A stretch of 62,335 bases of DNA from a virus (IMGVR_UViG_3300030380_000755:1-62335), one strand, 5' to 3'. Positions 1 through 62,335 are shown, counted from the first letter of the stretch. Translations and numbers: made by a program. The notes: generated by a model from the letters alone, not told the origin.

Positions 1-114
1 CAACGAATTATGGGAAGAAGTAGACATGATCCATGAAGATATGGGCGGTATGGCTTCTCATATGATGGAAATCATTAAGATTCAGGCTCGTGTTAAGACC
101 CTAGAAGGCACGTT
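1..114. repeat. Terminal overlap, copy 1 (matches 62222-62335)
   Basis: Manual alignment of both ends: 114 nt, 8 mismatches, same reading frame (NELWEEVDMIHEDMGG... vs NEIWDEVDMIHEDMGG...). Confidence 0.95.
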
Positions 115-157
115 GGAGTATCTTACACGGTCTCCTATGCATTCGGATGCTAGATAA
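2..157 (+). CDS. C-terminal part of the membrane-anchored coiled-coil protein that starts at 61974 (possible spanin-like lysis protein)
   Basis: Frame from nt 2 continues the 61974 ORF across the circular junction and ends at TAA 155-157, overlapping the next ATG. Confidence 0.7.
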   Translation, partial: NELWEEVDMIHEDMGGMASHMMEIIKIQARVKTLEGTLEYLTRSPMHSDAR

Positions 158-351
158 TGGAACAGACTATCGAAACCTTTAATGGTACTAAGAACGTAGA
201 GGTAAACACAATTTCTAGTCAAGGTGATGTTCAAGCGGGTATTGAGTTTATATATCATATGCGAGAACATCTTTTAGATGTTGCTGTAGCCACGACTTTT
301 GGTCTTATTGTGTATGGTATAATTTTATTTATGAAAGCGAAAATCAAATGA
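157..351 (+). CDS. Small membrane protein, possible holin/lysis accessory
   Basis: C-terminal hydrophobic helix followed by basic tail; overlaps the endolysin start. Confidence 0.55.
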   Translation: MEQTIETFNGTKNVEVNTISSQGDVQAGIEFIYHMREHLLDVAVATTFGLIVYGIILFMKAKIK

Positions 352-986
352 GTAAAGCAATGAAAGCCTTGCAAGAACGCTGCGGAGTAACTCCTGACGG
401 AGCTTTTGGACCCAATACAGCAAGAGCAATTTCTAGACATTATGAACTATCTCCAGAACGTGCGGCTCACTTGTTAGGTCAGTCTGCGCACGAAAGTGGG
501 TATTTTAAACTTACGGAAGAAAATCTTAATTATTCTGAAGACGCATTAAATCGTGTTTTTGGTCGTTATTTTGGTGGAGGTAAAGAGGACGCATCTGAAT
601 ATGCGCGTAATCCACAAAAGATCGCCAACTATGTGTATATGGACAAGCATAGATCAAAGGGCGGTGCGCTCGGAAATGTTGAGGAAAATGACGGTTTCGC
701 TTTCCGAGGCCGAGGATTTTTGCAATGCACGGGCCGTACAAATTACCGAAAGTTTGCATCAGAAATGAGATTACCTGACGTAATGAAAGACCCTGATCTT
801 GTGGCTACAGACTACGCATTTGAAAGTGCATACTGGTTTTTTAAACGCAATGGTCTTTTTAAAATAGCAGATAAAGGTGTAAACGACGATGTAATCACAG
901 AGATTACTCGTAGGGTAAATGGCGGAACGCATGGTTTGGATGACAGGCTTGAAAAGACCAAAAAAATTTACGGTTGGTTAATTTAA
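348..986 (+). CDS. Endolysin, glycoside hydrolase family 19, with N-terminal peptidoglycan-binding segment
   Basis: Motifs LQ..GV.PDG.FGPNT, Q.AHES, ENLNYS, RGRGFLQCTGRTNY, ITRRVNGGTHGLDDR. Confidence 0.9.
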   Translation: MSKAMKALQERCGVTPDGAFGPNTARAISRHYELSPERAAHLLGQSAHESGYFKLTEENLNYSEDALNRVFGRYFGGGKEDASEYARNPQKIANYVYMDKHRSKGGALGNVEENDGFAFRGRGFLQCTGRTNYRKFASEMRLPDVMKDPDLVATDYAFESAYWFFKRNGLFKIADKGVNDDVITEITRRVNGGTHGLDDRLEKTKKIYGWLI

Positions 987-1007
987 ACTTATAGATTAAG
1001 GTGTAAC

Positions 1008-2855
1008 ATGTCCCTAAAAAAGCTACTTTTAAAGTCTGGTGTGAACCGCGAAAACACACGCTACACAAGCGAAGGTGGCTGGTACGAGTGTGATAAGATA
1101 CGTTTTCGACAGGGTACACCTGAGAAGATAGGTGGTTGGCAACGTATATCTGCTACCACGTTTCAAGGTGTATGTAGGTCATTGTGGAACTGGGTAACAT
1201 TAGGTAGTCAGAACCTTATTGCTGTTGGCACTAACCTAAAATACTACATTGAGAACGGTGGAGCATATAGCGATATCACCCCATTACGTGCTACAGTAAC
1301 GCTTACAAACCCGTTTGCAACAACTTCTGGTTCTCCTATAGTTACGGTTACCGATGCAAATGGTGGATATACGGATGGAGATTATGTTACCTATAGTGGC
1401 GCTAGCGCCGTAGGTGGACTTACGCTAAATGGTGAATACCAGCTAACGTTGACTACTACAACTAACGAATACACAATAGATGCAGGTTCTGCGGCTTCTT
1501 CTACTGCAACGGGTGGTGGTACGGTTACAGCGGCGTATCAGATTAACGTCGGCACCGCGTTTGCTATCCCACTTACAGGTTGGGGCGCAGGTTCTTGGAG
1601 TTCAGGTATTTACGGTGTAGGCGTAACCTCTACAGAGTCTATCAGGCTTTGGAGTGAATCTAATTTTGGCGAAGACCTTGTTTTTGGTCCTCGCGGCGGC
1701 GGAATGTACTACTGGGACGCAAGCAACGGTTTAACTACACGAGGTGTAGAACTATCATCCCTTGGAGGCGCGAGTAATGTGCCCACAAGCCAGAAACTTA
1801 TAGAAGTGTCCGACATCAATCGTTTTGTGTTTGCGTTTGGTGCAAATGAGTTTGGTACTGCTACAGTAAACCCTATGTTGGTGCGTTGGTCAGATCAAGG
1901 TAGCGCGATAGACTGGACACCTTCTGTTACGTCACAGGCAGGGTTTCTTACATTATCTAACGGCACAGAGATAATTGCCGCAAAACAAGCACGACAAGAG
2001 GTATTGGTATGGACTGATTCCGCGCTGTATTCTCTACAATATGTGGGCGCTCCTGTAGTATGGTCAGCACAGCTTGTTGGTGAAAACATATCTACAGCAG
2101 CACAAAACTGTGTAGCCTATGCTAACGGTGTAGCCTATTGGATGGGTAAAGATAAGTTCTACAAATATGACGGGCGTACTCAACCATTACGCTGTGACCT
2201 ACGAAAGTTTATTTTTGGTAACTTTAATGAGCAACAGTATGAGCAAGTATTTGCAGGGACTAACGAATCTTATCACGAAATATGGTGGTTCTATTGTTCT
2301 GCAGACGCAACAGCTATAGATCGTTATGTGGTATATAACTACCTAGAAGATATTTGGTACTATGGCACAATGGCGCGTACTGCATGGCTTGATTCCGGTC
2401 TACGGGGTAATCCTCTGGCAGCTACGTACTCACACAACCTTGTAAACCACGAGGAAGGTGTAGATGACAACGAGACAGCCACCACTGCGGCGATACACGC
2501 GTTTATTGCTTCTGCAGAGTTTGATTTAGAAGACGGTCACCAGTTTGCATTTATCTGGCGTATATTACCCGATATACGGTTTGACGGGTCTACAACGGGT
2601 TCCCCTAGTGCAACAATGACGTTACTACCACTTGCTAATTCTGGTTCTGGTTATAATGATCCCTTGTCGGAAGGTGGAAGTAACTCAAGTGCGATAACGC
2701 GTACGGCTGTACTTCCTGTGGAAGCATATACAGGACAGATATACACTCGCGTGCGCGGTAGGCAGCTTGCTATGAAGGTAGAATCTACTGATGAAGGTGT
2801 TACATGGCAGCTTGGTTCGCCGCGAATTGACATGCGTCCTGATGGGAGGCGATAA
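1008..2855 (+). CDS. Tail hub / DNA-stabilisation (P22 gp10-like nozzle) protein
   Basis: 615 aa, beta-rich, VRWSDQ motif, position ahead of the ejection proteins. Confidence 0.65.
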   Translation: MSLKKLLLKSGVNRENTRYTSEGGWYECDKIRFRQGTPEKIGGWQRISATTFQGVCRSLWNWVTLGSQNLIAVGTNLKYYIENGGAYSDITPLRATVTLTNPFATTSGSPIVTVTDANGGYTDGDYVTYSGASAVGGLTLNGEYQLTLTTTTNEYTIDAGSAASSTATGGGTVTAAYQINVGTAFAIPLTGWGAGSWSSGIYGVGVTSTESIRLWSESNFGEDLVFGPRGGGMYYWDASNGLTTRGVELSSLGGASNVPTSQKLIEVSDINRFVFAFGANEFGTATVNPMLVRWSDQGSAIDWTPSVTSQAGFLTLSNGTEIIAAKQARQEVLVWTDSALYSLQYVGAPVVWSAQLVGENISTAAQNCVAYANGVAYWMGKDKFYKYDGRTQPLRCDLRKFIFGNFNEQQYEQVFAGTNESYHEIWWFYCSADATAIDRYVVYNYLEDIWYYGTMARTAWLDSGLRGNPLAATYSHNLVNHEEGVDDNETATTAAIHAFIASAEFDLEDGHQFAFIWRILPDIRFDGSTTGSPSATMTLLPLANSGSGYNDPLSEGGSNSSAITRTAVLPVEAYTGQIYTRVRGRQLAMKVESTDEGVTWQLGSPRIDMRPDGRR

Positions 2856-3472
2856 TGCCTAGCGAGATTGATAGGGTAGTCCCACCTGCACTTCCGCTAG
2901 CACCTGAAGGGTATGATCGTCCATACATGGATCAGAACAGCAACGTGTTACGTTTGTTTTTTAATCGCCTTGTTAACTCATTAAACACCTTACTTAGCAC
3001 TGATGTTGGAGGTAAGTTTTTATATAACCCGTGCGCAGCGTTCCATAGCACACAGGATCAAACAGCCTCGTCCACAAACACGGGGTATGCGGTTACATTC
3101 AACAATACCTCGTATAGCAATGCCATTACGTTATCAAATAACAGTCGAATAAACGTACAAAACCCCGGTATATACAAGTTCGACGTTACGCTGCAGTTAG
3201 AACACAATAACTCTAGTGAGACACCTGTAACCGTTTGGGAACAAAAGAACGGTAGTGCGATAGCGTATTCGGGGCATATGTTTGACGTAAAAGGTAATGA
3301 TGACTACGTTATACACTGGGGGTTTACTGTTTCTTTGGTAGCAAACGACTACATAGAGGTTTATTGGGCAACAGGAGACACCCAGTTAAATTTACACACA
3401 GAAGCCGCTACGTCTCCACATCCCGGGATACCGTCTGCGTCTATAGACATCTCCTTTGTAAGTAACGTATAG
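2855..3472 (+). CDS. Putative tail needle/plug protein with C-terminal beta-sandwich knob
   Basis: N-terminal LP.AP..Y plus helical segment, then a beta-rich C1q/BclA-like domain; follows the hub gene. Confidence 0.45.
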   Translation: MPSEIDRVVPPALPLAPEGYDRPYMDQNSNVLRLFFNRLVNSLNTLLSTDVGGKFLYNPCAAFHSTQDQTASSTNTGYAVTFNNTSYSNAITLSNNSRINVQNPGIYKFDVTLQLEHNNSSETPVTVWEQKNGSAIAYSGHMFDVKGNDDYVIHWGFTVSLVANDYIEVYWATGDTQLNLHTEAATSPHPGIPSASIDISFVSNV

Positions 3473-3501
3473 TAAAAGCACCCTTAACAAATAGGTGCAA
3501 A

Positions 3502-3789
3502 ATGGACTTTATAGAGCTGTTCGACGCGTGTGTACAGGAAACTAAACCACGCTTAGACAAATATACTAAACCCACATCATTAGATGTTACCTTAAAAGAA
3601 GAAGATATTGGGCTGGATAGCCTAGACGTAACGCTTACGTTTGTCATGTTGTTTGAAATATATGGCATTCCAGAGACAGAAGATTTTAGCGTGCCCACCG
3701 AATCATTACGACATGTACGAGATTATATGTGGGATAACAAACAACGAGACTTCGATACTGTAAAAGCAGCTATGGAGGCTGTAATATGA
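3502..3789 (+). CDS. Acyl carrier protein
   Basis: 95 aa, acidic, DIGLDSLD phosphopantetheine-attachment motif (Ser40, codon 3619-3621). Confidence 0.88.
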   Translation: MDFIELFDACVQETKPRLDKYTKPTSLDVTLKEEDIGLDSLDVTLTFVMLFEIYGIPETEDFSVPTESLRHVRDYMWDNKQRDFDTVKAAMEAVI

Positions 3790-4898
3790 TTTATTTATCC
3801 AAATTTTACAATAACTATGCCGAAAACACTACGTTGGTTGATGATGTACCGTTTCCACAACATGCGCATATACTCCTTGAAACTTTTAAACGTGCTAAAT
3901 CTGGGTTGAAATATCCGCCGCATACGTTGTTAGAAACAGTAATAACCGACGAAGCCATAAATTACGTGTTGGATAACCCCGTAAAAGGTAAGACCGCATT
4001 TATCTTTGCTGCAGGCAATCAAGGTTGGATGGCTAACAATGGACGTTATGATAAAAATGATGCTGCGGAATTACATTACAAAGTAAAGCTACCGTTTATT
4101 GTATTAACAAATATATACGCGGGGCGTGTGGCTAGTATGTTTCACGTGCACGACCACGTATCCACGGACGCTAGCGCGTGCGCGTCTAGTTTAAAGGTAA
4201 TGATGGACGTACAAAATCTTATGAATAACTTTGGGTTTGACCGTGTTATTGTGCTTAGTGGCGAAGATGCCGTTAACAATTTAACCTTAGAGTTTTTTGG
4301 TGAGGCAGGGGCTAGCTTGCAGTACAAAGACGAAGAACGCATAAAACCATCCGCGTTTGACAAGGTTAATCAAGGCTTTTTCTTAGGGCAAGGCGCAGCA
4401 CTATGTATATTTGAAAAACAACATGCTGGACTAACTAAACCTAGAGCCGCGTTTCTTGGCGCATATACATCTGCGGAAGACAATACAAACCCTCTTGGAC
4501 AACGTTCAGACGGCGAAGGCTATTCAAAAGCCATAGAAGGTGCTCTACACATTTCTTGTGTCCCAGCTTCACTTGTACAGGTGGTGAAAACTCATGGGAC
4601 AGGTACAGAAGTCAATAATAAAGCAGAAAAAGCCGCATTACAACGTAGTTTGGAGAAATTTGTGGCTACATCATACAAACAACGAATAGGCCATACTATG
4701 GGCGCTAGCGGGTTATTAGAGACAGGACTGTTGCTAAATGACATGGAATGCGGTATTGTACCACAAATCCTCAACAGGACTGAAGACGATGACGTGTTTT
4801 TGTCCTACGATGCGCCAGCCCCTCAAGGGCCATTTCTTAGTCTAGCCGCTGGCATGGGTAATATCTATTCAGCCGCAATTTTTTCTACGGAGGTGTAG
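3786..4898 (+). CDS. Beta-ketoacyl-ACP synthase (FabF/FabB-like, divergent)
   Basis: Catalytic triad motifs SACASS (Cys132), THGTGT (His270), KQRIGHTMGASG (His303); also AFD...QGFFLGQGAA. Confidence 0.92.
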   Translation: MIYLSKFYNNYAENTTLVDDVPFPQHAHILLETFKRAKSGLKYPPHTLLETVITDEAINYVLDNPVKGKTAFIFAAGNQGWMANNGRYDKNDAAELHYKVKLPFIVLTNIYAGRVASMFHVHDHVSTDASACASSLKVMMDVQNLMNNFGFDRVIVLSGEDAVNNLTLEFFGEAGASLQYKDEERIKPSAFDKVNQGFFLGQGAALCIFEKQHAGLTKPRAAFLGAYTSAEDNTNPLGQRSDGEGYSKAIEGALHISCVPASLVQVVKTHGTGTEVNNKAEKAALQRSLEKFVATSYKQRIGHTMGASGLLETGLLLNDMECGIVPQILNRTEDDDVFLSYDAPAPQGPFLSLAAGMGNIYSAAIFSTEV

Positions 4899-4899
4899 A

Positions 4900-5367
4900 G
4901 TGGCGACTGTAATAGACAGTAAACAAACACAATTAGAACCTGCGCAGATCATACTAAAATTTGCGGAGGATTATAACGATACGGGGTACCCTGTTGAGGC
5001 TGTTGCGGCGGGTGTAATAAAAGAGGTAACAATGCCCGACACCGATCTGGTGCAATTTGGTAATACCGCATTTATTGGGCATAGAGGTAAAGGTAAAAAT
5101 AAAGACCTTATGTGGGGACGTGGTTTAACTGTAGACACCGCACAAAACTTCATTGCGGCAGGACTAAAGTATTTTACTCATTTACAAAATATAGGCATAA
5201 AACGTTATACTACAGATTATAATGGTGATATATATGATAGTGCGTTTAGAACGTGGAAACGGTACGCAGATCGCGTCGATACTAAGATTGCCGTAGGACG
5301 TAAAGCTAACGGTGGTTCTAGGGCGTATGTTACTTTGGGAGAAATGCCATTGAGTGAGATAACTTAA
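4900..5367 (+). CDS. Hypothetical protein, possible GNAT-like acyltransferase
   Basis: 155 aa alpha/beta pattern, GTG start with GGAGG SD; occupies the slot where many podoviruses carry an acetyltransferase-like gene before the ejection proteins. Function is inference. Confidence 0.45.
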   Translation: MATVIDSKQTQLEPAQIILKFAEDYNDTGYPVEAVAAGVIKEVTMPDTDLVQFGNTAFIGHRGKGKNKDLMWGRGLTVDTAQNFIAAGLKYFTHLQNIGIKRYTTDYNGDIYDSAFRTWKRYADRVDTKIAVGRKANGGSRAYVTLGEMPLSEIT

Positions 5368-5368
5368 T

Positions 5369-8300
5369 ATGCCGATTGGTGAACTAATAAGCGATGTAAT
5401 CGGTGGCGCTGCAGACCTCGTAGGAGATGTTGTTGGTCTCGTTGGTGATGCGGTTGAGTGGGTTGTAGATGAAATAATAGAGCCTGTAGTGAGTGGCATT
5501 GGTGATGTTGTTGAGTATGCGCTCGACAATCCCATTGAAGCTCTTGCAACATTAGCAGTTACTGTGGCCGCGCCGTACGCCGCGCCTTTTCTTGGTACTA
5601 CAGCTACCGCATTAACGGGCGCTGCTAAATGGGTAATACCGTTGGCTAGCGGCACGCAAACCTTGGTTAACGGTGGTAGTATTAGTGATGCTGTTAAATC
5701 CGCTGCCATTAGTTTCGCGGGTACATATGCGGGTAAAATAGCTGGAACCTATATTAATCCTACAATAGAAAATATAACGTCCAAAGCCATATCTAATACA
5801 AAATTAGCAAGTACAGTGTCTAACGTGTTAGGCGCAGGTACAAAGTCCGCTACTAAAACTTTTGTACGAACTGGTGATTTAAAAGCAGCAAGCACCGCGT
5901 TTACTCAATCCGTAGCTCTTGGAGGTGTGAATGCAGGGTTAGAAGCCGCAACAGATGCGGTTATGGGTAATATTAATGATACCTTGCAGAAAACTGGATT
6001 TGGTAAAGAATTTAATGATCTTTCTTCGGGGATCAAAGATTCAATTTATACTAGTGTAGCCGCAGAAATTACAGGGCAAAACTTATCTACACAACAAATA
6101 GTAAACGCGTTAGATTCTAATGGTTTTGTTACAGACCTTATTAATAAATACGTACCTGTAGCAAGTTTTATGGATGGGTTTATAGAGGATGCTAAAGTTA
6201 GGCTAGGCAAAGATTTATCAGCTACACAGATACAACTTCTATCCGATGCAATGTCAGCAAGTTGGGAGAAAGCAAAAGAAGGAAATCCCGATTTAACAGG
6301 CGAGGCGTTCTTTGGTAGCTTGCAAGAAGACGCATACGAAGAGTTAATTGATACTATTAGTGATCCTATCGATGCAGCTTTAGACAATATTACAGGAAAT
6401 GCAGCTAGCGCAGAATTAGCTGCAGCACCACTTAATGAAGCTATTAGAAAAAGCGCTGAAGCAGCAGCTAACTTCAATGAATTGACAGGGCAACTAACCG
6501 AACGAATTGCGGAACAAGAACGATTACAAGGTGTATACGATGATGCAAGAGCGCAGCATAATGCTAACCCGTCGCAAGCAACAGCAGATGCCGTTAACAC
6601 CGCAGCGGCGGCATTCAACGATCACACAATAAATTTAAATGCAGACTACCCAAGTATCAAAGAGCAATTGGACGAATACAAAGCTCAACACGATAAATAT
6701 GAGCCTACGATAGAAGGCTTACAAGAAACGTATGACGAAGAATCTAAATATCTTATATCTGACATTGAAGATTTAGATGCTGCGCTTAAACCTATGTTAA
6801 CAGGTGTAGATCGAATAACTGCTATTGCGTTACGTCCCGGCATTGATGAAAATGGATACAGGGAAGCTATGGGGCTTGGTCCTGACGAAGATGTTTATGG
6901 ACATTACTTAGCGAATCAAAAATTAGCAGACAATATTATTGCTGCAGACATTGCAGCGGGCTACGTCAACATGGCAAATAATAACATATCTTCGGATAGT
7001 CTACCAAACATACCTAGCGAAATAACCCGTCCCACTATCTATGGTGCGCCTAAAGGGTTAACAATACCTGACAGCCCTGACGCACTAAACATAGATTTTA
7101 CTGCGCCAAAACCACCTGTAGTATATAGCGGACGTGGCGGCGATCCACGAGATTATGGATTAACAGAAGAAGAAGTAGCTGAATACATGGCAGATAATAT
7201 TGCTGCAGGTGTGTTTGACACGTTTAAAACAACCGCATCAGACCTATACAGAAATTTTACATCAGGCGGGGCAGAAGCTGGTGCTTACACTGTGGGCGGA
7301 TTTGGTACGTTTGCAGACGAAATAGCAGAAAATATGATTGATGCATTTAATGTAGACTACTCAGACGCTGAAGCTATTTTCTACAACAGTCTTGCAGTAC
7401 AATACGACCCAAATCTAACGGACGACGAAAAAGCTGAAGCACTGGCGCAAAACACTGCTGCATATCTTGCAGCAACAGAAAAAATAAAGGCGGAACAAGG
7501 TTCTACCGTTACTGTTTTTTCATCGTACACTGATCCATTAAAAAAATATATTATGGACATTAGCGATGCGGAGGAGGCCAAAATATCTCCTGAAATGCAG
7601 GTCCGCCAATACAATGCACTACCTGCACCCGATACTACTTGGGAACAAATTCTTTCAGGAAAAGCTAAAGACCGTCTTGGGCGTCCCTATGGGTTTGGTG
7701 ATCCTCTTGCAACGGTGATGTCTGGAGTACAAGAACTTCCCGACCTTGCGGTTGATATGGCGCTACTTGCTATAACTAAAAACCCTGCAATATTAGGTGG
7801 TACCGTAGCGGTAACGAGTATGGCAGAGGCGGGAGACGCCGCAGCGGATGAGATTGAAGAAGCGCTTACCAATGCGCGTGCGTCAGGGGAGCTACAAAAA
7901 ACACAAGAGTTTGCCGATTTAGTACGAGTATTTGATGGAGATGAAGACGCTGCGTTTGAAAGACTAGTAGACCAAAGTATGGGGTATGCTGCCACAACAG
8001 GTGTTATTGGTGGTATTGGGGACGTTGTTTTAGGTAAGATTGCAGGCGCTAGTGGTGGATCTAAATTACTATCTACAGTTCCTGTTGGTCTACAGACGGT
8101 AGTTAAAACAGGTACAGGCGGTGTTTCTGGGGGTATTAACGAAGCTGTAGAACAAGTACCTATAAACATGGCGCAGATTGATGCTGGGTTAGATGTTGAC
8201 ATTGATTCAGGTACTGGCGCAGCGTTTTTAGTCGGTTTATCAAGCGAGGGCACTGCAACTGCAGGGGCGGCGTCTCTCACAGCTATTACTGACACAGTAA

Positions 8301-11119
8301 ACAAAATTAAAAACGGTACGTATTCGTACACAATGCCTGACGGCACCACTGTGTCACCGGAACCGCCTAGCGGGGACCAAACACCACTTATAAATACTGT
8401 ATCAGACAACCTAGCTCTGTTTGAATTATACACCAACCTACTAAATGATCTTAGCAGTTGGGGGGCTATACCGTCTGATTCTACACAATTTGATGCGCCG
8501 CAGCTAATTAGCACGCTAGAAAACTTGGGTATTGAAGATACTACGTTTATACAAAATGCAGCCAATACTGCGTATGGCGATCAAGTTATAACAAAATATG
8601 AGGTAGACACGGCTCTAGGTAATGTGCAGCCAGACTTTAAACTAGATGACAATGCGTATGCCGTTCTTACTGGTGCAATCCCCAATGCTGATGCCGCTGC
8701 CATCGTTGCAGCGTATATTGACCCACTCTACATTGACGCGGATGAAGTTAAAGAAGCCGCTGCAGAAGAAGGCATAGAACTTACCGATGAGCAAATTGAT
8801 GCAATCGTAGGGCAGAAAGATGAAGCCGAGGCAGTGAAAGAAATTGATGAGTTAGGTACATCAGAGGCAGAAGCACGTAAATTTTTTACTGATCTTGGTT
8901 ACGAACCCACCGACGAAGAAGTACAGCAGTATGTAGGCTCTGTGTCTGAATCAGATCAGCAGACAGCTATTGGTAACTATGTTGACCCACGGCAGGTAAC
9001 CGAAGCAGAAGCGCGTAAATTCTTTGAAGATCAAGGTTATACACCAACAGACGAAGAAATTGTAAACTTTATAGGACAGGGCAACGTAAATTTTGAAACT
9101 AATACAAGCGAACGTGTTCCTACATACATAGACCCACGCCAAGTTACAGAAGCAGAAGCTCGTAAGTTTTTTGAGGATCAAGGGTACGACCCTACAGACG
9201 AAGAAGTTGCTAATTATGCTGGGCAAGGTAATGCTGATTTTGAGGCTACTGCACCTGACCGCGTAGGAAGTTATGTAGACCCACGACAGGTCACGGATGA
9301 AGAAGCGCGTGAGTTTTTTACAAATCTTGGGTATGACCCGACAGATGAGCAGGTTGCACAGTTTGTTGCACAGGTTGAAGAGACCACACAGTCTGGACTT
9401 ATTGCGTCTTATGTAGACCCACGACAGGTTACCCGTGAAGAAGTGCAGGCTATTGCCGATGAAGAAGGGCTTACCTTAACTGATGCTCTAGCAGCCACAT
9501 ATGTAGGTCAAGGTGTAGCGGAGAATTATGCGTCCGAGAAACTATCGGAAGCACGTGCAGAATACGATCCGTTAGCAACCACACTGGAAGAAGCTACACA
9601 ATTTTTTGCAGACACAGGGTACACTGCAACGACAGAAGAAATTGCGCAGTTTGTTGCTTCTAAAACGGAAGAAACACAGACAAGTGCTATCGGTAGTTAC
9701 GTTGACCCACGACAAATAACCGCAACAGAAGCGGAAGAATTTCTAAGTGCTATCGGGTATCAACCATCACAGGAAGATATTGCAGCGTTTACTGGACAGG
9801 TAAATGACGAAAACTATCAGACTACACAAAAAGCCGCCATTGATGAATTCGTTGATCCGAGGTTTTTTGACGCTGGTGAGGTTCGCGCAGCTTACGAAGA
9901 ATTGGGTCTTGTAAATGTAACACAAGAAGATGTGGATAAGTTTGTTGGGCAGTTTGATCCTGAATCTGAAGACTATGACGCCACAGGTTTTGAAGCATTT
10001 CAACGCGGAGAGTTGGAAACGTACGCACCAACAGCTACAAACAACATTATTGCGGCTGTTATAGGGACGCCTGCAGTTGAAGATGATCCAAATACGCCCG
10101 AAGATGAATCTAAAGATGCTACAGGCATATATGCTGAGTTTGAAGCAGGTAAAGACAGAGACGAAGCTTTAGATGCCGCAATAAATAAAGTAGCTGAAGA
10201 TTTAGGCACTACAAAAACTGATTTATTAGATGAACTTGGACTTACAGAAGACCGTCTTAACGAAGAAATTGACGCTGTAGTTGAAGATGTTGCAGGCTTA
10301 ACCGAAGAAATTGGTGACGTAGAAACACGCCTAACTGGATTAATTGAAAAGAACGACGGTGATGTTGACGCTGCACTTGAAGAATTATCTACCGCGCTTG
10401 GTACTACAGAAACAAACATACTCACAGAACTTGGTATTACTAAAGGCGAACTAACTGAAAGTTTTAAAACCGCTATAGGTGACGTAGAAACTAGCCTTGG
10501 TGCAGATATAGACGCAGTAGCGGACCTTGTTGGTAAACCTGCACGAGAGGTTACACAGGAAGATATAGATTTTGTAATTGATTTAATTGCACAAGAAAAT
10601 GTCAGCGAAGAACTAATCATGCAATATGATGTTACTGGAGACGGTATCATTGACATAGGTGACCAAGCTCTGTTAGAAACAGCATTACAGGGTGAAGAAG
10701 ATGTTACTCTTGCAGATACGTCCATGTTTGCGCCAGACACAGGTATATACGGCGAAATAGACACACAGACGGACGCAATCACTGATATGATTACTGATCT
10801 GAACACTCAGATTACTACGCAACAGCAACAGGAAAATTTACGGGACTTACTATCAATGGAGCAACAGGGCTTATTTAAAGGGGCAAAAACCACAGTTTCT
10901 GCTGCAGACCCTGCAAATATTGATTATCTATATGATTTTAACAGCATATTTGCTAATCCGTCACAACAAGGACTGTTTGCAAGCCCATATAGCACTACAA
11001 CTCGTAACAAAACGGCAAACCAACCCATGGCACCAATGCCTATGGCTAGCGGGTTTGCAAAGGGTGGACAGGTTGAGGATGAAAATGATATGCTACTAAG
11101 AATACTTGGAGGTATGTAA
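5369..11119 (+). CDS. Giant acidic internal virion/ejection protein with tandem repeats and an EF-hand/dockerin-like loop
   Basis: 1916 aa; amphipathic plus hydrophobic N-terminus, about 9 DPRQVT-type repeats, DVTGDGIIDIGD loop, C-terminal FAKGGQV. Confidence 0.7.
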   Translation: MPIGELISDVIGGAADLVGDVVGLVGDAVEWVVDEIIEPVVSGIGDVVEYALDNPIEALATLAVTVAAPYAAPFLGTTATALTGAAKWVIPLASGTQTLVNGGSISDAVKSAAISFAGTYAGKIAGTYINPTIENITSKAISNTKLASTVSNVLGAGTKSATKTFVRTGDLKAASTAFTQSVALGGVNAGLEAATDAVMGNINDTLQKTGFGKEFNDLSSGIKDSIYTSVAAEITGQNLSTQQIVNALDSNGFVTDLINKYVPVASFMDGFIEDAKVRLGKDLSATQIQLLSDAMSASWEKAKEGNPDLTGEAFFGSLQEDAYEELIDTISDPIDAALDNITGNAASAELAAAPLNEAIRKSAEAAANFNELTGQLTERIAEQERLQGVYDDARAQHNANPSQATADAVNTAAAAFNDHTINLNADYPSIKEQLDEYKAQHDKYEPTIEGLQETYDEESKYLISDIEDLDAALKPMLTGVDRITAIALRPGIDENGYREAMGLGPDEDVYGHYLANQKLADNIIAADIAAGYVNMANNNISSDSLPNIPSEITRPTIYGAPKGLTIPDSPDALNIDFTAPKPPVVYSGRGGDPRDYGLTEEEVAEYMADNIAAGVFDTFKTTASDLYRNFTSGGAEAGAYTVGGFGTFADEIAENMIDAFNVDYSDAEAIFYNSLAVQYDPNLTDDEKAEALAQNTAAYLAATEKIKAEQGSTVTVFSSYTDPLKKYIMDISDAEEAKISPEMQVRQYNALPAPDTTWEQILSGKAKDRLGRPYGFGDPLATVMSGVQELPDLAVDMALLAITKNPAILGGTVAVTSMAEAGDAAADEIEEALTNARASGELQKTQEFADLVRVFDGDEDAAFERLVDQSMGYAATTGVIGGIGDVVLGKIAGASGGSKLLSTVPVGLQTVVKTGTGGVSGGINEAVEQVPINMAQIDAGLDVDIDSGTGAAFLVGLSSEGTATAGAASLTAITDTVNKIKNGTYSYTMPDGTTVSPEPPSGDQTPLINTVSDNLALFELYTNLLNDLSSWGAIPSDSTQFDAPQLISTLENLGIEDTTFIQNAANTAYGDQVITKYEVDTALGNVQPDFKLDDNAYAVLTGAIPNADAAAIVAAYIDPLYIDADEVKEAAAEEGIELTDEQIDAIVGQKDEAEAVKEIDELGTSEAEARKFFTDLGYEPTDEEVQQYVGSVSESDQQTAIGNYVDPRQVTEAEARKFFEDQGYTPTDEEIVNFIGQGNVNFETNTSERVPTYIDPRQVTEAEARKFFEDQGYDPTDEEVANYAGQGNADFEATAPDRVGSYVDPRQVTDEEAREFFTNLGYDPTDEQVAQFVAQVEETTQSGLIASYVDPRQVTREEVQAIADEEGLTLTDALAATYVGQGVAENYASEKLSEARAEYDPLATTLEEATQFFADTGYTATTEEIAQFVASKTEETQTSAIGSYVDPRQITATEAEEFLSAIGYQPSQEDIAAFTGQVNDENYQTTQKAAIDEFVDPRFFDAGEVRAAYEELGLVNVTQEDVDKFVGQFDPESEDYDATGFEAFQRGELETYAPTATNNIIAAVIGTPAVEDDPNTPEDESKDATGIYAEFEAGKDRDEALDAAINKVAEDLGTTKTDLLDELGLTEDRLNEEIDAVVEDVAGLTEEIGDVETRLTGLIEKNDGDVDAALEELSTALGTTETNILTELGITKGELTESFKTAIGDVETSLGADIDAVADLVGKPAREVTQEDIDFVIDLIAQENVSEELIMQYDVTGDGIIDIGDQALLETALQGEEDVTLADTSMFAPDTGIYGEIDTQTDAITDMITDLNTQITTQQQQENLRDLLSMEQQGLFKGAKTTVSAADPANIDYLYDFNSIFANPSQQGLFASPYSTTTRNKTANQPMAPMPMASGFAKGGQVEDENDMLLRILGGM
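8711..9955 (+). repeat. Intragenic array of about 9 degenerate ~45-50 aa repeats
   Basis: Recurring YVDPRQVTEAEARKFFEDQGYxPTDEEV-like units. Confidence 0.9.
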
Positions 11120-11814
11120 TGAGTATCATTGAAGATGGACTTGATGCACTAGGTAATCTTTTTAAAAAGAAAGACGGTAGTGTCGATTACGGTTCGCTAA
11201 TATCTCTAGGTGGCGCTGTTCTGGGCGGTACTGGAGTATTGGGTACTGACACTCCTATAACAGGATACCAAGGCACGGTACCAGAATATGATGTGCAACG
11301 TGAAGTTGTGCCCGGTACATATGATCCTAACAGAAGACCCGGAAGTGGTGGACAACGCTATTTTACACAAACGCAATATGTCCCTAAAAGTGCTACGCCT
11401 ACGCAACCTATGTCTGCCGAAGGTTTAGCGGCGTTGAATGCAGCAAATCCTGCACGACAAGAACGTAGAAGACCCGGCGGTCCACGTATACCAGAGCTAA
11501 CAGAAGAAACCGTAGAAGAAACTACAGAATTAGCCACAGGTGGTATCGCTACACTGAAAAAAGGTAAGTACCTAAACGGCGCTACCGATGGTATGGCAGA
11601 CAAGGTACCCGCAAACATTGATGGTGTGCAAGAAGCGCGACTAAGCGATGGTGAATTTGTTATTCCCGCTGATGTCGTAAGTCATTTAGGCAACGGTAAC
11701 TCTGATGCGGGCGCAAAAGTATTAAAAGATATGATGGCTAGGGTGCGTAAAGCACGAACTGGCAATACGAAACAGGGTAAAGAAATAAACCCTAATAAAT
11801 TTATACCCGCGTAG
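11119..11814 (+). CDS. Internal virion protein
   Basis: G..DG.AD.VPA...ARLSDGEFVIPADVV motif typical of phage virion/tape-measure-associated domains; LATGGI motif. Confidence 0.65.
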   Translation: MSIIEDGLDALGNLFKKKDGSVDYGSLISLGGAVLGGTGVLGTDTPITGYQGTVPEYDVQREVVPGTYDPNRRPGSGGQRYFTQTQYVPKSATPTQPMSAEGLAALNAANPARQERRRPGGPRIPELTEETVEETTELATGGIATLKKGKYLNGATDGMADKVPANIDGVQEARLSDGEFVIPADVVSHLGNGNSDAGAKVLKDMMARVRKARTGNTKQGKEINPNKFIPA

Positions 11815-11824
11815 GAGGTAAAGC

Positions 11825-12703
11825 ATGGTTACTCCCGTACTTACAGGCACTGAAGACCCAATTGTAACAGGTAAAGAGTCTGGTCTGGCATCATATGCAG
11901 GTGATTATGTCACCGACATGCTCGGTAAAGGGCAAGCGTTGGGTAATGAAGCATATAACGCTTATATGGGACCGCTTACAGCGGGTGCATCAGACTTACA
12001 AACTAAAGCCTTTGAAGGCGTTGCAGGGTTAGCAAATGCGTTTGATCCCAGTCAGATGGGTACAGCAGGGTACCAACCACAACAATTTACGGGCGATGCT
12101 GTTCAACAGTATATGAATCCATACCTACAAGCCTCATTAGAACCACAACTAGAAGAAGCACGGCGGCAAGCAGGGATTACGGCTGCACAAAACGCTCGTA
12201 AGTTTGCAGGAGCCTACGGTGGATCAGCACAAGCGTTGTTTGACGCAGAATCAAACCGTAACTTAGCGCAGCAGCTACAAGGTATAACAGGTGCGGGCTA
12301 TGCAGACGCGTACACTCAAGCACTTAATCAATTTAACACAGAGCAAGATCGTGGGATGACCGCGCAAGACAAGATTAACTTGTACGGTACGCAAGGACTA
12401 CAAAACCTAGCGAATATGGGCGCAACGGAACGAGCTATAGAATCTGAAGGTATCACAGCCGACAGACTACAATTTGAAGAAGAACGTGACTTCCCGTACA
12501 AGCAAGTACAGTACATGCAGTCTCTACTACAAGGACTGCCGATTGGTGCACAAACGGTACAATACGAAGAACCGGGACTTCTACAATCTATGGCAACAGG
12601 CGCTAGTGACCTCGAAGGGTTTATCGAAAGCCTGTTTGGTACTGGTGGCGGTACTGGCGGTGGCGGTGGTCAGGATAATAACCCGAACAAAGAGGGGAGC
12701 TAA
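11825..12703 (+). CDS. DNA ejection/pilot protein
   Basis: Q/A/G-rich helical protein with QQYMNPY motif; position in the ejection cluster. Confidence 0.6.
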   Translation: MVTPVLTGTEDPIVTGKESGLASYAGDYVTDMLGKGQALGNEAYNAYMGPLTAGASDLQTKAFEGVAGLANAFDPSQMGTAGYQPQQFTGDAVQQYMNPYLQASLEPQLEEARRQAGITAAQNARKFAGAYGGSAQALFDAESNRNLAQQLQGITGAGYADAYTQALNQFNTEQDRGMTAQDKINLYGTQGLQNLANMGATERAIESEGITADRLQFEEERDFPYKQVQYMQSLLQGLPIGAQTVQYEEPGLLQSMATGASDLEGFIESLFGTGGGTGGGGGQDNNPNKEGS

Positions 12704-12705
12704 TA

Positions 12706-14979
12706 ATGGCTTTAGAATCTGGCGGGCTTGACGCACAAGTAGAACAACGCATGGACGCCTACCGAGGCAATCCACAGAAGCTGCAACAACGGTATGGGCA
12801 GAACAAAGAACTTCTGGACTTATTGGCGTTGCAAAAACTTACGTCTGAAAAGAAGCAGGTCGCTGCAGATATGCAGTTAAAGGCACAGCAGAACCCTAAC
12901 ACCATAGCGCAGCAACGCGAACAAGAAGCCTTAGAGCTAACAAAACAGGAAATGAGTGGTACGCTTGGAGAGCTAGCGGGGCGTACAAAAGGCACGTTAG
13001 ACCAGAAACAAAAGACGCAGCAGCAAAATATGCAGCGTATGGCAAAAGCACAACCCCGTAAACCTGCAGGTATTGCTGGACTTCCGGGCCTTGCAGGTAT
13101 GCAACCCCAACCACGACGTGCTCCTATGCAACCCCAACCACGACGTGCTCCTCCTCTCCCACAAGCACAGGGTTTAGCAGGTGCACGTATGGCACAAGCA
13201 GCGCAGCAGCCGGGAGGTCCACGTAGAATGGCAGGCGGCGGCATTGTATCTTTTGCTGGAGGTGAAGAAGTTACCTCACCATTTCGTCGTGCATTTGACG
13301 CATTAGTAAACCGTGTCGGTGAAGACATGGCTTTGCAGCAGTTACGTCAACAGGTTAAAACTAAGTATGGTCTTTTTGCTTCTCCTGTTGGAGGGCTACG
13401 TGCACAATCAGATGACCAACGTGCGTATGCGAAAAAAGTGTTAGACGTGGCTGACTCACTCGGTGAAGCAGAGCTACTAGAACTAGCAGATGTAGACTTT
13501 AAAGCAGCCATGAGCGCAGCGGAAGTAGACGCACTGCCTGCACTGCCAATGTCTAGCACTTCTGAACAACAAATACCCGAAGACAACCTTCCTACTACTC
13601 TCAATCAAACAGAATCACTAGACTCTACTACTGAGCAAGCTGAAGACGAAATCACAGGTAACGTAACATTTACGCCTATAGAGCAGCAAGATTTTTTTGA
13701 AGACGTAGAAACATCATACGAACCTACAAAACCAGAAGAAGCAGATAAAACTGCATTAACAGAATCTATAGACAAAATGACCGCACAAGCGGGTGAAGTA
13801 CCTACTATGGACACTGTAACGGACCTAGAAGCTGCACCATTAGAGTTTGTAGAAGCTCCTTATGACGCACAGGGAAAAGAAATATTACGCAGCCTAACTC
13901 AACGTTACGCTGACGACATGAGCGCTGATCCGTTGGCAGCAATGCAGGCTGCAGGTGTAAGTTCTGACGCTTACTTTGACCGTTCAGGAAAAGCTAAAAT
14001 ATATGAACAGCAAGAAGCAGACGAACGTGCGTTGCAAGCGGAAACACTAGACCCTGACAGACTTAAAAAACTAGCTCGTATGCAAACGCTAGCAGGGGGT
14101 CGTCGCGGTGCAGGTGGTATTGGGCAGGCGTATGTAGACGCACAGCTAGGACAAGACAAACGTAGAGGTGAAGGTCTTAGCGCGTTGCGAGATATACAAG
14201 ACACAGGAGTTACTACTGATTACAATATTGCTTCGCAGGGGGCGGCTTCAAGAGAAAACGCAGCGTCTCGTGCAGAGGCACGCAGAACAGCGGGTATCGC
14301 TGGGGCACGGGGCTTACTTACCGACCAAGAAAACCGCGCACTGCAGGGGCAACGTGAACAAAACGAAATCAACATGCTAAACCAACAGTATGAGCAGGAT
14401 GTAGCTAAAGGTGACTTTAACGCTGCAAGAGAAGCCTTACAACGTCAGGGGCTTGCGTTGCGTGAAATTGTTGGTGTGAACGCAGATGATGTTAATAACC
14501 AAGTTAAGATAAACATCTCTGTATCTGAAGATGAAAACAAATCGCGTGAAGCTGCAGTGGAGCGAGCGTTAGAGAAAGCTACAGAACGCTCAAAAGCATT
14601 TCACGATCGTATTGACTCTCTAAGTGACGACAAGAACGAACTACTTAAAATGCGTGATGAACGGGCTAAAATTGTGTATGACGCTATAACTACACAAATG
14701 ACGGCAAACCCCCTTGTTATGCAGCTAAACAACGAGCTACAAAAACTATCCAAAGCAGAAAATCCTGTGAAATATAGAGAAATAGAAACACAACTTAACG
14801 CGTTAAGAAAAACGATAACTGAAGAACTAGTGCTAACGTACCGCGTATTTGCAGATGCTTATGGTAGCATGCACGAATTAAATATGCGAATTCAAGAACT
14901 TGATGCTTTGACTGGTACAGGTGGTTTTGCTTCACGGCTAGACCCAACCACTACTCCAATAGAAACAATTGAACCATAA
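12706..14979 (+). CDS. Internal virion/ejection protein, coiled-coil rich
   Basis: 757 aa; MAGGGIVSFAGG motif; position in the ejection cluster. Confidence 0.6.
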   Translation: MALESGGLDAQVEQRMDAYRGNPQKLQQRYGQNKELLDLLALQKLTSEKKQVAADMQLKAQQNPNTIAQQREQEALELTKQEMSGTLGELAGRTKGTLDQKQKTQQQNMQRMAKAQPRKPAGIAGLPGLAGMQPQPRRAPMQPQPRRAPPLPQAQGLAGARMAQAAQQPGGPRRMAGGGIVSFAGGEEVTSPFRRAFDALVNRVGEDMALQQLRQQVKTKYGLFASPVGGLRAQSDDQRAYAKKVLDVADSLGEAELLELADVDFKAAMSAAEVDALPALPMSSTSEQQIPEDNLPTTLNQTESLDSTTEQAEDEITGNVTFTPIEQQDFFEDVETSYEPTKPEEADKTALTESIDKMTAQAGEVPTMDTVTDLEAAPLEFVEAPYDAQGKEILRSLTQRYADDMSADPLAAMQAAGVSSDAYFDRSGKAKIYEQQEADERALQAETLDPDRLKKLARMQTLAGGRRGAGGIGQAYVDAQLGQDKRRGEGLSALRDIQDTGVTTDYNIASQGAASRENAASRAEARRTAGIAGARGLLTDQENRALQGQREQNEINMLNQQYEQDVAKGDFNAAREALQRQGLALREIVGVNADDVNNQVKINISVSEDENKSREAAVERALEKATERSKAFHDRIDSLSDDKNELLKMRDERAKIVYDAITTQMTANPLVMQLNNELQKLSKAENPVKYREIETQLNALRKTITEELVLTYRVFADAYGSMHELNMRIQELDALTGTGGFASRLDPTTTPIETIEP
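13099..13152 (+). repeat. Perfect 27-bp tandem duplication (MQPQPRRAP x2)
   Basis: atgcaaccccaaccacgacgtgctcct occurs twice in tandem. Confidence 0.95.
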
Positions 14980-14988
14980 GGTCATAAA

Positions 14989-17900
14989 ATGGCAATATAC
15001 GAGCTAACTGACCCAAACGGCAACAAAATACGAGTAGAAGGACCATCAGGCGCTACTAGAGAACAGATTGTAGGAATCTACAACAATACTATGGCCGAAC
15101 GGGAGCGAGAGCCAGAACGTAGGTTACGTGCAGGGTTGGAAAACTACTACGGCACACAACGAGACATCGCAGGGCAGATAGCGCGTAGCAGAAAACCTAC
15201 GTTTGGTGACTACCTTGGTGAAATCCCTAAAGGTCTTATCGGCGGTGCCGCAGGACTAGTAGAGACAGGTGCTTTGGGTCTTGCAGCGTTACTTCCCGAA
15301 GACGCAGAGAATGTTGTACGTGACGGCATCAAGAAAGCAGGTCAAGCGGTACAAGATTATGTGCCACCAGACTTCAACTTAGAAGATAGTATACCACGTA
15401 AAGTAAGTGAAGCAGGCGGTTCGTTTGCGGGTATCATAGGTGCGTCACTTATAAACCCTGTTGCAGGCGCTACATTGGCTGTATCTGCAGGGGCGGGAGA
15501 AGCTAGTGAACGTGCGCGAGCCGCAGGCGCTACCCAAGAAGAACGTAATCTAGCCGCACTAAAGGGTATTCTTCCCGGTGCGCTAGAGCTTATTCCTGCA
15601 ACTCGTCTGGTTAAAGGTATTAAACAAGTATACCGAGGTGAGGCTAACCCTGTTCAACTTGTAAAGAATCGTATCCTACGAGCAAGCCGTGAAGGTGGTA
15701 TAGAAGCCGCGCAAGAAACTGCGTCTAGCATTGCGCAAAACATGATAGAGCAAGGATATAACCCCGAGCAGGGTACATTTGAAGGTAGCGGAGAATCCGC
15801 AGGTATAGGCTTTACAGTTGGTGCGCTAGCACAATCATTGCTTGACCTTGCCACACCTAGAACCCGTGGCGGTACATCAGATGTTACAGACGTAGAACCA
15901 GAAGAATTTATCCAAGAAGAACTGGACCTACAAGGTGGAGAAGATGCGCCTACTCGTTTGGGGCTACAAACTAATTTTGAAGGTGAACAAGGTGAATTGT
16001 TCCCGCGTTCTGATTTGGGACAAGCTCCAGAAAGACCCGCAGAACGTGATCCTAGACAGACAGAGTTTGATTTTGATGAACGTGTAGAAGAAACCAGAGA
16101 GCCTGATCTTGTAGATCGTATGCAGCAAAAGTTGCTAACAGGTCCAGAAGACCTTGGGTTGACCGTGGATTCTAAGGGAGAAGCACGAACACGAGACCAA
16201 AAGACTGCCGCCCGTGCCGAGGGTATGCAGGTAGTAGAACAAGCTAGATCAGAGATACGGAACACAGGTGAAATATCCTCTGATACCATGCAGAAGCTGC
16301 GTACCGCAGATGTCCCATTTGAAGCTGTATCTAGCGTACTTAAGGGTACACGGTATGAGCCTGCGCTAGACCGTATAGAAGGTGCCGAAGCTCCTGCAGG
16401 TATTGCGGCGTTAGACACTGGGCCACGTCCTGTACAAGATCAAGCTAGCTTTGACGCTGCAGTAGCACGAGCACGTGCAGGGGGTTTAGGACAATTAACA
16501 GCAGACATTGCACAAAACGAACAAGCAGCGCAAGAACGTGCGAGAGAGCGCCAAGCACTAGCAGCCGCAGAACGTGGGGACATAGAAGCTTTTGAACAGC
16601 CCGATCTGTTTGCGATAGAACGTGAGCAAGATGAACGTAAGTATGGTAGACCAGAGCCTACACCAGAAGCTGCGCAAGTAGAAGAAGTAGAGCAGGCTAG
16701 AACCGATCCAGATTTATTAAGTCTAATAGAACAAGATAAGGCGCGAGAAGACAGCGCACGAGTACGCAAGGCTACGGAAGTTGAACGACAGAAACAGGAA
16801 GATATTGATGTAGACACTGAACTTGGTCTGAGGGATATGCAGGAACGAGTTACCGAACCCAAACGTAGGCAAGAAGATCGGGAACGTTCCGAGCAGCTAT
16901 CGTTTCGCGGTGAGTTGCGACAACCCAAAGCAACTTCTAAAGGTATAACACCCCTTGTAAAACCTGCGGTCACATCCGCAAATGTAGGAGAACTAAAAGG
17001 AGCCGCCGATGCTAGATCAACTGACGCAGCAGCAAGTGGAGTTGGCATTCCGCCTATTAAATCAAGCAGTGCAGACGGACCCGCCGAAGCCCCTGAAAGT
17101 ACCTCCGACACTACGACATCTGACAAACGCGGAATGGGACGCTCTGTGCGAGGCGCTAGGAGAACTACTGTATCAGAAGGTACGCAGTCAGATACACTAG
17201 ACGTATTTGACGAACCGATTAATGAAGATGCCGCATTAAAAGAAGCGATAGATGACCCCAAACCTGTGCAGGTAGACCTGCCAAAACAACGTGCCCGGAA
17301 ACGTACTAAGGTAAAGTCCAAGTCAAAACGTGTTACACAGAAGGCTAAAGCTGATACCGGGCCGGGTAGACGTAATGTTATAGGTGGTAAAGCCACCCCC
17401 GCAGGAGCAAAACGCGGCCCTATACCTGAAGGTATAAAAGGCGTCAAACGCCCTAAACCCAAAAAACCAGAAGCAAAACAAGTTGCGCAACTGTACACAG
17501 AAGAAACTCCTGCAGTGGTAAAAGAAGCATTTGGCGGTAAACAAGACGTAGCTACTACAAACCCATTCTCTGATGCAGACAACAAAAAGATAAAAGACAA
17601 ACTACTAGCAGGGTTTAGCAAAAGCGACAAAAGCAAAAAAGAAGTTGCTCCCATTGTTGCCTATTTGCGTGCTTATCCAAACCCATTTGATGGGCTAAAA
17701 TTAGCAATATTTGATTTGGTTCATAGCACCCCATTAGCTACTAACGAAAAAACAAATGACCCCTCTGCACAAGCAGCCGCACAAGCTAGACAGTATATGG
17801 GCGGAGTACCTGCTAAAAAGGGGCAGTTAGCACCTGCGCTACGAGCTATTGCATGGGCCAGAGCTAATCTAAGCAAAGAGGCAAACTTACGTTTAGATCG

Positions 17901-20900
17901 TGCATTTAAAGAGATACAGCTAAACCAAGTACGCACAGTGTTGTTTGAAAGTGGTTCTGACAGAGTTATGGACGCTAGAGAAAAACGCTTGTTTGAAAAC
18001 CGTAAGAGTTTAGAAGCCGCAGTGCTCGGAGGGTACGCAAACGAAAAAGACTTGCTAGACGCATACCCTGACATATACCCAAATATGTTCGCAGTGCGTG
18101 AAGCTATGAATGACCCTGCATTTGGACGTATGGCATTAGAATTAGGTGCCGTAGTTGGGTTAGACATACCCATGCACCCAATGGTAATTGACGCTATAAA
18201 ACAGGGGAATTTACGCGATGCGCTATCTAATGTAGCAAGCACCAATGGTTCACAACAAGTGCGTCAGATAGCTGCCAAGTTCGCCAACGTAGCAGGTGAC
18301 ACAAAACTTGTTACAGTGAAAAACTTGAAAGCTGAAGACGGACGTGCAGTCGCAGGATTATTTGATCCTAAAACGAACACAATCTCGTTAGACGCAGATA
18401 CTGGTATCAACACGCACACGTTGATCCACGAAATGTCTCATGCAGGTATGTCAGCATCGTTGGCTGATCCTAAGAATGGTTTTGGTATTCAACTTAAAAA
18501 GCTGTTCAAAGACTTAGATGGTCTGCTAGGCACGGCCTACGGCTCAAAAGACCCTGATGAATTTTTAGCTGAAGCGATGGGCAATCAAGAGTTTAGATCA
18601 GAACTTGCGAGCATAAACCCAAAAGGCGAACCTGTCAGTGCACTACAGAGGTTCTTCAATATTGCTAATAACTACCTAAGTAAAATCTTACCGTTTGTTA
18701 AGTCACGTAACCTGACCGCGCTGCAAGAAGTAGACGCGCTTGTGGATGCGTTGTTAGCCCCTGCACCTGTATATCGTTATGCTAATCAAATGGCGATGAT
18801 GACCACGGCAGACGGTGTTAAGAAATTTACGCAAGACGTAGTTGATGCCACACAGAAGACTATAAACAAAGGGAGCCGCGAACAGTTTAAGTTCAGTGTG
18901 CGAGACTTCTTTACTCAAGGGTTCTCAAAAAAATCTAAGAACCTGCTGCTTAGACTTACTGGTCTACAAGGGTTGGGCGACATTGCAGAATCTGTTGGTT
19001 TGGGCAAAATGGGTCACAAGCTAGACGAGTTGGTAGCTAGTCAACGTGGGGAAATTCAGACTGCAAACAAACTCATAGAACGAAAAATTGGAGAAATTTT
19101 AACAAAGCTAAATAAAGGCACCACTGAGCAAGCACAAAAACGCAAAGAAGCCTTGGACCGTTTGATCTACGATAACGACTACGGCGCTACTATTTATCAG
19201 GTAGACCCAACGAAACCACAGGGTACATACATTAATAAAGATGGTAGCCCCCGTATGGACAACGATGGCAATGATCTGTTGGAAGTATGGAACAAGCAAC
19301 GTGCTGATTGGAAAGCATTAGGACCAGAGGGACAAGCTGTATTCAACGAAATGCGTGCAGTGTACAAAGATCAATATGAGAAGTTACGCGCTGTTGTTAT
19401 GAGGCAGATAGACGAGCTAGTACAAAATCCTGACGATGCCAAAAAACTAAAGCGCGACATCTTTGCTAAACTATTTGATGCAAGTACCCTAGATGTATAT
19501 TTCCCGTTGATGCGTGAAGGTGACTACGTGCTACGCTATGAGGTTAAGAACCCTAAGTCATCACGCGAAGCCACCGTGGTACAGACATTTACCACAGACG
19601 CAGAACGTCAAGATGCAGCTAAAATGTTTAGGGCAAACAAAGACTACAAAAATGTAGAAATTGTAGAAGAGGTATCAGCAAGAACATTTAAAGGCACAGG
19701 AGTAGACCCAAGTTTCGCATACGATGCGCTGAGTATTCTGGACAAAAACAAAGTTCCACAAGATGTGAAAGATCAAATAATCAAGTTGTTTATAAACTCC
19801 CTACCTGAGACATCGTTTGCTAAGTCATTGCAGAAACGTAAAGGTACCCCGGGGTACATGCAGGACTCTGTGTATGCTCTTAAGACAAAGGGTTATAGCC
19901 TTGCAAGTCAGACAGCTAAACTAAAATATGGGGCACTTTTACGTCAGTATGAAGCTGACTTAGACGCGTTTGAACAAGTTGCGCTACCTAAAGCCAAAAG
20001 TCTTGTAGGAAAAGGTACGGAACGGCTTACCGCCGCGTTTAATGATGTAAAAGCTGAACTGAAAGATCGTGCGCAGTTTGCGCGAAAAGGCGCGGACAAT
20101 AAAAACATAGAAGCGGTAGCACGTAGACTTAACCAAACCGCGTTTATCTACACTATCGGTTTCAACGCATCGTCTGCTTTGGTCAACCTATCGCAAATCC
20201 CCTTGTTTGTTGCACCGTTCTTGGGGGGAAAACACGGGTACGTAAAAACGTACGCCGCGATCAAGTCTGCATATGGTAATACGTTATTAGGTGGTAAACG
20301 TGGGGGTGGCACAAACTCTATCCTAGACTTCTATGATATATCTGACAAAGGTACATTTACCCTGAAGAAAGGTTTAAAATTACCTGAAGGAAAAGAGGCT
20401 GAACTGAAACGCATGGAAGCCTTGGTGCAAACTGCATCACAACGTGGTCTATTAGGTCAAGGATTTCTCGCAGAAGCCATGGGGCTTAATGAGACTAGCC
20501 GCATCAAAAAAGGTAGTAAGATAGGCAACGCTGTAGACAACGCATCGGTGCTATCCGCTTGGTTGTTTAACCATGCAGAACAGTTGAACCGTCAAGTAAC
20601 CTTGATGGCATCATTTAACCTAGCATTAGATAGTGTAACGAAGGGTAAGGCTAATAAGGCAAGCGAAGCGCAGATAGAAGAAGCTGTAAAACAAGCTATA
20701 TACGACACACAGCAGACAAACGGTGGCACGTTCTTGGAAACCGCACCTAGTATTGCACGAGAAGGTATAGGTCGCGTTGCGTTTATGTACAAAAACTACG
20801 GCCTGCAGATGTATTACACTATGCTAAAGACCGCTAAGACCGCTATGGACAGCGACAAAGGTAAATTGTTTGGAGCAGAAGGATCGCCCGAACGCAAGGC

Positions 20901-21744
20901 CGCAGTAAAACAACTTATAGGTATGCACGGATCAGCGTTGTTCTTTGCAGGTATTCAAGGCTTGCCGTTGTACGGCGCGGTAAAACTTATCGCTAACTTG
21001 TTCTTCTTAGATGACGAAGAAGAAGATTTTGATACAATCGTACGTCAATATACAGGTGAAGGTTGGTACAAAGGCGCAATAACTGAGTTTGCAGGGTTGG
21101 ATGTGGCAAGTCGTATGGCACTTACTGGGCTTCTTATTCAAGAAAACCGCTACAATAGCAATCCATCCCTAGAAGAAACACTAGGTTTCTATGCGGGTGG
21201 CCCTGCACTGAGCGTAGCTAATCGTATAATGCGAGGAAGTAATGACTTGCTGTCGGGAGAAACGCAGCGTGGCATAGAAAGTATACTACCTGCAGGATTA
21301 AGTAATGTATACAAATCAACATTTGGTAGGTACGCACAACAAGGTGGGATTTATACTAGGCGCAATGATCCTATATACGACGATCTTACTAATGGTGATC
21401 TTGTGGCTTTAACTTTGGGAATAAGACCTACCGAGTATTCGTTCCGCACTGAAACGAGTGGGGTATTAAAAAACATAGATATTGCCGTAAACAAAAAACG
21501 TTCTTTCTTAAACAAACAATATTATGTTGCTATGAGTATGGGTGACTACGAAAAGATGATGGATGTGTACGATGACATGATTAAGTTCAATGAGCGTCAT
21601 CCAGAAGCGGCCATAACACCTGATTCTATAGAGCGTTCTATGAAGCGACACGCTGAAACGACAAAAAATATGCACTATGGTAGATCGTTTAGCAGCACGT
21701 ACGGTGCAACAATTAAAGATATACGAGACGCCTTTAAACAATAA
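14989..21744 (+). CDS. Large internal virion (polyvalent-type) protein with a zincin-like metallopeptidase domain
   Basis: 2251 aa; GLFDP..NTI.L....HTLIHEMSH ... EFLAEA motif; last gene of the late arm. Confidence 0.7.
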   Translation: MAIYELTDPNGNKIRVEGPSGATREQIVGIYNNTMAEREREPERRLRAGLENYYGTQRDIAGQIARSRKPTFGDYLGEIPKGLIGGAAGLVETGALGLAALLPEDAENVVRDGIKKAGQAVQDYVPPDFNLEDSIPRKVSEAGGSFAGIIGASLINPVAGATLAVSAGAGEASERARAAGATQEERNLAALKGILPGALELIPATRLVKGIKQVYRGEANPVQLVKNRILRASREGGIEAAQETASSIAQNMIEQGYNPEQGTFEGSGESAGIGFTVGALAQSLLDLATPRTRGGTSDVTDVEPEEFIQEELDLQGGEDAPTRLGLQTNFEGEQGELFPRSDLGQAPERPAERDPRQTEFDFDERVEETREPDLVDRMQQKLLTGPEDLGLTVDSKGEARTRDQKTAARAEGMQVVEQARSEIRNTGEISSDTMQKLRTADVPFEAVSSVLKGTRYEPALDRIEGAEAPAGIAALDTGPRPVQDQASFDAAVARARAGGLGQLTADIAQNEQAAQERARERQALAAAERGDIEAFEQPDLFAIEREQDERKYGRPEPTPEAAQVEEVEQARTDPDLLSLIEQDKAREDSARVRKATEVERQKQEDIDVDTELGLRDMQERVTEPKRRQEDRERSEQLSFRGELRQPKATSKGITPLVKPAVTSANVGELKGAADARSTDAAASGVGIPPIKSSSADGPAEAPESTSDTTTSDKRGMGRSVRGARRTTVSEGTQSDTLDVFDEPINEDAALKEAIDDPKPVQVDLPKQRARKRTKVKSKSKRVTQKAKADTGPGRRNVIGGKATPAGAKRGPIPEGIKGVKRPKPKKPEAKQVAQLYTEETPAVVKEAFGGKQDVATTNPFSDADNKKIKDKLLAGFSKSDKSKKEVAPIVAYLRAYPNPFDGLKLAIFDLVHSTPLATNEKTNDPSAQAAAQARQYMGGVPAKKGQLAPALRAIAWARANLSKEANLRLDRAFKEIQLNQVRTVLFESGSDRVMDAREKRLFENRKSLEAAVLGGYANEKDLLDAYPDIYPNMFAVREAMNDPAFGRMALELGAVVGLDIPMHPMVIDAIKQGNLRDALSNVASTNGSQQVRQIAAKFANVAGDTKLVTVKNLKAEDGRAVAGLFDPKTNTISLDADTGINTHTLIHEMSHAGMSASLADPKNGFGIQLKKLFKDLDGLLGTAYGSKDPDEFLAEAMGNQEFRSELASINPKGEPVSALQRFFNIANNYLSKILPFVKSRNLTALQEVDALVDALLAPAPVYRYANQMAMMTTADGVKKFTQDVVDATQKTINKGSREQFKFSVRDFFTQGFSKKSKNLLLRLTGLQGLGDIAESVGLGKMGHKLDELVASQRGEIQTANKLIERKIGEILTKLNKGTTEQAQKRKEALDRLIYDNDYGATIYQVDPTKPQGTYINKDGSPRMDNDGNDLLEVWNKQRADWKALGPEGQAVFNEMRAVYKDQYEKLRAVVMRQIDELVQNPDDAKKLKRDIFAKLFDASTLDVYFPLMREGDYVLRYEVKNPKSSREATVVQTFTTDAERQDAAKMFRANKDYKNVEIVEEVSARTFKGTGVDPSFAYDALSILDKNKVPQDVKDQIIKLFINSLPETSFAKSLQKRKGTPGYMQDSVYALKTKGYSLASQTAKLKYGALLRQYEADLDAFEQVALPKAKSLVGKGTERLTAAFNDVKAELKDRAQFARKGADNKNIEAVARRLNQTAFIYTIGFNASSALVNLSQIPLFVAPFLGGKHGYVKTYAAIKSAYGNTLLGGKRGGGTNSILDFYDISDKGTFTLKKGLKLPEGKEAELKRMEALVQTASQRGLLGQGFLAEAMGLNETSRIKKGSKIGNAVDNASVLSAWLFNHAEQLNRQVTLMASFNLALDSVTKGKANKASEAQIEEAVKQAIYDTQQTNGGTFLETAPSIAREGIGRVAFMYKNYGLQMYYTMLKTAKTAMDSDKGKLFGAEGSPERKAAVKQLIGMHGSALFFAGIQGLPLYGAVKLIANLFFLDDEEEDFDTIVRQYTGEGWYKGAITEFAGLDVASRMALTGLLIQENRYNSNPSLEETLGFYAGGPALSVANRIMRGSNDLLSGETQRGIESILPAGLSNVYKSTFGRYAQQGGIYTRRNDPIYDDLTNGDLVALTLGIRPTEYSFRTETSGVLKNIDIAVNKKRSFLNKQYYVAMSMGDYEKMMDVYDDMIKFNERHPEAAITPDSIERSMKRHAETTKNMHYGRSFSSTYGATIKDIRDAFKQ

Positions 21745-21767
21745 AAATCCCCCGCACGTGGCGGGGG
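21742..21767 (-). terminator. Intrinsic terminator at the convergence of the two arms
   Basis: cccccgc-acgtg-gcggggg hairpin with a T-tract on the minus strand. Confidence 0.7.
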
Positions 21768-21814
21768 CAGTCGGAGGAGAACGACAAGTTGTCGAGCTTG
21801 TCTCCTAACACGTA

Positions 21815-22042
21815 TCACACTGTCCTCCACATGCGAACCCCAAACATGCCGTTTTCTATACGAATTCTAATTTCTACATCCCAATTTTTGCGATGCGCTA
21901 TATCAAGAAGCTGCTTCCGTGCTTTGACATGGTTTACGCAAGGGATGAAGACAGACGCACCGACTACCACACTATCCCAATCCACAACTATTTTTACTTG
22001 GTCTGGTGTTAAATCATCAAACCTCAGTGGCTTCTGATACAC
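21815..22042 (-). CDS. Small hypothetical protein
   Basis: 75 aa; VG.S.FIP and GVRMWR motifs, resembles 37078-37299. Confidence 0.7.
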   Translation of the reverse strand: MYQKPLRFDDLTPDQVKIVVDWDSVVVGASVFIPCVNHVKARKQLLDIAHRKNWDVEIRIRIENGMFGVRMWRTV

Positions 22043-24842
22043 CGCTAAACCCTACTAATTTCACTGATAGCACCCATATAGATGGTAAATTAAAGTTTGT
22101 GCCTCTAGTCAACCGCATCTTCATACGTTTTGCGCCCATATCTTTCTGCATACCTTCTACCGTACTGGTGTAATCAATCTTCTGTTCTCCAAGCCACATC
22201 TTAAACGCCTTGGGTACAATATATAACATGTTGGTGTCTGTCTCATACCGCGCAACAAACATACCCCGTGGGTTCTGTTCTGGTATAACCATGGGTGTAA
22301 CACCTTCTGCGTTCTGCGCCTTCTCGGTGCTCTTTATTTTAAGAATGCTACCCCAGTGCTCTGTGGTAAATTCGGTAACCAAGGTTTGTACAGACGCAGT
22401 GCTATCATCTACAAACGCCTTCACCCGTATAAGTTGTCCCACTACCCACTTAAATAACTCCTTCACGTCATAGTCCACTATACCTGCGCGTTTAGCCGCC
22501 ACTGCCCCTGCCAATATAGCAGAACATCCCCCAGACCAGAAACGGTTCTTCTGGTTTAACCCTGCGCATTTATCTAATTTTGCTTTGATCCTCTCATAAT
22601 CCGCAGTAACTGCGGCCTTGTTCTCTATCACATACTGCACAAACTCTGGTCCGTAGTGTCCGTAATTTAGCTGTATATCCTTGAATAACGATGCGGATAC
22701 AACAGGGTCCACTTCTACCATGGGTATTTCATCAACTCGTAATTCCAGTAATCGTTGCATCTCTGCTTTGGTATCACCTTTCGCCATAGCCATCTGCGCA
22801 TACATACTTACGTTACCCGAAGACAATGCTATCAAATGCCATGGTCTACCCCTAACACGTTCGTAGTTGCCGCCACCTGCCATCCGGTTCTTCTGCGTTC
22901 CTTCCGATAGCTGATACGCATAATCTGATGCTTGCTTACCGTGTATGTTTGTCATCTCGTCTGTATTCAGTCCAAGATTGTGCATTACCTCGGCAAAGTT
23001 CATACGAGAATTTGGCGTATCCGCTTTAGTCCCTGTAAGCCCACGCGGTTCACCCCATATAGCTGTACCAGTATACATAGCGGTTGTTTTACCGCCCCCT
23101 GTTTCACCGAACAGATGTATGCCCAGACTGTACAAGCCCGTCAAAGGCATTAGAATAGTGCCGAACCCTGCGCATACTGTAAACTGCTGTAGCTCCATAC
23201 CCTCTTGATTGTAAAAATCCAGTATTTCTTTGTGACGTTCTTTAGAGCCTTTAGGTTTAAACTTATGTATATGTCCTGAAGTTTTACTAGACGGTGGATT
23301 ATACTCCATACCACTGGCGGTAATTAATTGATCCCCTAGAACAAACGCGTCCATCTTTTCATCATCCACCCACCCGAACTGTTGATGTGCTTCACTTGCT
23401 GTGGTGGTCTGCTGTAATTCTTTTATCCATGCTGCTGTGTACGCCATTAGTTTATCTATATCCTTCCCATAAGTTACTATACCCTGCATAGACATATGTT
23501 TGCGAAATTCTTCCCTTGAGGTAACCGCAGATAAGGGTACAACAAAATCGCGTGTTCCGTCCCTTGGTAAATGTAGCGCAAACGCTATAACTTCTCCAAG
23601 CTCCACATCGTGCAGTCTCCGCGTAACATAAAAATCATGATGGTATATACATATTTCTTCGGGTTCATCGTCTTCGTTTACGCTGCGTAGATACACACCA
23701 CCATTCTGTCCTCGAAAGTATGGTCGTGGTAACGTAGGTATGGTTATCTGCTTCGTACTGCCCCCATCTATTTCCTCTATAACATTATCTTCTGGCGTAG
23801 CTTCTTTGACTTCTTTTGTAAGCACCGCAGGGGTTGTGATCTTACCTTTGTTTGGGCAACCTTCGCACCCGTCAGGGTTTAGCCGTTCTATCGTGCTACA
23901 AAAGTGTGGACCACCTGTATCTTCCATTTTCTTTAGTGTGCCCTGCACACTGTAATCCTCGTGTCGTGCTGACATAATGTGTGCAGCTTCTGCCCCGTCT
24001 TCGCATACGTTGGCTATGGACAACCCTGCTCGCCATAAGTCATGGGATATGCTGTCTTGATTTTTTATTATGTGTTTGATCTGGTTGCAGCCCGTACCGT
24101 TCTTGGTCTTCAACAACAAACGCTTGAAGCTACCTTTGTAGTTTTGATACATTGCATCTTTGAACGCGCTAACCGCTGATGCCTCGCGTCTCTTGGGTAC
24201 TGGTATCGGCTCATCCCCTAAGAGCGTAGCAAATTTATCAAAGTCTACGGTATTAAAATCCGCTTCTACCCCATAAAACTCTACAGGTAGAGGGTCACCG
24301 TATTTGTGATTATGGGTGCTTGGAACGCGTAAAATACTGGCAGCATCAGATGTACGTGACGGATCGGCGGCAAAACCTTGTTCTTCACATAACATCTTTA
24401 ATCGTTCAGCCACAGGCCACCAATCTTCGCGGCACACAGGTTCAGACAATATCCAATAGGTGTGTACGCCACGCCCTGAGTTCACAAGAGTAGGTGTGGG
24501 CAGACCATTATTTTCACAGAAGTTACGCAGTTCATCAATAGCCACTGCTTGAGATGGAAAGTCTTTGTCGGGACCACAATCTAAATCTAAGAAAAAAGAT
24601 TTCATCCACTGCATGTTACTAGCAGCACGGGTGCTACCATCAAAGAACGTACCCAAAGCAAAGAAAGCGTTCCACCCGTTATCGTTGAGGTCACGCGCTT
24701 TATGTAGTAATTCGTCTATAGACGGGCAAAATGTCTGTTTAATGCTCTCGTTAGGTTTTACACCTTTGTTAGCCCATACGCAGTATTCCCCTTCGTGCGC
24801 TAGAACTAACTCTAAAAATCGTTTTGTTTTCATCACCACCAC
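22017..24842 (-). CDS. Primase-helicase fusion (AEP/RepB-like primase, Cys cluster, DUF927-type helicase)
   Basis: FFLDLD, SGRGVHTYW, ILRVP.T.N.K primase motifs; C..C..CP cluster; Walker A GETGGGKTT. Start may be ATG 24833. Confidence 0.85.
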   Translation of the reverse strand: MVVMKTKRFLELVLAHEGEYCVWANKGVKPNESIKQTFCPSIDELLHKARDLNDNGWNAFFALGTFFDGSTRAASNMQWMKSFFLDLDCGPDKDFPSQAVAIDELRNFCENNGLPTPTLVNSGRGVHTYWILSEPVCREDWWPVAERLKMLCEEQGFAADPSRTSDAASILRVPSTHNHKYGDPLPVEFYGVEADFNTVDFDKFATLLGDEPIPVPKRREASAVSAFKDAMYQNYKGSFKRLLLKTKNGTGCNQIKHIIKNQDSISHDLWRAGLSIANVCEDGAEAAHIMSARHEDYSVQGTLKKMEDTGGPHFCSTIERLNPDGCEGCPNKGKITTPAVLTKEVKEATPEDNVIEEIDGGSTKQITIPTLPRPYFRGQNGGVYLRSVNEDDEPEEICIYHHDFYVTRRLHDVELGEVIAFALHLPRDGTRDFVVPLSAVTSREEFRKHMSMQGIVTYGKDIDKLMAYTAAWIKELQQTTTASEAHQQFGWVDDEKMDAFVLGDQLITASGMEYNPPSSKTSGHIHKFKPKGSKERHKEILDFYNQEGMELQQFTVCAGFGTILMPLTGLYSLGIHLFGETGGGKTTAMYTGTAIWGEPRGLTGTKADTPNSRMNFAEVMHNLGLNTDEMTNIHGKQASDYAYQLSEGTQKNRMAGGGNYERVRGRPWHLIALSSGNVSMYAQMAMAKGDTKAEMQRLLELRVDEIPMVEVDPVVSASLFKDIQLNYGHYGPEFVQYVIENKAAVTADYERIKAKLDKCAGLNQKNRFWSGGCSAILAGAVAAKRAGIVDYDVKELFKWVVGQLIRVKAFVDDSTASVQTLVTEFTTEHWGSILKIKSTEKAQNAEGVTPMVIPEQNPRGMFVARYETDTNMLYIVPKAFKMWLGEQKIDYTSTVEGMQKDMGAKRMKMRLTRGTNFNLPSIWVLSVKLVGFSGVSEATEV

Positions 24843-24892
24843 TCATACCATAAGAGTAACCACGACCACCGTAGTAGCCGTGGCATTTTGTT

Positions 24893-25621
24893 TTAGTCCT
24901 CGTCGTCAAATAAATCGTCTACGATATCATTAAGATCGCCATTTGACTTAGAGTTTACCGCTGCTTTTTTCGCAGTCTTTTTTACTGGTTTCTCATCAAA
25001 CCCATCGTCGTCTTCATCGACTTCTATGGCAGGTTTCATCTCCAAGACATTGTTTGTCTTAGCCTCGGCTTTGAATGGGTTTGGGTCTTCTACCACAAAA
25101 CCACCTTCCACCTTGCCGAATGGGTTGGCGCGTTCCATCGGAACATACTTAGTAACCTGCACAGCGGTTAGTCGTAATGACACGCTTTGGTTTCCTCCAA
25201 AGTCATATGGCACCAACTTCACAGCCACATTGACAGTACTGCCAGTAGTCAACTGAAAGTCTGCTGCTAGTGTGTTACCCTGTGAATCGTACTGGGCGGG
25301 TCTGTCAGTTACCTGACCGTTATACGCGCCCTTCAACGTGGCTTTGTGCGTAAACGTACCATTGTCATCTTTGACGAACGGGTTAGCCAGTTTCTCTGCC
25401 CATTTATCTTCGCGGTTTGCCATGTAGCAAGCACTCATAGCTTTGAACAAAGCCTTTGCCGTAGGTTGATCCATACGAAATTGGATAGAAAACTCCGCAT
25501 TAGTATCACGCGGACCGCAAGGCATACTGCGGTTAACTTTTTTGTCAAACGCATAGGTTTGATCTATGCGCGGCCATAGGGCTTCAATACCCTCAATTAT
25601 ATATGTGTCGGCCAATGTCAT
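24893..25621 (-). CDS. Single-stranded DNA-binding protein (T7 gp2.5-like)
   Basis: GS.V.V....PY......SLRL.AVQV motif; acidic tail ending LFDDED. Confidence 0.75.
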   Translation of the reverse strand: MTLADTYIIEGIEALWPRIDQTYAFDKKVNRSMPCGPRDTNAEFSIQFRMDQPTAKALFKAMSACYMANREDKWAEKLANPFVKDDNGTFTHKATLKGAYNGQVTDRPAQYDSQGNTLAADFQLTTGSTVNVAVKLVPYDFGGNQSVSLRLTAVQVTKYVPMERANPFGKVEGGFVVEDPNPFKAEAKTNNVLEMKPAIEVDEDDDGFDEKPVKKTAKKAAVNSKSNGDLNDIVDDLFDDED

Positions 25622-25633
25622 TCTCCTTTCTGG

Positions 25634-25891
25634 TTATATGTCTGCATCAGCACCGAAATCGAATTCGAGCTGTTCTGATACAGGCTCGTTACGTATCTCG
25701 GCTTGTTCTGCTTCCTTGGCGGTGCTTGTCAACGCTTCAGTTACAGAAGTCTTGTTAAAACGGTATGTGTTACCGATCTTAATGTACGTGGATTTAGGGA
25801 TATGCCCCTGTCTTACCCATGCACGGATAGTAGAAATGGACACTGCAAAATGCTTTGCCAAATCTTCTATTGGTACGAATGGTTCTGCCAT
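25634..25891 (-). CDS. Excisionase-like (HTH_17) DNA-binding protein
   Basis: IEDLAKHFAVSISTIRAWVRQGHIP...KIGNTYRF. Confidence 0.8.
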   Translation of the reverse strand: MAEPFVPIEDLAKHFAVSISTIRAWVRQGHIPKSTYIKIGNTYRFNKTSVTEALTSTAKEAEQAEIRNEPVSEQLEFDFGADADI

Positions 25892-26292
25892 TATTTTTTC
25901 CTTACTGATATGACGTACTCGGTGTCTACGTTCATGCCTTTAGGCATAACGTCTGGGTTTTCCTCCAAAAACTGTTTTATATTAGTCTGGTTCAACCTTT
26001 TGTCTAAGAACTCAGGTACATCATGCTCCTTAATGAAATTGTACATTTGTTCCCAGTCGCTAGTCCAATACTTGGTTTTACTAGACCGAAAAAATAAACC
26101 TTCGGAGGTTCTAACGCTCTCGACATTGTGGTTTTCACAGTAGTCCAGTAGCGCGTTCTTCAAGATTTCCTGTTGGCGAACCAACGCTCCATCTTCTTCT
26201 TTGTACCTTGCCGATAGCTCCGCTCTTTTTGCCCGTAATTTTATGTAGGCTTTGGTCAGCTTATCTGCAGGGATGTCGGACGCGTCCTTCAT
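25891..26292 (-). CDS. Hypothetical coiled-coil protein of the replication module (possibly Gam-like)
   Basis: N-terminal coiled coil, VRT..G, DW..., PKG motifs; SD GGAG. Confidence 0.6.
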   Translation of the reverse strand: MKDASDIPADKLTKAYIKLRAKRAELSARYKEEDGALVRQQEILKNALLDYCENHNVESVRTSEGLFFRSSKTKYWTSDWEQMYNFIKEHDVPEFLDKRLNQTNIKQFLEENPDVMPKGMNVDTEYVISVRKK

Positions 26293-26320
26293 ATGCGTTC
26301 TCCTAGTTAACGAGAATTAC

Positions 26321-26349
26321 ACTTTAGTTATTAAATGTAACTTAGTCAA
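26321..26349 (-). promoter_or_regulatory. Putative sigma70-type promoter
   Basis: TTGACT-17 nt-TAAAGT on the minus strand upstream of 26292. Confidence 0.55.
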
Positions 26350-27877
26350 GTAATTCTTTGTAAAGGTCAATCATTTTTGTGTGAACGTCTATTCTGTTAT
26401 TTAATAATGAATAAATACGCTTTTCCACGGCAGAACCTTGTAGCTGCACGACTGTACAACGATGCTTCTGACCTGACCTATGAACCCTAGCGTTAGCTTG
26501 AGCGTATGTTTCTAGTGAAGACGTTGGTCCCCACCATACCACGGTATTGGCTGCTGTTAACGTAACACCATGTGCTGCCGACTGCGGTTGGATGACTAGC
26601 ACCCTTGGATCGGGGGTATTTTGGAACCGTTTAAAGATGTCGGTTCGTTGCGCTACGGGTACGTCCCCCCGTATTACTTCTGTAGACACCCCGTCAGTAC
26701 GCAACTTATCTGTTAATATGTCAATAGTATGTTTGAAAGGTACGAACACCAAAACCTTTTGACTGCTCTCATCAATCACCTCTTTCAATACTTTGTATCT
26801 GTGTTTGATGTCGAACTCTAACGTATCACCTTCATCGGTATAAACCGCCCCTGCGGATATTTGCAGTAGTTTATTCATAATAATTGCCGCGTTCATTGCG
26901 GTTACTTCATCATCACCCACTGTCATGGTCATGCGTTTGCGCAACGTGTCGTAGTATTTTTTCTGTTGTCGAGTAAGTTCAACGTGTCGGTTTGTGTATG
27001 TCATGTCAGGTAGATCAAGACATTCATCTTTGGTAAACCGTATGGCAGGTTGTAGTATGTTAAAAACTGTATCCGATGCGTGAGGTTTTATCGTCCACCT
27101 AAATTGTGATACCTTGGTCATCACCATATCACGGAAAGAACTAAAGAACCGTGGCACAGAATTTGGATTGATTAACTTAGCAAGGCCGTAGGCATCCAAT
27201 GGGGATTGAGCAGCAGGTGTACCTGTCATCAACCACAACCACGTATTTTCATTCACAATACGCCGTAATACCTTCCACCGTTTGGATCGTGCGTTCTTGT
27301 AATGAGTAGCTTCATCAACAATAATCAGATCGAACCCACCGTTTATGATGTCTTCGGCTACAATCTCAACACCGTCATAGTTTATTATGACAAACTCAGA
27401 ACCTTGCTGGATTATCTCGCGGCGTTTTTTAGCTGCACCATATGCTATTGATACACTGCGATGCGGTGTGAACGTAAACAGGTCTTCACGCCACGCGCTA
27501 TCCATAATCGACAAGGGACATATAACCAACACGCGTTTTATTTTGCCTTGCTTCATTAAAAAGTCCGCTGCCCAGATAGAAGAAGCGGTTTTACCTGTAC
27601 CCTGCTCGTTAAAACAGAACGACTTCTTATTCATGGTAAAAAAGGCTGCGGTTTTCTTTTGATGGTCAAACGGGGCGTACTTACCTGTCCACGTGTATCT
27701 ACCGTTGATAGGAGATGGTACATTTATATTTAATTTGCGTAGTGTATGCGCTTCGTCAATACCCCATTTTACCAATACTTCATGGTCTTGTACTGACTTG
27801 CTTTTGGGTATCGTTTCTGTGACACGTTTTGGGTTACGCAGCTTGAGCAGCAGCGCCTTACCATCGACTATTCTCAT
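26342..27877 (-). CDS. SNF2-family helicase
   Basis: EQGTGKT, IIVDEATH, MTGTP, QANARVHRSGQ motifs. Confidence 0.92.
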   Translation of the reverse strand: MRIVDGKALLLKLRNPKRVTETIPKSKSVQDHEVLVKWGIDEAHTLRKLNINVPSPINGRYTWTGKYAPFDHQKKTAAFFTMNKKSFCFNEQGTGKTASSIWAADFLMKQGKIKRVLVICPLSIMDSAWREDLFTFTPHRSVSIAYGAAKKRREIIQQGSEFVIINYDGVEIVAEDIINGGFDLIIVDEATHYKNARSKRWKVLRRIVNENTWLWLMTGTPAAQSPLDAYGLAKLINPNSVPRFFSSFRDMVMTKVSQFRWTIKPHASDTVFNILQPAIRFTKDECLDLPDMTYTNRHVELTRQQKKYYDTLRKRMTMTVGDDEVTAMNAAIIMNKLLQISAGAVYTDEGDTLEFDIKHRYKVLKEVIDESSQKVLVFVPFKHTIDILTDKLRTDGVSTEVIRGDVPVAQRTDIFKRFQNTPDPRVLVIQPQSAAHGVTLTAANTVVWWGPTSSLETYAQANARVHRSGQKHRCTVVQLQGSAVEKRIYSLLNNRIDVHTKMIDLYKELLD

Positions 27878-27888
27878 GTAATCCTCCT

Positions 27889-27908
27889 ATTTAGGGAATT
27901 CCCTAAAT
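27889..27908. promoter_or_regulatory. TTTAGGG-N4-CCCTAAA palindrome, copy 1
   Basis: atttagggaattccctaaat abutting the AGGAGG SD of the helicase gene. Confidence 0.8.
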
Positions 27909-27911
27909 GGT

Positions 27912-28181
27912 TTATTTTTTCTTCTTATAATTCCGAGCGCGGTTCTTACTGCGGTTTTCTATTTTTACACCGTCTTTATTGGAACCACCTTTCGACAAGG
28001 CTTTCTTATGGCTGATGTCTTTGCCTTCACGTTTATCAGCTTTACCGTTCCTGTTAGCATCTTTACTGGTGCGATCCATCTTACGGCGGGCACGCTGACG
28101 TTCCATCCTAGCTTCAAAGGCTTTACTACCTACAGGTTTATTCTTTTGTTTAGGACGATCTTTGGGATTTTTATATGGCAT
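27912..28181 (-). CDS. HNH-like endonuclease
   Basis: GKDISHKKALSKGGSN...NRARN motif; basic protein. Confidence 0.6.
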   Translation of the reverse strand: MPYKNPKDRPKQKNKPVGSKAFEARMERQRARRKMDRTSKDANRNGKADKREGKDISHKKALSKGGSNKDGVKIENRSKNRARNYKKKK

Positions 28182-28849
28182 TAGTTGGCTCCGTTATGAA
28201 CACATTCAATAATAGGACAATATCGTCTGCACAATCCGTTAGGCCGTGCGTTCCACATGTCTTCTTTTGCTGCGGTTTCCATCTGCCCGTACTTACCGAG
28301 CCATTTCTCCCACAGCTTGGACTTATCATACTCCATGTAAGTATCTTTTACCAAGTCATTACAAACTACAAATAGTAATGCGGCGCGTACCTTTTTGATC
28401 TGCGGATACCGCGCCATCAGTGCAAGAGCCATTAACTCTAGCTGCCCTTTGTCCGCATACCTAGAAGATTTGCCTGTTTTATAGTCCACAACGGTGGCTA
28501 TTTCATCGTCCAATATTACTAAGTCAGCAATACCACGAAACCAAACATTAGAAGCGTAAAAGTTACAAGCCTCTAGGTTTTCCGTCAGGCCCATCTTTAT
28601 CTCGCACAGCTTTTCACCCTTTCTGTCCTTCAAAGATGTTAGGGCTTTCTTCGCATAGCTGAACTTTGCGGGTACAGGTGTATCCTTACCAATGAAGTCT
28701 TCGGCCATTTTGTGGAACTCGTTGCCATATAGTATAGCCTCGGTCTGCACGAACGGCACCTCTTTCAAGATGTGTTTGTGGTAATACTGCTTCGGGCATT
28801 GCTCAAAGTCTTTGATCTTACTGAAGGACCACGGCCATACTTTTGTCAC
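28181..28849 (-). CDS. PD-(D/E)XK exonuclease (Cas4/RecB-like)
   Basis: WSFS....F..CP, GIAD, VDYKTGK, QL..., C-terminal C...C...C. Confidence 0.88.
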   Translation of the reverse strand: MTKVWPWSFSKIKDFEQCPKQYYHKHILKEVPFVQTEAILYGNEFHKMAEDFIGKDTPVPAKFSYAKKALTSLKDRKGEKLCEIKMGLTENLEACNFYASNVWFRGIADLVILDDEIATVVDYKTGKSSRYADKGQLELMALALMARYPQIKKVRAALLFVVCNDLVKDTYMEYDKSKLWEKWLGKYGQMETAAKEDMWNARPNGLCRRYCPIIECVHNGAN

Positions 28850-30678
28850 TCACATTCTCCATACGATTTGCCTGTTCCGCTTTCGCATGTGATCGGCAAT
28901 CCATCAGCCCATTTAGGTGTTTGGTTCATACATTCTTCGACATATGCTTGTGCTTCACCCAACTCCTCGTCGGCTACACAGGCCACAATGCTGTCATGTA
29001 CAGTTAACACAACCTTGTATCTCTTGGCAATAAGTAACATTTGGTGTCCTATGATACAACGTGCAATAGCTTGACACACATTCTCCACCACCTTACCGCC
29101 GTATATACGTTTTGGACCTCTGCGTGTTTTGTATGTGTATTCGGGACCACGTTCCCCTTGCTCTGCGGCCAACCCATGATAAAACATAGGTAGACCAGAA
29201 GGTAAAATTATTGAGCTGGTAGGTGCGTCCACCTTCAATACGCCTTTACGCCCAAAATCTAAGGTATCCCCACGCTGCATACACTGAACCATATTATTAG
29301 CGGCTCGCCACAAGGAACTGATCGCACCGTTAGCATCGCGGTACACCTGTATGATGCGCCGCGCTTCTCCCAAGTCTATGTACACGCCCATGCCTTGTAA
29401 TTGTGCTTGAAACTTAACGGCACCCATACCGTAACCTGCGCCAAGGATTGTAGTCTTACCCACAAACCTTTGATCTTTGCTTACCCCATCTACTGGCACG
29501 TTATAGATACTGGACGCCATATATTTATATACGTCCTCACCGTCCGCAAACTGTTTGGTCAGATCATCTTGCCCTGCAAGCCACGCTAATACACGCGCTT
29601 CGATCTGTGAACTATCGCAGTCTATCAGGGAATGTCCTTTGGGCGCTATTATGCTACCCTTTAATTTCTTACCGTTCGGGCCACGGCTAGGTAGGTTCTG
29701 TAGGTTGATCTTATCGTCGCCGCCCCACCGTCCAGTATGTGCCGCATAATATCTTACAGGGACGGGCAGAAGTCCACGGTCCGAGATGTCGATGAACCTT
29801 TGAGTACGTGTTTCTTCTAACGTAGATTTACTACCAAGTCGCGCTGCTACTAACGACTGCACACGATCATCCTCATGTTCTAACAACTGTTTGAACTCTT
29901 CGTCGCTCTTGGCAAATGCAAATGTTTCTTTGCCTGTGGTTAGGCTTGTCTTCATCGGGGGTTTAACCCCAAACTTTTTTAACAACTCCGCAAACTTCGG
30001 GTTGGACATAAGGTCTTTCTTATCTTTTACCCCTGCATCAAATAGTAGTTGGGTTTTGCGATCTTTTACGTCTTGAAGGTGCGACTGCAATAACTCACGG
30101 TCCAAGTCTAGGGTAGGCTCTGTAAACATACGCAAAGTAGCGTCTATCAAACGTAACTCGCGGGGCGGGAACTGTCGTGCCATCCTACTAAAAAGTTTAT
30201 AGGTGAGGTCCACGTCATTAATACAGTAGTCGCCGTACTCCGCTAAATCTACGGGTCCAAAATCTCCACGCCTTTTCCCGAGCGCACGTACGACCTCTGT
30301 CCCTTTAACGCCGAGATTGTATCTTTCAGATAACGCAGCGAGGCTTGCGCGAGCTTCAGTCCCATGTAAGGCACGGGCAATACACAAAGTATCGGTATAC
30401 ATCCTAGGACGAATATTAAAATGCCAATTAAGAATGGCACCATCAAACATAGTGTTATGGCAAAGTACCATAGCTTCATGCCAGTCGAAACCGTTGAGAT
30501 ATCTTTTAAGTTGTTCATGCGTTCCACTAGCCCACTCCGTTTCTCCATTGTTTACTTTTACAGCTACGCCGATCACCTCAAATCGAGGATCACGTACATA
30601 GGCTTCTGTTGTTAGTTTAGACAGAGAGTAATCTCTATCATAATATGTTTCAAAATCTAGCGTTATAAGGTCCATCAA
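28846..30678 (-). CDS. polA: DNA polymerase family A with 3'-5' exonuclease
   Basis: LDFETY exo I, HN..FD exo II, YC..D exo III, TGRW, NLQN, D.SQIEAR motif A, K...LG..YG motif B, TVHDS motif C. Confidence 0.95.
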   Translation of the reverse strand: MMDLITLDFETYYDRDYSLSKLTTEAYVRDPRFEVIGVAVKVNNGETEWASGTHEQLKRYLNGFDWHEAMVLCHNTMFDGAILNWHFNIRPRMYTDTLCIARALHGTEARASLAALSERYNLGVKGTEVVRALGKRRGDFGPVDLAEYGDYCINDVDLTYKLFSRMARQFPPRELRLIDATLRMFTEPTLDLDRELLQSHLQDVKDRKTQLLFDAGVKDKKDLMSNPKFAELLKKFGVKPPMKTSLTTGKETFAFAKSDEEFKQLLEHEDDRVQSLVAARLGSKSTLEETRTQRFIDISDRGLLPVPVRYYAAHTGRWGGDDKINLQNLPSRGPNGKKLKGSIIAPKGHSLIDCDSSQIEARVLAWLAGQDDLTKQFADGEDVYKYMASSIYNVPVDGVSKDQRFVGKTTILGAGYGMGAVKFQAQLQGMGVYIDLGEARRIIQVYRDANGAISSLWRAANNMVQCMQRGDTLDFGRKGVLKVDAPTSSIILPSGLPMFYHGLAAEQGERGPEYTYKTRRGPKRIYGGKVVENVCQAIARCIIGHQMLLIAKRYKVVLTVHDSIVACVADEELGEAQAYVEECMNQTPKWADGLPITCESGTGKSYGECE

Positions 30679-31109
30679 CCCTTACTCACTAACTCACCAC
30701 CACATGCCATGTATCCACACGCGTCCACCCAGTTGTCTGGATGTGACGGGTTCGACTTTATACGCGCAGCTTTTAACAACGTCATCATCACGGCTACATC
30801 TGTGGCGCTTACATCCACGCCTAAATGCACAGACCAGTACTTACCTATGGTACTGAAGTTATTCTCCATGTTGCCATGGTCAGCCGCACGATCCTTGGTC
30901 ACATATCCTTTGGCGGTATCTAGCACCTGCCCACGCGTTACCTTACGCGCTTCCCTTTCAAACACTTCATCTGGTGTGCCGATCTTCTGCATCAGCTTAT
31001 ATACATACCCATAAGATGTTTTGGTAGCTGTAGCTATGTCGCTCACAGTGGCCTGTGGATGTTTAATTTTATACGCCCACACTATGTCTGCTTTACTTTT
31101 CTTAGTCAT
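30675..31109 (-). CDS. HTH plus DUF6378-like domain protein
   Basis: DR...HG...NF..I...WS, DVA.MM.LLK.AR, DNWVD..GY.A motifs. Confidence 0.7.
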   Translation of the reverse strand: MTKKSKADIVWAYKIKHPQATVSDIATATKTSYGYVYKLMQKIGTPDEVFEREARKVTRGQVLDTAKGYVTKDRAADHGNMENNFSTIGKYWSVHLGVDVSATDVAVMMTLLKAARIKSNPSHPDNWVDACGYMACGGELVSKG

Positions 31110-31126
31110 GCCGTTCTCCTAAACGA

Positions 31127-31378
31127 TTAAACAGTTTTTTTCTTCTTCAGTTTCTTTTTGCGGCGCTGTGCAATATATTCAAAAAGTTTTGTACTTAGCT
31201 TTCTTTGCACGAGGTTTACATAACCCTCGTTACTAGCTTGCATTGCAGAGGCGCGGTGCGTACCCCCTGCATATTCTCCTACGTAATACACAATACTGTC
31301 TCCGTACTGCGTATCTCTAATCGCATCTTCAAATGCAGTCTTGCCGCGCTCTTGTACGATGTTTAAAACCTTGCTCAT
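31127..31378 (-). CDS. Hypothetical protein
   Basis: 83 aa ORF overlapping the upstream stop codon. Confidence 0.65.
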   Translation of the reverse strand: MSKVLNIVQERGKTAFEDAIRDTQYGDSIVYYVGEYAGGTHRASAMQASNEGYVNLVQRKLSTKLFEYIAQRRKKKLKKKKTV

Positions 31379-31563
31379 ATCTTTTTACCTGCCTGTCTTA
31401 AACCACGAACAAACAAATCAAGTTCCTCACGTGCAGTCCAAAGTTCCTGTTGTATACGAGGCCGCGCATCGTTTCGATGTTCTTCGTCCTGTAAGTTATC
31501 AACCTGTCGCCGTAACCATTTTAGTTCGCTCTCTTGGAATGGGGTTAACTTAGTATCATCCAT
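31375..31563 (-). CDS. Hypothetical protein
   Basis: ATG 31563 preceded by GGAGG. Confidence 0.65.
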   Translation of the reverse strand: MDDTKLTPFQESELKWLRRQVDNLQDEEHRNDARPRIQQELWTAREELDLFVRGLRQAGKKI

Positions 31564-31575
31564 GTATGCCTCCAT

Positions 31576-31736
31576 TGTTAAAGTGGTGCCCCATGTCTGG
31601 AAACACGGGGACTAACCGTGACGCGGTTTCTTCGGTACGATCACATACGCTATGAACAATCATGGAGGGCGCTGCTCGTACTGCTGCGGTTTTCGTGGGA
31701 CAATATCCATAACCCACAACCCACTCACAGCTAGGG
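31576..31736 (-). ncRNA. Candidate structured non-coding RNA
   Basis: Intergenic region tiled by four stem-loops whose wobble pairs are G-U only on the minus strand. Confidence 0.45.
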
Positions 31737-32039
31737 TTAACCGTCTGAGACCATAGACCATGCACGTAACTCATCCATTACCGTGTGCATGTTGTCCTCA
31801 TTAACAACCATGTCCAGTCCCCCTGCGGCACGTATCTCTTTTAGGTTCTTAGCTTGCAAGGGTGTGGGTTTGTTTTTCCCTGCCTTACATTCGATCCCAA
31901 AAAATAATCCTTCGTAACATCCTATAATGTCAGGCACACCGCTACCTCCGTAGCCACCTGTTACAGGGTAAAAGTAGTAGGCGCGTAGCTGCTTTAGCTG
32001 CTCTACCACTTTCTTTTTAACTTTTGCTTCGGGTGTCAT
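31737..32039 (-). CDS. VRR-NUC family nuclease / resolvase
   Basis: MTPE.KVK, G.PDII, GIECKA, PT.LQ motifs; start reassigned to ATG 32039 (GGAGG SD). Confidence 0.85.
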   Translation of the reverse strand: MTPEAKVKKKVVEQLKQLRAYYFYPVTGGYGGSGVPDIIGCYEGLFFGIECKAGKNKPTPLQAKNLKEIRAAGGLDMVVNEDNMHTVMDELRAWSMVSDG

Positions 32040-32093
32040 TGTCGTCCTCCATGATACCAGTACCCCCCAAGCGAGGAGCCGTGACCCCTCGCC

Positions 32094-32110
32094 ATTTAGG
32101 GAATTCCCTA
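32094..32110. promoter_or_regulatory. Palindrome copy 2
   Basis: atttagggaattcccta, upstream of the VRR-NUC gene. Confidence 0.75.
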
Positions 32111-32359
32111 TTTGTAGACCCAAAATAAGTATGGGCCGATACGTGCACCCACGCCATCTACATCATTAGGTGGTGGTGGAACTTTCAGCATATTCAGCGT
32201 AGCTATTCGCTCTTGCATCCAGTTTGGTAGCTCGTCCACAGAATTGTAGTGACCATCGACTTCTTTGTCAACCTTTCCAATACCAAAACTTGTGATTGTA
32301 ACGTGTTTAGTATCAAATGCTACGTTTACACGATAAGTTATACCATCGGTTGTACCCAT
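32108..32359 (-). CDS. Hypothetical protein
   Basis: 83 aa; LP.W...IA.L...V.GVG motif, similar to the C-terminus of 32371-33279. Confidence 0.65.
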   Translation of the reverse strand: MGTTDGITYRVNVAFDTKHVTITSFGIGKVDKEVDGHYNSVDELPNWMQERIATLNMLKVPPPPNDVDGVGARIGPYLFWVYK

Positions 32360-32370
32360 GTGTTTGCACC

Positions 32371-33279
32371 TTACACGTAGAGGTAAAACGTATGGGCATT
32401 TACTTTGTATCCCACACCCTCTACGAAGTGACCATCTTCACACATACTCATAGCAGCGCACTTGTGTTGCATATCTTCCGACACCTCGTCTGGTTCGTAA
32501 GATTGTACCATCTCCACCTCGAGTCGGTAGTTTTTGGTCACGTCTTTGACACGCGCACAGTTGACCACTTGTTTACCCCATCGCTCGGCAATGTGAACAA
32601 AGTCCATAGGCACAGCACGATCACTAAACCTGTTGGCTTCTTCCTGTTGCTCAAACATATCACGGACAGCGGCATCAAGCTCCTTGTCGATAAACGTATG
32701 ACCAGACTGCACCATGGTTCGTAGCTCGGCCATCAAACGTTCTGCGGCTTTTTTGTCTGAGCCATAACCGCTTGTGTTGAGGCCAACGGTAAGTTTTGCA
32801 TGGTCATAATTTGATCGTACGGTGCTCTTGAACTTTTCTACTTCTTGTCTAACATTTTTCACCAAAGCGGTAGCACATTCGCCCACAGTGTAAGATACAA
32901 GATGTCTCTTAGCATGTTTCACGGCGGTATCCATGTTGATCGCCATACGCATGTTGTGTTGATCGCCACTGGTACAATACTTATTGTTCTCAATGTTACG
33001 TGCACACACGATGTACTTATCCTCACCGTGCACACTGGTCGCAAAGTCACCATACCCGATGTACCCCGTAGTCATCAGGTCACCCTCACGGTAGACATAT
33101 ACTGTATTGTTACTGCGTGGTATGGTCTTTACGCGTAACGTTTTTTCTACTGCGCGAACGAACTCGCGTAGTTGAGGTTTCATCTTATCTTGTTCTAGCA
33201 CCTCACCGATATCATCTTTAGGCGTAAAACGAGCCGCTTGTGCTTTGGCGGCGTCTACTATTGTATGATTTATAGACAT
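32371..33279 (-). CDS. Hypothetical early protein
   Basis: 302 aa ORF with GAGGA SD. Confidence 0.75.
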   Translation of the reverse strand: MSINHTIVDAAKAQAARFTPKDDIGEVLEQDKMKPQLREFVRAVEKTLRVKTIPRSNNTVYVYREGDLMTTGYIGYGDFATSVHGEDKYIVCARNIENNKYCTSGDQHNMRMAINMDTAVKHAKRHLVSYTVGECATALVKNVRQEVEKFKSTVRSNYDHAKLTVGLNTSGYGSDKKAAERLMAELRTMVQSGHTFIDKELDAAVRDMFEQQEEANRFSDRAVPMDFVHIAERWGKQVVNCARVKDVTKNYRLEVEMVQSYEPDEVSEDMQHKCAAMSMCEDGHFVEGVGYKVNAHTFYLYV

Positions 33280-33282
33280 TTT

Positions 33283-34284
33283 TTATCCTCTCACTTTTTT
33301 TGTAAAACCGCAGACTTTGTTGATCTTGCGGTTGAATTGCGCTTTGACGCATTTAATATGCTCCGCGTCACTTTCAAACATGTGACGCGTATGATAAGCG
33401 GTTTCACCCATTATCGCGTACATAAGATGTAACCGTAGTGTGTGTTCAGAGTTAGTTATAACCTTACGTGTAGTCTCTGAATTACTTTCAAAACTATCAA
33501 TTATATTCCATCCGTAACTACCTAATTCACTACGAACTTCCTCACGCATACGGTTGTTGTACTCGTAATCTCTTGTAGGTAACAGCGGATACATAGTGAA
33601 CGCCCATTCGCGGAACTCAGCAATAGCATCCTTCATCTTGGCTTTGGCTTTCGTATTTACCCGAACCTTGGGCGGAACAGGCAGCTTCTTACCACCGTCC
33701 ACAAAAGATATTTTGTCGCTGTCAACACGAAACGTCAGCGCCACACCATCATCACGAGATGTTAAGTGTTTATTCCATTGGTTTTTACGCGCATCATCAG
33801 GCAGCGCCCACGCAGCTAACGTGTTGCTCTTGGCAAGATAGTATTCTGTGTCACCTACTTTGATGAAGTGTTTACCGTTACGAATGATGAACCGCATACC
33901 CTGTGGCAAGTGTCTGTCTAAGAAACTATACCGACTGTTGTGTGCACCTTGCCCTGTACCATTACGCACCTTGATTGTAGTCGTACCATCTCTGTGTCTA
34001 CGCCACACGATTGGTGCAAGGTTAATCATTTCTGCCTCGGTTGGTTTACCTTTGTTATCACTGTAACCCCAAGTGCGAAACACATCATCACCAGTGTTAT
34101 ATCCGTCTGTCAGCACGTAGCAGTTGTTGTTGATCTTTTTGATCCGCTCCCATTTACGCGCACGGTCACCAAGAGGACGTATGTTGTGTAGTACAAGTTT
34201 ACCACGCAGCGGTTTGATAGCATCGTAGCATGCTGCTACTTTATCGAATGTGCTTAGTGTTATGTTTTGCCAATATAAGGCCAT
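33283..34284 (-). CDS. Hypothetical early protein
   Basis: Start reassigned to ATG 34284 (GGAG SD); the upstream extension in the ORF track overlaps another gene. Confidence 0.7.
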   Translation of the reverse strand: MALYWQNITLSTFDKVAACYDAIKPLRGKLVLHNIRPLGDRARKWERIKKINNNCYVLTDGYNTGDDVFRTWGYSDNKGKPTEAEMINLAPIVWRRHRDGTTTIKVRNGTGQGAHNSRYSFLDRHLPQGMRFIIRNGKHFIKVGDTEYYLAKSNTLAAWALPDDARKNQWNKHLTSRDDGVALTFRVDSDKISFVDGGKKLPVPPKVRVNTKAKAKMKDAIAEFREWAFTMYPLLPTRDYEYNNRMREEVRSELGSYGWNIIDSFESNSETTRKVITNSEHTLRLHLMYAIMGETAYHTRHMFESDAEHIKCVKAQFNRKINKVCGFTKKVRG

Positions 34285-34329
34285 TGTATTTCTCCATTTG
34301 TTATGAGGTGACACCGCGCCACCCCTTCC

Positions 34330-34349
34330 ATTTAGGGAATTCCCTAAAT
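34330..34349. promoter_or_regulatory. Palindrome copy 3
   Basis: atttagggaattccctaaat. Confidence 0.8.
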
Positions 34350-35059
34350 CAATAATTTTTACCCACGTACCACGCGGCAACCACCAACACGGATACCAGT
34401 ACCCCCCAGACAAGACGCTTGGGTATACGTATAGTAAACACGTTTGTATCGACAGCAGTGGTAACCTTGGGATCGGTAAGCGTTGATTCAACGACGGGCT
34501 GTGCCTCCTTCTGTGTAACACGTTTTGGCTTGGCCTGTACGTGAGCTCTTCCGGGGTCAGGTTTGGATTGTGCTTTTGGATTGATGTCATCCAACTCAGC
34601 GGAGGTAAACGCATCCCATTGACCCTTACCCTTACGCGAGTGATTACCATAAAACACGGGGCCATACTCCGTAGTCAAAACTTCACGCGCCTCACCTGTT
34701 ACGTTATCAGGAATGAACCAACACATACCGTCCCACTTTGCGCCTAACGCCTTGGCCTGTTCCTTTGTATCAAACGTAACATGACGTAAGTAATACTTTG
34801 GTTTGGCCCGTACGGGTTTATCATCAACAAGCGCACTTATGTTGAATGGTTCTTCTATTATCTCAATAGCACGTTCTGACATTTGTGCCATACTCTTGTT
34901 CCATACGGCCATTTTCACTTGCACCGATTTCTCGGTACGTCCTAGTTGATTAGCAATATCTTTGTAGGCAAAGCCATCGTTTCTCAAAGTTATAAGCGTT
35001 TCCAACTCTTTACTTGTCCATGATTTGTTGCTCATAGGGGCAAAATTTGTTGTAACCAT
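34349..35059 (-). CDS. GcrA/Myb-like HTH plus DUF5710-like domain plus C-terminal transmembrane helix
   Basis: WT..E...L..L...G....IA..LGRT..SV; K..AKALGAKWD...W; LVWGVLVSVLVVAAWY. Confidence 0.65.
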   Translation of the reverse strand: MVTTNFAPMSNKSWTSKELETLITLRNDGFAYKDIANQLGRTEKSVQVKMAVWNKSMAQMSERAIEIIEEPFNISALVDDKPVRAKPKYYLRHVTFDTKEQAKALGAKWDGMCWFIPDNVTGEAREVLTTEYGPVFYGNHSRKGKGQWDAFTSAELDDINPKAQSKPDPGRAHVQAKPKRVTQKEAQPVVESTLTDPKVTTAVDTNVFTIRIPKRLVWGVLVSVLVVAAWYVGKNY

Positions 35060-35064
35060 GACGG

Positions 35065-35286
35065 TTATCCTCCAGTTTGTGGCCTTACTTTTGGCCTTAT
35101 TATTTTGGACACTACATCTGTCCGTTCACATTGAACCATGCTATTTCTATCGAAAGCATAGATCGGGTCGTAGTACGCACTTAACGCATCACCACATTCT
35201 TGCGCACTGGGGAAAACAATACTTGATCGCACGAATTCCCCTTGGATATGATAACTTAATACCATGATCGTAAAATATTCTATCAA
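35065..35286 (-). CDS. Hypothetical protein
   Basis: 73 aa ORF in the operon. Confidence 0.6.
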   Translation of the reverse strand: MIEYFTIMVLSYHIQGEFVRSSIVFPSAQECGDALSAYYDPIYAFDRNSMVQCERTDVVSKIIRPKVRPQTGG

Positions 35287-35429
35287 AAGTCTGGTTCTCC
35301 ATTTTCATCAAAGGTTGGCGTTTTGAAAGTGAAGTCACGCTCCACCTTCGGCTCTGGTTCTTTGGGTTGCAAAGGTATAACGCCTATAGCTTTCAACGCT
35401 ACCTCTAACGTGTTAGGTATATCACCCAT
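35283..35429 (-). CDS. Small hypothetical protein (not in ORF track)
   Basis: 48 aa MGDIPNTLEVAL...NGEPDF; GGAGG SD; fills the gap with overlapping start/stop codons. Confidence 0.55.
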   Translation of the reverse strand: MGDIPNTLEVALKAIGVIPLQPKEPEPKVERDFTFKTPTFDENGEPDF

Positions 35430-35646
35430 CTTCATCCTCCCAGTCTCGTTCGATTTCTCCTAACCCCTTACAGTTATCGCACTCCACTTGGTATTCTTCC
35501 AAGTATCCGTACGGATTTGTGGAACTCATAGGCACAGCACGTTCACGCGTCTGTTTACCTGTACCGTCACACTCAGGACATGCGATAAACGGATTATCTA
35601 CAAAGATATTATTCAATGCATACGTCCCCCTTGGTTCTGCACACAC
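35422..35646 (-). CDS. Small DnaJ-type zinc-finger protein
   Basis: CPECDGTG and CDNCKGLG (CxxCxGxG twice); start uncertain. Confidence 0.65.
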   Translation of the reverse strand: MCAEPRGTYALNNIFVDNPFIACPECDGTGKQTRERAVPMSSTNPYGYLEEYQVECDNCKGLGEIERDWEDEDG

Positions 35647-35894
35647 CGCTTCAAGAACGCGGCGGCTTCTTCCTCGGCTTCACGTACGACAGTATCTTCG
35701 TGCGCATCTGCAAGCATATCAGAGCCATGGTCACGCATGAAATCATCAAACATACCCATGATACCTACGAGTATAGACGCCCTTATGTGGACAGGCTGCT
35801 CCATGAAATCTTCCATGAACTCCATACCGATAGACACATCTGTATCGTCAATGTCAGCGTGTATCTCTAGTACCTTCATCTTCTTAGCCATCAT
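35613..35894 (-). CDS. Acidic hypothetical protein
   Basis: 93 aa, GGAGG SD, overlaps the upstream stop codon. Confidence 0.65.
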   Translation of the reverse strand: MMAKKMKVLEIHADIDDTDVSIGMEFMEDFMEQPVHIRASILVGIMGMFDDFMRDHGSDMLADAHEDTVVREAEEEAAAFLKRCVQNQGGRMH

Positions 35895-37093
35895 AAATCC
35901 TCCGACTGTACATGCACCGTCACACCGTGATCGGGCTTGGCATTCTTGTTATCCACGATCACCCACAACACAGGATGATCCCACGTACCCCAACCACCGT
36001 AGAGGTAGCCATCTGTAAACACGATAGACGCTTGTGGTTTTATGTTATGCTCGCGCAAATATGCAGGGACACAACGTACATCTGTGCCGCCCCCACCTAC
36101 AGGGTTAGTCTTGGCCGCTACGGTATACAGTTCGTCGTTGGTATACTTCTCGTACCCACAGACTTCTGTGTCCCAATAGCTTACGTGTAACTCGTCAGGC
36201 TTGACTGCTTCACAGATACCAACCAATTCACTAATCATTATCTGCTGTTCACGCTTACCGATGGAACCAGACATGTCGTTGTGTTCTGCGATACACTCAA
36301 CTTGTTCTGAGATGCCGCTTGGCATGTAGATACCTGCCGACACGTATTTACGATTTGGTTTATTCCATGTTGAGTAGTCGCTACCTGCACAGGTTGTTTG
36401 TACAAATTCACGCAACGCTTCACGCCAATCAACCTTGGGCTTCAACAATTCTTCCATGTCACGGTTGCCACCACTGCCCATCTTACCTGCAACAAGTGAA
36501 CCTTGGCGTATGGCCTCGTCCACCTCGCGTTGTATCTCACGTTGCTCGTCGGGCGTCATGTCTTGTGCACCTTCCCAATCGTGATCGTCGAACCCTTGGG
36601 GATGATTGCCACGGCCACCGCCGCCACCGCCATCTTCTTCGTTGTATATATCCCAGAAGATTTTAGCCGTACCCCAACCCTTGTATTTGGGATTATGGCA
36701 TCCACCCTTGGGCATCTTGACCCAACCATCTTCGCTGTACTCCTCAATGATCTTACCATTGATATCGTAGTCCATTGCGATGTTGGCGGTGTGCGGACAT
36801 ATCTTCCACAAGTGTGCCCACGTTACCAAGTGACGATACATCTTGTGGAACACCTCGTGTATCACGACGAACCGTAACTCTGCATCGTTATGTGCAGATA
36901 CAAACGCCCTACCGTAAAACTCGTCACGTCCGTTGGTACAGGCTGTTGGCACCTTGTCATCAATCGTACGTTCACCGATCATTAGCAACCCTGATATCTC
37001 GGGGATACGCGGCATGATATCAACGACTGCTTTGGATAGCCGTTGTTCTTCCGTTAGTTGTTTACCTATTGTCAACATTATTCTTTCCTCCAT
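35891..37093 (-). CDS. Metallopeptidase-vWA protein (DUF2201-type)
   Basis: PTACTNG, HEVFH (HExxH), N.A.D..IN, MIDAS DMSGS, GGGGTD, FTDG. Confidence 0.88.
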   Translation of the reverse strand: MEERIMLTIGKQLTEEQRLSKAVVDIMPRIPEISGLLMIGERTIDDKVPTACTNGRDEFYGRAFVSAHNDAELRFVVIHEVFHKMYRHLVTWAHLWKICPHTANIAMDYDINGKIIEEYSEDGWVKMPKGGCHNPKYKGWGTAKIFWDIYNEEDGGGGGGRGNHPQGFDDHDWEGAQDMTPDEQREIQREVDEAIRQGSLVAGKMGSGGNRDMEELLKPKVDWREALREFVQTTCAGSDYSTWNKPNRKYVSAGIYMPSGISEQVECIAEHNDMSGSIGKREQQIMISELVGICEAVKPDELHVSYWDTEVCGYEKYTNDELYTVAAKTNPVGGGGTDVRCVPAYLREHNIKPQASIVFTDGYLYGGWGTWDHPVLWVIVDNKNAKPDHGVTVHVQSEDL

Positions 37094-37299
37094 ACACGTG
37101 TGTCACGTGTCATTAGATCAATTGTTTTCATTGCAATTTTTATTTTTACTGCTCTAGCCGCTGCGTATGTATTTCCTCGTAGAGAATCTGGAATTACGAA
37201 ACTGTCCCCGACCTCCATCTTTTCAAGCGTTAAGCGTAACTCGCCTTTCTTATCTGCACCCCGTTCTGGGATTGGGATATTTTTTTCTATTTCAAACAT
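37078..37299 (-). CDS. Small putative DNA-binding protein
   Basis: IEKNIPIP, MEVGDSF, RVWR motifs. Confidence 0.7.
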   Translation of the reverse strand: MFEIEKNIPIPERGADKKGELRLTLEKMEVGDSFVIPDSLRGNTYAAARAVKIKIAMKTIDLMTRDTRVWRKE

Positions 37300-37311
37300 T
37301 ATCTTTTCTCC

Positions 37312-37329
37312 ATTTAGGGAATTCCCTAA
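37312..37329. promoter_or_regulatory. Palindrome copy 4
   Basis: atttagggaattccctaa directly before a GGAG SD. Confidence 0.8.
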
Positions 37330-38421
37330 TTACTTTTTATCCGCTGCAAACATGTAGTTGTTCTGCATTGCCCATGCGGTGAACTTCTTGTTCTTCATCA
37401 CCATTGACTGCTTACTGTACTTGGGTGCACGTACACCGTTGGCGAACATACCCTGTGCCTCCACGTCCAAACGTGGCATGTAGTCCATCCACGCGTTGAG
37501 CCAGTCAGCTTCGATAGATGCAAGCGTACGATAGACAACCATACAAATACCTGCGGCACTGTCAGGAACTTTGGCTTTCTTTGGCTCGTCCTTGATAGAC
37601 TGTAGACTTGGCAGTTGGTCAGACAGTTTCACAAACGCCATCAAGTCCATAGCACCACGGTCACCGATAGTACCCATCAGTAGAGCCGTTAGCGTCTGGT
37701 CATCGAACGCATGACGTTGGTGTAATATGTCAGACGCAGAGTGTAACGAGCGTGGGGTCACAAACGCAGTCCGCTGTTGCTTCGGATGAAATATGTATGG
37801 GTTCTCGTCAGGGTCTTTGATTTCCTCGAATGATGCGAACAGTTGAGGATTGTCCTTGCACCAACCAAGCAAGCTGTGGTCGATACCTTCGTTGATACCC
37901 CATTCGATCCACGCCATGTTGTCAGTCTTACGCACCTGTACCACGGACACACGGTTACGTGCATGTGGTGGTAACATGTCACCCACACCCTCGGACCCTT
38001 TGTTAGTCGTCGCATACACAATGCTGTCAGGATGCAGCTTGATGCTACCCACCGTACGTTCTTGCATGACGCGTAGTAGTGCGTTCTTAACGGCAGGGTT
38101 GGCCTTACCAAACTCGTCAATCATAACAATGATCGGCTTACCCAGATGCGCACCCAATTCTTCGTTGGGCACAAAGGTCACATAGCCTTGCTCGTTCATC
38201 ACTGCCATGTTGGGCAGGTTCAAGTCACCCAAGTCTTTTGTGGTACAATCAAAGTAACACGGTGTATGGGTGGGGAACAACTCCGCTAGCATGTGAATTG
38301 TTGAGGATTTACCATTACCGATGTCACCTTGCAGAAGTATGGTACGTTGAGTGCCCACCGCTGCGATTGCTTTGACACACTGGTCTAGGTTGAGGGCATA
38401 CATTTGTTGTGCATTGTTCAT
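37330..38421 (-). CDS. MoxR/CobS-like AAA+ ATPase
   Basis: Walker A GDIGNGKS, Walker B MIDE, ATTN, TPRS motifs. Confidence 0.88.
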   Translation of the reverse strand: MNNAQQMYALNLDQCVKAIAAVGTQRTILLQGDIGNGKSSTIHMLAELFPTHTPCYFDCTTKDLGDLNLPNMAVMNEQGYVTFVPNEELGAHLGKPIIVMIDEFGKANPAVKNALLRVMQERTVGSIKLHPDSIVYATTNKGSEGVGDMLPPHARNRVSVVQVRKTDNMAWIEWGINEGIDHSLLGWCKDNPQLFASFEEIKDPDENPYIFHPKQQRTAFVTPRSLHSASDILHQRHAFDDQTLTALLMGTIGDRGAMDLMAFVKLSDQLPSLQSIKDEPKKAKVPDSAAGICMVVYRTLASIEADWLNAWMDYMPRLDVEAQGMFANGVRAPKYSKQSMVMKNKKFTAWAMQNNYMFAADKK

Positions 38422-38438
38422 TTGTTCTTCTCCATTTT

Positions 38439-38456
38439 ATTTAGGGATTTCCCTAA
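38439..38456. promoter_or_regulatory. Palindrome copy 5
   Basis: atttagggatttccctaa before the AAA gene SD. Confidence 0.8.
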
Positions 38457-38460
38457 TTGA

Positions 38461-38565
38461 TTAATATCCAAAACCGTGGACGATAAATAATAGTGCGAGT
38501 GGGACGCCAAATACGCATAGCGCCCCGATTAGGTCTTTGAGAAAATTGCGGATACGTCCCTTCAT
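38461..38565 (-). CDS. 34-aa single-pass membrane peptide (not in ORF track)
   Basis: MKGRIRNFLKDLIGALCVFGVPLALLFIVHGFGY; AGGAG SD. Confidence 0.5.
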   Translation of the reverse strand: MKGRIRNFLKDLIGALCVFGVPLALLFIVHGFGY

Positions 38566-38699
38566 TCTTTCTCCTCTTCTGATAAAAACGAACGCAGGTT
38601 CTTTTCTGATACGTCACCAAGCAACTCCTCAATCGCGGTCATGTCACCTGCTTCCACATCTTTTTTGATTTGCTTCAAAACTTTATCAACCAATTCCAT
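38562..38699 (-). CDS. 45-aa hypothetical protein (not in ORF track)
   Basis: MELVDKVLKQIKKD...; start overlaps the upstream TAA. Confidence 0.55.
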   Translation of the reverse strand: MELVDKVLKQIKKDVEAGDMTAIEELLGDVSEKNLRSFLSEEEKE

Positions 38700-39619
38700 T
38701 ACATATCCAGACTTGGTAGTGCCGCGATAGCAGCGGTGATTTTGTTGCGCGTTTCTTCACGCAGCGATGGGCTGTTCTTGATCTGATCTAGGTTAATAGT
38801 ACGATCACCCGATATATGGAACGCCTGTTCCAACCGTTGCCGCATGGCTTCCATCTGACTATCTTGTGTGATGTTACATGTACGCAACATCTCGGTCAGC
38901 TCGACGGCTCGGTCAAACACACTGTCATACAGACGATTGCCTTTACCTTCCTCGTTCACATCCAGTTGACGTGCGAGTGTGGTTAAGTTGTCATACAGTT
39001 TTTGCCATAGGTCATTCATAGCAGCAGTGATACGTGTGGTGTATGTATCTGACGCACTTGCGCGTACCATGTTCAAGGCTTCGTGTGGTAAATCCAACAC
39101 CCAATTACCTGTGTTGCCACCATCTGGTAACTCATTATAGGATAAACGAAACGCAAACTTGCGCCGCACTGTCTCACTTGTTGGATACTCGTCACGATTA
39201 AACAGTGTACCTAGCTTGGCTTGGGCGTCCATCACCTTCCAATCATACACACCCATGAACTGCTCGACTAGACGCTCGAACTCTTGTTGTAGGTCGGTCA
39301 TCACTTCGTTGTATTTGAAATATTGTTGCGTGGTCAGCAATCGGGAGCCGTTGTCAGACCATGGCATTGTCATGCTGTAGTGCATGTTACGCACGTTGCC
39401 TGCAAACTTCTGTACTGCAATCAACTCGTCACAGTTACCCAACAGCTTCTTGCGTACATCGGCTACGCCTTTGTCGGCTTGTGCCAAACTTGTTACTTCG
39501 TTGGACGCTTTGAGGTCTTGCTTACGTGCAGTCCATACGGACGCGTTGAAGTCCACAGTCATTGCGGATGATGAAATGCTAGGCACTTCGATTTGTGGTA
39601 GTTCAAGAATATTATTCAT
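38699..39619 (-). CDS. DUF3150-like protein
   Basis: 306 aa helical protein; T.PW, LF...EYP....VR.KF motifs; usual neighbour of AAA/vWA genes. Confidence 0.6.
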   Translation of the reverse strand: MNNILELPQIEVPSISSSAMTVDFNASVWTARKQDLKASNEVTSLAQADKGVADVRKKLLGNCDELIAVQKFAGNVRNMHYSMTMPWSDNGSRLLTTQQYFKYNEVMTDLQQEFERLVEQFMGVYDWKVMDAQAKLGTLFNRDEYPTSETVRRKFAFRLSYNELPDGGNTGNWVLDLPHEALNMVRASASDTYTTRITAAMNDLWQKLYDNLTTLARQLDVNEEGKGNRLYDSVFDRAVELTEMLRTCNITQDSQMEAMRQRLEQAFHISGDRTINLDQIKNSPSLREETRNKITAAIAALPSLDM

Positions 39620-39635
39620 TATCTTTCTCCATTTG

Positions 39636-39653
39636 ATTTAGGGAATTCCCTAA
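39636..39653. promoter_or_regulatory. Palindrome copy 6
   Basis: atttagggaattccctaa before an SD. Confidence 0.8.
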
Positions 39654-39656
39654 TTG

Positions 39657-39872
39657 TTATCGGGTCTTCTGGTTTAGGTGTAGCAAGTCGTCCTTGCGTG
39701 TTACGAGCGTGTAACCTTGCTTGGGCAGTGGTACTGTGCACCAACTGGCACGTTGCTCTGCTGCTACTACATCACCACATGACATACAGTTTGGGTAGCC
39801 CAGTGCACGGCGTTTGGGTGAGAACGACTCTCCACACACGACACACTCAGCTTTGTGATTTCTACGCGACAT
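39657..39872 (-). CDS. C4 zinc-finger protein (DksA/TraR-like finger)
   Basis: CVVCGESFSPKRRALGYPNCMSC. Confidence 0.65.
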   Translation of the reverse strand: MSRRNHKAECVVCGESFSPKRRALGYPNCMSCGDVVAAEQRASWCTVPLPKQGYTLVTRKDDLLHLNQKTR

Positions 39873-39888
39873 TTTTGACCTCCGAATG

Positions 39889-39908
39889 ATTTAGGGATTT
39901 CCCTAAAT
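39889..39908. promoter_or_regulatory. Palindrome copy 7
   Basis: atttagggatttccctaaat before a GGAGG SD. Confidence 0.8.
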
Positions 39909-39972
39909 GAAAGTTGCTGTGAACAAGACACACGGGTGCCTCGGTAGCTAACATCGCGCTAACTACTCTGTA

Positions 39973-40001
39973 GTTATATCACATATATCAGGAAATGTCA
40001 A
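39973..40001 (-). promoter_or_regulatory. Strong sigma70-type early promoter
   Basis: TTGACA-17 nt-TATAAC on the minus strand, upstream of the leftward operon. Confidence 0.75.
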
Positions 40002-40070
40002 TACGTGTCAAAAACTATCGTATGAGGGGTAAACGTGGTAAGGGACGTAAAGGGACGTTGTGGGGGTCTG

Positions 40071-40308
40071 TAAGTCACTGATGTTAAACGAATGTTCCGA
40101 AGTTCTTTTGTTCCGTAAGGTATATGTCTGGATTTATAAAAGGTGTTTTACGCAGAAGGTGCCCTTCTTTACCCTTCAATAAAATCTTAATATATATACT
40201 TTTAAAAACGGAACAATGGAACATTCCTTTGTTTTCAATGCGTTAAGTACCATTTGCTACGGAACATGGACGGAACTTACGGAACATTCGTTTGTTTTCA
40301 AACACTTA
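40071..40308. other. Putative replication origin (opposed GGAAC iterons flanking an AT-rich core)
   Basis: 14-bp perfect inverted repeat at 40086-40099/40280-40293, multiple (C)GGAAC(A) units, AT-rich tract at 40178-40208. Confidence 0.5.
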
Positions 40309-40353
40309 GCATTTGCGAGACGCGAGGCGCTAGTGGGATACTGGTATCAAATG

Positions 40354-40372
40354 ATTTAGGGAAATCCCTAAA
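40354..40372. promoter_or_regulatory. Palindrome copy 8
   Basis: atttagggaaatccctaaa. Confidence 0.75.
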
Positions 40373-40454
40373 CGTGAGGGGTAATGCGCTAACCCCAACG
40401 TCCCGTAACATTTTATAGTGATGCGCGGCGCAACATAGGTACTGGTATCGGATA

Positions 40455-40474
40455 GTTTAGGGGTATCCCTAAAC
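40455..40474. promoter_or_regulatory. Palindrome copy 9
   Basis: gtttaggggtatccctaaac. Confidence 0.75.
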
Positions 40475-40499
40475 AAAAAAAGACCCGCCGAAGCGGGCC
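40475..40499 (-). terminator. Intrinsic terminator
   Basis: Minus strand: ggcccgc-ttcg-gcgggtc followed by T7. Confidence 0.8.
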
Positions 40500-40602
40500 A
40501 AGTCAGGCATTATGGTATGAGCCAGTGACAATGTATAACAAAATGAAACGAATTGCAACAAGTGATGCGCGGCGCAACTGGGATACTGGTATCAATAGGC
40601 AT

Positions 40603-40634
40603 AAAAAAATGGGGAAACCTTTCGGCCTCCCCGT
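40603..40634 (-). terminator. Intrinsic terminator
   Basis: Minus strand: ggggaggcc-gaaa-ggtttcccc followed by a T-tract. Confidence 0.8.
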
Positions 40635-40640
40635 AAGATG

Positions 40641-40811
40641 TTAGAACAACCATTCATCTAGGTCGTTATCTTCATATCCCGCCCATTCTGCGAGGGCACG
40701 ATTATCGCGTTTCTGTTTTGCTTTATCGACTATTGCCGCGACTAGGCTCCCAACTGGTTGCCATGTATTTGGTTCTTGATCTAATATTTTTTTGGTATCA
40801 TCGTCTGACAT
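40641..40811 (-). CDS. 56-aa acidic early protein (not in ORF track)
   Basis: MSDDDTKKILDQEP...DLDEWLF; GGAGG SD, palindrome upstream, terminator downstream. Confidence 0.65.
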   Translation of the reverse strand: MSDDDTKKILDQEPNTWQPVGSLVAAIVDKAKQKRDNRALAEWAGYEDNDLDEWLF

Positions 40812-40830
40812 TTTATTTCCTCCGAGATTG

Positions 40831-40848
40831 TTTAGGGAATTCCCTAAA
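40831..40848. promoter_or_regulatory. Palindrome copy 10
   Basis: tttagggaattccctaaa before an SD. Confidence 0.8.
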
Positions 40849-40849
40849 T

Positions 40850-40878
40850 GAAATAGGGAGGCCTCTCGACCTCCCTGT
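40850..40878 (-). terminator. Probable terminator hairpin
   Basis: Minus strand: agggaggtc-gaga-ggcctccct followed by atttcattt. Confidence 0.6.
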
Positions 40879-40884
40879 AAGATG

Positions 40885-41424
40885 TTATCGCTTGATTGAT
40901 AAGGTTTCGAATACTGTTAAAACCGCCTTACGTGTAGGCACGTAATCATTACCAAGGTCATCTTTATTTTTCTCAACCCAATTCTTAAGATTGGTTATGA
41001 GTTGATTGCGCATTTCAATGGTAGTCAGTGACTTGGTTTCTTTTACTGTGGCCTCGCCATTTTCTACACTCTCAATCTTGCCTAGGTTGCCACCAGTGTC
41101 ATTAAACACTTTTGGCGCTTGGCGTAACATCAAAGCATTTTTCAAATCTTTGATCGCCGATCCTATTGCCATGGAATCATGGTCGCGCTTTTTAGCTTTT
41201 AATATACTCTCAAATAATTCTTTGAGCTGAGTATATCCCTCTGCGCTAGTAGTCGATTTACCAGACGCAAGGTTATTCTTGGTCGGTGATACCGCGTCGG
41301 TCCAGCGCATATGCTTTGCCACATTGTCAATGTGGGTTTCAAATTTAGCCTCGCCGTTAAGCTTAGAATTCCAAGCTTCTTTGATTGATTTAAGCGCAGT
41401 AGTGTTATTAAGAATATTTGACAT
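40885..41424 (-). CDS. Hypothetical protein, first gene of the early arm
   Basis: 179 aa, GGAGG SD. Confidence 0.75.
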   Translation of the reverse strand: MSNILNNTTALKSIKEAWNSKLNGEAKFETHIDNVAKHMRWTDAVSPTKNNLASGKSTTSAEGYTQLKELFESILKAKKRDHDSMAIGSAIKDLKNALMLRQAPKVFNDTGGNLGKIESVENGEATVKETKSLTTIEMRNQLITNLKNWVEKNKDDLGNDYVPTRKAVLTVFETLSIKR

Positions 41425-41563
41425 TGTTATGCCTCCATATAGTTAGACTTATTTTCGCCTTGTGGCCGTGCTAACAATTACTTTATGCCATGTTATAACG
41501 TGTTATACAATAGATAGAACCGCATTATATGACACCATATAGCATTATATGTTATTAAATACC

Positions 41564-41583
41564 ATTTAGGGACTTCCCTAAAT
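41564..41583. promoter_or_regulatory. Palindrome copy 11
   Basis: atttagggacttccctaaat. Confidence 0.75.
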
Positions 41584-41731
41584 CATGCCCTACGCAACAC
41601 CACCCCCCTACCACCCCCCGCCGCATAGCTAGGGACTCCACATATACATATACATACTATTATGGATAAACTTATAGCTAATTTTTGGTTACCCCCGTCA
41701 CAGGATACCCCCCACCTCTTTTTCAAAACCC

Positions 41732-41760
41732 TTGTCAAAAAATTTTTTGTGCCCTATTAT
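41732..41760 (+). promoter_or_regulatory. Putative promoter for the packaging/late operon
   Basis: TTGTCA-17 nt-TATTAT. Confidence 0.55.
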
Positions 41761-41791
41761 TACGTTATCGGTTACCAACCTGCGATGTACT

Positions 41792-42388
41792 ATGACAATA
41801 AATGCTGTTCCAGAGATGGGAATACCCCTAGAGGATGAGGTAAAGCACATATCTTTACCAGAACGTGCGGCTGCGCTGGATAAAACTATTGACGAACTAG
41901 AAAAGTACGGCGCGGACCTTGAACCTGATGAGGTAGATAAGGAAGTAGCTGCTACATTAGCCACTGCATATGCTCAAGACCCCGACAAAACATCCAAGAA
42001 GGTGACGCATAAGCGTGCAGCGGCCCTAACACCTGCTTCTGTGCGCTTAACAAACAATATAATAGATGAATTTAACCATTCTGTAGTAGAATCTGCCAAG
42101 CAACTGCGCAATTTAGTGACTAATAAGCTCATTATTGAGAGCGAAAACCCTGATCCAAGGGTACGTATGCGTGCATTAGAGCTTCTTGGTAAAATATCAG
42201 ACGTAGGATTGTTTACTGAGAAGTCCGAAGTAACGATCACCCACCAAACAACCGACGATATTAAGGAAAGACTACGTGGCAAGCTTGCAAAACTTGTAAA
42301 TCCACACCCAGAAGTAGAGGAGGCCACAATTATAGAGTCTCATCTACTAGATACGGACAAAGAATTTGGGTTTGACGACGATGACTGA
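41792..42388 (+). CDS. Probable terminase small subunit
   Basis: R.RALELLGK...VGLFTEKSE motif; directly upstream of TerL; start reassigned to ATG 41792. Confidence 0.65.
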   Translation: MTINAVPEMGIPLEDEVKHISLPERAAALDKTIDELEKYGADLEPDEVDKEVAATLATAYAQDPDKTSKKVTHKRAAALTPASVRLTNNIIDEFNHSVVESAKQLRNLVTNKLIIESENPDPRVRMRALELLGKISDVGLFTEKSEVTITHQTTDDIKERLRGKLAKLVNPHPEVEEATIIESHLLDTDKEFGFDDDD

Positions 42389-43931
42389 GGTTCTGGACTT
42401 CGATGAGGCTGATATTGAGGTCATGTTATCCAATTTGGACGCGTTTAGCGATGAAGAAGTGGCCGAAATTGATCGAATGGTGGACGAATTGCATAATCGG
42501 ACGGTCAATAGAGCCGCGTATGACGATTTGATAGAGTTTTGTAAGTTGATGATGCCTGATTTCATAGTTGGTAAGCATCATCGCATACTGGCTAACATGT
42601 TAATGGGTATTGAGAAGGGTGATAAGGACAGAGTTTGCGTGAATATACCCCCCAGACACGGCAAGTCTCAACTTGTTTCTATCTTCTATCCAGCGTGGTT
42701 TTTGGGACGAAATCCCGGCAAAAAAGTAATGATGGTGTCTCATACCACGGACCTCGCGGTGGATTTTGGGCGGAAAGTGCGTAACCTTATTGCTACAGAA
42801 CAGTACAGGTCGATATTTCCTACTGTGCAACTAGCACAGGATAGTAAGTCAGCAGGGCGATGGAACACAAACGTAGGGGGTGAATACTATGCGTGCGGTA
42901 TTGGGTCTGCTCTTGCTGGGCGGGGCGCTGATCTCCTTTTGGTTGATGACCCCCACTCTGAACAAGATGTCATTAACGGAAACTTCGAGGTCTTCGAGAA
43001 AGCCTACGAATGGTTCACCTTCGGTGCGCGAACACGATTAATGCCGGGCGGTAGGGTTGCAATAATCCAGACCCGTTGGCACATGGATGACCTGACGGGA
43101 CGTGTCGTACGAGACATGGTGCAAAACGAACGGTCAGATCAATATGAGGTAGTCGAGTTTCCCGCTATACTAGATGTAGTAAGTAAGAAGACGAAGAAGG
43201 AAATACAAAAACCATTATGGCCTGAGTTCTTTGATTTAGAGGCACTGTTACGTACCAAGGCGTCGATGCCTACATTTCAGTGGAACGCGCAGTATCAGCA
43301 ACAACCTACGGCGGAAGAAGCCGCTATTGTAAAGCGTGAGTGGTGGCAGACATGGGCACATGAAACACCGCCATCCTGTGAATATATTATAATGTCTCTT
43401 GACGCAGCAGCCGAGAAACATAACCGCGCAGACTACACAGCGCTTACCACATGGGGTGTTTTCTTGAACGAAGAAACCAACGCGTACAATATTATATTGT
43501 TAAATAGCATAAAACAGCGTATGGAGTTCCCAGAGCTTAAACAGCTTGCTATGGATGAGTATATGGACTGGGAGCCAGATTCGTTTATAGTGGAGAAGAA
43601 AAGCTCTGGCGTAGCCCTGTACCAAGAAATGCGGCGCATGGGCCTGCCTATATCAGAGTATACCCCACATAGGGGGTCTGGGGATAAGACGGCACGCCTC
43701 AACTCTGTAGCGGACATAATTGCGTCCGAGCTTGTATGGGTGCCGCAGACACGGTGGGCAGAAGAAGTAGTGGAAGAGATTGCAGGATTTCCGTTTATGA
43801 GTAATGATGACCTCGTGGATTCGACGGTTATGGCTCTTATGCGGTTCAGGCAAGGTGGCTTTATCCGACTACCCACTGATGAACCAGAAGAACCCCGATA
43901 CTGGAAACAGCGCAGCGGCGGATATTATTAA
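42381..43931 (+). CDS. terL: Terminase large subunit
   Basis: PPRHGKS Walker A, LLVDDP Walker B, QTRWH, SLD.A nuclease motif, FP....DD.VDS. Confidence 0.95.
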   Translation: MTEVLDFDEADIEVMLSNLDAFSDEEVAEIDRMVDELHNRTVNRAAYDDLIEFCKLMMPDFIVGKHHRILANMLMGIEKGDKDRVCVNIPPRHGKSQLVSIFYPAWFLGRNPGKKVMMVSHTTDLAVDFGRKVRNLIATEQYRSIFPTVQLAQDSKSAGRWNTNVGGEYYACGIGSALAGRGADLLLVDDPHSEQDVINGNFEVFEKAYEWFTFGARTRLMPGGRVAIIQTRWHMDDLTGRVVRDMVQNERSDQYEVVEFPAILDVVSKKTKKEIQKPLWPEFFDLEALLRTKASMPTFQWNAQYQQQPTAEEAAIVKREWWQTWAHETPPSCEYIIMSLDAAAEKHNRADYTALTTWGVFLNEETNAYNIILLNSIKQRMEFPELKQLAMDEYMDWEPDSFIVEKKSSGVALYQEMRRMGLPISEYTPHRGSGDKTARLNSVADIIASELVWVPQTRWAEEVVEEIAGFPFMSNDDLVDSTVMALMRFRQGGFIRLPTDEPEEPRYWKQRSGGYY

Positions 43932-43941
43932 GAGGTAAGCT

Positions 43942-46413
43942 ATGGCTATTGAAAAAGGAATATTCTCTGCCCCGCTAGGGATGGATGAAGAAATTACAGA
44001 TTTAGAAGAAATGGAAGTCCCTGATATAGCGATAGAAATTATCGACCCAGAGGCTGTAACGCTATCTGATGGGAGTATGGAGGTTACCATAATTCCCGGC
44101 ACCGAAGCAGATTTTACCGAGTTCGGGGCCAACCTAGCCGAGATTATGGAAGATAGCGACCTGTCGTCCTTGTCTGACGATCTAATGGGGCAGGTGCAAT
44201 CCGACATAGATAGCCGTAAGGATTGGGCGGATACGTTCGTCAAAGGGTTAGATGTGCTTGGCTTCAAGTATGAAGAACGTACAGACCCATGGGAAGGTGC
44301 GTGTGGTGTGTTCTCTACCGTGCTTGCCGAGGCCGCGATACGGTTCCAAGCAGAAACAATGTCTGAAACGTTTCCCGCTGCGGGACCAGTAAAGACAAAA
44401 ATTCTTGGGGAAGAAACCAAGGAGAAAGAAGAAGCTGCTTCACGCGTGAAAGCGGACATGAATTACGAGTTGACGGAACGTATGGTAGAATATCGTCCCG
44501 AACATGAACGTATGTTGTATAGCCTTGGATTGGCTGGGTCGGCGTTCAAAAAGGTCTATTTTGACCCTAATATGGGCCGTCAGGCGGCTATATACATATC
44601 TGCAGAAGATGTCATTGTACCATACGGTGCATCGAACATTGAGTCTGCAGAACGTGTTACGCACATCATGCGTAAGACAAAGAATGATTTGAAGAAACTA
44701 CAGGCTGGTGGGTTTTACAGGGACGTAGACCTTGGTGACCCCGAAGCATTTCACACTGATATAGAAGAAAAGAAAGCGGAAGAAGGTGGTTATTCGCTAA
44801 CCAATGATGATCGCTACGCTGTCTATGAAATCCACGCTGACCTTTTGATTGAAGGTATAGACGATGACGACGGGATTGCTCGACCTTATGTCGTTACGAT
44901 TGAGCGTGGAAGTGGCGAAGTGTTGGCGGTCCGTAGGAATTACGAGGAGGGCGATTCCCTGACCCTCAAGCGCCAACACTTCGTCCATTACGTGTACGTG
45001 CCGGGATTTGGGTTTTACGGGCTTGGCCTTATACATATTATTGGTGGTTACGCCAAAGCAGGAACTTCCTTGATACGTCAGCTCGTTGACGCGGGTACGC
45101 TATCGAACCTCCCCGGTGGATTAAAATCGCGTGGGTTGCGTATCAAGGGGGACGATACACCGATAGAACCGGGTGAGTTTAAGGATGTAGACGTACCGTC
45201 TGGTAGCATCCGTGATAACATTATGCCTCTTCCGTACAAAGAACCCAGTCAAACTCTTCTCGCCCTTTTGAACCAGATTACAACAGAAGGACGTAGGCTA
45301 GGCGCTATTAGTGATATGAATATCTCGGACATGTCTGCTAACGCTCCCGTTGGGACTACATTGGCTCTGTTAGAACGTACTCTGAAGCCTATGGCTGCGG
45401 TGCAGGCGCGTGTACATTATGCGATGAAGCAGGAGTTTAAGCTACTTAAGGCTATTATGGCTGAGTATGCACCCACAGAGTACACATACGTGCCCGTGAG
45501 GGGCGAAGTGTCCGCCAAGCAGGCAGACTACATGATGGTCGATGTGATTCCTGTGAGCGATCCTAACAGCTCTACGATGGCACAACGAGTTGTACAGTAT
45601 CAAGCTGTCCTACAGATGGCACAACAGGCACCACAGATATATGACCTGCCACAGTTACACAGACAGATGATAGAGGTACTAGGGGTCAAGAACGCGGATA
45701 AGCTGGTGCCTACGAAGGACGATGCGAAGCCTACAGACCCTATCAGCGAAAACATGGATGCGTTGGTCGGCAAACCGATGAAGGCATTTATCTACCAAGA
45801 CCACGAAGCGCATATCGCTACGCACACATCATTTATGCAAGACCCGATGATGGCGCAGATGATCGGGCAAAATCCACAGGCAAAACAGATTATGGCGTCT
45901 CTACAGGCCCATATTGCCGAACACCTCGGGTTCTCTTACCGCAAAAAGATCGAAGAGAAGCTGGGCGCACCATTACCCGCTCCGAACGAGGAGCTGCCAG
46001 AAGATATGGAAGTACAACTGTCACGTTTGGTTGCAGACGCAGGCAAGCAGCTTACACAGGCAAATCAGCAGCAAGCAGCGCAGCAGAAGGCTCAACAGCA
46101 ACAGCAAGACCCAATTATCCAAATGAAACAGGCGGAACTACAGGTCAAGCAACAAGAGCAGCAGCGTAAGATGGCTAAAGATCAGGCCGATGCACAAGCT
46201 AAACAGACTGAACTAAAGCAAAAACAACAGAAGATGATGATTGATGCTAAGATCGCATCAGAACAGATTAATGTTGATAAAGCTGAACTCGCTATAGATG
46301 CAAAACGTCAAGGCGTAAAAGAAGCTACGGCAAAACGCATTGAAGACAACAAGGTAGAACTTGAACTTGCCCGTATGGCGCGAGCTAACCAGAAACCTAA
46401 AAAGGAGAAATAA
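43942..46413 (+). CDS. Portal protein (P22-like with C-terminal helical barrel)
   Basis: 823 aa after TerL; GSAFKKVYFD, GFYGLG motifs; Q-rich coiled C-terminus. Confidence 0.88.
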   Translation: MAIEKGIFSAPLGMDEEITDLEEMEVPDIAIEIIDPEAVTLSDGSMEVTIIPGTEADFTEFGANLAEIMEDSDLSSLSDDLMGQVQSDIDSRKDWADTFVKGLDVLGFKYEERTDPWEGACGVFSTVLAEAAIRFQAETMSETFPAAGPVKTKILGEETKEKEEAASRVKADMNYELTERMVEYRPEHERMLYSLGLAGSAFKKVYFDPNMGRQAAIYISAEDVIVPYGASNIESAERVTHIMRKTKNDLKKLQAGGFYRDVDLGDPEAFHTDIEEKKAEEGGYSLTNDDRYAVYEIHADLLIEGIDDDDGIARPYVVTIERGSGEVLAVRRNYEEGDSLTLKRQHFVHYVYVPGFGFYGLGLIHIIGGYAKAGTSLIRQLVDAGTLSNLPGGLKSRGLRIKGDDTPIEPGEFKDVDVPSGSIRDNIMPLPYKEPSQTLLALLNQITTEGRRLGAISDMNISDMSANAPVGTTLALLERTLKPMAAVQARVHYAMKQEFKLLKAIMAEYAPTEYTYVPVRGEVSAKQADYMMVDVIPVSDPNSSTMAQRVVQYQAVLQMAQQAPQIYDLPQLHRQMIEVLGVKNADKLVPTKDDAKPTDPISENMDALVGKPMKAFIYQDHEAHIATHTSFMQDPMMAQMIGQNPQAKQIMASLQAHIAEHLGFSYRKKIEEKLGAPLPAPNEELPEDMEVQLSRLVADAGKQLTQANQQQAAQQKAQQQQQDPIIQMKQAELQVKQQEQQRKMAKDQADAQAKQTELKQKQQKMMIDAKIASEQINVDKAELAIDAKRQGVKEATAKRIEDNKVELELARMARANQKPKKEK

Positions 46414-46419
46414 CGCCTC

Positions 46420-46617
46420 ATGGCTAAAACCGTCTTTGACGTGCTGAAAGATAGAATCAACGACGATATATCGTCTGCACAGAGTTTCCTAAACGCAGGG
46501 TCACCTAAAGACTATGCGAATTATAGGGAAGTTGTTGGCTTAATTCGGGGTCTCGAAGCCACCAAATCTTACATTGAAGACCTTGCGAAAAATTATATGG
46601 ATGACGATGATGACTGA
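46420..46617 (+). CDS. Small head-module protein
   Basis: DYANYREVVG.IRGL motif; lies between portal and GroES. Confidence 0.65.
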   Translation: MAKTVFDVLKDRINDDISSAQSFLNAGSPKDYANYREVVGLIRGLEATKSYIEDLAKNYMDDDDD

Positions 46618-46984
46618 AGCAGCAGTTAAAATCAGCGATGCTGAATTGGAGTTACAACTCCCAAAACCCGTAGGCTACCGTGTACTCGTAGCACTACCGC
46701 AACCAGAAGAAACCATATCGGGGACTTCTATTATTAAAACAGATACCGCCAAAACCCAAGATCATATTATGTCTATTATTGGCCTTGTCGTGGATATGGG
46801 GTTAGGCGCATACGCGGATAAAGACCGTTTCCCTGATGGACCTTGGTGTAAAGAAGGTGACTTTGTGATGTTTCGTATGAATTCAGGCACACGGTTTACC
46901 ATCGGTGGTGTAGAATATCGGCTAATGAATGACGACTCTATTGAGGCTGTTGTAGCTGATCCAACGGGCATACAGAGGGCGTAG
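46610..46984 (+). CDS. groES: Co-chaperonin GroES-like protein
   Basis: PKPVGYRVLV, G.VV.MG, WCKEGD.V, YRLMNDD.I.AVV motifs. Confidence 0.85.
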   Translation: MTEAAVKISDAELELQLPKPVGYRVLVALPQPEETISGTSIIKTDTAKTQDHIMSIIGLVVDMGLGAYADKDRFPDGPWCKEGDFVMFRMNSGTRFTIGGVEYRLMNDDSIEAVVADPTGIQRA

Positions 46985-46986
46985 GC

Positions 46987-48009
46987 ATGGCATTTCAAAA
47001 AGTAGAATTTGAGTTTCCAGAAACTGATAATGAGAATGTGGATATTGAAGAAACTAGCGCAGTTGAAATCGACGTTACTGGTAAGAAAACTGCAGACGAT
47101 TTTGCAGAAGACGCGGCACCAGCTCCTGAACCTGAAAGCAAAAAGGATAGTGATGGTGACGACCTTGAGATTGAGGTTGTTGATGACACGCCAAAAGCTG
47201 ATCGCAACCGTAAACCGTCAGAACCTCCCGAAGATGTTACTGAAGACGAACTTGAAAAATATTCGGAACAAGTTCAGAAACGGATAAAACATTTTACCAA
47301 AGGTTACCATGACGAACGTAGGGCCAAAGAGGAGGCCATGCGTCAAAGTCAAGAGCTTGAACGCGTCACACAGCAGCTTATGGAAGAGAATAAGAAGCTA
47401 AAAGGCAACGTTAATAAGAACCAGACGGCGTTGCTTGAGCAGGCTAAGAAGAACGCAGTAATAGAAACTGAAGCTGCTAAACGATCATACAAAGAAGCGT
47501 ATGAAGCTGGTGATTCAGAGGCTGTGCTCGAAGCACAAGAAAAGTTAACATCTGCTAAGTTAAAGGCTGATAGGTTAGCAAACTTTAAATTACCTGCTTT
47601 ACAGGAGGAAGAAACTCCTGTACAACCAAAATCAGAACCCGCCCCGGCAGTACAGGTCGATGAACGGGCCGCAAATTGGCAGCAAGCCAATCCGTGGTTT
47701 GGACCCGACGATGAGATGACGAGTTTAGCGCTGGGGTTGCATAATAAACTTGTCAAACAGGGCGTAAGCCCGCAAAGTGATGAATACTACGAGGCAATAG
47801 ATACTCGTATGCGTCAAGTATTCCCCGATAATTTCGAGGATGCTGAACCAAAGCGAAAGACACAGGTAGTGGCACCCGCAACGCGGAGCACAGCCCCTAA
47901 AAAGGTAACACTGACCAAGACCCAAGTTCAGCTCGCTAAGAGATTGGGGTTAACGCCTCAACAATACGCCAAACAGGTTGCATTAGATATGAGGAAACAA
48001 AATGGCTGA
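46987..48009 (+). CDS. Capsid scaffolding protein
   Basis: Acidic N-terminus, coiled coil, W...NPWFG, LT..Q..LAKRLG motifs. Confidence 0.7.
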   Translation: MAFQKVEFEFPETDNENVDIEETSAVEIDVTGKKTADDFAEDAAPAPEPESKKDSDGDDLEIEVVDDTPKADRNRKPSEPPEDVTEDELEKYSEQVQKRIKHFTKGYHDERRAKEEAMRQSQELERVTQQLMEENKKLKGNVNKNQTALLEQAKKNAVIETEAAKRSYKEAYEAGDSEAVLEAQEKLTSAKLKADRLANFKLPALQEEETPVQPKSEPAPAVQVDERAANWQQANPWFGPDDEMTSLALGLHNKLVKQGVSPQSDEYYEAIDTRMRQVFPDNFEDAEPKRKTQVVAPATRSTAPKKVTLTKTQVQLAKRLGLTPQQYAKQVALDMRKQNG

Positions 48010-48451
48010 AAATCGGATTAATCGTGAATTAGAAACCCGCGAACGTACAGTTCGTAAAAAGGCTTGGACGCGCCCCGAGGTATTACCCTCTCCTAATCCC
48101 GAGCCGGGGTATGATTTTCACTGGGTACGCGTAAGTACGCAGGGTCAGGTCGATGCTACGAATGTTTCTTCAAAACTTCGTGAAGGTTGGGAGCCTGTAA
48201 AGGCGTCGGATCATCCAGAAATTACCATTGTTGCGATTGAACAAGAACGCTTCAAGGACAATGTGGTTATTGGTGGTTTGATGTTGTGTAAGGCTCCGAA
48301 AGAGATGGTTGAAGAGCGGAACGCCTATTATAATGAACAGGCACAAGCTCAGATGAATTCTGTTGACAACAACCTTATGAGAGAAAATGACCCTCGTATG
48401 CCGTTGTTTAATGAACGGAAGACGAAGGTTACTTTCGGTAAAGGAACTTAA
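48002..48451 (+). CDS. Conserved head-module protein
   Basis: GY..HWVR, REGWEPV, GGLMLCK motifs. Confidence 0.7.
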   Translation: MAENRINRELETRERTVRKKAWTRPEVLPSPNPEPGYDFHWVRVSTQGQVDATNVSSKLREGWEPVKASDHPEITIVAIEQERFKDNVVIGGLMLCKAPKEMVEERNAYYNEQAQAQMNSVDNNLMRENDPRMPLFNERKTKVTFGKGT

Positions 48452-48466
48452 TCTTAGGAGCTTTAG

Positions 48467-49063
48467 ATGGCTTATCCTTCTGTTAGCGGACCTTATGGTC
48501 TGGTTCCGGTAAAATTACTAAGCGGTGTTCCCTTTGTTGGGGGCGTTTACCGCCAAATGAGTATTGCTAGCGGTTACGCTACTAGTATCTTCTTTGGTGA
48601 TGCCGTTAAAGTGGTTACCGGAGGCACTGTCGAACGTGATCCGTTCGATGCTGCAATGACACCTGTTGGTGTTTTCATGGGTTGTAAATACACTGATCCA
48701 AACTTGGGTTATGAATTATACAGCCAATCTTATCCTGCAGGCACAGTCGCAAGCGACATTGAGGCTTATGTAGCAGACGCTACTGACCTCTTGTTCAAAG
48801 CCGCTGTTGTTTCTTCAGGTACAACTATTGGCGATCTAGCTATAACCGATATCGGCGCAAACGTAGCAGGCGTAGACAACACAGGTGACTCGACTTCGGG
48901 TAACTCGCGTGGTGCTATTTCTGATACATCAGCAACTACTAACACGTTGCCGTTTCGCATTATTGGTTTGGTTGAAGAAACCAAAAACACAAGTGGTGGT
49001 TACACTGAAGCCTACGTTAAATGGAACGCAGGTCATCAGTACAGTAACACTACTGGCGTATAA
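48467..49063 (+). CDS. Capsid cement/decoration protein
   Basis: 198 aa, IF.GD.V and GVF.GC.Y motifs; directly upstream of the major capsid gene. Confidence 0.6.
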   Translation: MAYPSVSGPYGLVPVKLLSGVPFVGGVYRQMSIASGYATSIFFGDAVKVVTGGTVERDPFDAAMTPVGVFMGCKYTDPNLGYELYSQSYPAGTVASDIEAYVADATDLLFKAAVVSSGTTIGDLAITDIGANVAGVDNTGDSTSGNSRGAISDTSATTNTLPFRIIGLVEETKNTSGGYTEAYVKWNAGHQYSNTTGV

Positions 49064-49075
49064 GGAGGTTAATGA

Positions 49076-49984
49076 ATGGCTATTTCACGCGCCCAGCTAC
49101 TTAAAGAGCTGCTCCCCGGCCTGAACGCATTGTTCGGAATGGAATACGCAAAATACGGCGAAGAACACGCTGAAATCTTTGAAACCGAATCATCAGATCG
49201 GTCATTTGAGGAAGAAACCAAATTATCTGGTTTTTCAGCAGCGCCAGTTAAAGGTGAAGGTTCCGCAATTGAGTATGATAACGCTCAAGAAGCATGGACT
49301 GCACGCTACACACACGAAACAGTTGCGATGGGTTTCTCAATTACTGAGGAAGCTATTGAGGATAACCTGTATGACTCCTTGTCATCTCGTTATACTAAAG
49401 CACTGGCTCGTGCCATGGCGTACACGAAGCAAGTTAAGGCTGCTGCAGTTCTTAACAACGCCTTCGCCGCAGGCACCACATACGGTGACGGTAAATCCTT
49501 GTGTGCTACCGACCACCCATTGGTATCTGGTGGAACTAACTCTAACACGCCAACAGTAGCGGCTGACCTCAACGAGACATCGCTTGAAGCAGCAGTTATT
49601 CAGATTGCGGGTTGGACAGACGAGCGTGGTTTGCTTATTGCATCACAACCACGTAAGTTGGTTATACCACCAGCACTGCAGTTTGTGGCAACTCGTCTCC
49701 TAGAGACAGAAGGTCGTGTCGGTACCGCCGATAACGATTTGAACGCACTACGCAATAACGGGTCAATCCCTGAAGGCTATGCGGTCAACCACTATCTGAC
49801 AGACACCAATGCTTGGTTCTTGATGACTGACGTACCAAACGGTCTTAAGCACTTCACTCGTGCGCCAATGGCGACTTCGATGGATGCTGATTTCGATACA
49901 GGCAACAGTCGTTATAAAGCCCGTGAGCGTTACAGCTTCGGTGTATCTGACCCACTGGGTATCTTCGGTTCGCCCGGAGCGTAA
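49076..49984 (+). CDS. Major capsid protein (Mu gpT-like)
   Basis: MAISRAQLLKELLPGL, ITEEAIEDNLY, P.KLVIPP.L, YLTD..AWFL, RERYSFG.SDP..I.GS.G motifs. Confidence 0.9.
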   Translation: MAISRAQLLKELLPGLNALFGMEYAKYGEEHAEIFETESSDRSFEEETKLSGFSAAPVKGEGSAIEYDNAQEAWTARYTHETVAMGFSITEEAIEDNLYDSLSSRYTKALARAMAYTKQVKAAAVLNNAFAAGTTYGDGKSLCATDHPLVSGGTNSNTPTVAADLNETSLEAAVIQIAGWTDERGLLIASQPRKLVIPPALQFVATRLLETEGRVGTADNDLNALRNNGSIPEGYAVNHYLTDTNAWFLMTDVPNGLKHFTRAPMATSMDADFDTGNSRYKARERYSFGVSDPLGIFGSPGA

Positions 49985-50006
49985 GGCAGGTCATACAGAC
50001 GAGGTT

Positions 50007-50036
50007 AGGGGTCACTTCGGTGGCCCCTTTCTTTTT
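50007..50036 (+). terminator. Intrinsic terminator after the capsid gene
   Basis: aggggtcac-ttcg-gtggcccct followed by a T-tract. Confidence 0.85.
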
Positions 50037-50037
50037 G

Positions 50038-50067
50038 TTGACATATTATATTATGTAATGGTATGTT
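50038..50067 (+). promoter_or_regulatory. Putative promoter
   Basis: TTGACA-18 nt-TATGTT with an extended -10 TG. Confidence 0.5.
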
Positions 50068-50075
50068 GTTAATTA

Positions 50076-50149
50076 TCGGGAACATCCCGTGAATCTGACA
50101 GGCCCGACTGACGACATGCAGACAGATTCACTTAACTTGCATGTGAGGA
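50076..50149 (+). ncRNA. Pseudoknotted RNA element downstream of the gpT-like capsid gene (possibly Mu-gpT-DE motif)
   Basis: Interleaved pairings tcggg/cccga, gtgaatctg/cagattcac and acatgca/tgcatgt, ending at the SD. Confidence 0.55.
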
Positions 50150-50156
50150 TATATTC

Positions 50157-50381
50157 ATGGCGAATACCACCTTTTCAGGTCCAGTGACCTCTACCAACGG
50201 CTTTGTTGGTGATATTAAAGTTCCAACTTATACCGTAGCTAACGCTCCATCTGCTGCTACAGCAGGCGCAGGTACAGTTGTGTTCGTTTCAAATGGTGCG
50301 GCTGGTGCCGCTATCTTGGCTTTCTCTGACGGAACAAATTGGAAGCGTTCTGACACAGGCGGCACAATCGCAGCATCATAA
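50157..50381 (+). CDS. Small virion (head fibre/decoration-like) protein
   Basis: MANTTFSGPV start; AFSDGTNW motif. Confidence 0.65.
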   Translation: MANTTFSGPVTSTNGFVGDIKVPTYTVANAPSAATAGAGTVVFVSNGAAGAAILAFSDGTNWKRSDTGGTIAAS

Positions 50382-50392
50382 GGGGGTAGATC

Positions 50393-50611
50393 ATGAGATT
50401 TGCACCACCAAGTGCTGAAGAATTAGCGGCTCGTGGGTTAGACCCAGATGGAAACCCCCTAAAGGTATGGATTAACCCCAAAAAAACCCGTGCCCGTAAC
50501 ACAGATGGTACGCTTAAAGCGGACGACCCTTCTACGCCTGATGTAAATGAGGCATGGGACGATAACTCTGCTACCAAGAAGCGTGGTCGTCCTAAAAAGA
50601 AGAAGGGCTAA
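50393..50611 (+). CDS. Small hypothetical protein with basic tail
   Basis: RAR..DG...ADDPSTPD.NEAW; KKRGRPKK. Confidence 0.7.
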   Translation: MRFAPPSAEELAARGLDPDGNPLKVWINPKKTRARNTDGTLKADDPSTPDVNEAWDDNSATKKRGRPKKKKG

Positions 50612-50614
50612 CAT

Positions 50615-50887
50615 ATGTCTTCTGATGTATTATCCAAACGTGTAACAGGCACAGGATCGTTAGGTGTAGGCCCAGCGCGAGTGCGTCAGGTACAAGTTTT
50701 AACAGGTGCAGGCGCGGGGCGTCTTACAGTTACTAACGGTAACGGGGGCACTACAGTGTTGGATATTGATTTTCTAGCATCCGACTCTCATTCAATTAAT
50801 ATTCCTGATGATGGTATTCGTTGCGCTTCCGATGTTCATGTATCCGTGGCTACTAATATAACCGCCATGACTTTCTTCTATAGCTAG
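50615..50887 (+). CDS. Small beta-rich virion protein
   Basis: 90 aa; IPDDGI motif; position in the late operon. Confidence 0.65.
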   Translation: MSSDVLSKRVTGTGSLGVGPARVRQVQVLTGAGAGRLTVTNGNGGTTVLDIDFLASDSHSINIPDDGIRCASDVHVSVATNITAMTFFYS

Positions 50888-50896
50888 GAGGGTGTT

Positions 50897-51205
50897 GTGC
50901 GGGCATACTATAAAAAAGGCGGGGGAGTAAAGTCTCCCGCTTGGCAGCGCAAAGAAGGTAAAAGCGAGTCTGGTGGCTTAAATGCCAAGGGTGTCGCTAG
51001 TTATCGAAAAGCCAACCCCGGTAGCAAATTGAAGACGGCGGTTACTACTAAGCCCAGCAAACTTAAAAAAGGTTCTAAAGCTGCTAAACGGCGTAAGTCG
51101 TTCTGTGCACGCATGAAGGGCATGAAGAAACGTAATACGAGCGCAAAGACGGCTAACGACCCAAACAGCCGCATAAATAAGAGTTTACGGAAGTGGAATT
51201 GCTAA
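50897..51205 (+). CDS. Very basic protein (DUF6321-like)
   Basis: GGLNAKG, RRKSFCARM, SLRKWNC motifs. Confidence 0.7.
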   Translation: MRAYYKKGGGVKSPAWQRKEGKSESGGLNAKGVASYRKANPGSKLKTAVTTKPSKLKKGSKAAKRRKSFCARMKGMKKRNTSAKTANDPNSRINKSLRKWNC

Positions 51206-51232
51206 TGTCCGTAGAACGTAAAAAGGAGTTTT

Positions 51233-51934
51233 ATGCCTTATCTACAAAGTAACATACCCTATTTCAAAGCATGGGTTCGCAGAGAGTACACGAAGAATTT
51301 AGAGGAGTATCACGGAGAATTTTTACACGCTATGGTAGTCGCAGTAACAACAATGCCAAACCGCACGCTCAGTTTTCAAGTAATATTTACTGGATGTGAG
51401 TCTGATGACACGGACGAGCCAAACGTGCATGGCGGAGCTATGTGGGCTAGAATGCCTCTTACAGCCCTTGTAGCAGACACACCGTACGAGGAGTGGCCTA
51501 CAGAACTACCATCTTATGTAGCGCAACCTTGGGATTGTATGTCACATTATCATAGTGTGTACAAATTGGAACGAGCTTCCCCTGCGCCATGGATAGCTAA
51601 AGTAGATGGTGAGTTTTACCCCGCAAAGTATTATTTTACTGTCGATTACACTGATAGTGAAGTAGCTGACGACCCAGCGCAGCATAAGCAAAGTCACGTA
51701 CTTGAATTATTAGATGCTGGGGAGTATACAGGTAATATAGTAGCATTACCAAATAACCGGGTTCGCGTTACGCACCCTGCGTGGTTTGAGACAGGCCAAG
51801 GTGCCCCAGACTTCAAACCAAATCAACATTCATACGGTTCAAAAGAAGACGTGGATTACGTTTGGGATACGGGCCGAGTGTTCAACAATCTGTATAAGGA
51901 AACTGACGATGATGCGACCAATGATGCGACCTGA
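51233..51934 (+). CDS. Conserved hypothetical protein
   Basis: 233 aa, AAGGAG SD; QPWDC, YYFTVDY, HKQSHV, LPNNR motifs. Confidence 0.75.
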   Translation: MPYLQSNIPYFKAWVRREYTKNLEEYHGEFLHAMVVAVTTMPNRTLSFQVIFTGCESDDTDEPNVHGGAMWARMPLTALVADTPYEEWPTELPSYVAQPWDCMSHYHSVYKLERASPAPWIAKVDGEFYPAKYYFTVDYTDSEVADDPAQHKQSHVLELLDAGEYTGNIVALPNNRVRVTHPAWFETGQGAPDFKPNQHSYGSKEDVDYVWDTGRVFNNLYKETDDDATNDAT

Positions 51935-52427
51935 AAATATGAAAAAGAAAAAGAAAAAGAAAAGTGGCGCACCCCAAAGCTCTTTGCGCCCTAAAGAACG
52001 TCCTGTAGACGATGGCGGCGCTGTAGCACGAGGAAATCGTGCGGCTATGCGACAAGCTACGGACGCGGCTACACTTACTATGCCAGAAGGACAAAATATG
52101 AAAGCTGGTGGTATGGCTAAGAAAGGCTACAAAGCTGGTGGTAAAATGAAAAAAGGCTACAAAGCTGGTGGTAAAATGAAAAAAGGCTACAAAGCTGGTG
52201 GTAAGCTAGAAATGGTCAAAAACAAACAGGGCAATACAGTTCCTTTTTATGCTGCTGACGGTAAAGGTAAAATGAAAGCTGGCGGTAAAGTTAAAAAAGG
52301 TTATGCCGCAGGTGGTAAAACCAAAGGTGCAGCTAAAGGTGGTAAAACTAAAGGCGCAGCTAGAGGTGGTAAAGTACGAGGAGCAGGTATTGCTCGCAAA
52401 GGTGTACGCCCAGCAAAGATAGTCTAA
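51909..52427 (+). CDS. Lys/Gly-rich basic repeat protein
   Basis: KKGYKAGGK repeats; start reassigned to ATG 51909 (AAGGA SD). Confidence 0.7.
   Translation: MMRPMMRPENMKKKKKKKSGAPQSSLRPKERPVDDGGAVARGNRAAMRQATDAATLTMPEGQNMKAGGMAKKGYKAGGKMKKGYKAGGKMKKGYKAGGKLEMVKNKQGNTVPFYAADGKGKMKAGGKVKKGYAAGGKTKGAAKGGKTKGAARGGKVRGAGIARKGVRPAKIV
52101..52204 (+). repeat. 30-bp tandem repeat (about 3.5 units)
   Basis: aaagctggtggt... recurs at 52101, 52131, 52161 and 52191. Confidence 0.95.
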
Positions 52428-52591
52428 TGCGTAGATATTACCGCAAAAGTGCTTGTAGCAAAGGTTACAAAAAGGGCGGTACTGTTAAGGACGCGTGCTA
52501 TCGTAAGGTAAAGGCTTCGTATAAAGTGTTCCCGAGTGCATATGCGAGTGGGGCCATTGCAAAATGTAGAAAGAAAAAGGCAGGCAAGTAA
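52427..52591 (+). CDS. 54-aa basic protein (not in ORF track)
   Basis: MRRYYRK...YKKGGTVKDACY.KVK..YKVFPSAYASGAIAKCRK; overlaps both neighbours by 1 nt. Confidence 0.7.
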   Translation: MRRYYRKSACSKGYKKGGTVKDACYRKVKASYKVFPSAYASGAIAKCRKKKAGK

Positions 52592-52869
52592 TGGCTGTTC
52601 GCAAAACCGCAAAAGGGGCTGCATTAAAACGCTGGTTCAAGGAGGACTGGAAAGATGTTAAGACGGGTAAGCCGTGTGGTCGTAAAAAAGGTGAAAGCCG
52701 AGGTACACCGTACTGTAGACCATCTAAACGAGTTTCTAGCAAAACTCCAAAAACTAGTGGGGAAATGACGAAGGCTGAGAAAAGCAAACGTATAGCGCAA
52801 AAAAAGCGTTTAGGACAACCAGCGGGTAAACCCAGACGGGTATCTCCGTTAAAAAGGCGTAAGAAATGA
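52591..52869 (+). CDS. Very basic protein (DUF5872-like)
   Basis: LKRWFKEDW, KPCGR, PYCRP motifs. Confidence 0.7.
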   Translation: MAVRKTAKGAALKRWFKEDWKDVKTGKPCGRKKGESRGTPYCRPSKRVSSKTPKTSGEMTKAEKSKRIAQKKRLGQPAGKPRRVSPLKRRKK

Positions 52870-53555
52870 CGACATCAGGTACCACAGCGTTTGATATGGA
52901 CTTCACCGAAATAGCGGAAGAAGCATGGGAACGTGCAGGCCGCGAGATGCGTTCAGGATATGACCTACGCACTGCTAGACGGTCTATGAACTTAATGACG
53001 ATTGAATGGCAAAATCGTGGCATTAACATGTGGACGATTGATTCTGGTTCGGTAAACTTAGTTCAAGGCACTACACAGTACACTTTGCCAGCGGATACCA
53101 TTGATTTGCTTGAACACCAAATACGTACTAACAGTGGTAACGCCGCAACACAATCTGATCTTACCATAAGCAGGATCAGTGTAAGTACGTACGCGTCTAT
53201 ACCTAACAAGTTAACACAAGGCCGTCCTATACAGCTTTATGTTGAACGTTTACGCGATGCACCAAAGGTGAATGTGTGGCCTGTACCCGATAACAATAAC
53301 TATGTGTTATATTACTGGCGTATGCGTCGCATTCAAGATGCTGGGTCTGGGGTACAAACAGCAGACATGAACTTTCGATTTTTTCCCTGTCTTGTAGCAG
53401 GTTTGGCGTATCACATCGCTATGAAAGTACCTGAACTCGCTGAACGTATTCCCATGTTAAAATCTGTATATGATGAGCAGTACGAACTTGCCGCAGGTGA
53501 AGACCGAGAAAAAACAGCCGAACGATTTGTTCCTAGAATAGCTAGGATTCGTTAA
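52866..53555 (+). CDS. Head-tail adaptor-like protein
   Basis: G...Y.LP.D, G.P..., VWPVPD motifs. Confidence 0.6.
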   Translation: MTTSGTTAFDMDFTEIAEEAWERAGREMRSGYDLRTARRSMNLMTIEWQNRGINMWTIDSGSVNLVQGTTQYTLPADTIDLLEHQIRTNSGNAATQSDLTISRISVSTYASIPNKLTQGRPIQLYVERLRDAPKVNVWPVPDNNNYVLYYWRMRRIQDAGSGVQTADMNFRFFPCLVAGLAYHIAMKVPELAERIPMLKSVYDEQYELAAGEDREKTAERFVPRIARIR

Positions 53556-53920
53556 TGGGTAATCAGTTTGCATCTTCTCAAAAGGTAATCGCACTTTGCG
53601 ATGTATGCGGGTTTCAGTACAAGTTGCGAGAACTAAAGAATTTGTTTGTGAAAGGGCGAGATACAAATGTAAAAGCGTGCCCTACGTGTTGGAATCCAGA
53701 CCAACCACAATTACGTCTTGGAGAATATCCAGTTAATGATCCGCAAGCCATTCGCAATCCACGACCAGATCAAAGCCTCGGCCCTTCTGGAGATTTTAGT
53801 AGTCGCGGCATCCAATGGGGTTGGAATCCCGTAGGTGGAGGGGATGATCCATTTGGGCTTACCCCTAACAATTTAATAGGTGCTGGTCAGATCGGCCAAG
53901 TTACCGTAAGTATAACATAG
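53555..53920 (+). CDS. Zinc-binding hypothetical protein
   Basis: CDVCGF...CPTCW, DPQAIRNPRPD. Confidence 0.7.
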   Translation: MGNQFASSQKVIALCDVCGFQYKLRELKNLFVKGRDTNVKACPTCWNPDQPQLRLGEYPVNDPQAIRNPRPDQSLGPSGDFSSRGIQWGWNPVGGGDDPFGLTPNNLIGAGQIGQVTVSIT

Positions 53921-53930
53921 GAGTGTTAAT

Positions 53931-54098
53931 ATGAAAGTGTTTGACATGAAAGAACCCAAAGTCACAACGGCTAAAGGGGTACAACCAGTAAAAGGCGCAC
54001 CAAAACCTAGTATGAAAGATGTTAAGACTACGGGCATAAAGGTGCGTGGTACAGGCGCAGCTACAAAAGGTCTTATGGCCCGTGGGCCTATGGGGTAA
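53931..54098 (+). CDS. 55-aa basic protein (not in ORF track)
   Basis: AGGAG SD; C-terminal RGTGAATKG..ARGPMG. Confidence 0.7.
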   Translation: MKVFDMKEPKVTTAKGVQPVKGAPKPSMKDVKTTGIKVRGTGAATKGLMARGPMG

Positions 54099-54101
54099 GT
54101 T

Positions 54102-54731
54102 ATGAATTATACCGAGCTGAAAACTAACATTGAAGACATCTGTGAGAATTCGTTTACAGATGACCAGCTCGCTATGTTCACACAGCAGGCTGAACAAAAA
54201 ATATACAACACAGTGCAAATACCCGCATTGCGTAAGAACGTAACGGGTGCGGTGACAGCAAGTAACAAATACCTGTCTTCTCCAAGTGATTTTTTGTATA
54301 GCTATAGTCTTGCTGTGATAGACGGTAATGGTGTGTATTATTATCTTCTTAACAAAGATGTAAACTTTATGCGGGAAGCGTACCCCAACCCAACATCAAC
54401 AGGGTTACCAAAACATTATGCCTATTTTGATGATGACACAATTATCCTTGGACCCACCCCAGACAGTTCATATGCCATGGAGCTGCATTACGGATATTAT
54501 CCGCAATCTATTGTTACTGCGGGCACTACATGGCTTGGTGAAGAGTTTGACTCCGCACTACTAAACGGAGCTTTGATTGAAGCTATACGTTTTATGAAGG
54601 GTGAACCAGATATTGTTGCAATGTACGAAAAGATGTATTTGCAATCTATAACGCTGTTGAAGGCACTCGGAGACGGCAAACTACGTGAAGACGCATATCG
54701 CTCGGGGCAGTTCCGAGTGCCAGTAAGTTAA
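54102..54731 (+). CDS. Head-tail adaptor / tail tubular protein A-like
   Basis: MNY.ELK..I, G.PKHYA, GPTPD..Y..EL.Y, LL.G.L.EA motifs. Confidence 0.65.
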   Translation: MNYTELKTNIEDICENSFTDDQLAMFTQQAEQKIYNTVQIPALRKNVTGAVTASNKYLSSPSDFLYSYSLAVIDGNGVYYYLLNKDVNFMREAYPNPTSTGLPKHYAYFDDDTIILGPTPDSSYAMELHYGYYPQSIVTAGTTWLGEEFDSALLNGALIEAIRFMKGEPDIVAMYEKMYLQSITLLKALGDGKLREDAYRSGQFRVPVS

Positions 54732-54741
54732 GGAGACAGAA

Positions 54742-55212
54742 ATGGCAATTACACAAGCAATGTGCACATCCTTCAAAGTCGCTCTATTAGACGGCGAGAT
54801 GGATTTTAGTGCTAATACAACACAAGTTTTCAGAATCGCTTTGTACACAAGTTCCGCTACACTAAACGCTGCTACAACAGCATACGGTGGTACTATCGGC
54901 GGTTCGGTGGACTCTAACGGAGAATGCGCTGCTACAGGAAATTATACTGCAGGTGGGAATATTCTTTCTATCTCGGCTAATCCCAGCAACGGTGGATCAG
55001 GTACTACAGCGTTCTTAGATTTCGCAGACACTACGTGGACTAATGCTACAATCACGGCGCGTGGAGCGTTGATTTACAAAGTTGGCGGTAGTAACCCTGC
55101 CGTTGCTGTACTTGATTTCGGGGCAGATAAGACATCTACTGCAGGTGACTTTCAGGTTCAGTTCCCAACAGCAGATGCGACAAACGCCATTGTGCGTATT
55201 GCTACTCCGTAA
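54742..55212 (+). CDS. Tail/virion structural protein
   Basis: CTSFK, IALY, YTAGG, TITARGALIY, LDFG.D motifs. Confidence 0.65.
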   Translation: MAITQAMCTSFKVALLDGEMDFSANTTQVFRIALYTSSATLNAATTAYGGTIGGSVDSNGECAATGNYTAGGNILSISANPSNGGSGTTAFLDFADTTWTNATITARGALIYKVGGSNPAVAVLDFGADKTSTAGDFQVQFPTADATNAIVRIATP

Positions 55213-55221
55213 AGTGAGTAG

Positions 55222-55998
55222 ATGCCGTCTTCTGTAGAATATGCAGGTTGGGGTTCCGGTCCTTGGGGTCAAACGGCTTGGGGCACTAACCTAACCATAG
55301 TATATGTTGACGGCGTAGCCGCAGAGGGCGCTATTGGGTCTGTATCTGTAGATGCTAAAGCTACTGCAGTAGTCACGGGTGTAGAAGCTGACGGACACAT
55401 AAATGTAGTAGGTATTGACGCTGAAGCCGATGTTCTTGTTCAAGCGGTCCGTGCAGTAGGTTCAATAGGCACAGTTACGGTTAGCGCTGCTGCCGATATA
55501 TCAGTAACTGGGATAGAAGCAGACGGTGTTATAGGCACTGTCACTATGACTGGTACAGCTAACGTGTCACCTACAGGCGTGGAAGCCGATGGTGAAATCG
55601 GTACAGCCGTAGCAGACGCAGAAGCCAATGTATCCGTTACAGGCGTGGAAGCCAATGGTGCTGTAGGCACTATTACCATGACTGGTGCAGCTAACGTGTC
55701 ACCTACAGGTGTAGAAGCCGATGGTGAAATAGGTGACGTATTTCTCGCCCTTGGTATTGTAGTTTCAGTTACGGGATTGCAAGGGAACGCAGAACTTGGT
55801 ACTGTAACCGTATCAGCCAAAGCAGATATATCTGTTACAGGGCTTGCAGCTACGGGAATTATTGGTCTCGCAAATGTATGGGGCGAGATTGATGATAACC
55901 AAACACCTAATTGGACACCTATCGCCAGTACGCAATCTCCTTCGTGGGGGACCGTATCTGAAACACAAACTCCAAACTGGCAAGATATAGCCGCATGA
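55222..55998 (+). CDS. Virion fibre-like protein with ~22-aa beta repeats
   Basis: Repeated V..TGVEA.G.IGTV units; DNA-level duplication at 55546 and 55678. Confidence 0.7.
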   Translation: MPSSVEYAGWGSGPWGQTAWGTNLTIVYVDGVAAEGAIGSVSVDAKATAVVTGVEADGHINVVGIDAEADVLVQAVRAVGSIGTVTVSAAADISVTGIEADGVIGTVTMTGTANVSPTGVEADGEIGTAVADAEANVSVTGVEANGAVGTITMTGAANVSPTGVEADGEIGDVFLALGIVVSVTGLQGNAELGTVTVSAKADISVTGLAATGIIGLANVWGEIDDNQTPNWTPIASTQSPSWGTVSETQTPNWQDIAA

Positions 55999-56008
55999 GG
56001 AACAGAAC

Positions 56009-59000
56009 ATGACAACTCAATACACTTCCATCCTTAAACTAGCGTTGCCAGTACAGGGTGAACTTTCTGGTACTTGGGGTGACGTAGTAAACGATAACAT
56101 CACCTCTATGGTCGAACAGGCCATCGCAGGGCGTGCAGTTATTAATACGTGGACTGCGAACGCACACACGCTCACTAGCGCCAACGGTACGACTTCAGAA
56201 TCACGTTGTGCTATGTTGGAGCTTACCGATACAGGTACCGCGTTGTCTGGAGCAGGTTCAGTTGTGTGCCCCACAGCGTCTAAAATTTACATCGTGAAGA
56301 ACGCGGCTGGACAGAATATCACTGTTAAAACTGCGTCGGGTACGGGTGTTCTTGTGCCTAATGGACGTACTACTTTTCTGTTTTGTGATGGCACAAATGT
56401 TGTTGAGGCGCTTACACATACTACGTCTCTACAGTTGGGCACTAGCACAACAGTTACGGCTGTTCTTGATGAAGATAATATGGCTTCTAATAGCGCTACA
56501 TCTTTGGCTACACAACAGTCAATTAAAGCTTATGTAGACAGCAAAGTTAGTGATTTTGACAGCCTTGCAGAAGTATTGGCTGTGGGTAACACTACAGGTT
56601 CAAACAACATTGTTGTAGATAATGGACAAAAGATTACTACAAATACCATTGACGAGACTACAGCAGGCTCTGGGGTTACGATTGACAGCGTGCTACTCAA
56701 GGATGATGTGGTTAACGCTACGGATATAGAAACTGGGTCTATATCAGCTAATGATGGTACAGCAGCCGCTACTATAGCGAACTCTACAGGGGTCATTACA
56801 GTCCCTTCAGCGGTCCTTACAACAGCCGACATCAATGGCGGTACAGCGGATGGCGTAGTTATTGGCGGAGCAACTCCTGCAGCGGCTACGGTTACTACAG
56901 CAACAGCTAACACAAATCTTACTATTGCAGGTACAGTCACGGTCACTTCGATCTTGGACGAAGATAATATGGCTTCTAATAGCGCTACATCTTTGGCTAC
57001 ACAGCAATCTATTAAGGCTTATGTGGACGCACAGGTTGGCACGGTTGATACACTTGCCGAGGTGCTTGGCAATGGCAACACGACTGGCGGTAATGACATC
57101 GTATTTAGCGCAGGGGACAATATTACCAACGCTTCTGGTGATCTTACTATAGATGTAGCAGGGGATATTATTCTTGATGCAGATGATGGAATTGTAAATT
57201 TTAAAGACGGTGGCACTTCTTATGGATTAGTAGCAAAAAGTGGTAACAATCTTATTGTAAAATCTCAAATCAGTGACGGTGATTTTGTTATAAGAGGTAA
57301 TGATGGTGGTAGTGAGATTGATGCTATTACAATTGATATGTCTGAGGGCGGCAATGCTGGCCTTGGGGTTTCTCCAACGACTTCATACGGCAATGTTTTA
57401 CAAATTCACGACACAGGAACTAGCGGTGCTAATCTAAGACTAACTGACAGCACGAGTGGCGCTGGAACTGGCAACGGTTTTGAAATCATCCAAATAGGTG
57501 CAGACGACTACATCATGAACCGTGAAAACGGTTTTATTGCTACATACACGAATAATACAGAACGACTCCGCATAGGGTCAGATGGCAATGTGGCTATTGG
57601 AAATTCAAGCACAGCCTCTGCTAAAACACTTATTTCTCTAACAGGTACGGCAGTTACTGGGGATACGGATGGTGCGACCATAGGTGCAAGTGGTATTGTT
57701 AACTTGCATAATGGGAACAGCGGAACAAATAGCACTGTGATGCTGCTTGGCACAACTAACGCTAGTGTTATAGGTCAGATTGCGAGTGGCATAGGTTTTT
57801 CTAGGGAAAGTTCTGGTGATTGGGGAACGCAACTAAGATTTTACACTCACTCAACATCAACGTCTGATCTTGATGAGCTAAATGAAGCTATGCGTATCAA
57901 CAGTAGCGGTAATGTTGGTGTTGGTGTTACTACTATACAAGGTAGTGTTAATGGTAAAACTTTAGAAACCTCTGGCTGCTTGGTAGTTGGTGGTAATCTT
58001 GCTGCACACCAAACAAATCGAGGCGTTTTTGAATACCAAGGCAATGTATTTCAAATGCGAGCATATGGAGCTAGTGCAGGACAAGGAGAAATAGCTTTCC
58101 GCACAGGTGGAGGCGGTGGCGGTGCTGATAGTGAAGCTGTACGTATCGACAGTAGCGGTAACTTGCTTGTGGGAACTACAAATGCAAATCCTACAGGTGC
58201 AGATGTTGTTGGTGCTTCTATTGATGCTTCTGGTGAAGGTAACTTTTCAGTAGATGGTGCTGAAGCTTTACGTTTAAATCGTAAATCATCTGATGGTGAA
58301 ATACTTAATCTACGCAAAGACGGCGGCACTGTGGGGAGTATTGCTACTTTTGCCTCAGAAATAGCAATAGGTTCAAATGATGCTTTCTTGTGGACAAGTG
58401 GTAACAATAATGCATTTTTACCTGCCTCTACAAGTACAGGTGGCGCATCGAATGGATTATTAGACCTTGGTTCTTCTGGCAGGAATTTCAAAGACCTCCA
58501 TCTGTCAGGCACAGGCAATGTTGGTAACTTAACTTTAACTGGCGGTGGGGTAATTGGCTCTAATGGAACTAGCGACACTCTAGTTCTGACTGGCTCTAAT
58601 GCAGAGCATAGTGGCGCTGGCATAACTCTTCATGGGAATACACATGCTAGTGCAAGTGTAACTCTTTTCAAAGCTGGCTCTTCAGAAATTATGCGGATTC
58701 AGAGTGGAAAAGTTTCAATTAACACGAGTTCAGCACTCTCTACTTTACATGTCAGAGACTCAGGTGCAAATTCTGGATCTTTACGAGTAGGCGGTAATGG
58801 CGCTTCTCTTGGTTTAGAATTACTTTACGATCAGGCAGCGGCTACAGAAAGTATTATCCAAGCTAATCCTTCTTACACATCAACTTCACAACTGCTTAAA
58901 ATTAGGTCTGATGGTGATTTAAATACAAATCAATTAGTCCTTGATGGGGCTGGCAATGTAATGGTTGGAGGAACCAACGGAAATCCTGTAGGTAACCATG

Positions 59001-59461
59001 TTTCTCAAGTGATCATGCATCCCACAAACGGAACTGGTATTCACAGAGATGGCGGTACACCTTTCAAGCTGGGAACTGACGGAAACCGTGCAATACTTAT
59101 TTTTCACATCAATGGGGCTGATGTTGGGTCAATTGATGTTTCTGGTTCTACCACCGCATACAACGAATCCTCAGACCATCGATTAAAGACTGACGTTCAG
59201 TCAATGACAGGTGCAACAGATCGTCTGAAGCAACTTAACCCTGTTAATTTTGAGTGGATTATCGATGGCACTAGGGCAGATGGTTTTTTAGCGCATGAGG
59301 TTCAATCAATCGTACCACAGGCAATTACAGGTGAAAAAGATGCAGTAGATGCAGATGGTAATCCAGAATATCAAGGCATTGACCAAAGCAAGCTAGTGCC
59401 ACTGTTGGTAAAAACAATTCAAGAACTAGAAGCCCGAATAACAGCACTAGAAGGAGTATAA
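56009..59461 (+). CDS. Tail fibre with C-terminal intramolecular chaperone (peptidase S74)
   Basis: E..RI.S.GNV.IG repeats; SSDHRLKTD, GFLAHEVQ, L..TIQEL motifs. Confidence 0.9.
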   Translation: MTTQYTSILKLALPVQGELSGTWGDVVNDNITSMVEQAIAGRAVINTWTANAHTLTSANGTTSESRCAMLELTDTGTALSGAGSVVCPTASKIYIVKNAAGQNITVKTASGTGVLVPNGRTTFLFCDGTNVVEALTHTTSLQLGTSTTVTAVLDEDNMASNSATSLATQQSIKAYVDSKVSDFDSLAEVLAVGNTTGSNNIVVDNGQKITTNTIDETTAGSGVTIDSVLLKDDVVNATDIETGSISANDGTAAATIANSTGVITVPSAVLTTADINGGTADGVVIGGATPAAATVTTATANTNLTIAGTVTVTSILDEDNMASNSATSLATQQSIKAYVDAQVGTVDTLAEVLGNGNTTGGNDIVFSAGDNITNASGDLTIDVAGDIILDADDGIVNFKDGGTSYGLVAKSGNNLIVKSQISDGDFVIRGNDGGSEIDAITIDMSEGGNAGLGVSPTTSYGNVLQIHDTGTSGANLRLTDSTSGAGTGNGFEIIQIGADDYIMNRENGFIATYTNNTERLRIGSDGNVAIGNSSTASAKTLISLTGTAVTGDTDGATIGASGIVNLHNGNSGTNSTVMLLGTTNASVIGQIASGIGFSRESSGDWGTQLRFYTHSTSTSDLDELNEAMRINSSGNVGVGVTTIQGSVNGKTLETSGCLVVGGNLAAHQTNRGVFEYQGNVFQMRAYGASAGQGEIAFRTGGGGGGADSEAVRIDSSGNLLVGTTNANPTGADVVGASIDASGEGNFSVDGAEALRLNRKSSDGEILNLRKDGGTVGSIATFASEIAIGSNDAFLWTSGNNNAFLPASTSTGGASNGLLDLGSSGRNFKDLHLSGTGNVGNLTLTGGGVIGSNGTSDTLVLTGSNAEHSGAGITLHGNTHASASVTLFKAGSSEIMRIQSGKVSINTSSALSTLHVRDSGANSGSLRVGGNGASLGLELLYDQAAATESIIQANPSYTSTSQLLKIRSDGDLNTNQLVLDGAGNVMVGGTNGNPVGNHVSQVIMHPTNGTGIHRDGGTPFKLGTDGNRAILIFHINGADVGSIDVSGSTTAYNESSDHRLKTDVQSMTGATDRLKQLNPVNFEWIIDGTRADGFLAHEVQSIVPQAITGEKDAVDADGNPEYQGIDQSKLVPLLVKTIQELEARITALEGV

Positions 59462-59464
59462 CAC

Positions 59465-59773
59465 ATGGCTGTAACACACACATGGACTATTGAAACAGTA
59501 GAACGAAATTTGAGTGATGGTGGCATCACAACTATTCATTGGCGATGCACAGGGGTAGATGGCGATCACTCAGCGAGTAACTACGGCACAACAAACCACA
59601 CTCCAGATTCATCGGACAGCGGTTTTATTGCTTACGACAGCGTAACTGAAGCTAACTGCATTGCTTGGGCGCAAGCTGCGCTAGATAAGAATGCGATTGA
59701 AACAGCTATTGCTGATGATATTGGTATCCAAAAAACACCAACAACAGGCTCTGGGACACCTTGGGCTGCATAA
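59465..59773 (+). CDS. Tail-fibre-associated protein
   Basis: IHWR, FIAYD..TE....W, PW motifs; follows the fibre gene. Confidence 0.65.
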   Translation: MAVTHTWTIETVERNLSDGGITTIHWRCTGVDGDHSASNYGTTNHTPDSSDSGFIAYDSVTEANCIAWAQAALDKNAIETAIADDIGIQKTPTTGSGTPWAA

Positions 59774-59791
59774 CTTAGAAAGGAGATCACA

Positions 59792-60016
59792 ATGGCTGAG
59801 AAAAAAACAAACACCATTACGATCAACGACACAGACTACACTGAAGACCAACTAACAGATCAGCAAAAGATTATGATTAATCATATCGCTGACCTAGATC
59901 GTAAGATTGGATCAACTCAGTTTAATCTGGATCAACTGCAAGTCGGTAAAAAAGCCTTTATGGATATGCTGACAAACTCTTTGGAAGAATCCCCACAAGA
60001 GGTAGCGGCAGAATAA
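59792..60016 (+). CDS. Small coiled-coil protein
   Basis: AAGGAG SD; 74 aa. Confidence 0.7.
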   Translation: MAEKKTNTITINDTDYTEDQLTDQQKIMINHIADLDRKIGSTQFNLDQLQVGKKAFMDMLTNSLEESPQEVAAE

Positions 60017-60249
60017 TGGAAATGAACGCGCTCATAAATATAGGATTAACTGCTGCAATAGGTGGTTTAGGTTGGTGGTTAAAAGCTCAACACAGTGAAC
60101 TTGGGCGCGTTCAAATTCTCTTGAATAAAACAAGAGAAGAAATGGCAAAAGAGTATGTCACTAAAACTGATAGCTCTACGGTTATGAATCAAATCGTCGC
60201 ACGGTTTGATAGAATTGAAGAAAAAATAGATCGTTTAATGGAACGGTGA
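60016..60249 (+). CDS. Membrane-anchored coiled-coil protein (lysis-associated)
   Basis: N-terminal TM helix, EYVTK, RIEEKIDRL. Confidence 0.65.
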   Translation: MEMNALINIGLTAAIGGLGWWLKAQHSELGRVQILLNKTREEMAKEYVTKTDSSTVMNQIVARFDRIEEKIDRLMER

Positions 60250-60250
60250 A

Positions 60251-60424
60251 ATGCTTTGCACGCTCGTATTCATAGGGTACGGGCATGTGTTTATAAACGG
60301 CTACGGCAGTTGGTTTTACAAAGCCTGCTGGTATGACTGTGGCACGCGACCCTATAGCTACTATGACAGGATTTACCGAGTTTATCCTGATTACCAGTGT
60401 CCGGTGAGGTTTCGTGAAGCATGA
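60251..60424 (+). CDS. 57-aa Cys/Tyr-rich protein (not in ORF track)
   Basis: MLCTLV...C.YDC...YQCP; fills the gap and overlaps the next ATG. Confidence 0.55.
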   Translation: MLCTLVFIGYGHVFINGYGSWFYKACWYDCGTRPYSYYDRIYRVYPDYQCPVRFREA

Positions 60425-60897
60425 TTGATCCAGCTAGTGCAATTGCAGCCTGTACCCTTGCTTTTAACGGCATAAAAAAAGCCGTTTCTGTGGGTAAAGA
60501 AATAAGTGAACTTGGAACTGATCTTTCTAGGTTCGGTAAAGCTGTGTCTGATTTAGATTATCTTGGAAATAAAGCTAAAGACCCTCCGTTATGGCGAAGA
60601 GTCAAACCGGGGTTTGATACGTCAGCCGTTGAAATATGGGCAGCGCAACAAAAAGCAAAAGAAATGCGAGAGGAGTTAAAATCGTATATCTCTTTATATT
60701 ATGGACCATCTGCATGGAAAAGCATCGTGGCAATAGAGGCTGAACAAAGAAAGTTACAGAAAGAAGCGGTATATAAAAGACAAGAAAAAATAGATAATCT
60801 CATAAACTGGGTGGTTGGAATTTGCATAGTTTTATTTGGATTTGTTTTATTTGGCGCAATGATATACTTTATCGGTAAAGCTAGAGGTCAGTGGTGA
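60421..60897 (+). CDS. Membrane protein with C-terminal TM helix
   Basis: MIDP start; coiled coil; hydrophobic C-terminus. Confidence 0.7.
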   Translation: MIDPASAIAACTLAFNGIKKAVSVGKEISELGTDLSRFGKAVSDLDYLGNKAKDPPLWRRVKPGFDTSAVEIWAAQQKAKEMREELKSYISLYYGPSAWKSIVAIEAEQRKLQKEAVYKRQEKIDNLINWVVGICIVLFGFVLFGAMIYFIGKARGQW

Positions 60898-61067
60898 TGG
60901 TTTATATCTTAGTATTCTTGCATTTCGTTAATACAGATCATTTAAAATATTACCAAATAAAATCATTTTCGGATTATGAGGAATGCCAAGTAGAAGCAGA
61001 AAAGGCAAAAATAATAGTTACTCATACGTCTATGACGGTGACTTGCCTCCAGCTTACAAACCAATAA
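60897..61067 (+). CDS. 56-aa hypothetical protein (not in ORF track)
   Basis: MVYILVFL...F..YEEC...TCL; start overlaps the upstream TGA. Confidence 0.55.
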   Translation: MVYILVFLHFVNTDHLKYYQIKSFSDYEECQVEAEKAKIIVTHTSMTVTCLQLTNQ

Positions 61068-61204
61068 TAGTAGAAAAAGGTAAAAAGTTTGCAGCTTATA
61101 ATAAAAATGGTAAGTTACTTATAATAGGATACAATAGAAAGATTGTTGAAAGGTACGCCTATGAACAAGAAAAAGTACGATTTAAACGACAACGGGAAGA
61201 TTGA
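60983..61204 (+). CDS. Possible small protein, start uncertain
   Basis: Only the C-terminal part fills otherwise empty space (61068-61160). Confidence 0.35.
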   Translation: MPSRSRKGKNNSYSYVYDGDLPPAYKPIIVEKGKKFAAYNKNGKLLIIGYNRKIVERYAYEQEKVRFKRQRED

Positions 61205-61466
61205 TCCAGACGAACGTGAGATTATGCTCGAAGATCGCCGTCGTATGATGGAAGATGCTGACGCCAAGCGTGATGCACAGCTTCGCATGACTTGGTTTGC
61301 GCTTAGTGGAATGGTTTTATACCCATTTGCTATTGTTCTTGCCTCTTGGATGGGCTTAGAACAAGCCTCTAATCTACTCGCAGATATAGCAGCAGTTTAT
61401 GTAGTTGCAGTATCAGGTGTTACAGCAGCGTATTTTGGTTTTACAAACATGGGGTCTAACAAATGA
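61161..61466 (+). CDS. Two-TM holin-like protein with N-terminal EF-hand loop
   Basis: DLNDNGKIDPDE loop; two hydrophobic helices; ends AYFG. Confidence 0.7.
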   Translation: MNKKKYDLNDNGKIDPDEREIMLEDRRRMMEDADAKRDAQLRMTWFALSGMVLYPFAIVLASWMGLEQASNLLADIAAVYVVAVSGVTAAYFGFTNMGSNK

Positions 61467-61582
61467 CTAAATTAAATAAATCAAATAAAAAGACTGTTAA
61501 AAAAGTTATAAAAGGTTTGACCAAAGCTTCTAAACTTCATGCTGGTCAAGCAAAGAAACTTAAAAAGGTTATTAAAAAATGA
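61463..61582 (+). CDS. 39-aa Lys-rich peptide (not in ORF track)
   Basis: KKVIKGL.KASKLHAGQAKKL; overlaps both neighbours by 4 nt. Confidence 0.55.
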   Translation: MTKLNKSNKKTVKKVIKGLTKASKLHAGQAKKLKKVIKK

Positions 61583-61974
61583 TAGGACAGTTATTAGGAA
61601 ACGCCATTGGTCCAATAGCGAATCTTGCTGGAAGTTGGATACAAGGTAAAGCCGATAAGACCGCAGCTAACGCAAAGTTAAAGCTTGTCGAGGCGGAATC
61701 GAAAGCAGCCATTTTAATGTCAAAAGAAACCTCTACCGCAGATTGGGAAAGGATTATGGCAGAGAGCACAAAAAACTCGTGGAAAGACGAATTTATAACT
61801 ATTGTAGTAATGATTCCAGTTATTTTATGTTTCATTCCGGGTTTAGAAGCTGTCGTAAAAAACGGTTTTGATCGTCTTTCTGAACTGCCCGAGTGGTATA
61901 CTTGGCTCGTTTTTGCTGTATGCTCTGCGGCCATAGGAATCCGTGGTGGTAAACAATTTATGGGTAAGAAATAA
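61579..61974 (+). CDS. Holin-like protein (3-TM / GTA-holin type)
   Basis: SWKDE, GF..L..LPEWY, A.GIR motifs; hydrophobic segments. Confidence 0.65.
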   Translation: MIGQLLGNAIGPIANLAGSWIQGKADKTAANAKLKLVEAESKAAILMSKETSTADWERIMAESTKNSWKDEFITIVVMIPVILCFIPGLEAVVKNGFDRLSELPEWYTWLVFAVCSAAIGIRGGKQFMGKK

Positions 61975-62335
61975 TGGAAAACATGAAGCTCCCTATAACG
62001 GTAATAGGCGTTATCGTCTTGCAGATAGGTGGCTTTATCTGGTGGACTGCGCAGCAAGCAAGTACAATCTCAAACCTTGAAGAGACAGTGAGCATTTTAA
62101 CTGTTGAAAACAACGCTACGGACAGAACAAATTTAATTAGAGATGTAGAGCAAAATAAAGAAAAAATAGATGAAATGATTGATACTCTTGCTGAAATGTA
62201 TGAAGACATGGAGGATTGGGATAACGAAATCTGGGATGAAGTGGATATGATCCACGAAGATATGGGCGGTATGGCTTCTCATATGATGGAAATCATAAAG
62301 ATTCAGGCTCGTGTTAAGACCCTAGAAGGCACGTT
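61974..62335 (+). CDS. Membrane-anchored coiled-coil protein (possible spanin-like), continues across the circular junction
   Basis: MENMKLPITVIGVIVLQIGGFIWW then coiled coil; frame is open to the window end. Confidence 0.7.
   Translation, partial: MENMKLPITVIGVIVLQIGGFIWWTAQQASTISNLEETVSILTVENNATDRTNLIRDVEQNKEKIDEMIDTLAEMYEDMEDWDNEIWDEVDMIHEDMGGMASHMMEIIKIQARVKTLEGT
62222..62335. repeat. Terminal overlap, copy 2 (matches 1-114)
   Basis: See 1-114. Confidence 0.95.

Follow-up and report, generated by a model that had tools for sequence, protein, structure and literature searches.

Here we show that the early/replication arm of an uncultured marine phage, whose complete 62-kb virus record (IMGVR_UViG_3300030380_000755, 62,335 nucleotides) is the window analysed throughout, carries eleven palindromes of the form TTAGGG-N4-CCCTA, and that sites of this kind are kept at the same gene junctions in relatives, swapped there as sets, and associated in their sequence with the first early gene. 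That gene, E1 (40885-41424, minus strand, 179 aa), is our candidate for the palindrome reader, and the sequence pattern suggests that it probably encodes a paired protein binding the sites to control early genes. The explanation that we favour, and to which we give roughly an even chance, is that the palindromes form an operator array for E1 as a phage-specific dimeric regulator, which would bind them as duplex DNA and probably repress; binding by E1, DNA rather than RNA as its target, and a repressive effect are what we infer from the pattern. A literature search found no description of such a palindrome array with an E1-type reader.

A search of the window with TTAGGGNNNNCCCTA returned 21 strand-matches that make up 11 sites, against a shuffle expectation of 0.02, and none of 100 shuffles reached 21. 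All 11 sites fall within the 19.7-kb minus-strand early/replication arm. Allowing one mismatch added no further site in the window, and the plus-strand late genes (about 42.6 kb) held none at this threshold; with up to two mismatches on the 16-nt form there were 13 matches, namely the 11 sites and two in the late arm (15215 and 53853), each with two mismatches, in a scan whose chance expectation is 1.86. The arms are perfect in 10 of the 11 sites, with a single mismatch at 32096, while the centres are AATT in six, ATTT or AAAT in three, and GTAT and ACTT in the others. The early-arm array is thus confirmed, as are the other claims of the sequence-only reading about it: near-invariant arms around a variable 4-nt centre, and no copy seen by eye in the late arm. 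Its coordinates were 1-2 nt lower than ours because they included the extended arms, (A/G)TTTAGGG...CCCTAAA(T/C).

Placement was read with the minus strand as the sense strand, the palindromes themselves being assigned to neither. GGAG or GGAGG follows six of them after 0-7 nt: 27891-27906, directly followed by AGGAGG and the ATG of a helicase gene (26342-27877); 37314-37329, which abuts the stop of an AAA+ ATPase gene and precedes GGAG and the start codon (ATG) of a 73-aa ORF; 38441-38456, before the Shine-Dalgarno (SD) sequence of that ATPase gene (37330-38421); 39638-39653, before the SD of a 306-aa gene (38699-39619); 39891-39906, before the SD of a 71-aa gene (39657-39872); and 40832-40847, directly after the E1 gene terminator and before the SD of a 56-aa ORF. 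Two lie further from the best SD-plus-ATG starts: 32096-32111, which overlaps the TAG stop of an 83-aa gene and is 57 nt before the ATG (32039) of an endonuclease gene, and 34332-34347, 48 nt before the start (34284) of a conserved gene encoding about 333-343 aa. The other three occupy non-coding leader or control DNA, with 40356-40371 preceding the GATACCAGTATC palindrome, 40457-40472 directly after an intrinsic terminator (40499-40482), and 41566-41581 in the divergent control region. These placements bear out the earlier division into six sites ending 0-7 nt before an SD, two about 45-55 nt upstream of starts and three in control DNA. The sites were also considered as intrinsic terminators and rejected as such, since the sense-strand listing had 41566 alone, as a weak case, the other listed copies being antisense.

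Several sites lie downstream of putative host-type promoters. A near-consensus promoter for the main early operon (TTGACA-17-TATAAC, 39973-40001, minus strand; consensus match only) has a counterpart in all six complete genomes, and site 39891 lies at about +60 from its predicted transcription start; site 32096 lies at about +125 from a promoter-like TTGACA-17-TACAAT (32271-32243). Across 6/6 complete genomes a palindrome is found +32 to +124 downstream of near-consensus host-type promoters (11-12 of 12 positions; consensus matches only), which would be an operator or roadblock position behind strong promoters that appear to need no activator. The inferred promoter of E1 itself (TTGTAT-17-CATAAA, 41482-41510, minus strand) is likewise a consensus match only, and relatives from several motif classes have conserved this promoter-like element. 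Site 41566, whose position is occupied in 6/6 complete genomes, lies about 97 nt upstream of the E1 transcription start predicted from it and so would fall outside the E1 mRNA. The E1 unit ends in an intrinsic-terminator-like hairpin with a T-run (40855-40876, minus strand), a terminator-like hairpin occurs within 110 nt after the E1 gene in 42/52 unique loci, and the window's leader holds three terminators; by this arrangement E1 appears to be a separate transcription unit, usually closed by a terminator. No -10/-35 pair at a fixed distance was seen when the sequence around the gene-proximal sites was read by eye. Promoter-early stem-loop (PeSL) cassettes, as in T4-type phages, were set aside as a description of the sites, the strong promoters here being separate and 32-124 nt upstream of only some of them.

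Each of the five complete relatives has between 8 and 13 copies, and none of these lies outside the early arm. The same gene junctions keep their sites, and the arms, near-invariant inside each genome, are lineage-specific (TTCGGGC, GTTAGTG, GTTAGTC, TTTACGG and others). Counts across loci are not independent, many loci being close relatives, and with that qualification 421 of 467 unique sites are perfect 7-bp palindromes; the 46 imperfect ones include two G-T mismatches and one A-C. At the ATPase-upstream position, orthologous to site 38441, 28 distinct sequences give 196 cells, of which 99% are paired; both sides changed in 6 of 7 pairs, one side alone in 0 of 196 cells, and no G-U intermediate occurs among the 28 sequences. 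Strict Watson-Crick symmetry running out into the A/T-rich outer positions, a centre of free sequence and the lack of a consistent strand bias, save in the GTTAGTC class (CACG 26 and CGTG 3, in non-independent counts), are together as a two-fold protein-DNA site would predict. It had been proposed that compensatory arm changes would favour an RNA hairpin and strict conservation a protein site; this discriminator fails, because strict identity within a genome and compensatory swaps between genomes are both seen, which makes it uninformative.

Motif class goes with E1. All 77 E1 pairs with an identity of at least 50% agree in class, against only 47 of 70 ATPase pairs at 90-99.9% identity. Among 111 different-class pairs with an ATPase identity of at least 80%, E1 identity never exceeds 47%, and in 43 there is no match. 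Where backbones with 96-99% identical ATPases carry different motifs, E1 is unrelated; pairs that differ in class include L035/L036 (ATPase 99.4% identical), L060/L063 (98.4%), L078/L082 (96.4%) and L104/L106 (97%, with E1 33% identical). E1 family f33 accompanies TTTAGGG in 11/11 rows of that class showing the region (10 loci and the window), and family f168 accompanies TTTACGG in 2/2. Mapped on trees, motif class changes 9 times on E1 and 15 times on the ATPase, for a minimum of 8; trees of other proteins need 5-13 changes, in every case more than E1 needs for the loci concerned. The TTCGGGC loci L033 and L035, however, share a class with E1 only 27% identical, and L081 and L085 each have two motif classes and one detected E1. 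E1 and motif class are associated, though not one-to-one, and since E1 adjoins the five leader sites some association is expected without any function. As for the five proteins put forward earlier as helix-turn-helix (HTH) candidates, those at 25634, 30675 and 34349 keep 80-91% identity to their counterparts in a relative whose motif differs, and the one at 37078 has no counterpart in any of the five complete relatives compared, leaving the 40885 protein, E1, as the one that co-varies with the motif.

In E1 itself no recognisable HTH family or fold was detected. No Pfam or PHROG family was found for it, the best Foldseek match in the PDB has E 1.7, and the best VIA-align match (Z 6.3, rmsd 1.7, 43 aligned) covers the C-terminal helical hairpin only, with Z 5.5 (rmsd 3.7, 86 aligned) for residues 1-112; neither family nor structure searches returned a recognisable DNA-binding fold or family. 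It does carry a conserved basic helix, KRYWQQQIGARRNDFKRALEKRE-like. Structure modelling predicts E1 to be a symmetric homodimer, with an ipSAE of 0.81 against 0.00 for the best control, at least 89% contact agreement between runs and a partner pLDDT of at least 89. The mark used was reached by 20/30 proteins solved as pairs and by 1/23 single chains, counts that hold roughly because our own alignment was used.

According to the operator model, host RNA polymerase would transcribe E1 as a short unit ending at its own terminator, and the product would form a symmetric homodimer whose targets would be the palindromes in duplex form, 16-20 bp long. Of the sites available to it, one precedes E1's own putative promoter in the divergent control region, the leader has several behind its terminators, each strong host-type promoter has one 30-125 nt further downstream, and most early-arm cistrons begin with one. 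Once bound, E1 would most likely act negatively, through autoregulation and the blocking of elongating polymerase, and its accumulation would throttle or shut off the early/replication arm. E1 and its sites would have switched specificity together many times, and close relatives would therefore be regulatorily orthogonal.

Much of the evidence against this model also speaks for its main competitor, that the sites are RNA hairpins in the early transcripts, bound there by E1 either 5' of ribosome-binding sites, where it would repress or time translation, or in a lambda N/nut-like fashion, with polymerase reading through the leader terminators. We regard this as possible but distinctly less probable. 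The spacing of the arms varies (centres of 3, 4 and 5 nt in the GGG class and, inside the single genome G004, 3 nt in 7 and 4 nt in 6 of 13 sites), which argues against a rigid dimer on B-DNA and would be tolerated by a stem-loop reader. An SD and start codon follow within 20 nt at 200/467 sites, against 8% of random positions, and this link, like the six SD-adjacent sites of the window, is also expected of an element controlling translation at the RNA level. Each of the 13 class representatives folded yields a predicted RNA hairpin, at -5.1 to -11.9 kcal/mol, which together with the lack of a recognisable DNA-binding fold in E1 counts against a DNA operator; the basic helix of E1 and its position as the first gene, with a terminator behind it and others in the leader, would also suit an RNA-binding protein. 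Against hairpins read by E1 stand the lack of G-U pairs described above, the location of site 41566 upstream of the conserved E1 promoter-like element, the 3 of 13 G004 sites that lie inside long ORFs, and a symmetry reaching into A/T-rich outer positions of little value to hairpin stability. An invariant stem with a free loop is, moreover, the reverse of what known hairpin-binding peptides (N-boxB, MS2) read.

Three further explanations are much less probable. Intercistronic hairpins might stabilise or process early mRNA with no protein reader and be homogenised within each genome by gene conversion; the sites do sit in intercistronic gaps, and in L048, L058 and L055 unrelated GC-rich hairpins replace the family palindrome upstream of the ATPase gene. 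We think this improbable: copy-by-copy G-U or compensatory drift would be expected of such hairpins, rather than perfect palindromes identical within a genome; their arm type switches with E1; most copies have no sense-strand T-run after them; and the stems, at 7-8 bp, are too short for RNase III. It seems similarly doubtful that the palindromes serve mainly as homology patches for early-cassette exchange between co-infecting relatives. When the window was compared with 10 loci of its own class, homology broke off at 123 points, 32 of them no more than 40 nt from a site where 6.5 +/- 2.5 would be expected by chance; small variable ORFs absent from relatives (37078-37299, 38453-38632) abut sites, and the hybrids L081 and L085 differ in the class flanking the ATPase gene. 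The predicted coincidence of breakpoints with boxes is present but confounded, as homology would be expected to break off at gene ends in any case and the 123 ends are not independent of one another; the set-wise arm switch with E1 and the control-region and promoter-downstream sites in 6/6 genomes would be left unexplained, and recombination at the sites is at most a by-product. Least probable of all is that the sites are hairpin promoters used by an RNA polymerase, encoded by the phage or carried in the virion, that has escaped recognition. In N4 such a promoter combines a 5-7 bp stem with a 3-nt loop, and transcripts begin immediately downstream. The dimensions of stem and loop in our sites would be compatible with this, as would their closeness to the SD, and the genome encodes very large proteins of unknown function (1916 aa, 757 aa). 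Yet none of the proteins scanned matched an RNA polymerase family, a 2251-aa protein is DarB-like/LPD39, solved structures gave no match to it and one chance-level match (E 0.9) to the 1916-aa protein, consensus host promoters precede sites in 6/6 genomes, and a symmetric palindrome is at odds with a directional promoter.

The operator array has partial counterparts in well-studied systems. KorB, the dimeric global regulator of IncP plasmids, is a ParB-family HTH protein whose OB operators, about a dozen in number and variously distant from promoters, are palindromes with TTTAG...CTAAA-type arms. The palindrome outline, the copy number and the predicted dimeric reader are similar here; a ParB/KorB-type fold may have escaped detection in E1, which gave no Pfam match and the Foldseek and VIA-align hits noted above, and the arms of the present sites are swapped between close relatives, which to our knowledge KorB operators are not. 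Lambda-type N is encoded by the first gene of its early operon with a terminator after it, and the boxB hairpin in nut, one per operon with boxA adjacent, varies in sequence from phage to related phage to suit each one's own protein and is read through a conserved loop. E1 resembles N in gene position, terminator, hairpin-forming sites and basic helix; unlike boxB, the sites number 11, one of them upstream of the inferred promoter, and combine an invariant stem with a loop that varies freely in sequence and length within a class. Polymerases of the T7 family have directional promoters that switch with the polymerase between relatives and are orthogonal. About a dozen near-identical intergenic sites directly before genes and switching with a phage protein recall such pairs, but the present sites are symmetric and preceded by host-type promoters, and no polymerase was found among the proteins scanned.

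The closest analogy is with the stoperators of Cluster A mycobacteriophages, whose immunity repressor is reportedly a monomeric, two-domain HTH protein, unlike E1, a predicted homodimer without a fold match. In phages such as L5 and Bxb1, stoperators measure 13 bp, are asymmetric and are aligned with the direction of transcription; 20-30 copies are spread over a transcription arm of these temperate phages, mostly in short intergenic gaps and with a true operator at an early promoter as well; their consensus is phage-specific and correlates with divergence of the phage-encoded binding protein, and the repressors prefer cognate sites (PMC6550527). Here, likewise, many sites (11) are spread over the early arm, one of them in the control region, and their consensus co-varies with the candidate reader on nearly identical backbones. 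The present sites differ in being perfect palindromes with a variable centre, in 8-13 copies on one arm only, and, unlike the genomes of temperate Cluster A phages, the ORFs scanned here contain no integrase or partition gene and give no sign of lysogeny. Overall, the general inference of an arm-wide control system holds, and of the three options raised earlier, sites for a dimeric protein by analogy with stoperators fit best. If true, this would be stoperator-type logic in a phage without sign of lysogeny.

The repeated palindrome picked out in the sequence-only reading is confirmed: TTAGGG-N4-CCCTA occurs at exactly 11 sites in the window, with starts at 27891, 32096, 34332, 37314, 38441, 39638, 39891, 40356, 40457, 40832 and 41566, where shuffled sequences lead one to expect 0.02 (0 of 100 shuffles attained the observed count). 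A scan of the window at one mismatch revealed no extra sites, and allowing two mismatches gave only 2 additional matches, both in the late arm; chance alone would yield 1.86. As a virus record the window (62,335 bp) is complete, and GC skew and open reading frames show that 22-41.5 kb is transcribed from the minus strand. This arm codes for a primase/helicase, an SSB-like protein, a helicase, an exonuclease, a DNA polymerase, an endonuclease and an AAA+/VWA pair, and the plus strand for terminase, portal, capsid, adaptor, tail fibre and endolysin; given this gene content, all 11 sites fall in the early/replication arm. In sense-strand form the element reads (A/G)TTTAGGG-N4-CCCTAAA(T/C). In six copies GGAG(G) and a start codon come 0-7 nt downstream, two others stand 57 and 48 nt ahead of the best starts, and the remaining 3 of 11 are in leader or control DNA. 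A search of Rfam over the whole window gave no match at an E-value of 1 or below.

A protein-guided scan of IMG/VR with the AAA+ ATPase encoded at 37330-38421 identified 303 related stretches, the best 80 of which were fetched. De novo inverted-repeat searching of these 80 found a single dominant palindrome, in 4-13 copies, at nearly every locus; this palindrome differs from locus to locus, with arms of the types TTTAGGG, TTCGGGC, GTTAGTG, GTTAGTC, TTTACGG, GTTAGGG, GTTATGC, GTTATAG, GTTATGG, GTTAGGC and GTTATAC. All five complete relatives (58-65 kb) carry 8-13 copies each, exclusively in the early arm. The sites occupy shared junctions, ahead of the genes for a 71-aa protein, a 306-aa protein, the ATPase, the VWA-peptidase, a protein of ~340 aa, the endonuclease and the helicase, as well as the divergent control region and positions behind leader terminators. 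Conservation in related phages is thus borne out for position, while the sequence of the arms is replaced per lineage. The palindrome can even be swapped between nearly identical coding flanks: the window and one relative, L028, have the sequence ahead of the ATPase start in common, yet TTAGGGAAATCCCTAA in the former is TTCGGGCAGGTGCCCGAA in the latter. Three other loci (L048, L055 and L058) have an unrelated GC-rich hairpin, for example GTGGCTACGCCAC, at the ATPase-upstream position rather than the family palindrome. Two near-identical phages, L081 and L085, each contain sites of two classes (GTTAGTC upstream, GTTATGC downstream), with the classes of the two sites flanking the ATPase gene exchanged between them; the pair has the look of recombinant hybrids in mid-transition. 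At least part of the window stretch was listed in 20 sequencing runs from 11 studies, 6 of them with half or more of the sampled words; these runs are marine metagenomes except one coded organism, and one is perhaps the source sample. For the early-arm segment 36500-42000, no RNA data set appeared among the runs listed.

The constraint on the arms is one of symmetry between genomes and of identity within them. Perfect 7-bp palindromes make up 421 of 467 unique sites, and the 46 imperfect ones mostly deviate at the outermost base, which overlaps stop codons; 2 of the mismatches are G-T and 1 is A-C. For the orthologous site upstream of the ATPase gene, represented by 28 distinct sequences (196 cells), 99% of cells are paired, compared with 35-43% in slid controls; 6 of the 7 pairs change on both sides and one-sided changes occur in 0 cells. 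Full covariation between genomes combined with strict sequence identity within a genome is the pattern that would be produced by a trans-acting, sequence-specific reader differing from phage to phage. The sequence of the centre is free and has no consistent strand bias (AAAT 20 versus ATTT 10; CCG 10 versus CGG 10), with the exception of the GTC class (CACG 26 versus CGTG 3, counts that are not independent). Its length also varies, being 3, 4 or 5 nt in the GGG class, and the complete relative G004 has 7 sites with a 3-nt centre and 6 with a 4-nt centre. Lone half-sites are not enriched, save for a mild excess in G004.

Which protein might be the reader emerged from comparing the window protein by protein with the five complete relatives. 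Against G001, which has a different motif, most early proteins show 73-96% identity, but E1, the 179-aa product of the first early gene (40885-41424), has no counterpart in that genome; its equivalent in G005, where the motif is shared, is 70% identical. The product of the first early gene is always ~160-225 aa long across loci, and these proteins fall into three BLAST families that align as one superfamily: f33 accompanies TTTAGGG in 11 of 11 rows of that class showing the region (10 loci plus the window), f168 accompanies TTTACGG (2/2) and f5 the remaining classes. In one pair of phages, L060 and L063, nearly all open reading frames are 88-100% identical, and E1 and motif both differ. Among 217 pairs with ATPase identity of at least 80%, the 111 of different class have E1 identities of at most 47%, 43 of them without any match, and the 106 of the same class have a median of 52%, figures to be read with the caveat that numerous loci are closely related. 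Every one of the 77 E1 pairs with 50% identity or above is of the same class; at 90-99.9% identity the same-class share is 47/70 for the ATPase, 16/28 for the 306-aa protein and 10/15 for the VWA protein. Motif class changes 9 times on the tree of E1 and 15 times on that of the ATPase (53 loci, 9 classes, minimum 8), and in all eight comparisons, with the ATPase and seven other proteins over the same loci, the E1 tree needs fewer changes, sometimes by just one; E1 itself lies in linkage with the leader sites. Within a class, E1 identity can be as little as 27%, and L081 and L085 have two classes but one detected E1. We consider it probable that the palindromes serve as the sites of a phage-specific factor and that E1 encodes this factor. 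The arm-wide control system proposed from the sequence alone is thereby partly supported; the other regulators put forward with it do not track the motif in the comparison with the five complete relatives. An 83-aa protein (32108-32359) at first seemed a promising reader, with 22 of 23 pairs of at least 60% identity belonging to the same class, and was rejected because L104 and L106/L107 have a near-identical core domain and different palindromes. When protein identity was regressed on motif class for 33 ORF families, artefactual antisense frames included, the effects lay between -12 and +10, and the analysis was uninformative.

None of the 97 E1 homologues is named or has a Pfam domain, and ten E1s of other classes matched no Pfam family at the cut-off. 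The AlphaFold model of E1 (pLDDT 92) consists of helices, a single beta-hairpin (117-127) and a C-terminal helical hairpin. Fold searches gave a best E of 1.7 with Foldseek against the PDB, a best E of 0.57 against BFVD and a best Z of 6.3 with VIA-align (rmsd 1.7, 43 aligned), the last covering the C-terminal hairpin only; residues 1-112 modelled alone (pLDDT 87) reached a best Z of 5.5 (rmsd 3.7, 86 aligned). These scores are within the chance range for helical proteins. In the Atlas, E1 retrieved only unnamed viral clusters and a weak DUF3102 lead (0.82). Modelling supports pairing of E1 as a homodimer: the predicted dimer passed with an ipSAE of 0.81 against 0.00 for the best control, at least 89% of contacts agreeing between runs and a partner pLDDT of at least 89. 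Of proteins solved as pairs 20 of 30 reach this mark, and of those solved as single chains 1 of 23, a rough calibration only, with our own alignment used. The predicted interface comprises residues 3-43, 59-94 and 135-175, leaving free an SPTK-type loop (about 44-58), most of the central basic helix and the beta-hairpin. Mutual information between E1 columns and class is uniformly high along the protein and localised no recognition element.

The surroundings of the sites suggest what such a factor might control. A terminator-like hairpin lies within 110 nt after the E1 gene in 42 of 52 unique loci and a palindrome comes next in 20 of these 42, as in the window, where the putative terminator at 40876-40855 (minus strand) is followed by the palindrome at 40847-40832. 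Between the control-region palindrome and E1 a promoter-like element is conserved, TTGTAT-17-CATAAA at 41510-41482 (minus strand), with TTGACA-17-TACAGT as its counterpart in two relatives (L098 and L104). We infer from such consensus matches that this is the E1 promoter, and its position would therefore place site 41566 ~97 nt upstream of the predicted start. All six complete genomes have a near-consensus leader promoter (11-12 of 12 positions) with a palindrome +32 to +124 downstream; in the window the main early promoter is predicted at 40001-39973 (minus strand; TTGACA-17-TATAAC) with the palindrome at +60, and a further promoter-like site at 32271-32243 (minus strand) precedes site 32096. 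Strong, seemingly activator-free promoters with a site in the initially transcribed region would fit negative control.

Other elements share this non-coding DNA. An origin-like leader region (40176-40290, minus strand) has five GTTCC(G/A)T iterons starting at 40285, 40276, 40265, 40222 and 40214, with an AT-rich stretch (AAAAGTATATATATTAAGATTTTATTG) coming after them; in G001, a close relative, this position is taken by GTACCAC repeats, so the iterons too differ between phages. A second small palindrome, GATACCAGTA(T/C)C, is present in three minus-strand copies (40582-40593, 40438-40449 and 40337-40348), each a few nt past a leader terminator or main palindrome. It is kept in G001, again in three copies, despite the different main palindrome, and a further, conserved factor may have its site there. 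The interval from the control-region palindrome to the candidate E1 promoter (~41490-41566, minus strand) contains a run of -10-like units with a period of ~10 nt (GGTATTTAAT, ACATATAATG, CTATATGGTG and TCATATAATG), similar in relatives of the same class.

On whether E1 would meet the palindrome as duplex DNA or as a folded strand, the observations divide. Perfect two-fold symmetry without wobble pairs, a centre largely indifferent to strand, the location of one site upstream of the putative promoter, the predicted symmetric E1 dimer and the occasional copies within open reading frames (3 of 13 in G004, on crude ORF calls) all argue for duplex DNA. A stem-loop, of RNA or of extruded DNA, would account for a centre of variable length inside one genome, for the tight link to ribosome-binding sites (200 of 467 sites, compared with 8% at random) and for the stable hairpins predicted in all 13 class representatives folded. 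Weighing these observations, we regard the reading of the palindromes as duplex operators and of E1 as their repressor as roughly evenly balanced between right and wrong, and binding of the palindromes by E1 as RNA as rather improbable.

KorB/OB, N/boxB and T7-type polymerase/promoter pairs each have single features in common with the palindrome system. Closest in logic are the stoperators of Cluster A mycobacteriophages, which are described as numerous, as accompanied by an operator at the early promoter, and as having a consensus whose divergence follows that of the repressor (PMC6550527). However, the stoperator is a 13-bp, asymmetric and oriented site, and its repressor is monomeric according to the title of a further report (PMC9283540); the array described here is not a member of that class. 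They are moreover a feature of temperate phages, whereas the scanned open reading frames of the window include no integrase or partition gene. Neither megablast nor blastn detected nucleotide similarity to cultured phages; by TerL the closest are the Pelagibacter phages HTVC027P and HTVC023P and phage DSL-LC04 (45-48%), and in the parts of these relatives covered (41.5 of 57.6 kb of HTVC027P and 34.2 of 61.5 kb of DSL-LC04) no palindrome is repeated beyond 2 copies. Literature searches on HTVC023P, on palindromes in connection with HMO-2011, and on intergenic inverted repeats or early genes of marine phages, found no description of such an array, and PMC9599517 contained none of the six structure or promoter terms looked for. 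In kind, this would be an operator array with a co-evolving reader, set apart by a candidate reader with no detected family or fold match and by an unusually rich specificity series.

Some further genes deserve mention. A 2251-aa protein (14989-21744, plus strand) with an LPD39 domain and a DarB-like C-terminal part is 26% identical to its G001 counterpart, compared with 75-84% for neighbouring genes, and this low identity points to a swapped giant protein, probably injected; the idea that giant proteins act as RNA polymerases found no support. At 35891-39619 (minus strand) a conserved trio encodes the 306-aa protein (weak DUF3150), the MoxR-like AAA+ ATPase and a DUF2201 metallopeptidase/VWA protein, with a palindrome ahead of each gene. 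Two late-arm genes are possible auxiliary metabolic genes, one beta-ketoacyl-synthase-like (3786-4898, plus strand; Pfam E 4e-15) and one matching a PHROG annotated as ferredoxin (51233-51934, plus strand; E 2e-29).

A more speculative proposal, which we consider rather improbable, is that E1 represents an unrecognised fold class of dimeric, sequence-specific nucleic-acid readers with an immunity-like role in strictly lytic marine phages. Its specificity would have been re-programmed in at least nine ways in nature along with its 8-13 sites; a resident phage's E1 would silence the early arm of any superinfecting phage that matches it in type and spare other types, and such silencing would drive rapid switching of specificity among phages 96-99% identical elsewhere. 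The lineage is large (303 related IMG/VR stretches), and a regulator-operator pair that can be read straight from sequence offers a handle for testing its expression timing. With at least nine arm types and matched protein variants on near-identical genomes, it is a natural specificity series, providing ready-made orthogonal protein/site pairs with which the re-programming of recognition could be studied and which might also be of use in synthetic circuits. If the system is indeed immunity-like in lytic phages, the logic of heteroimmunity would extend beyond temperate phages.
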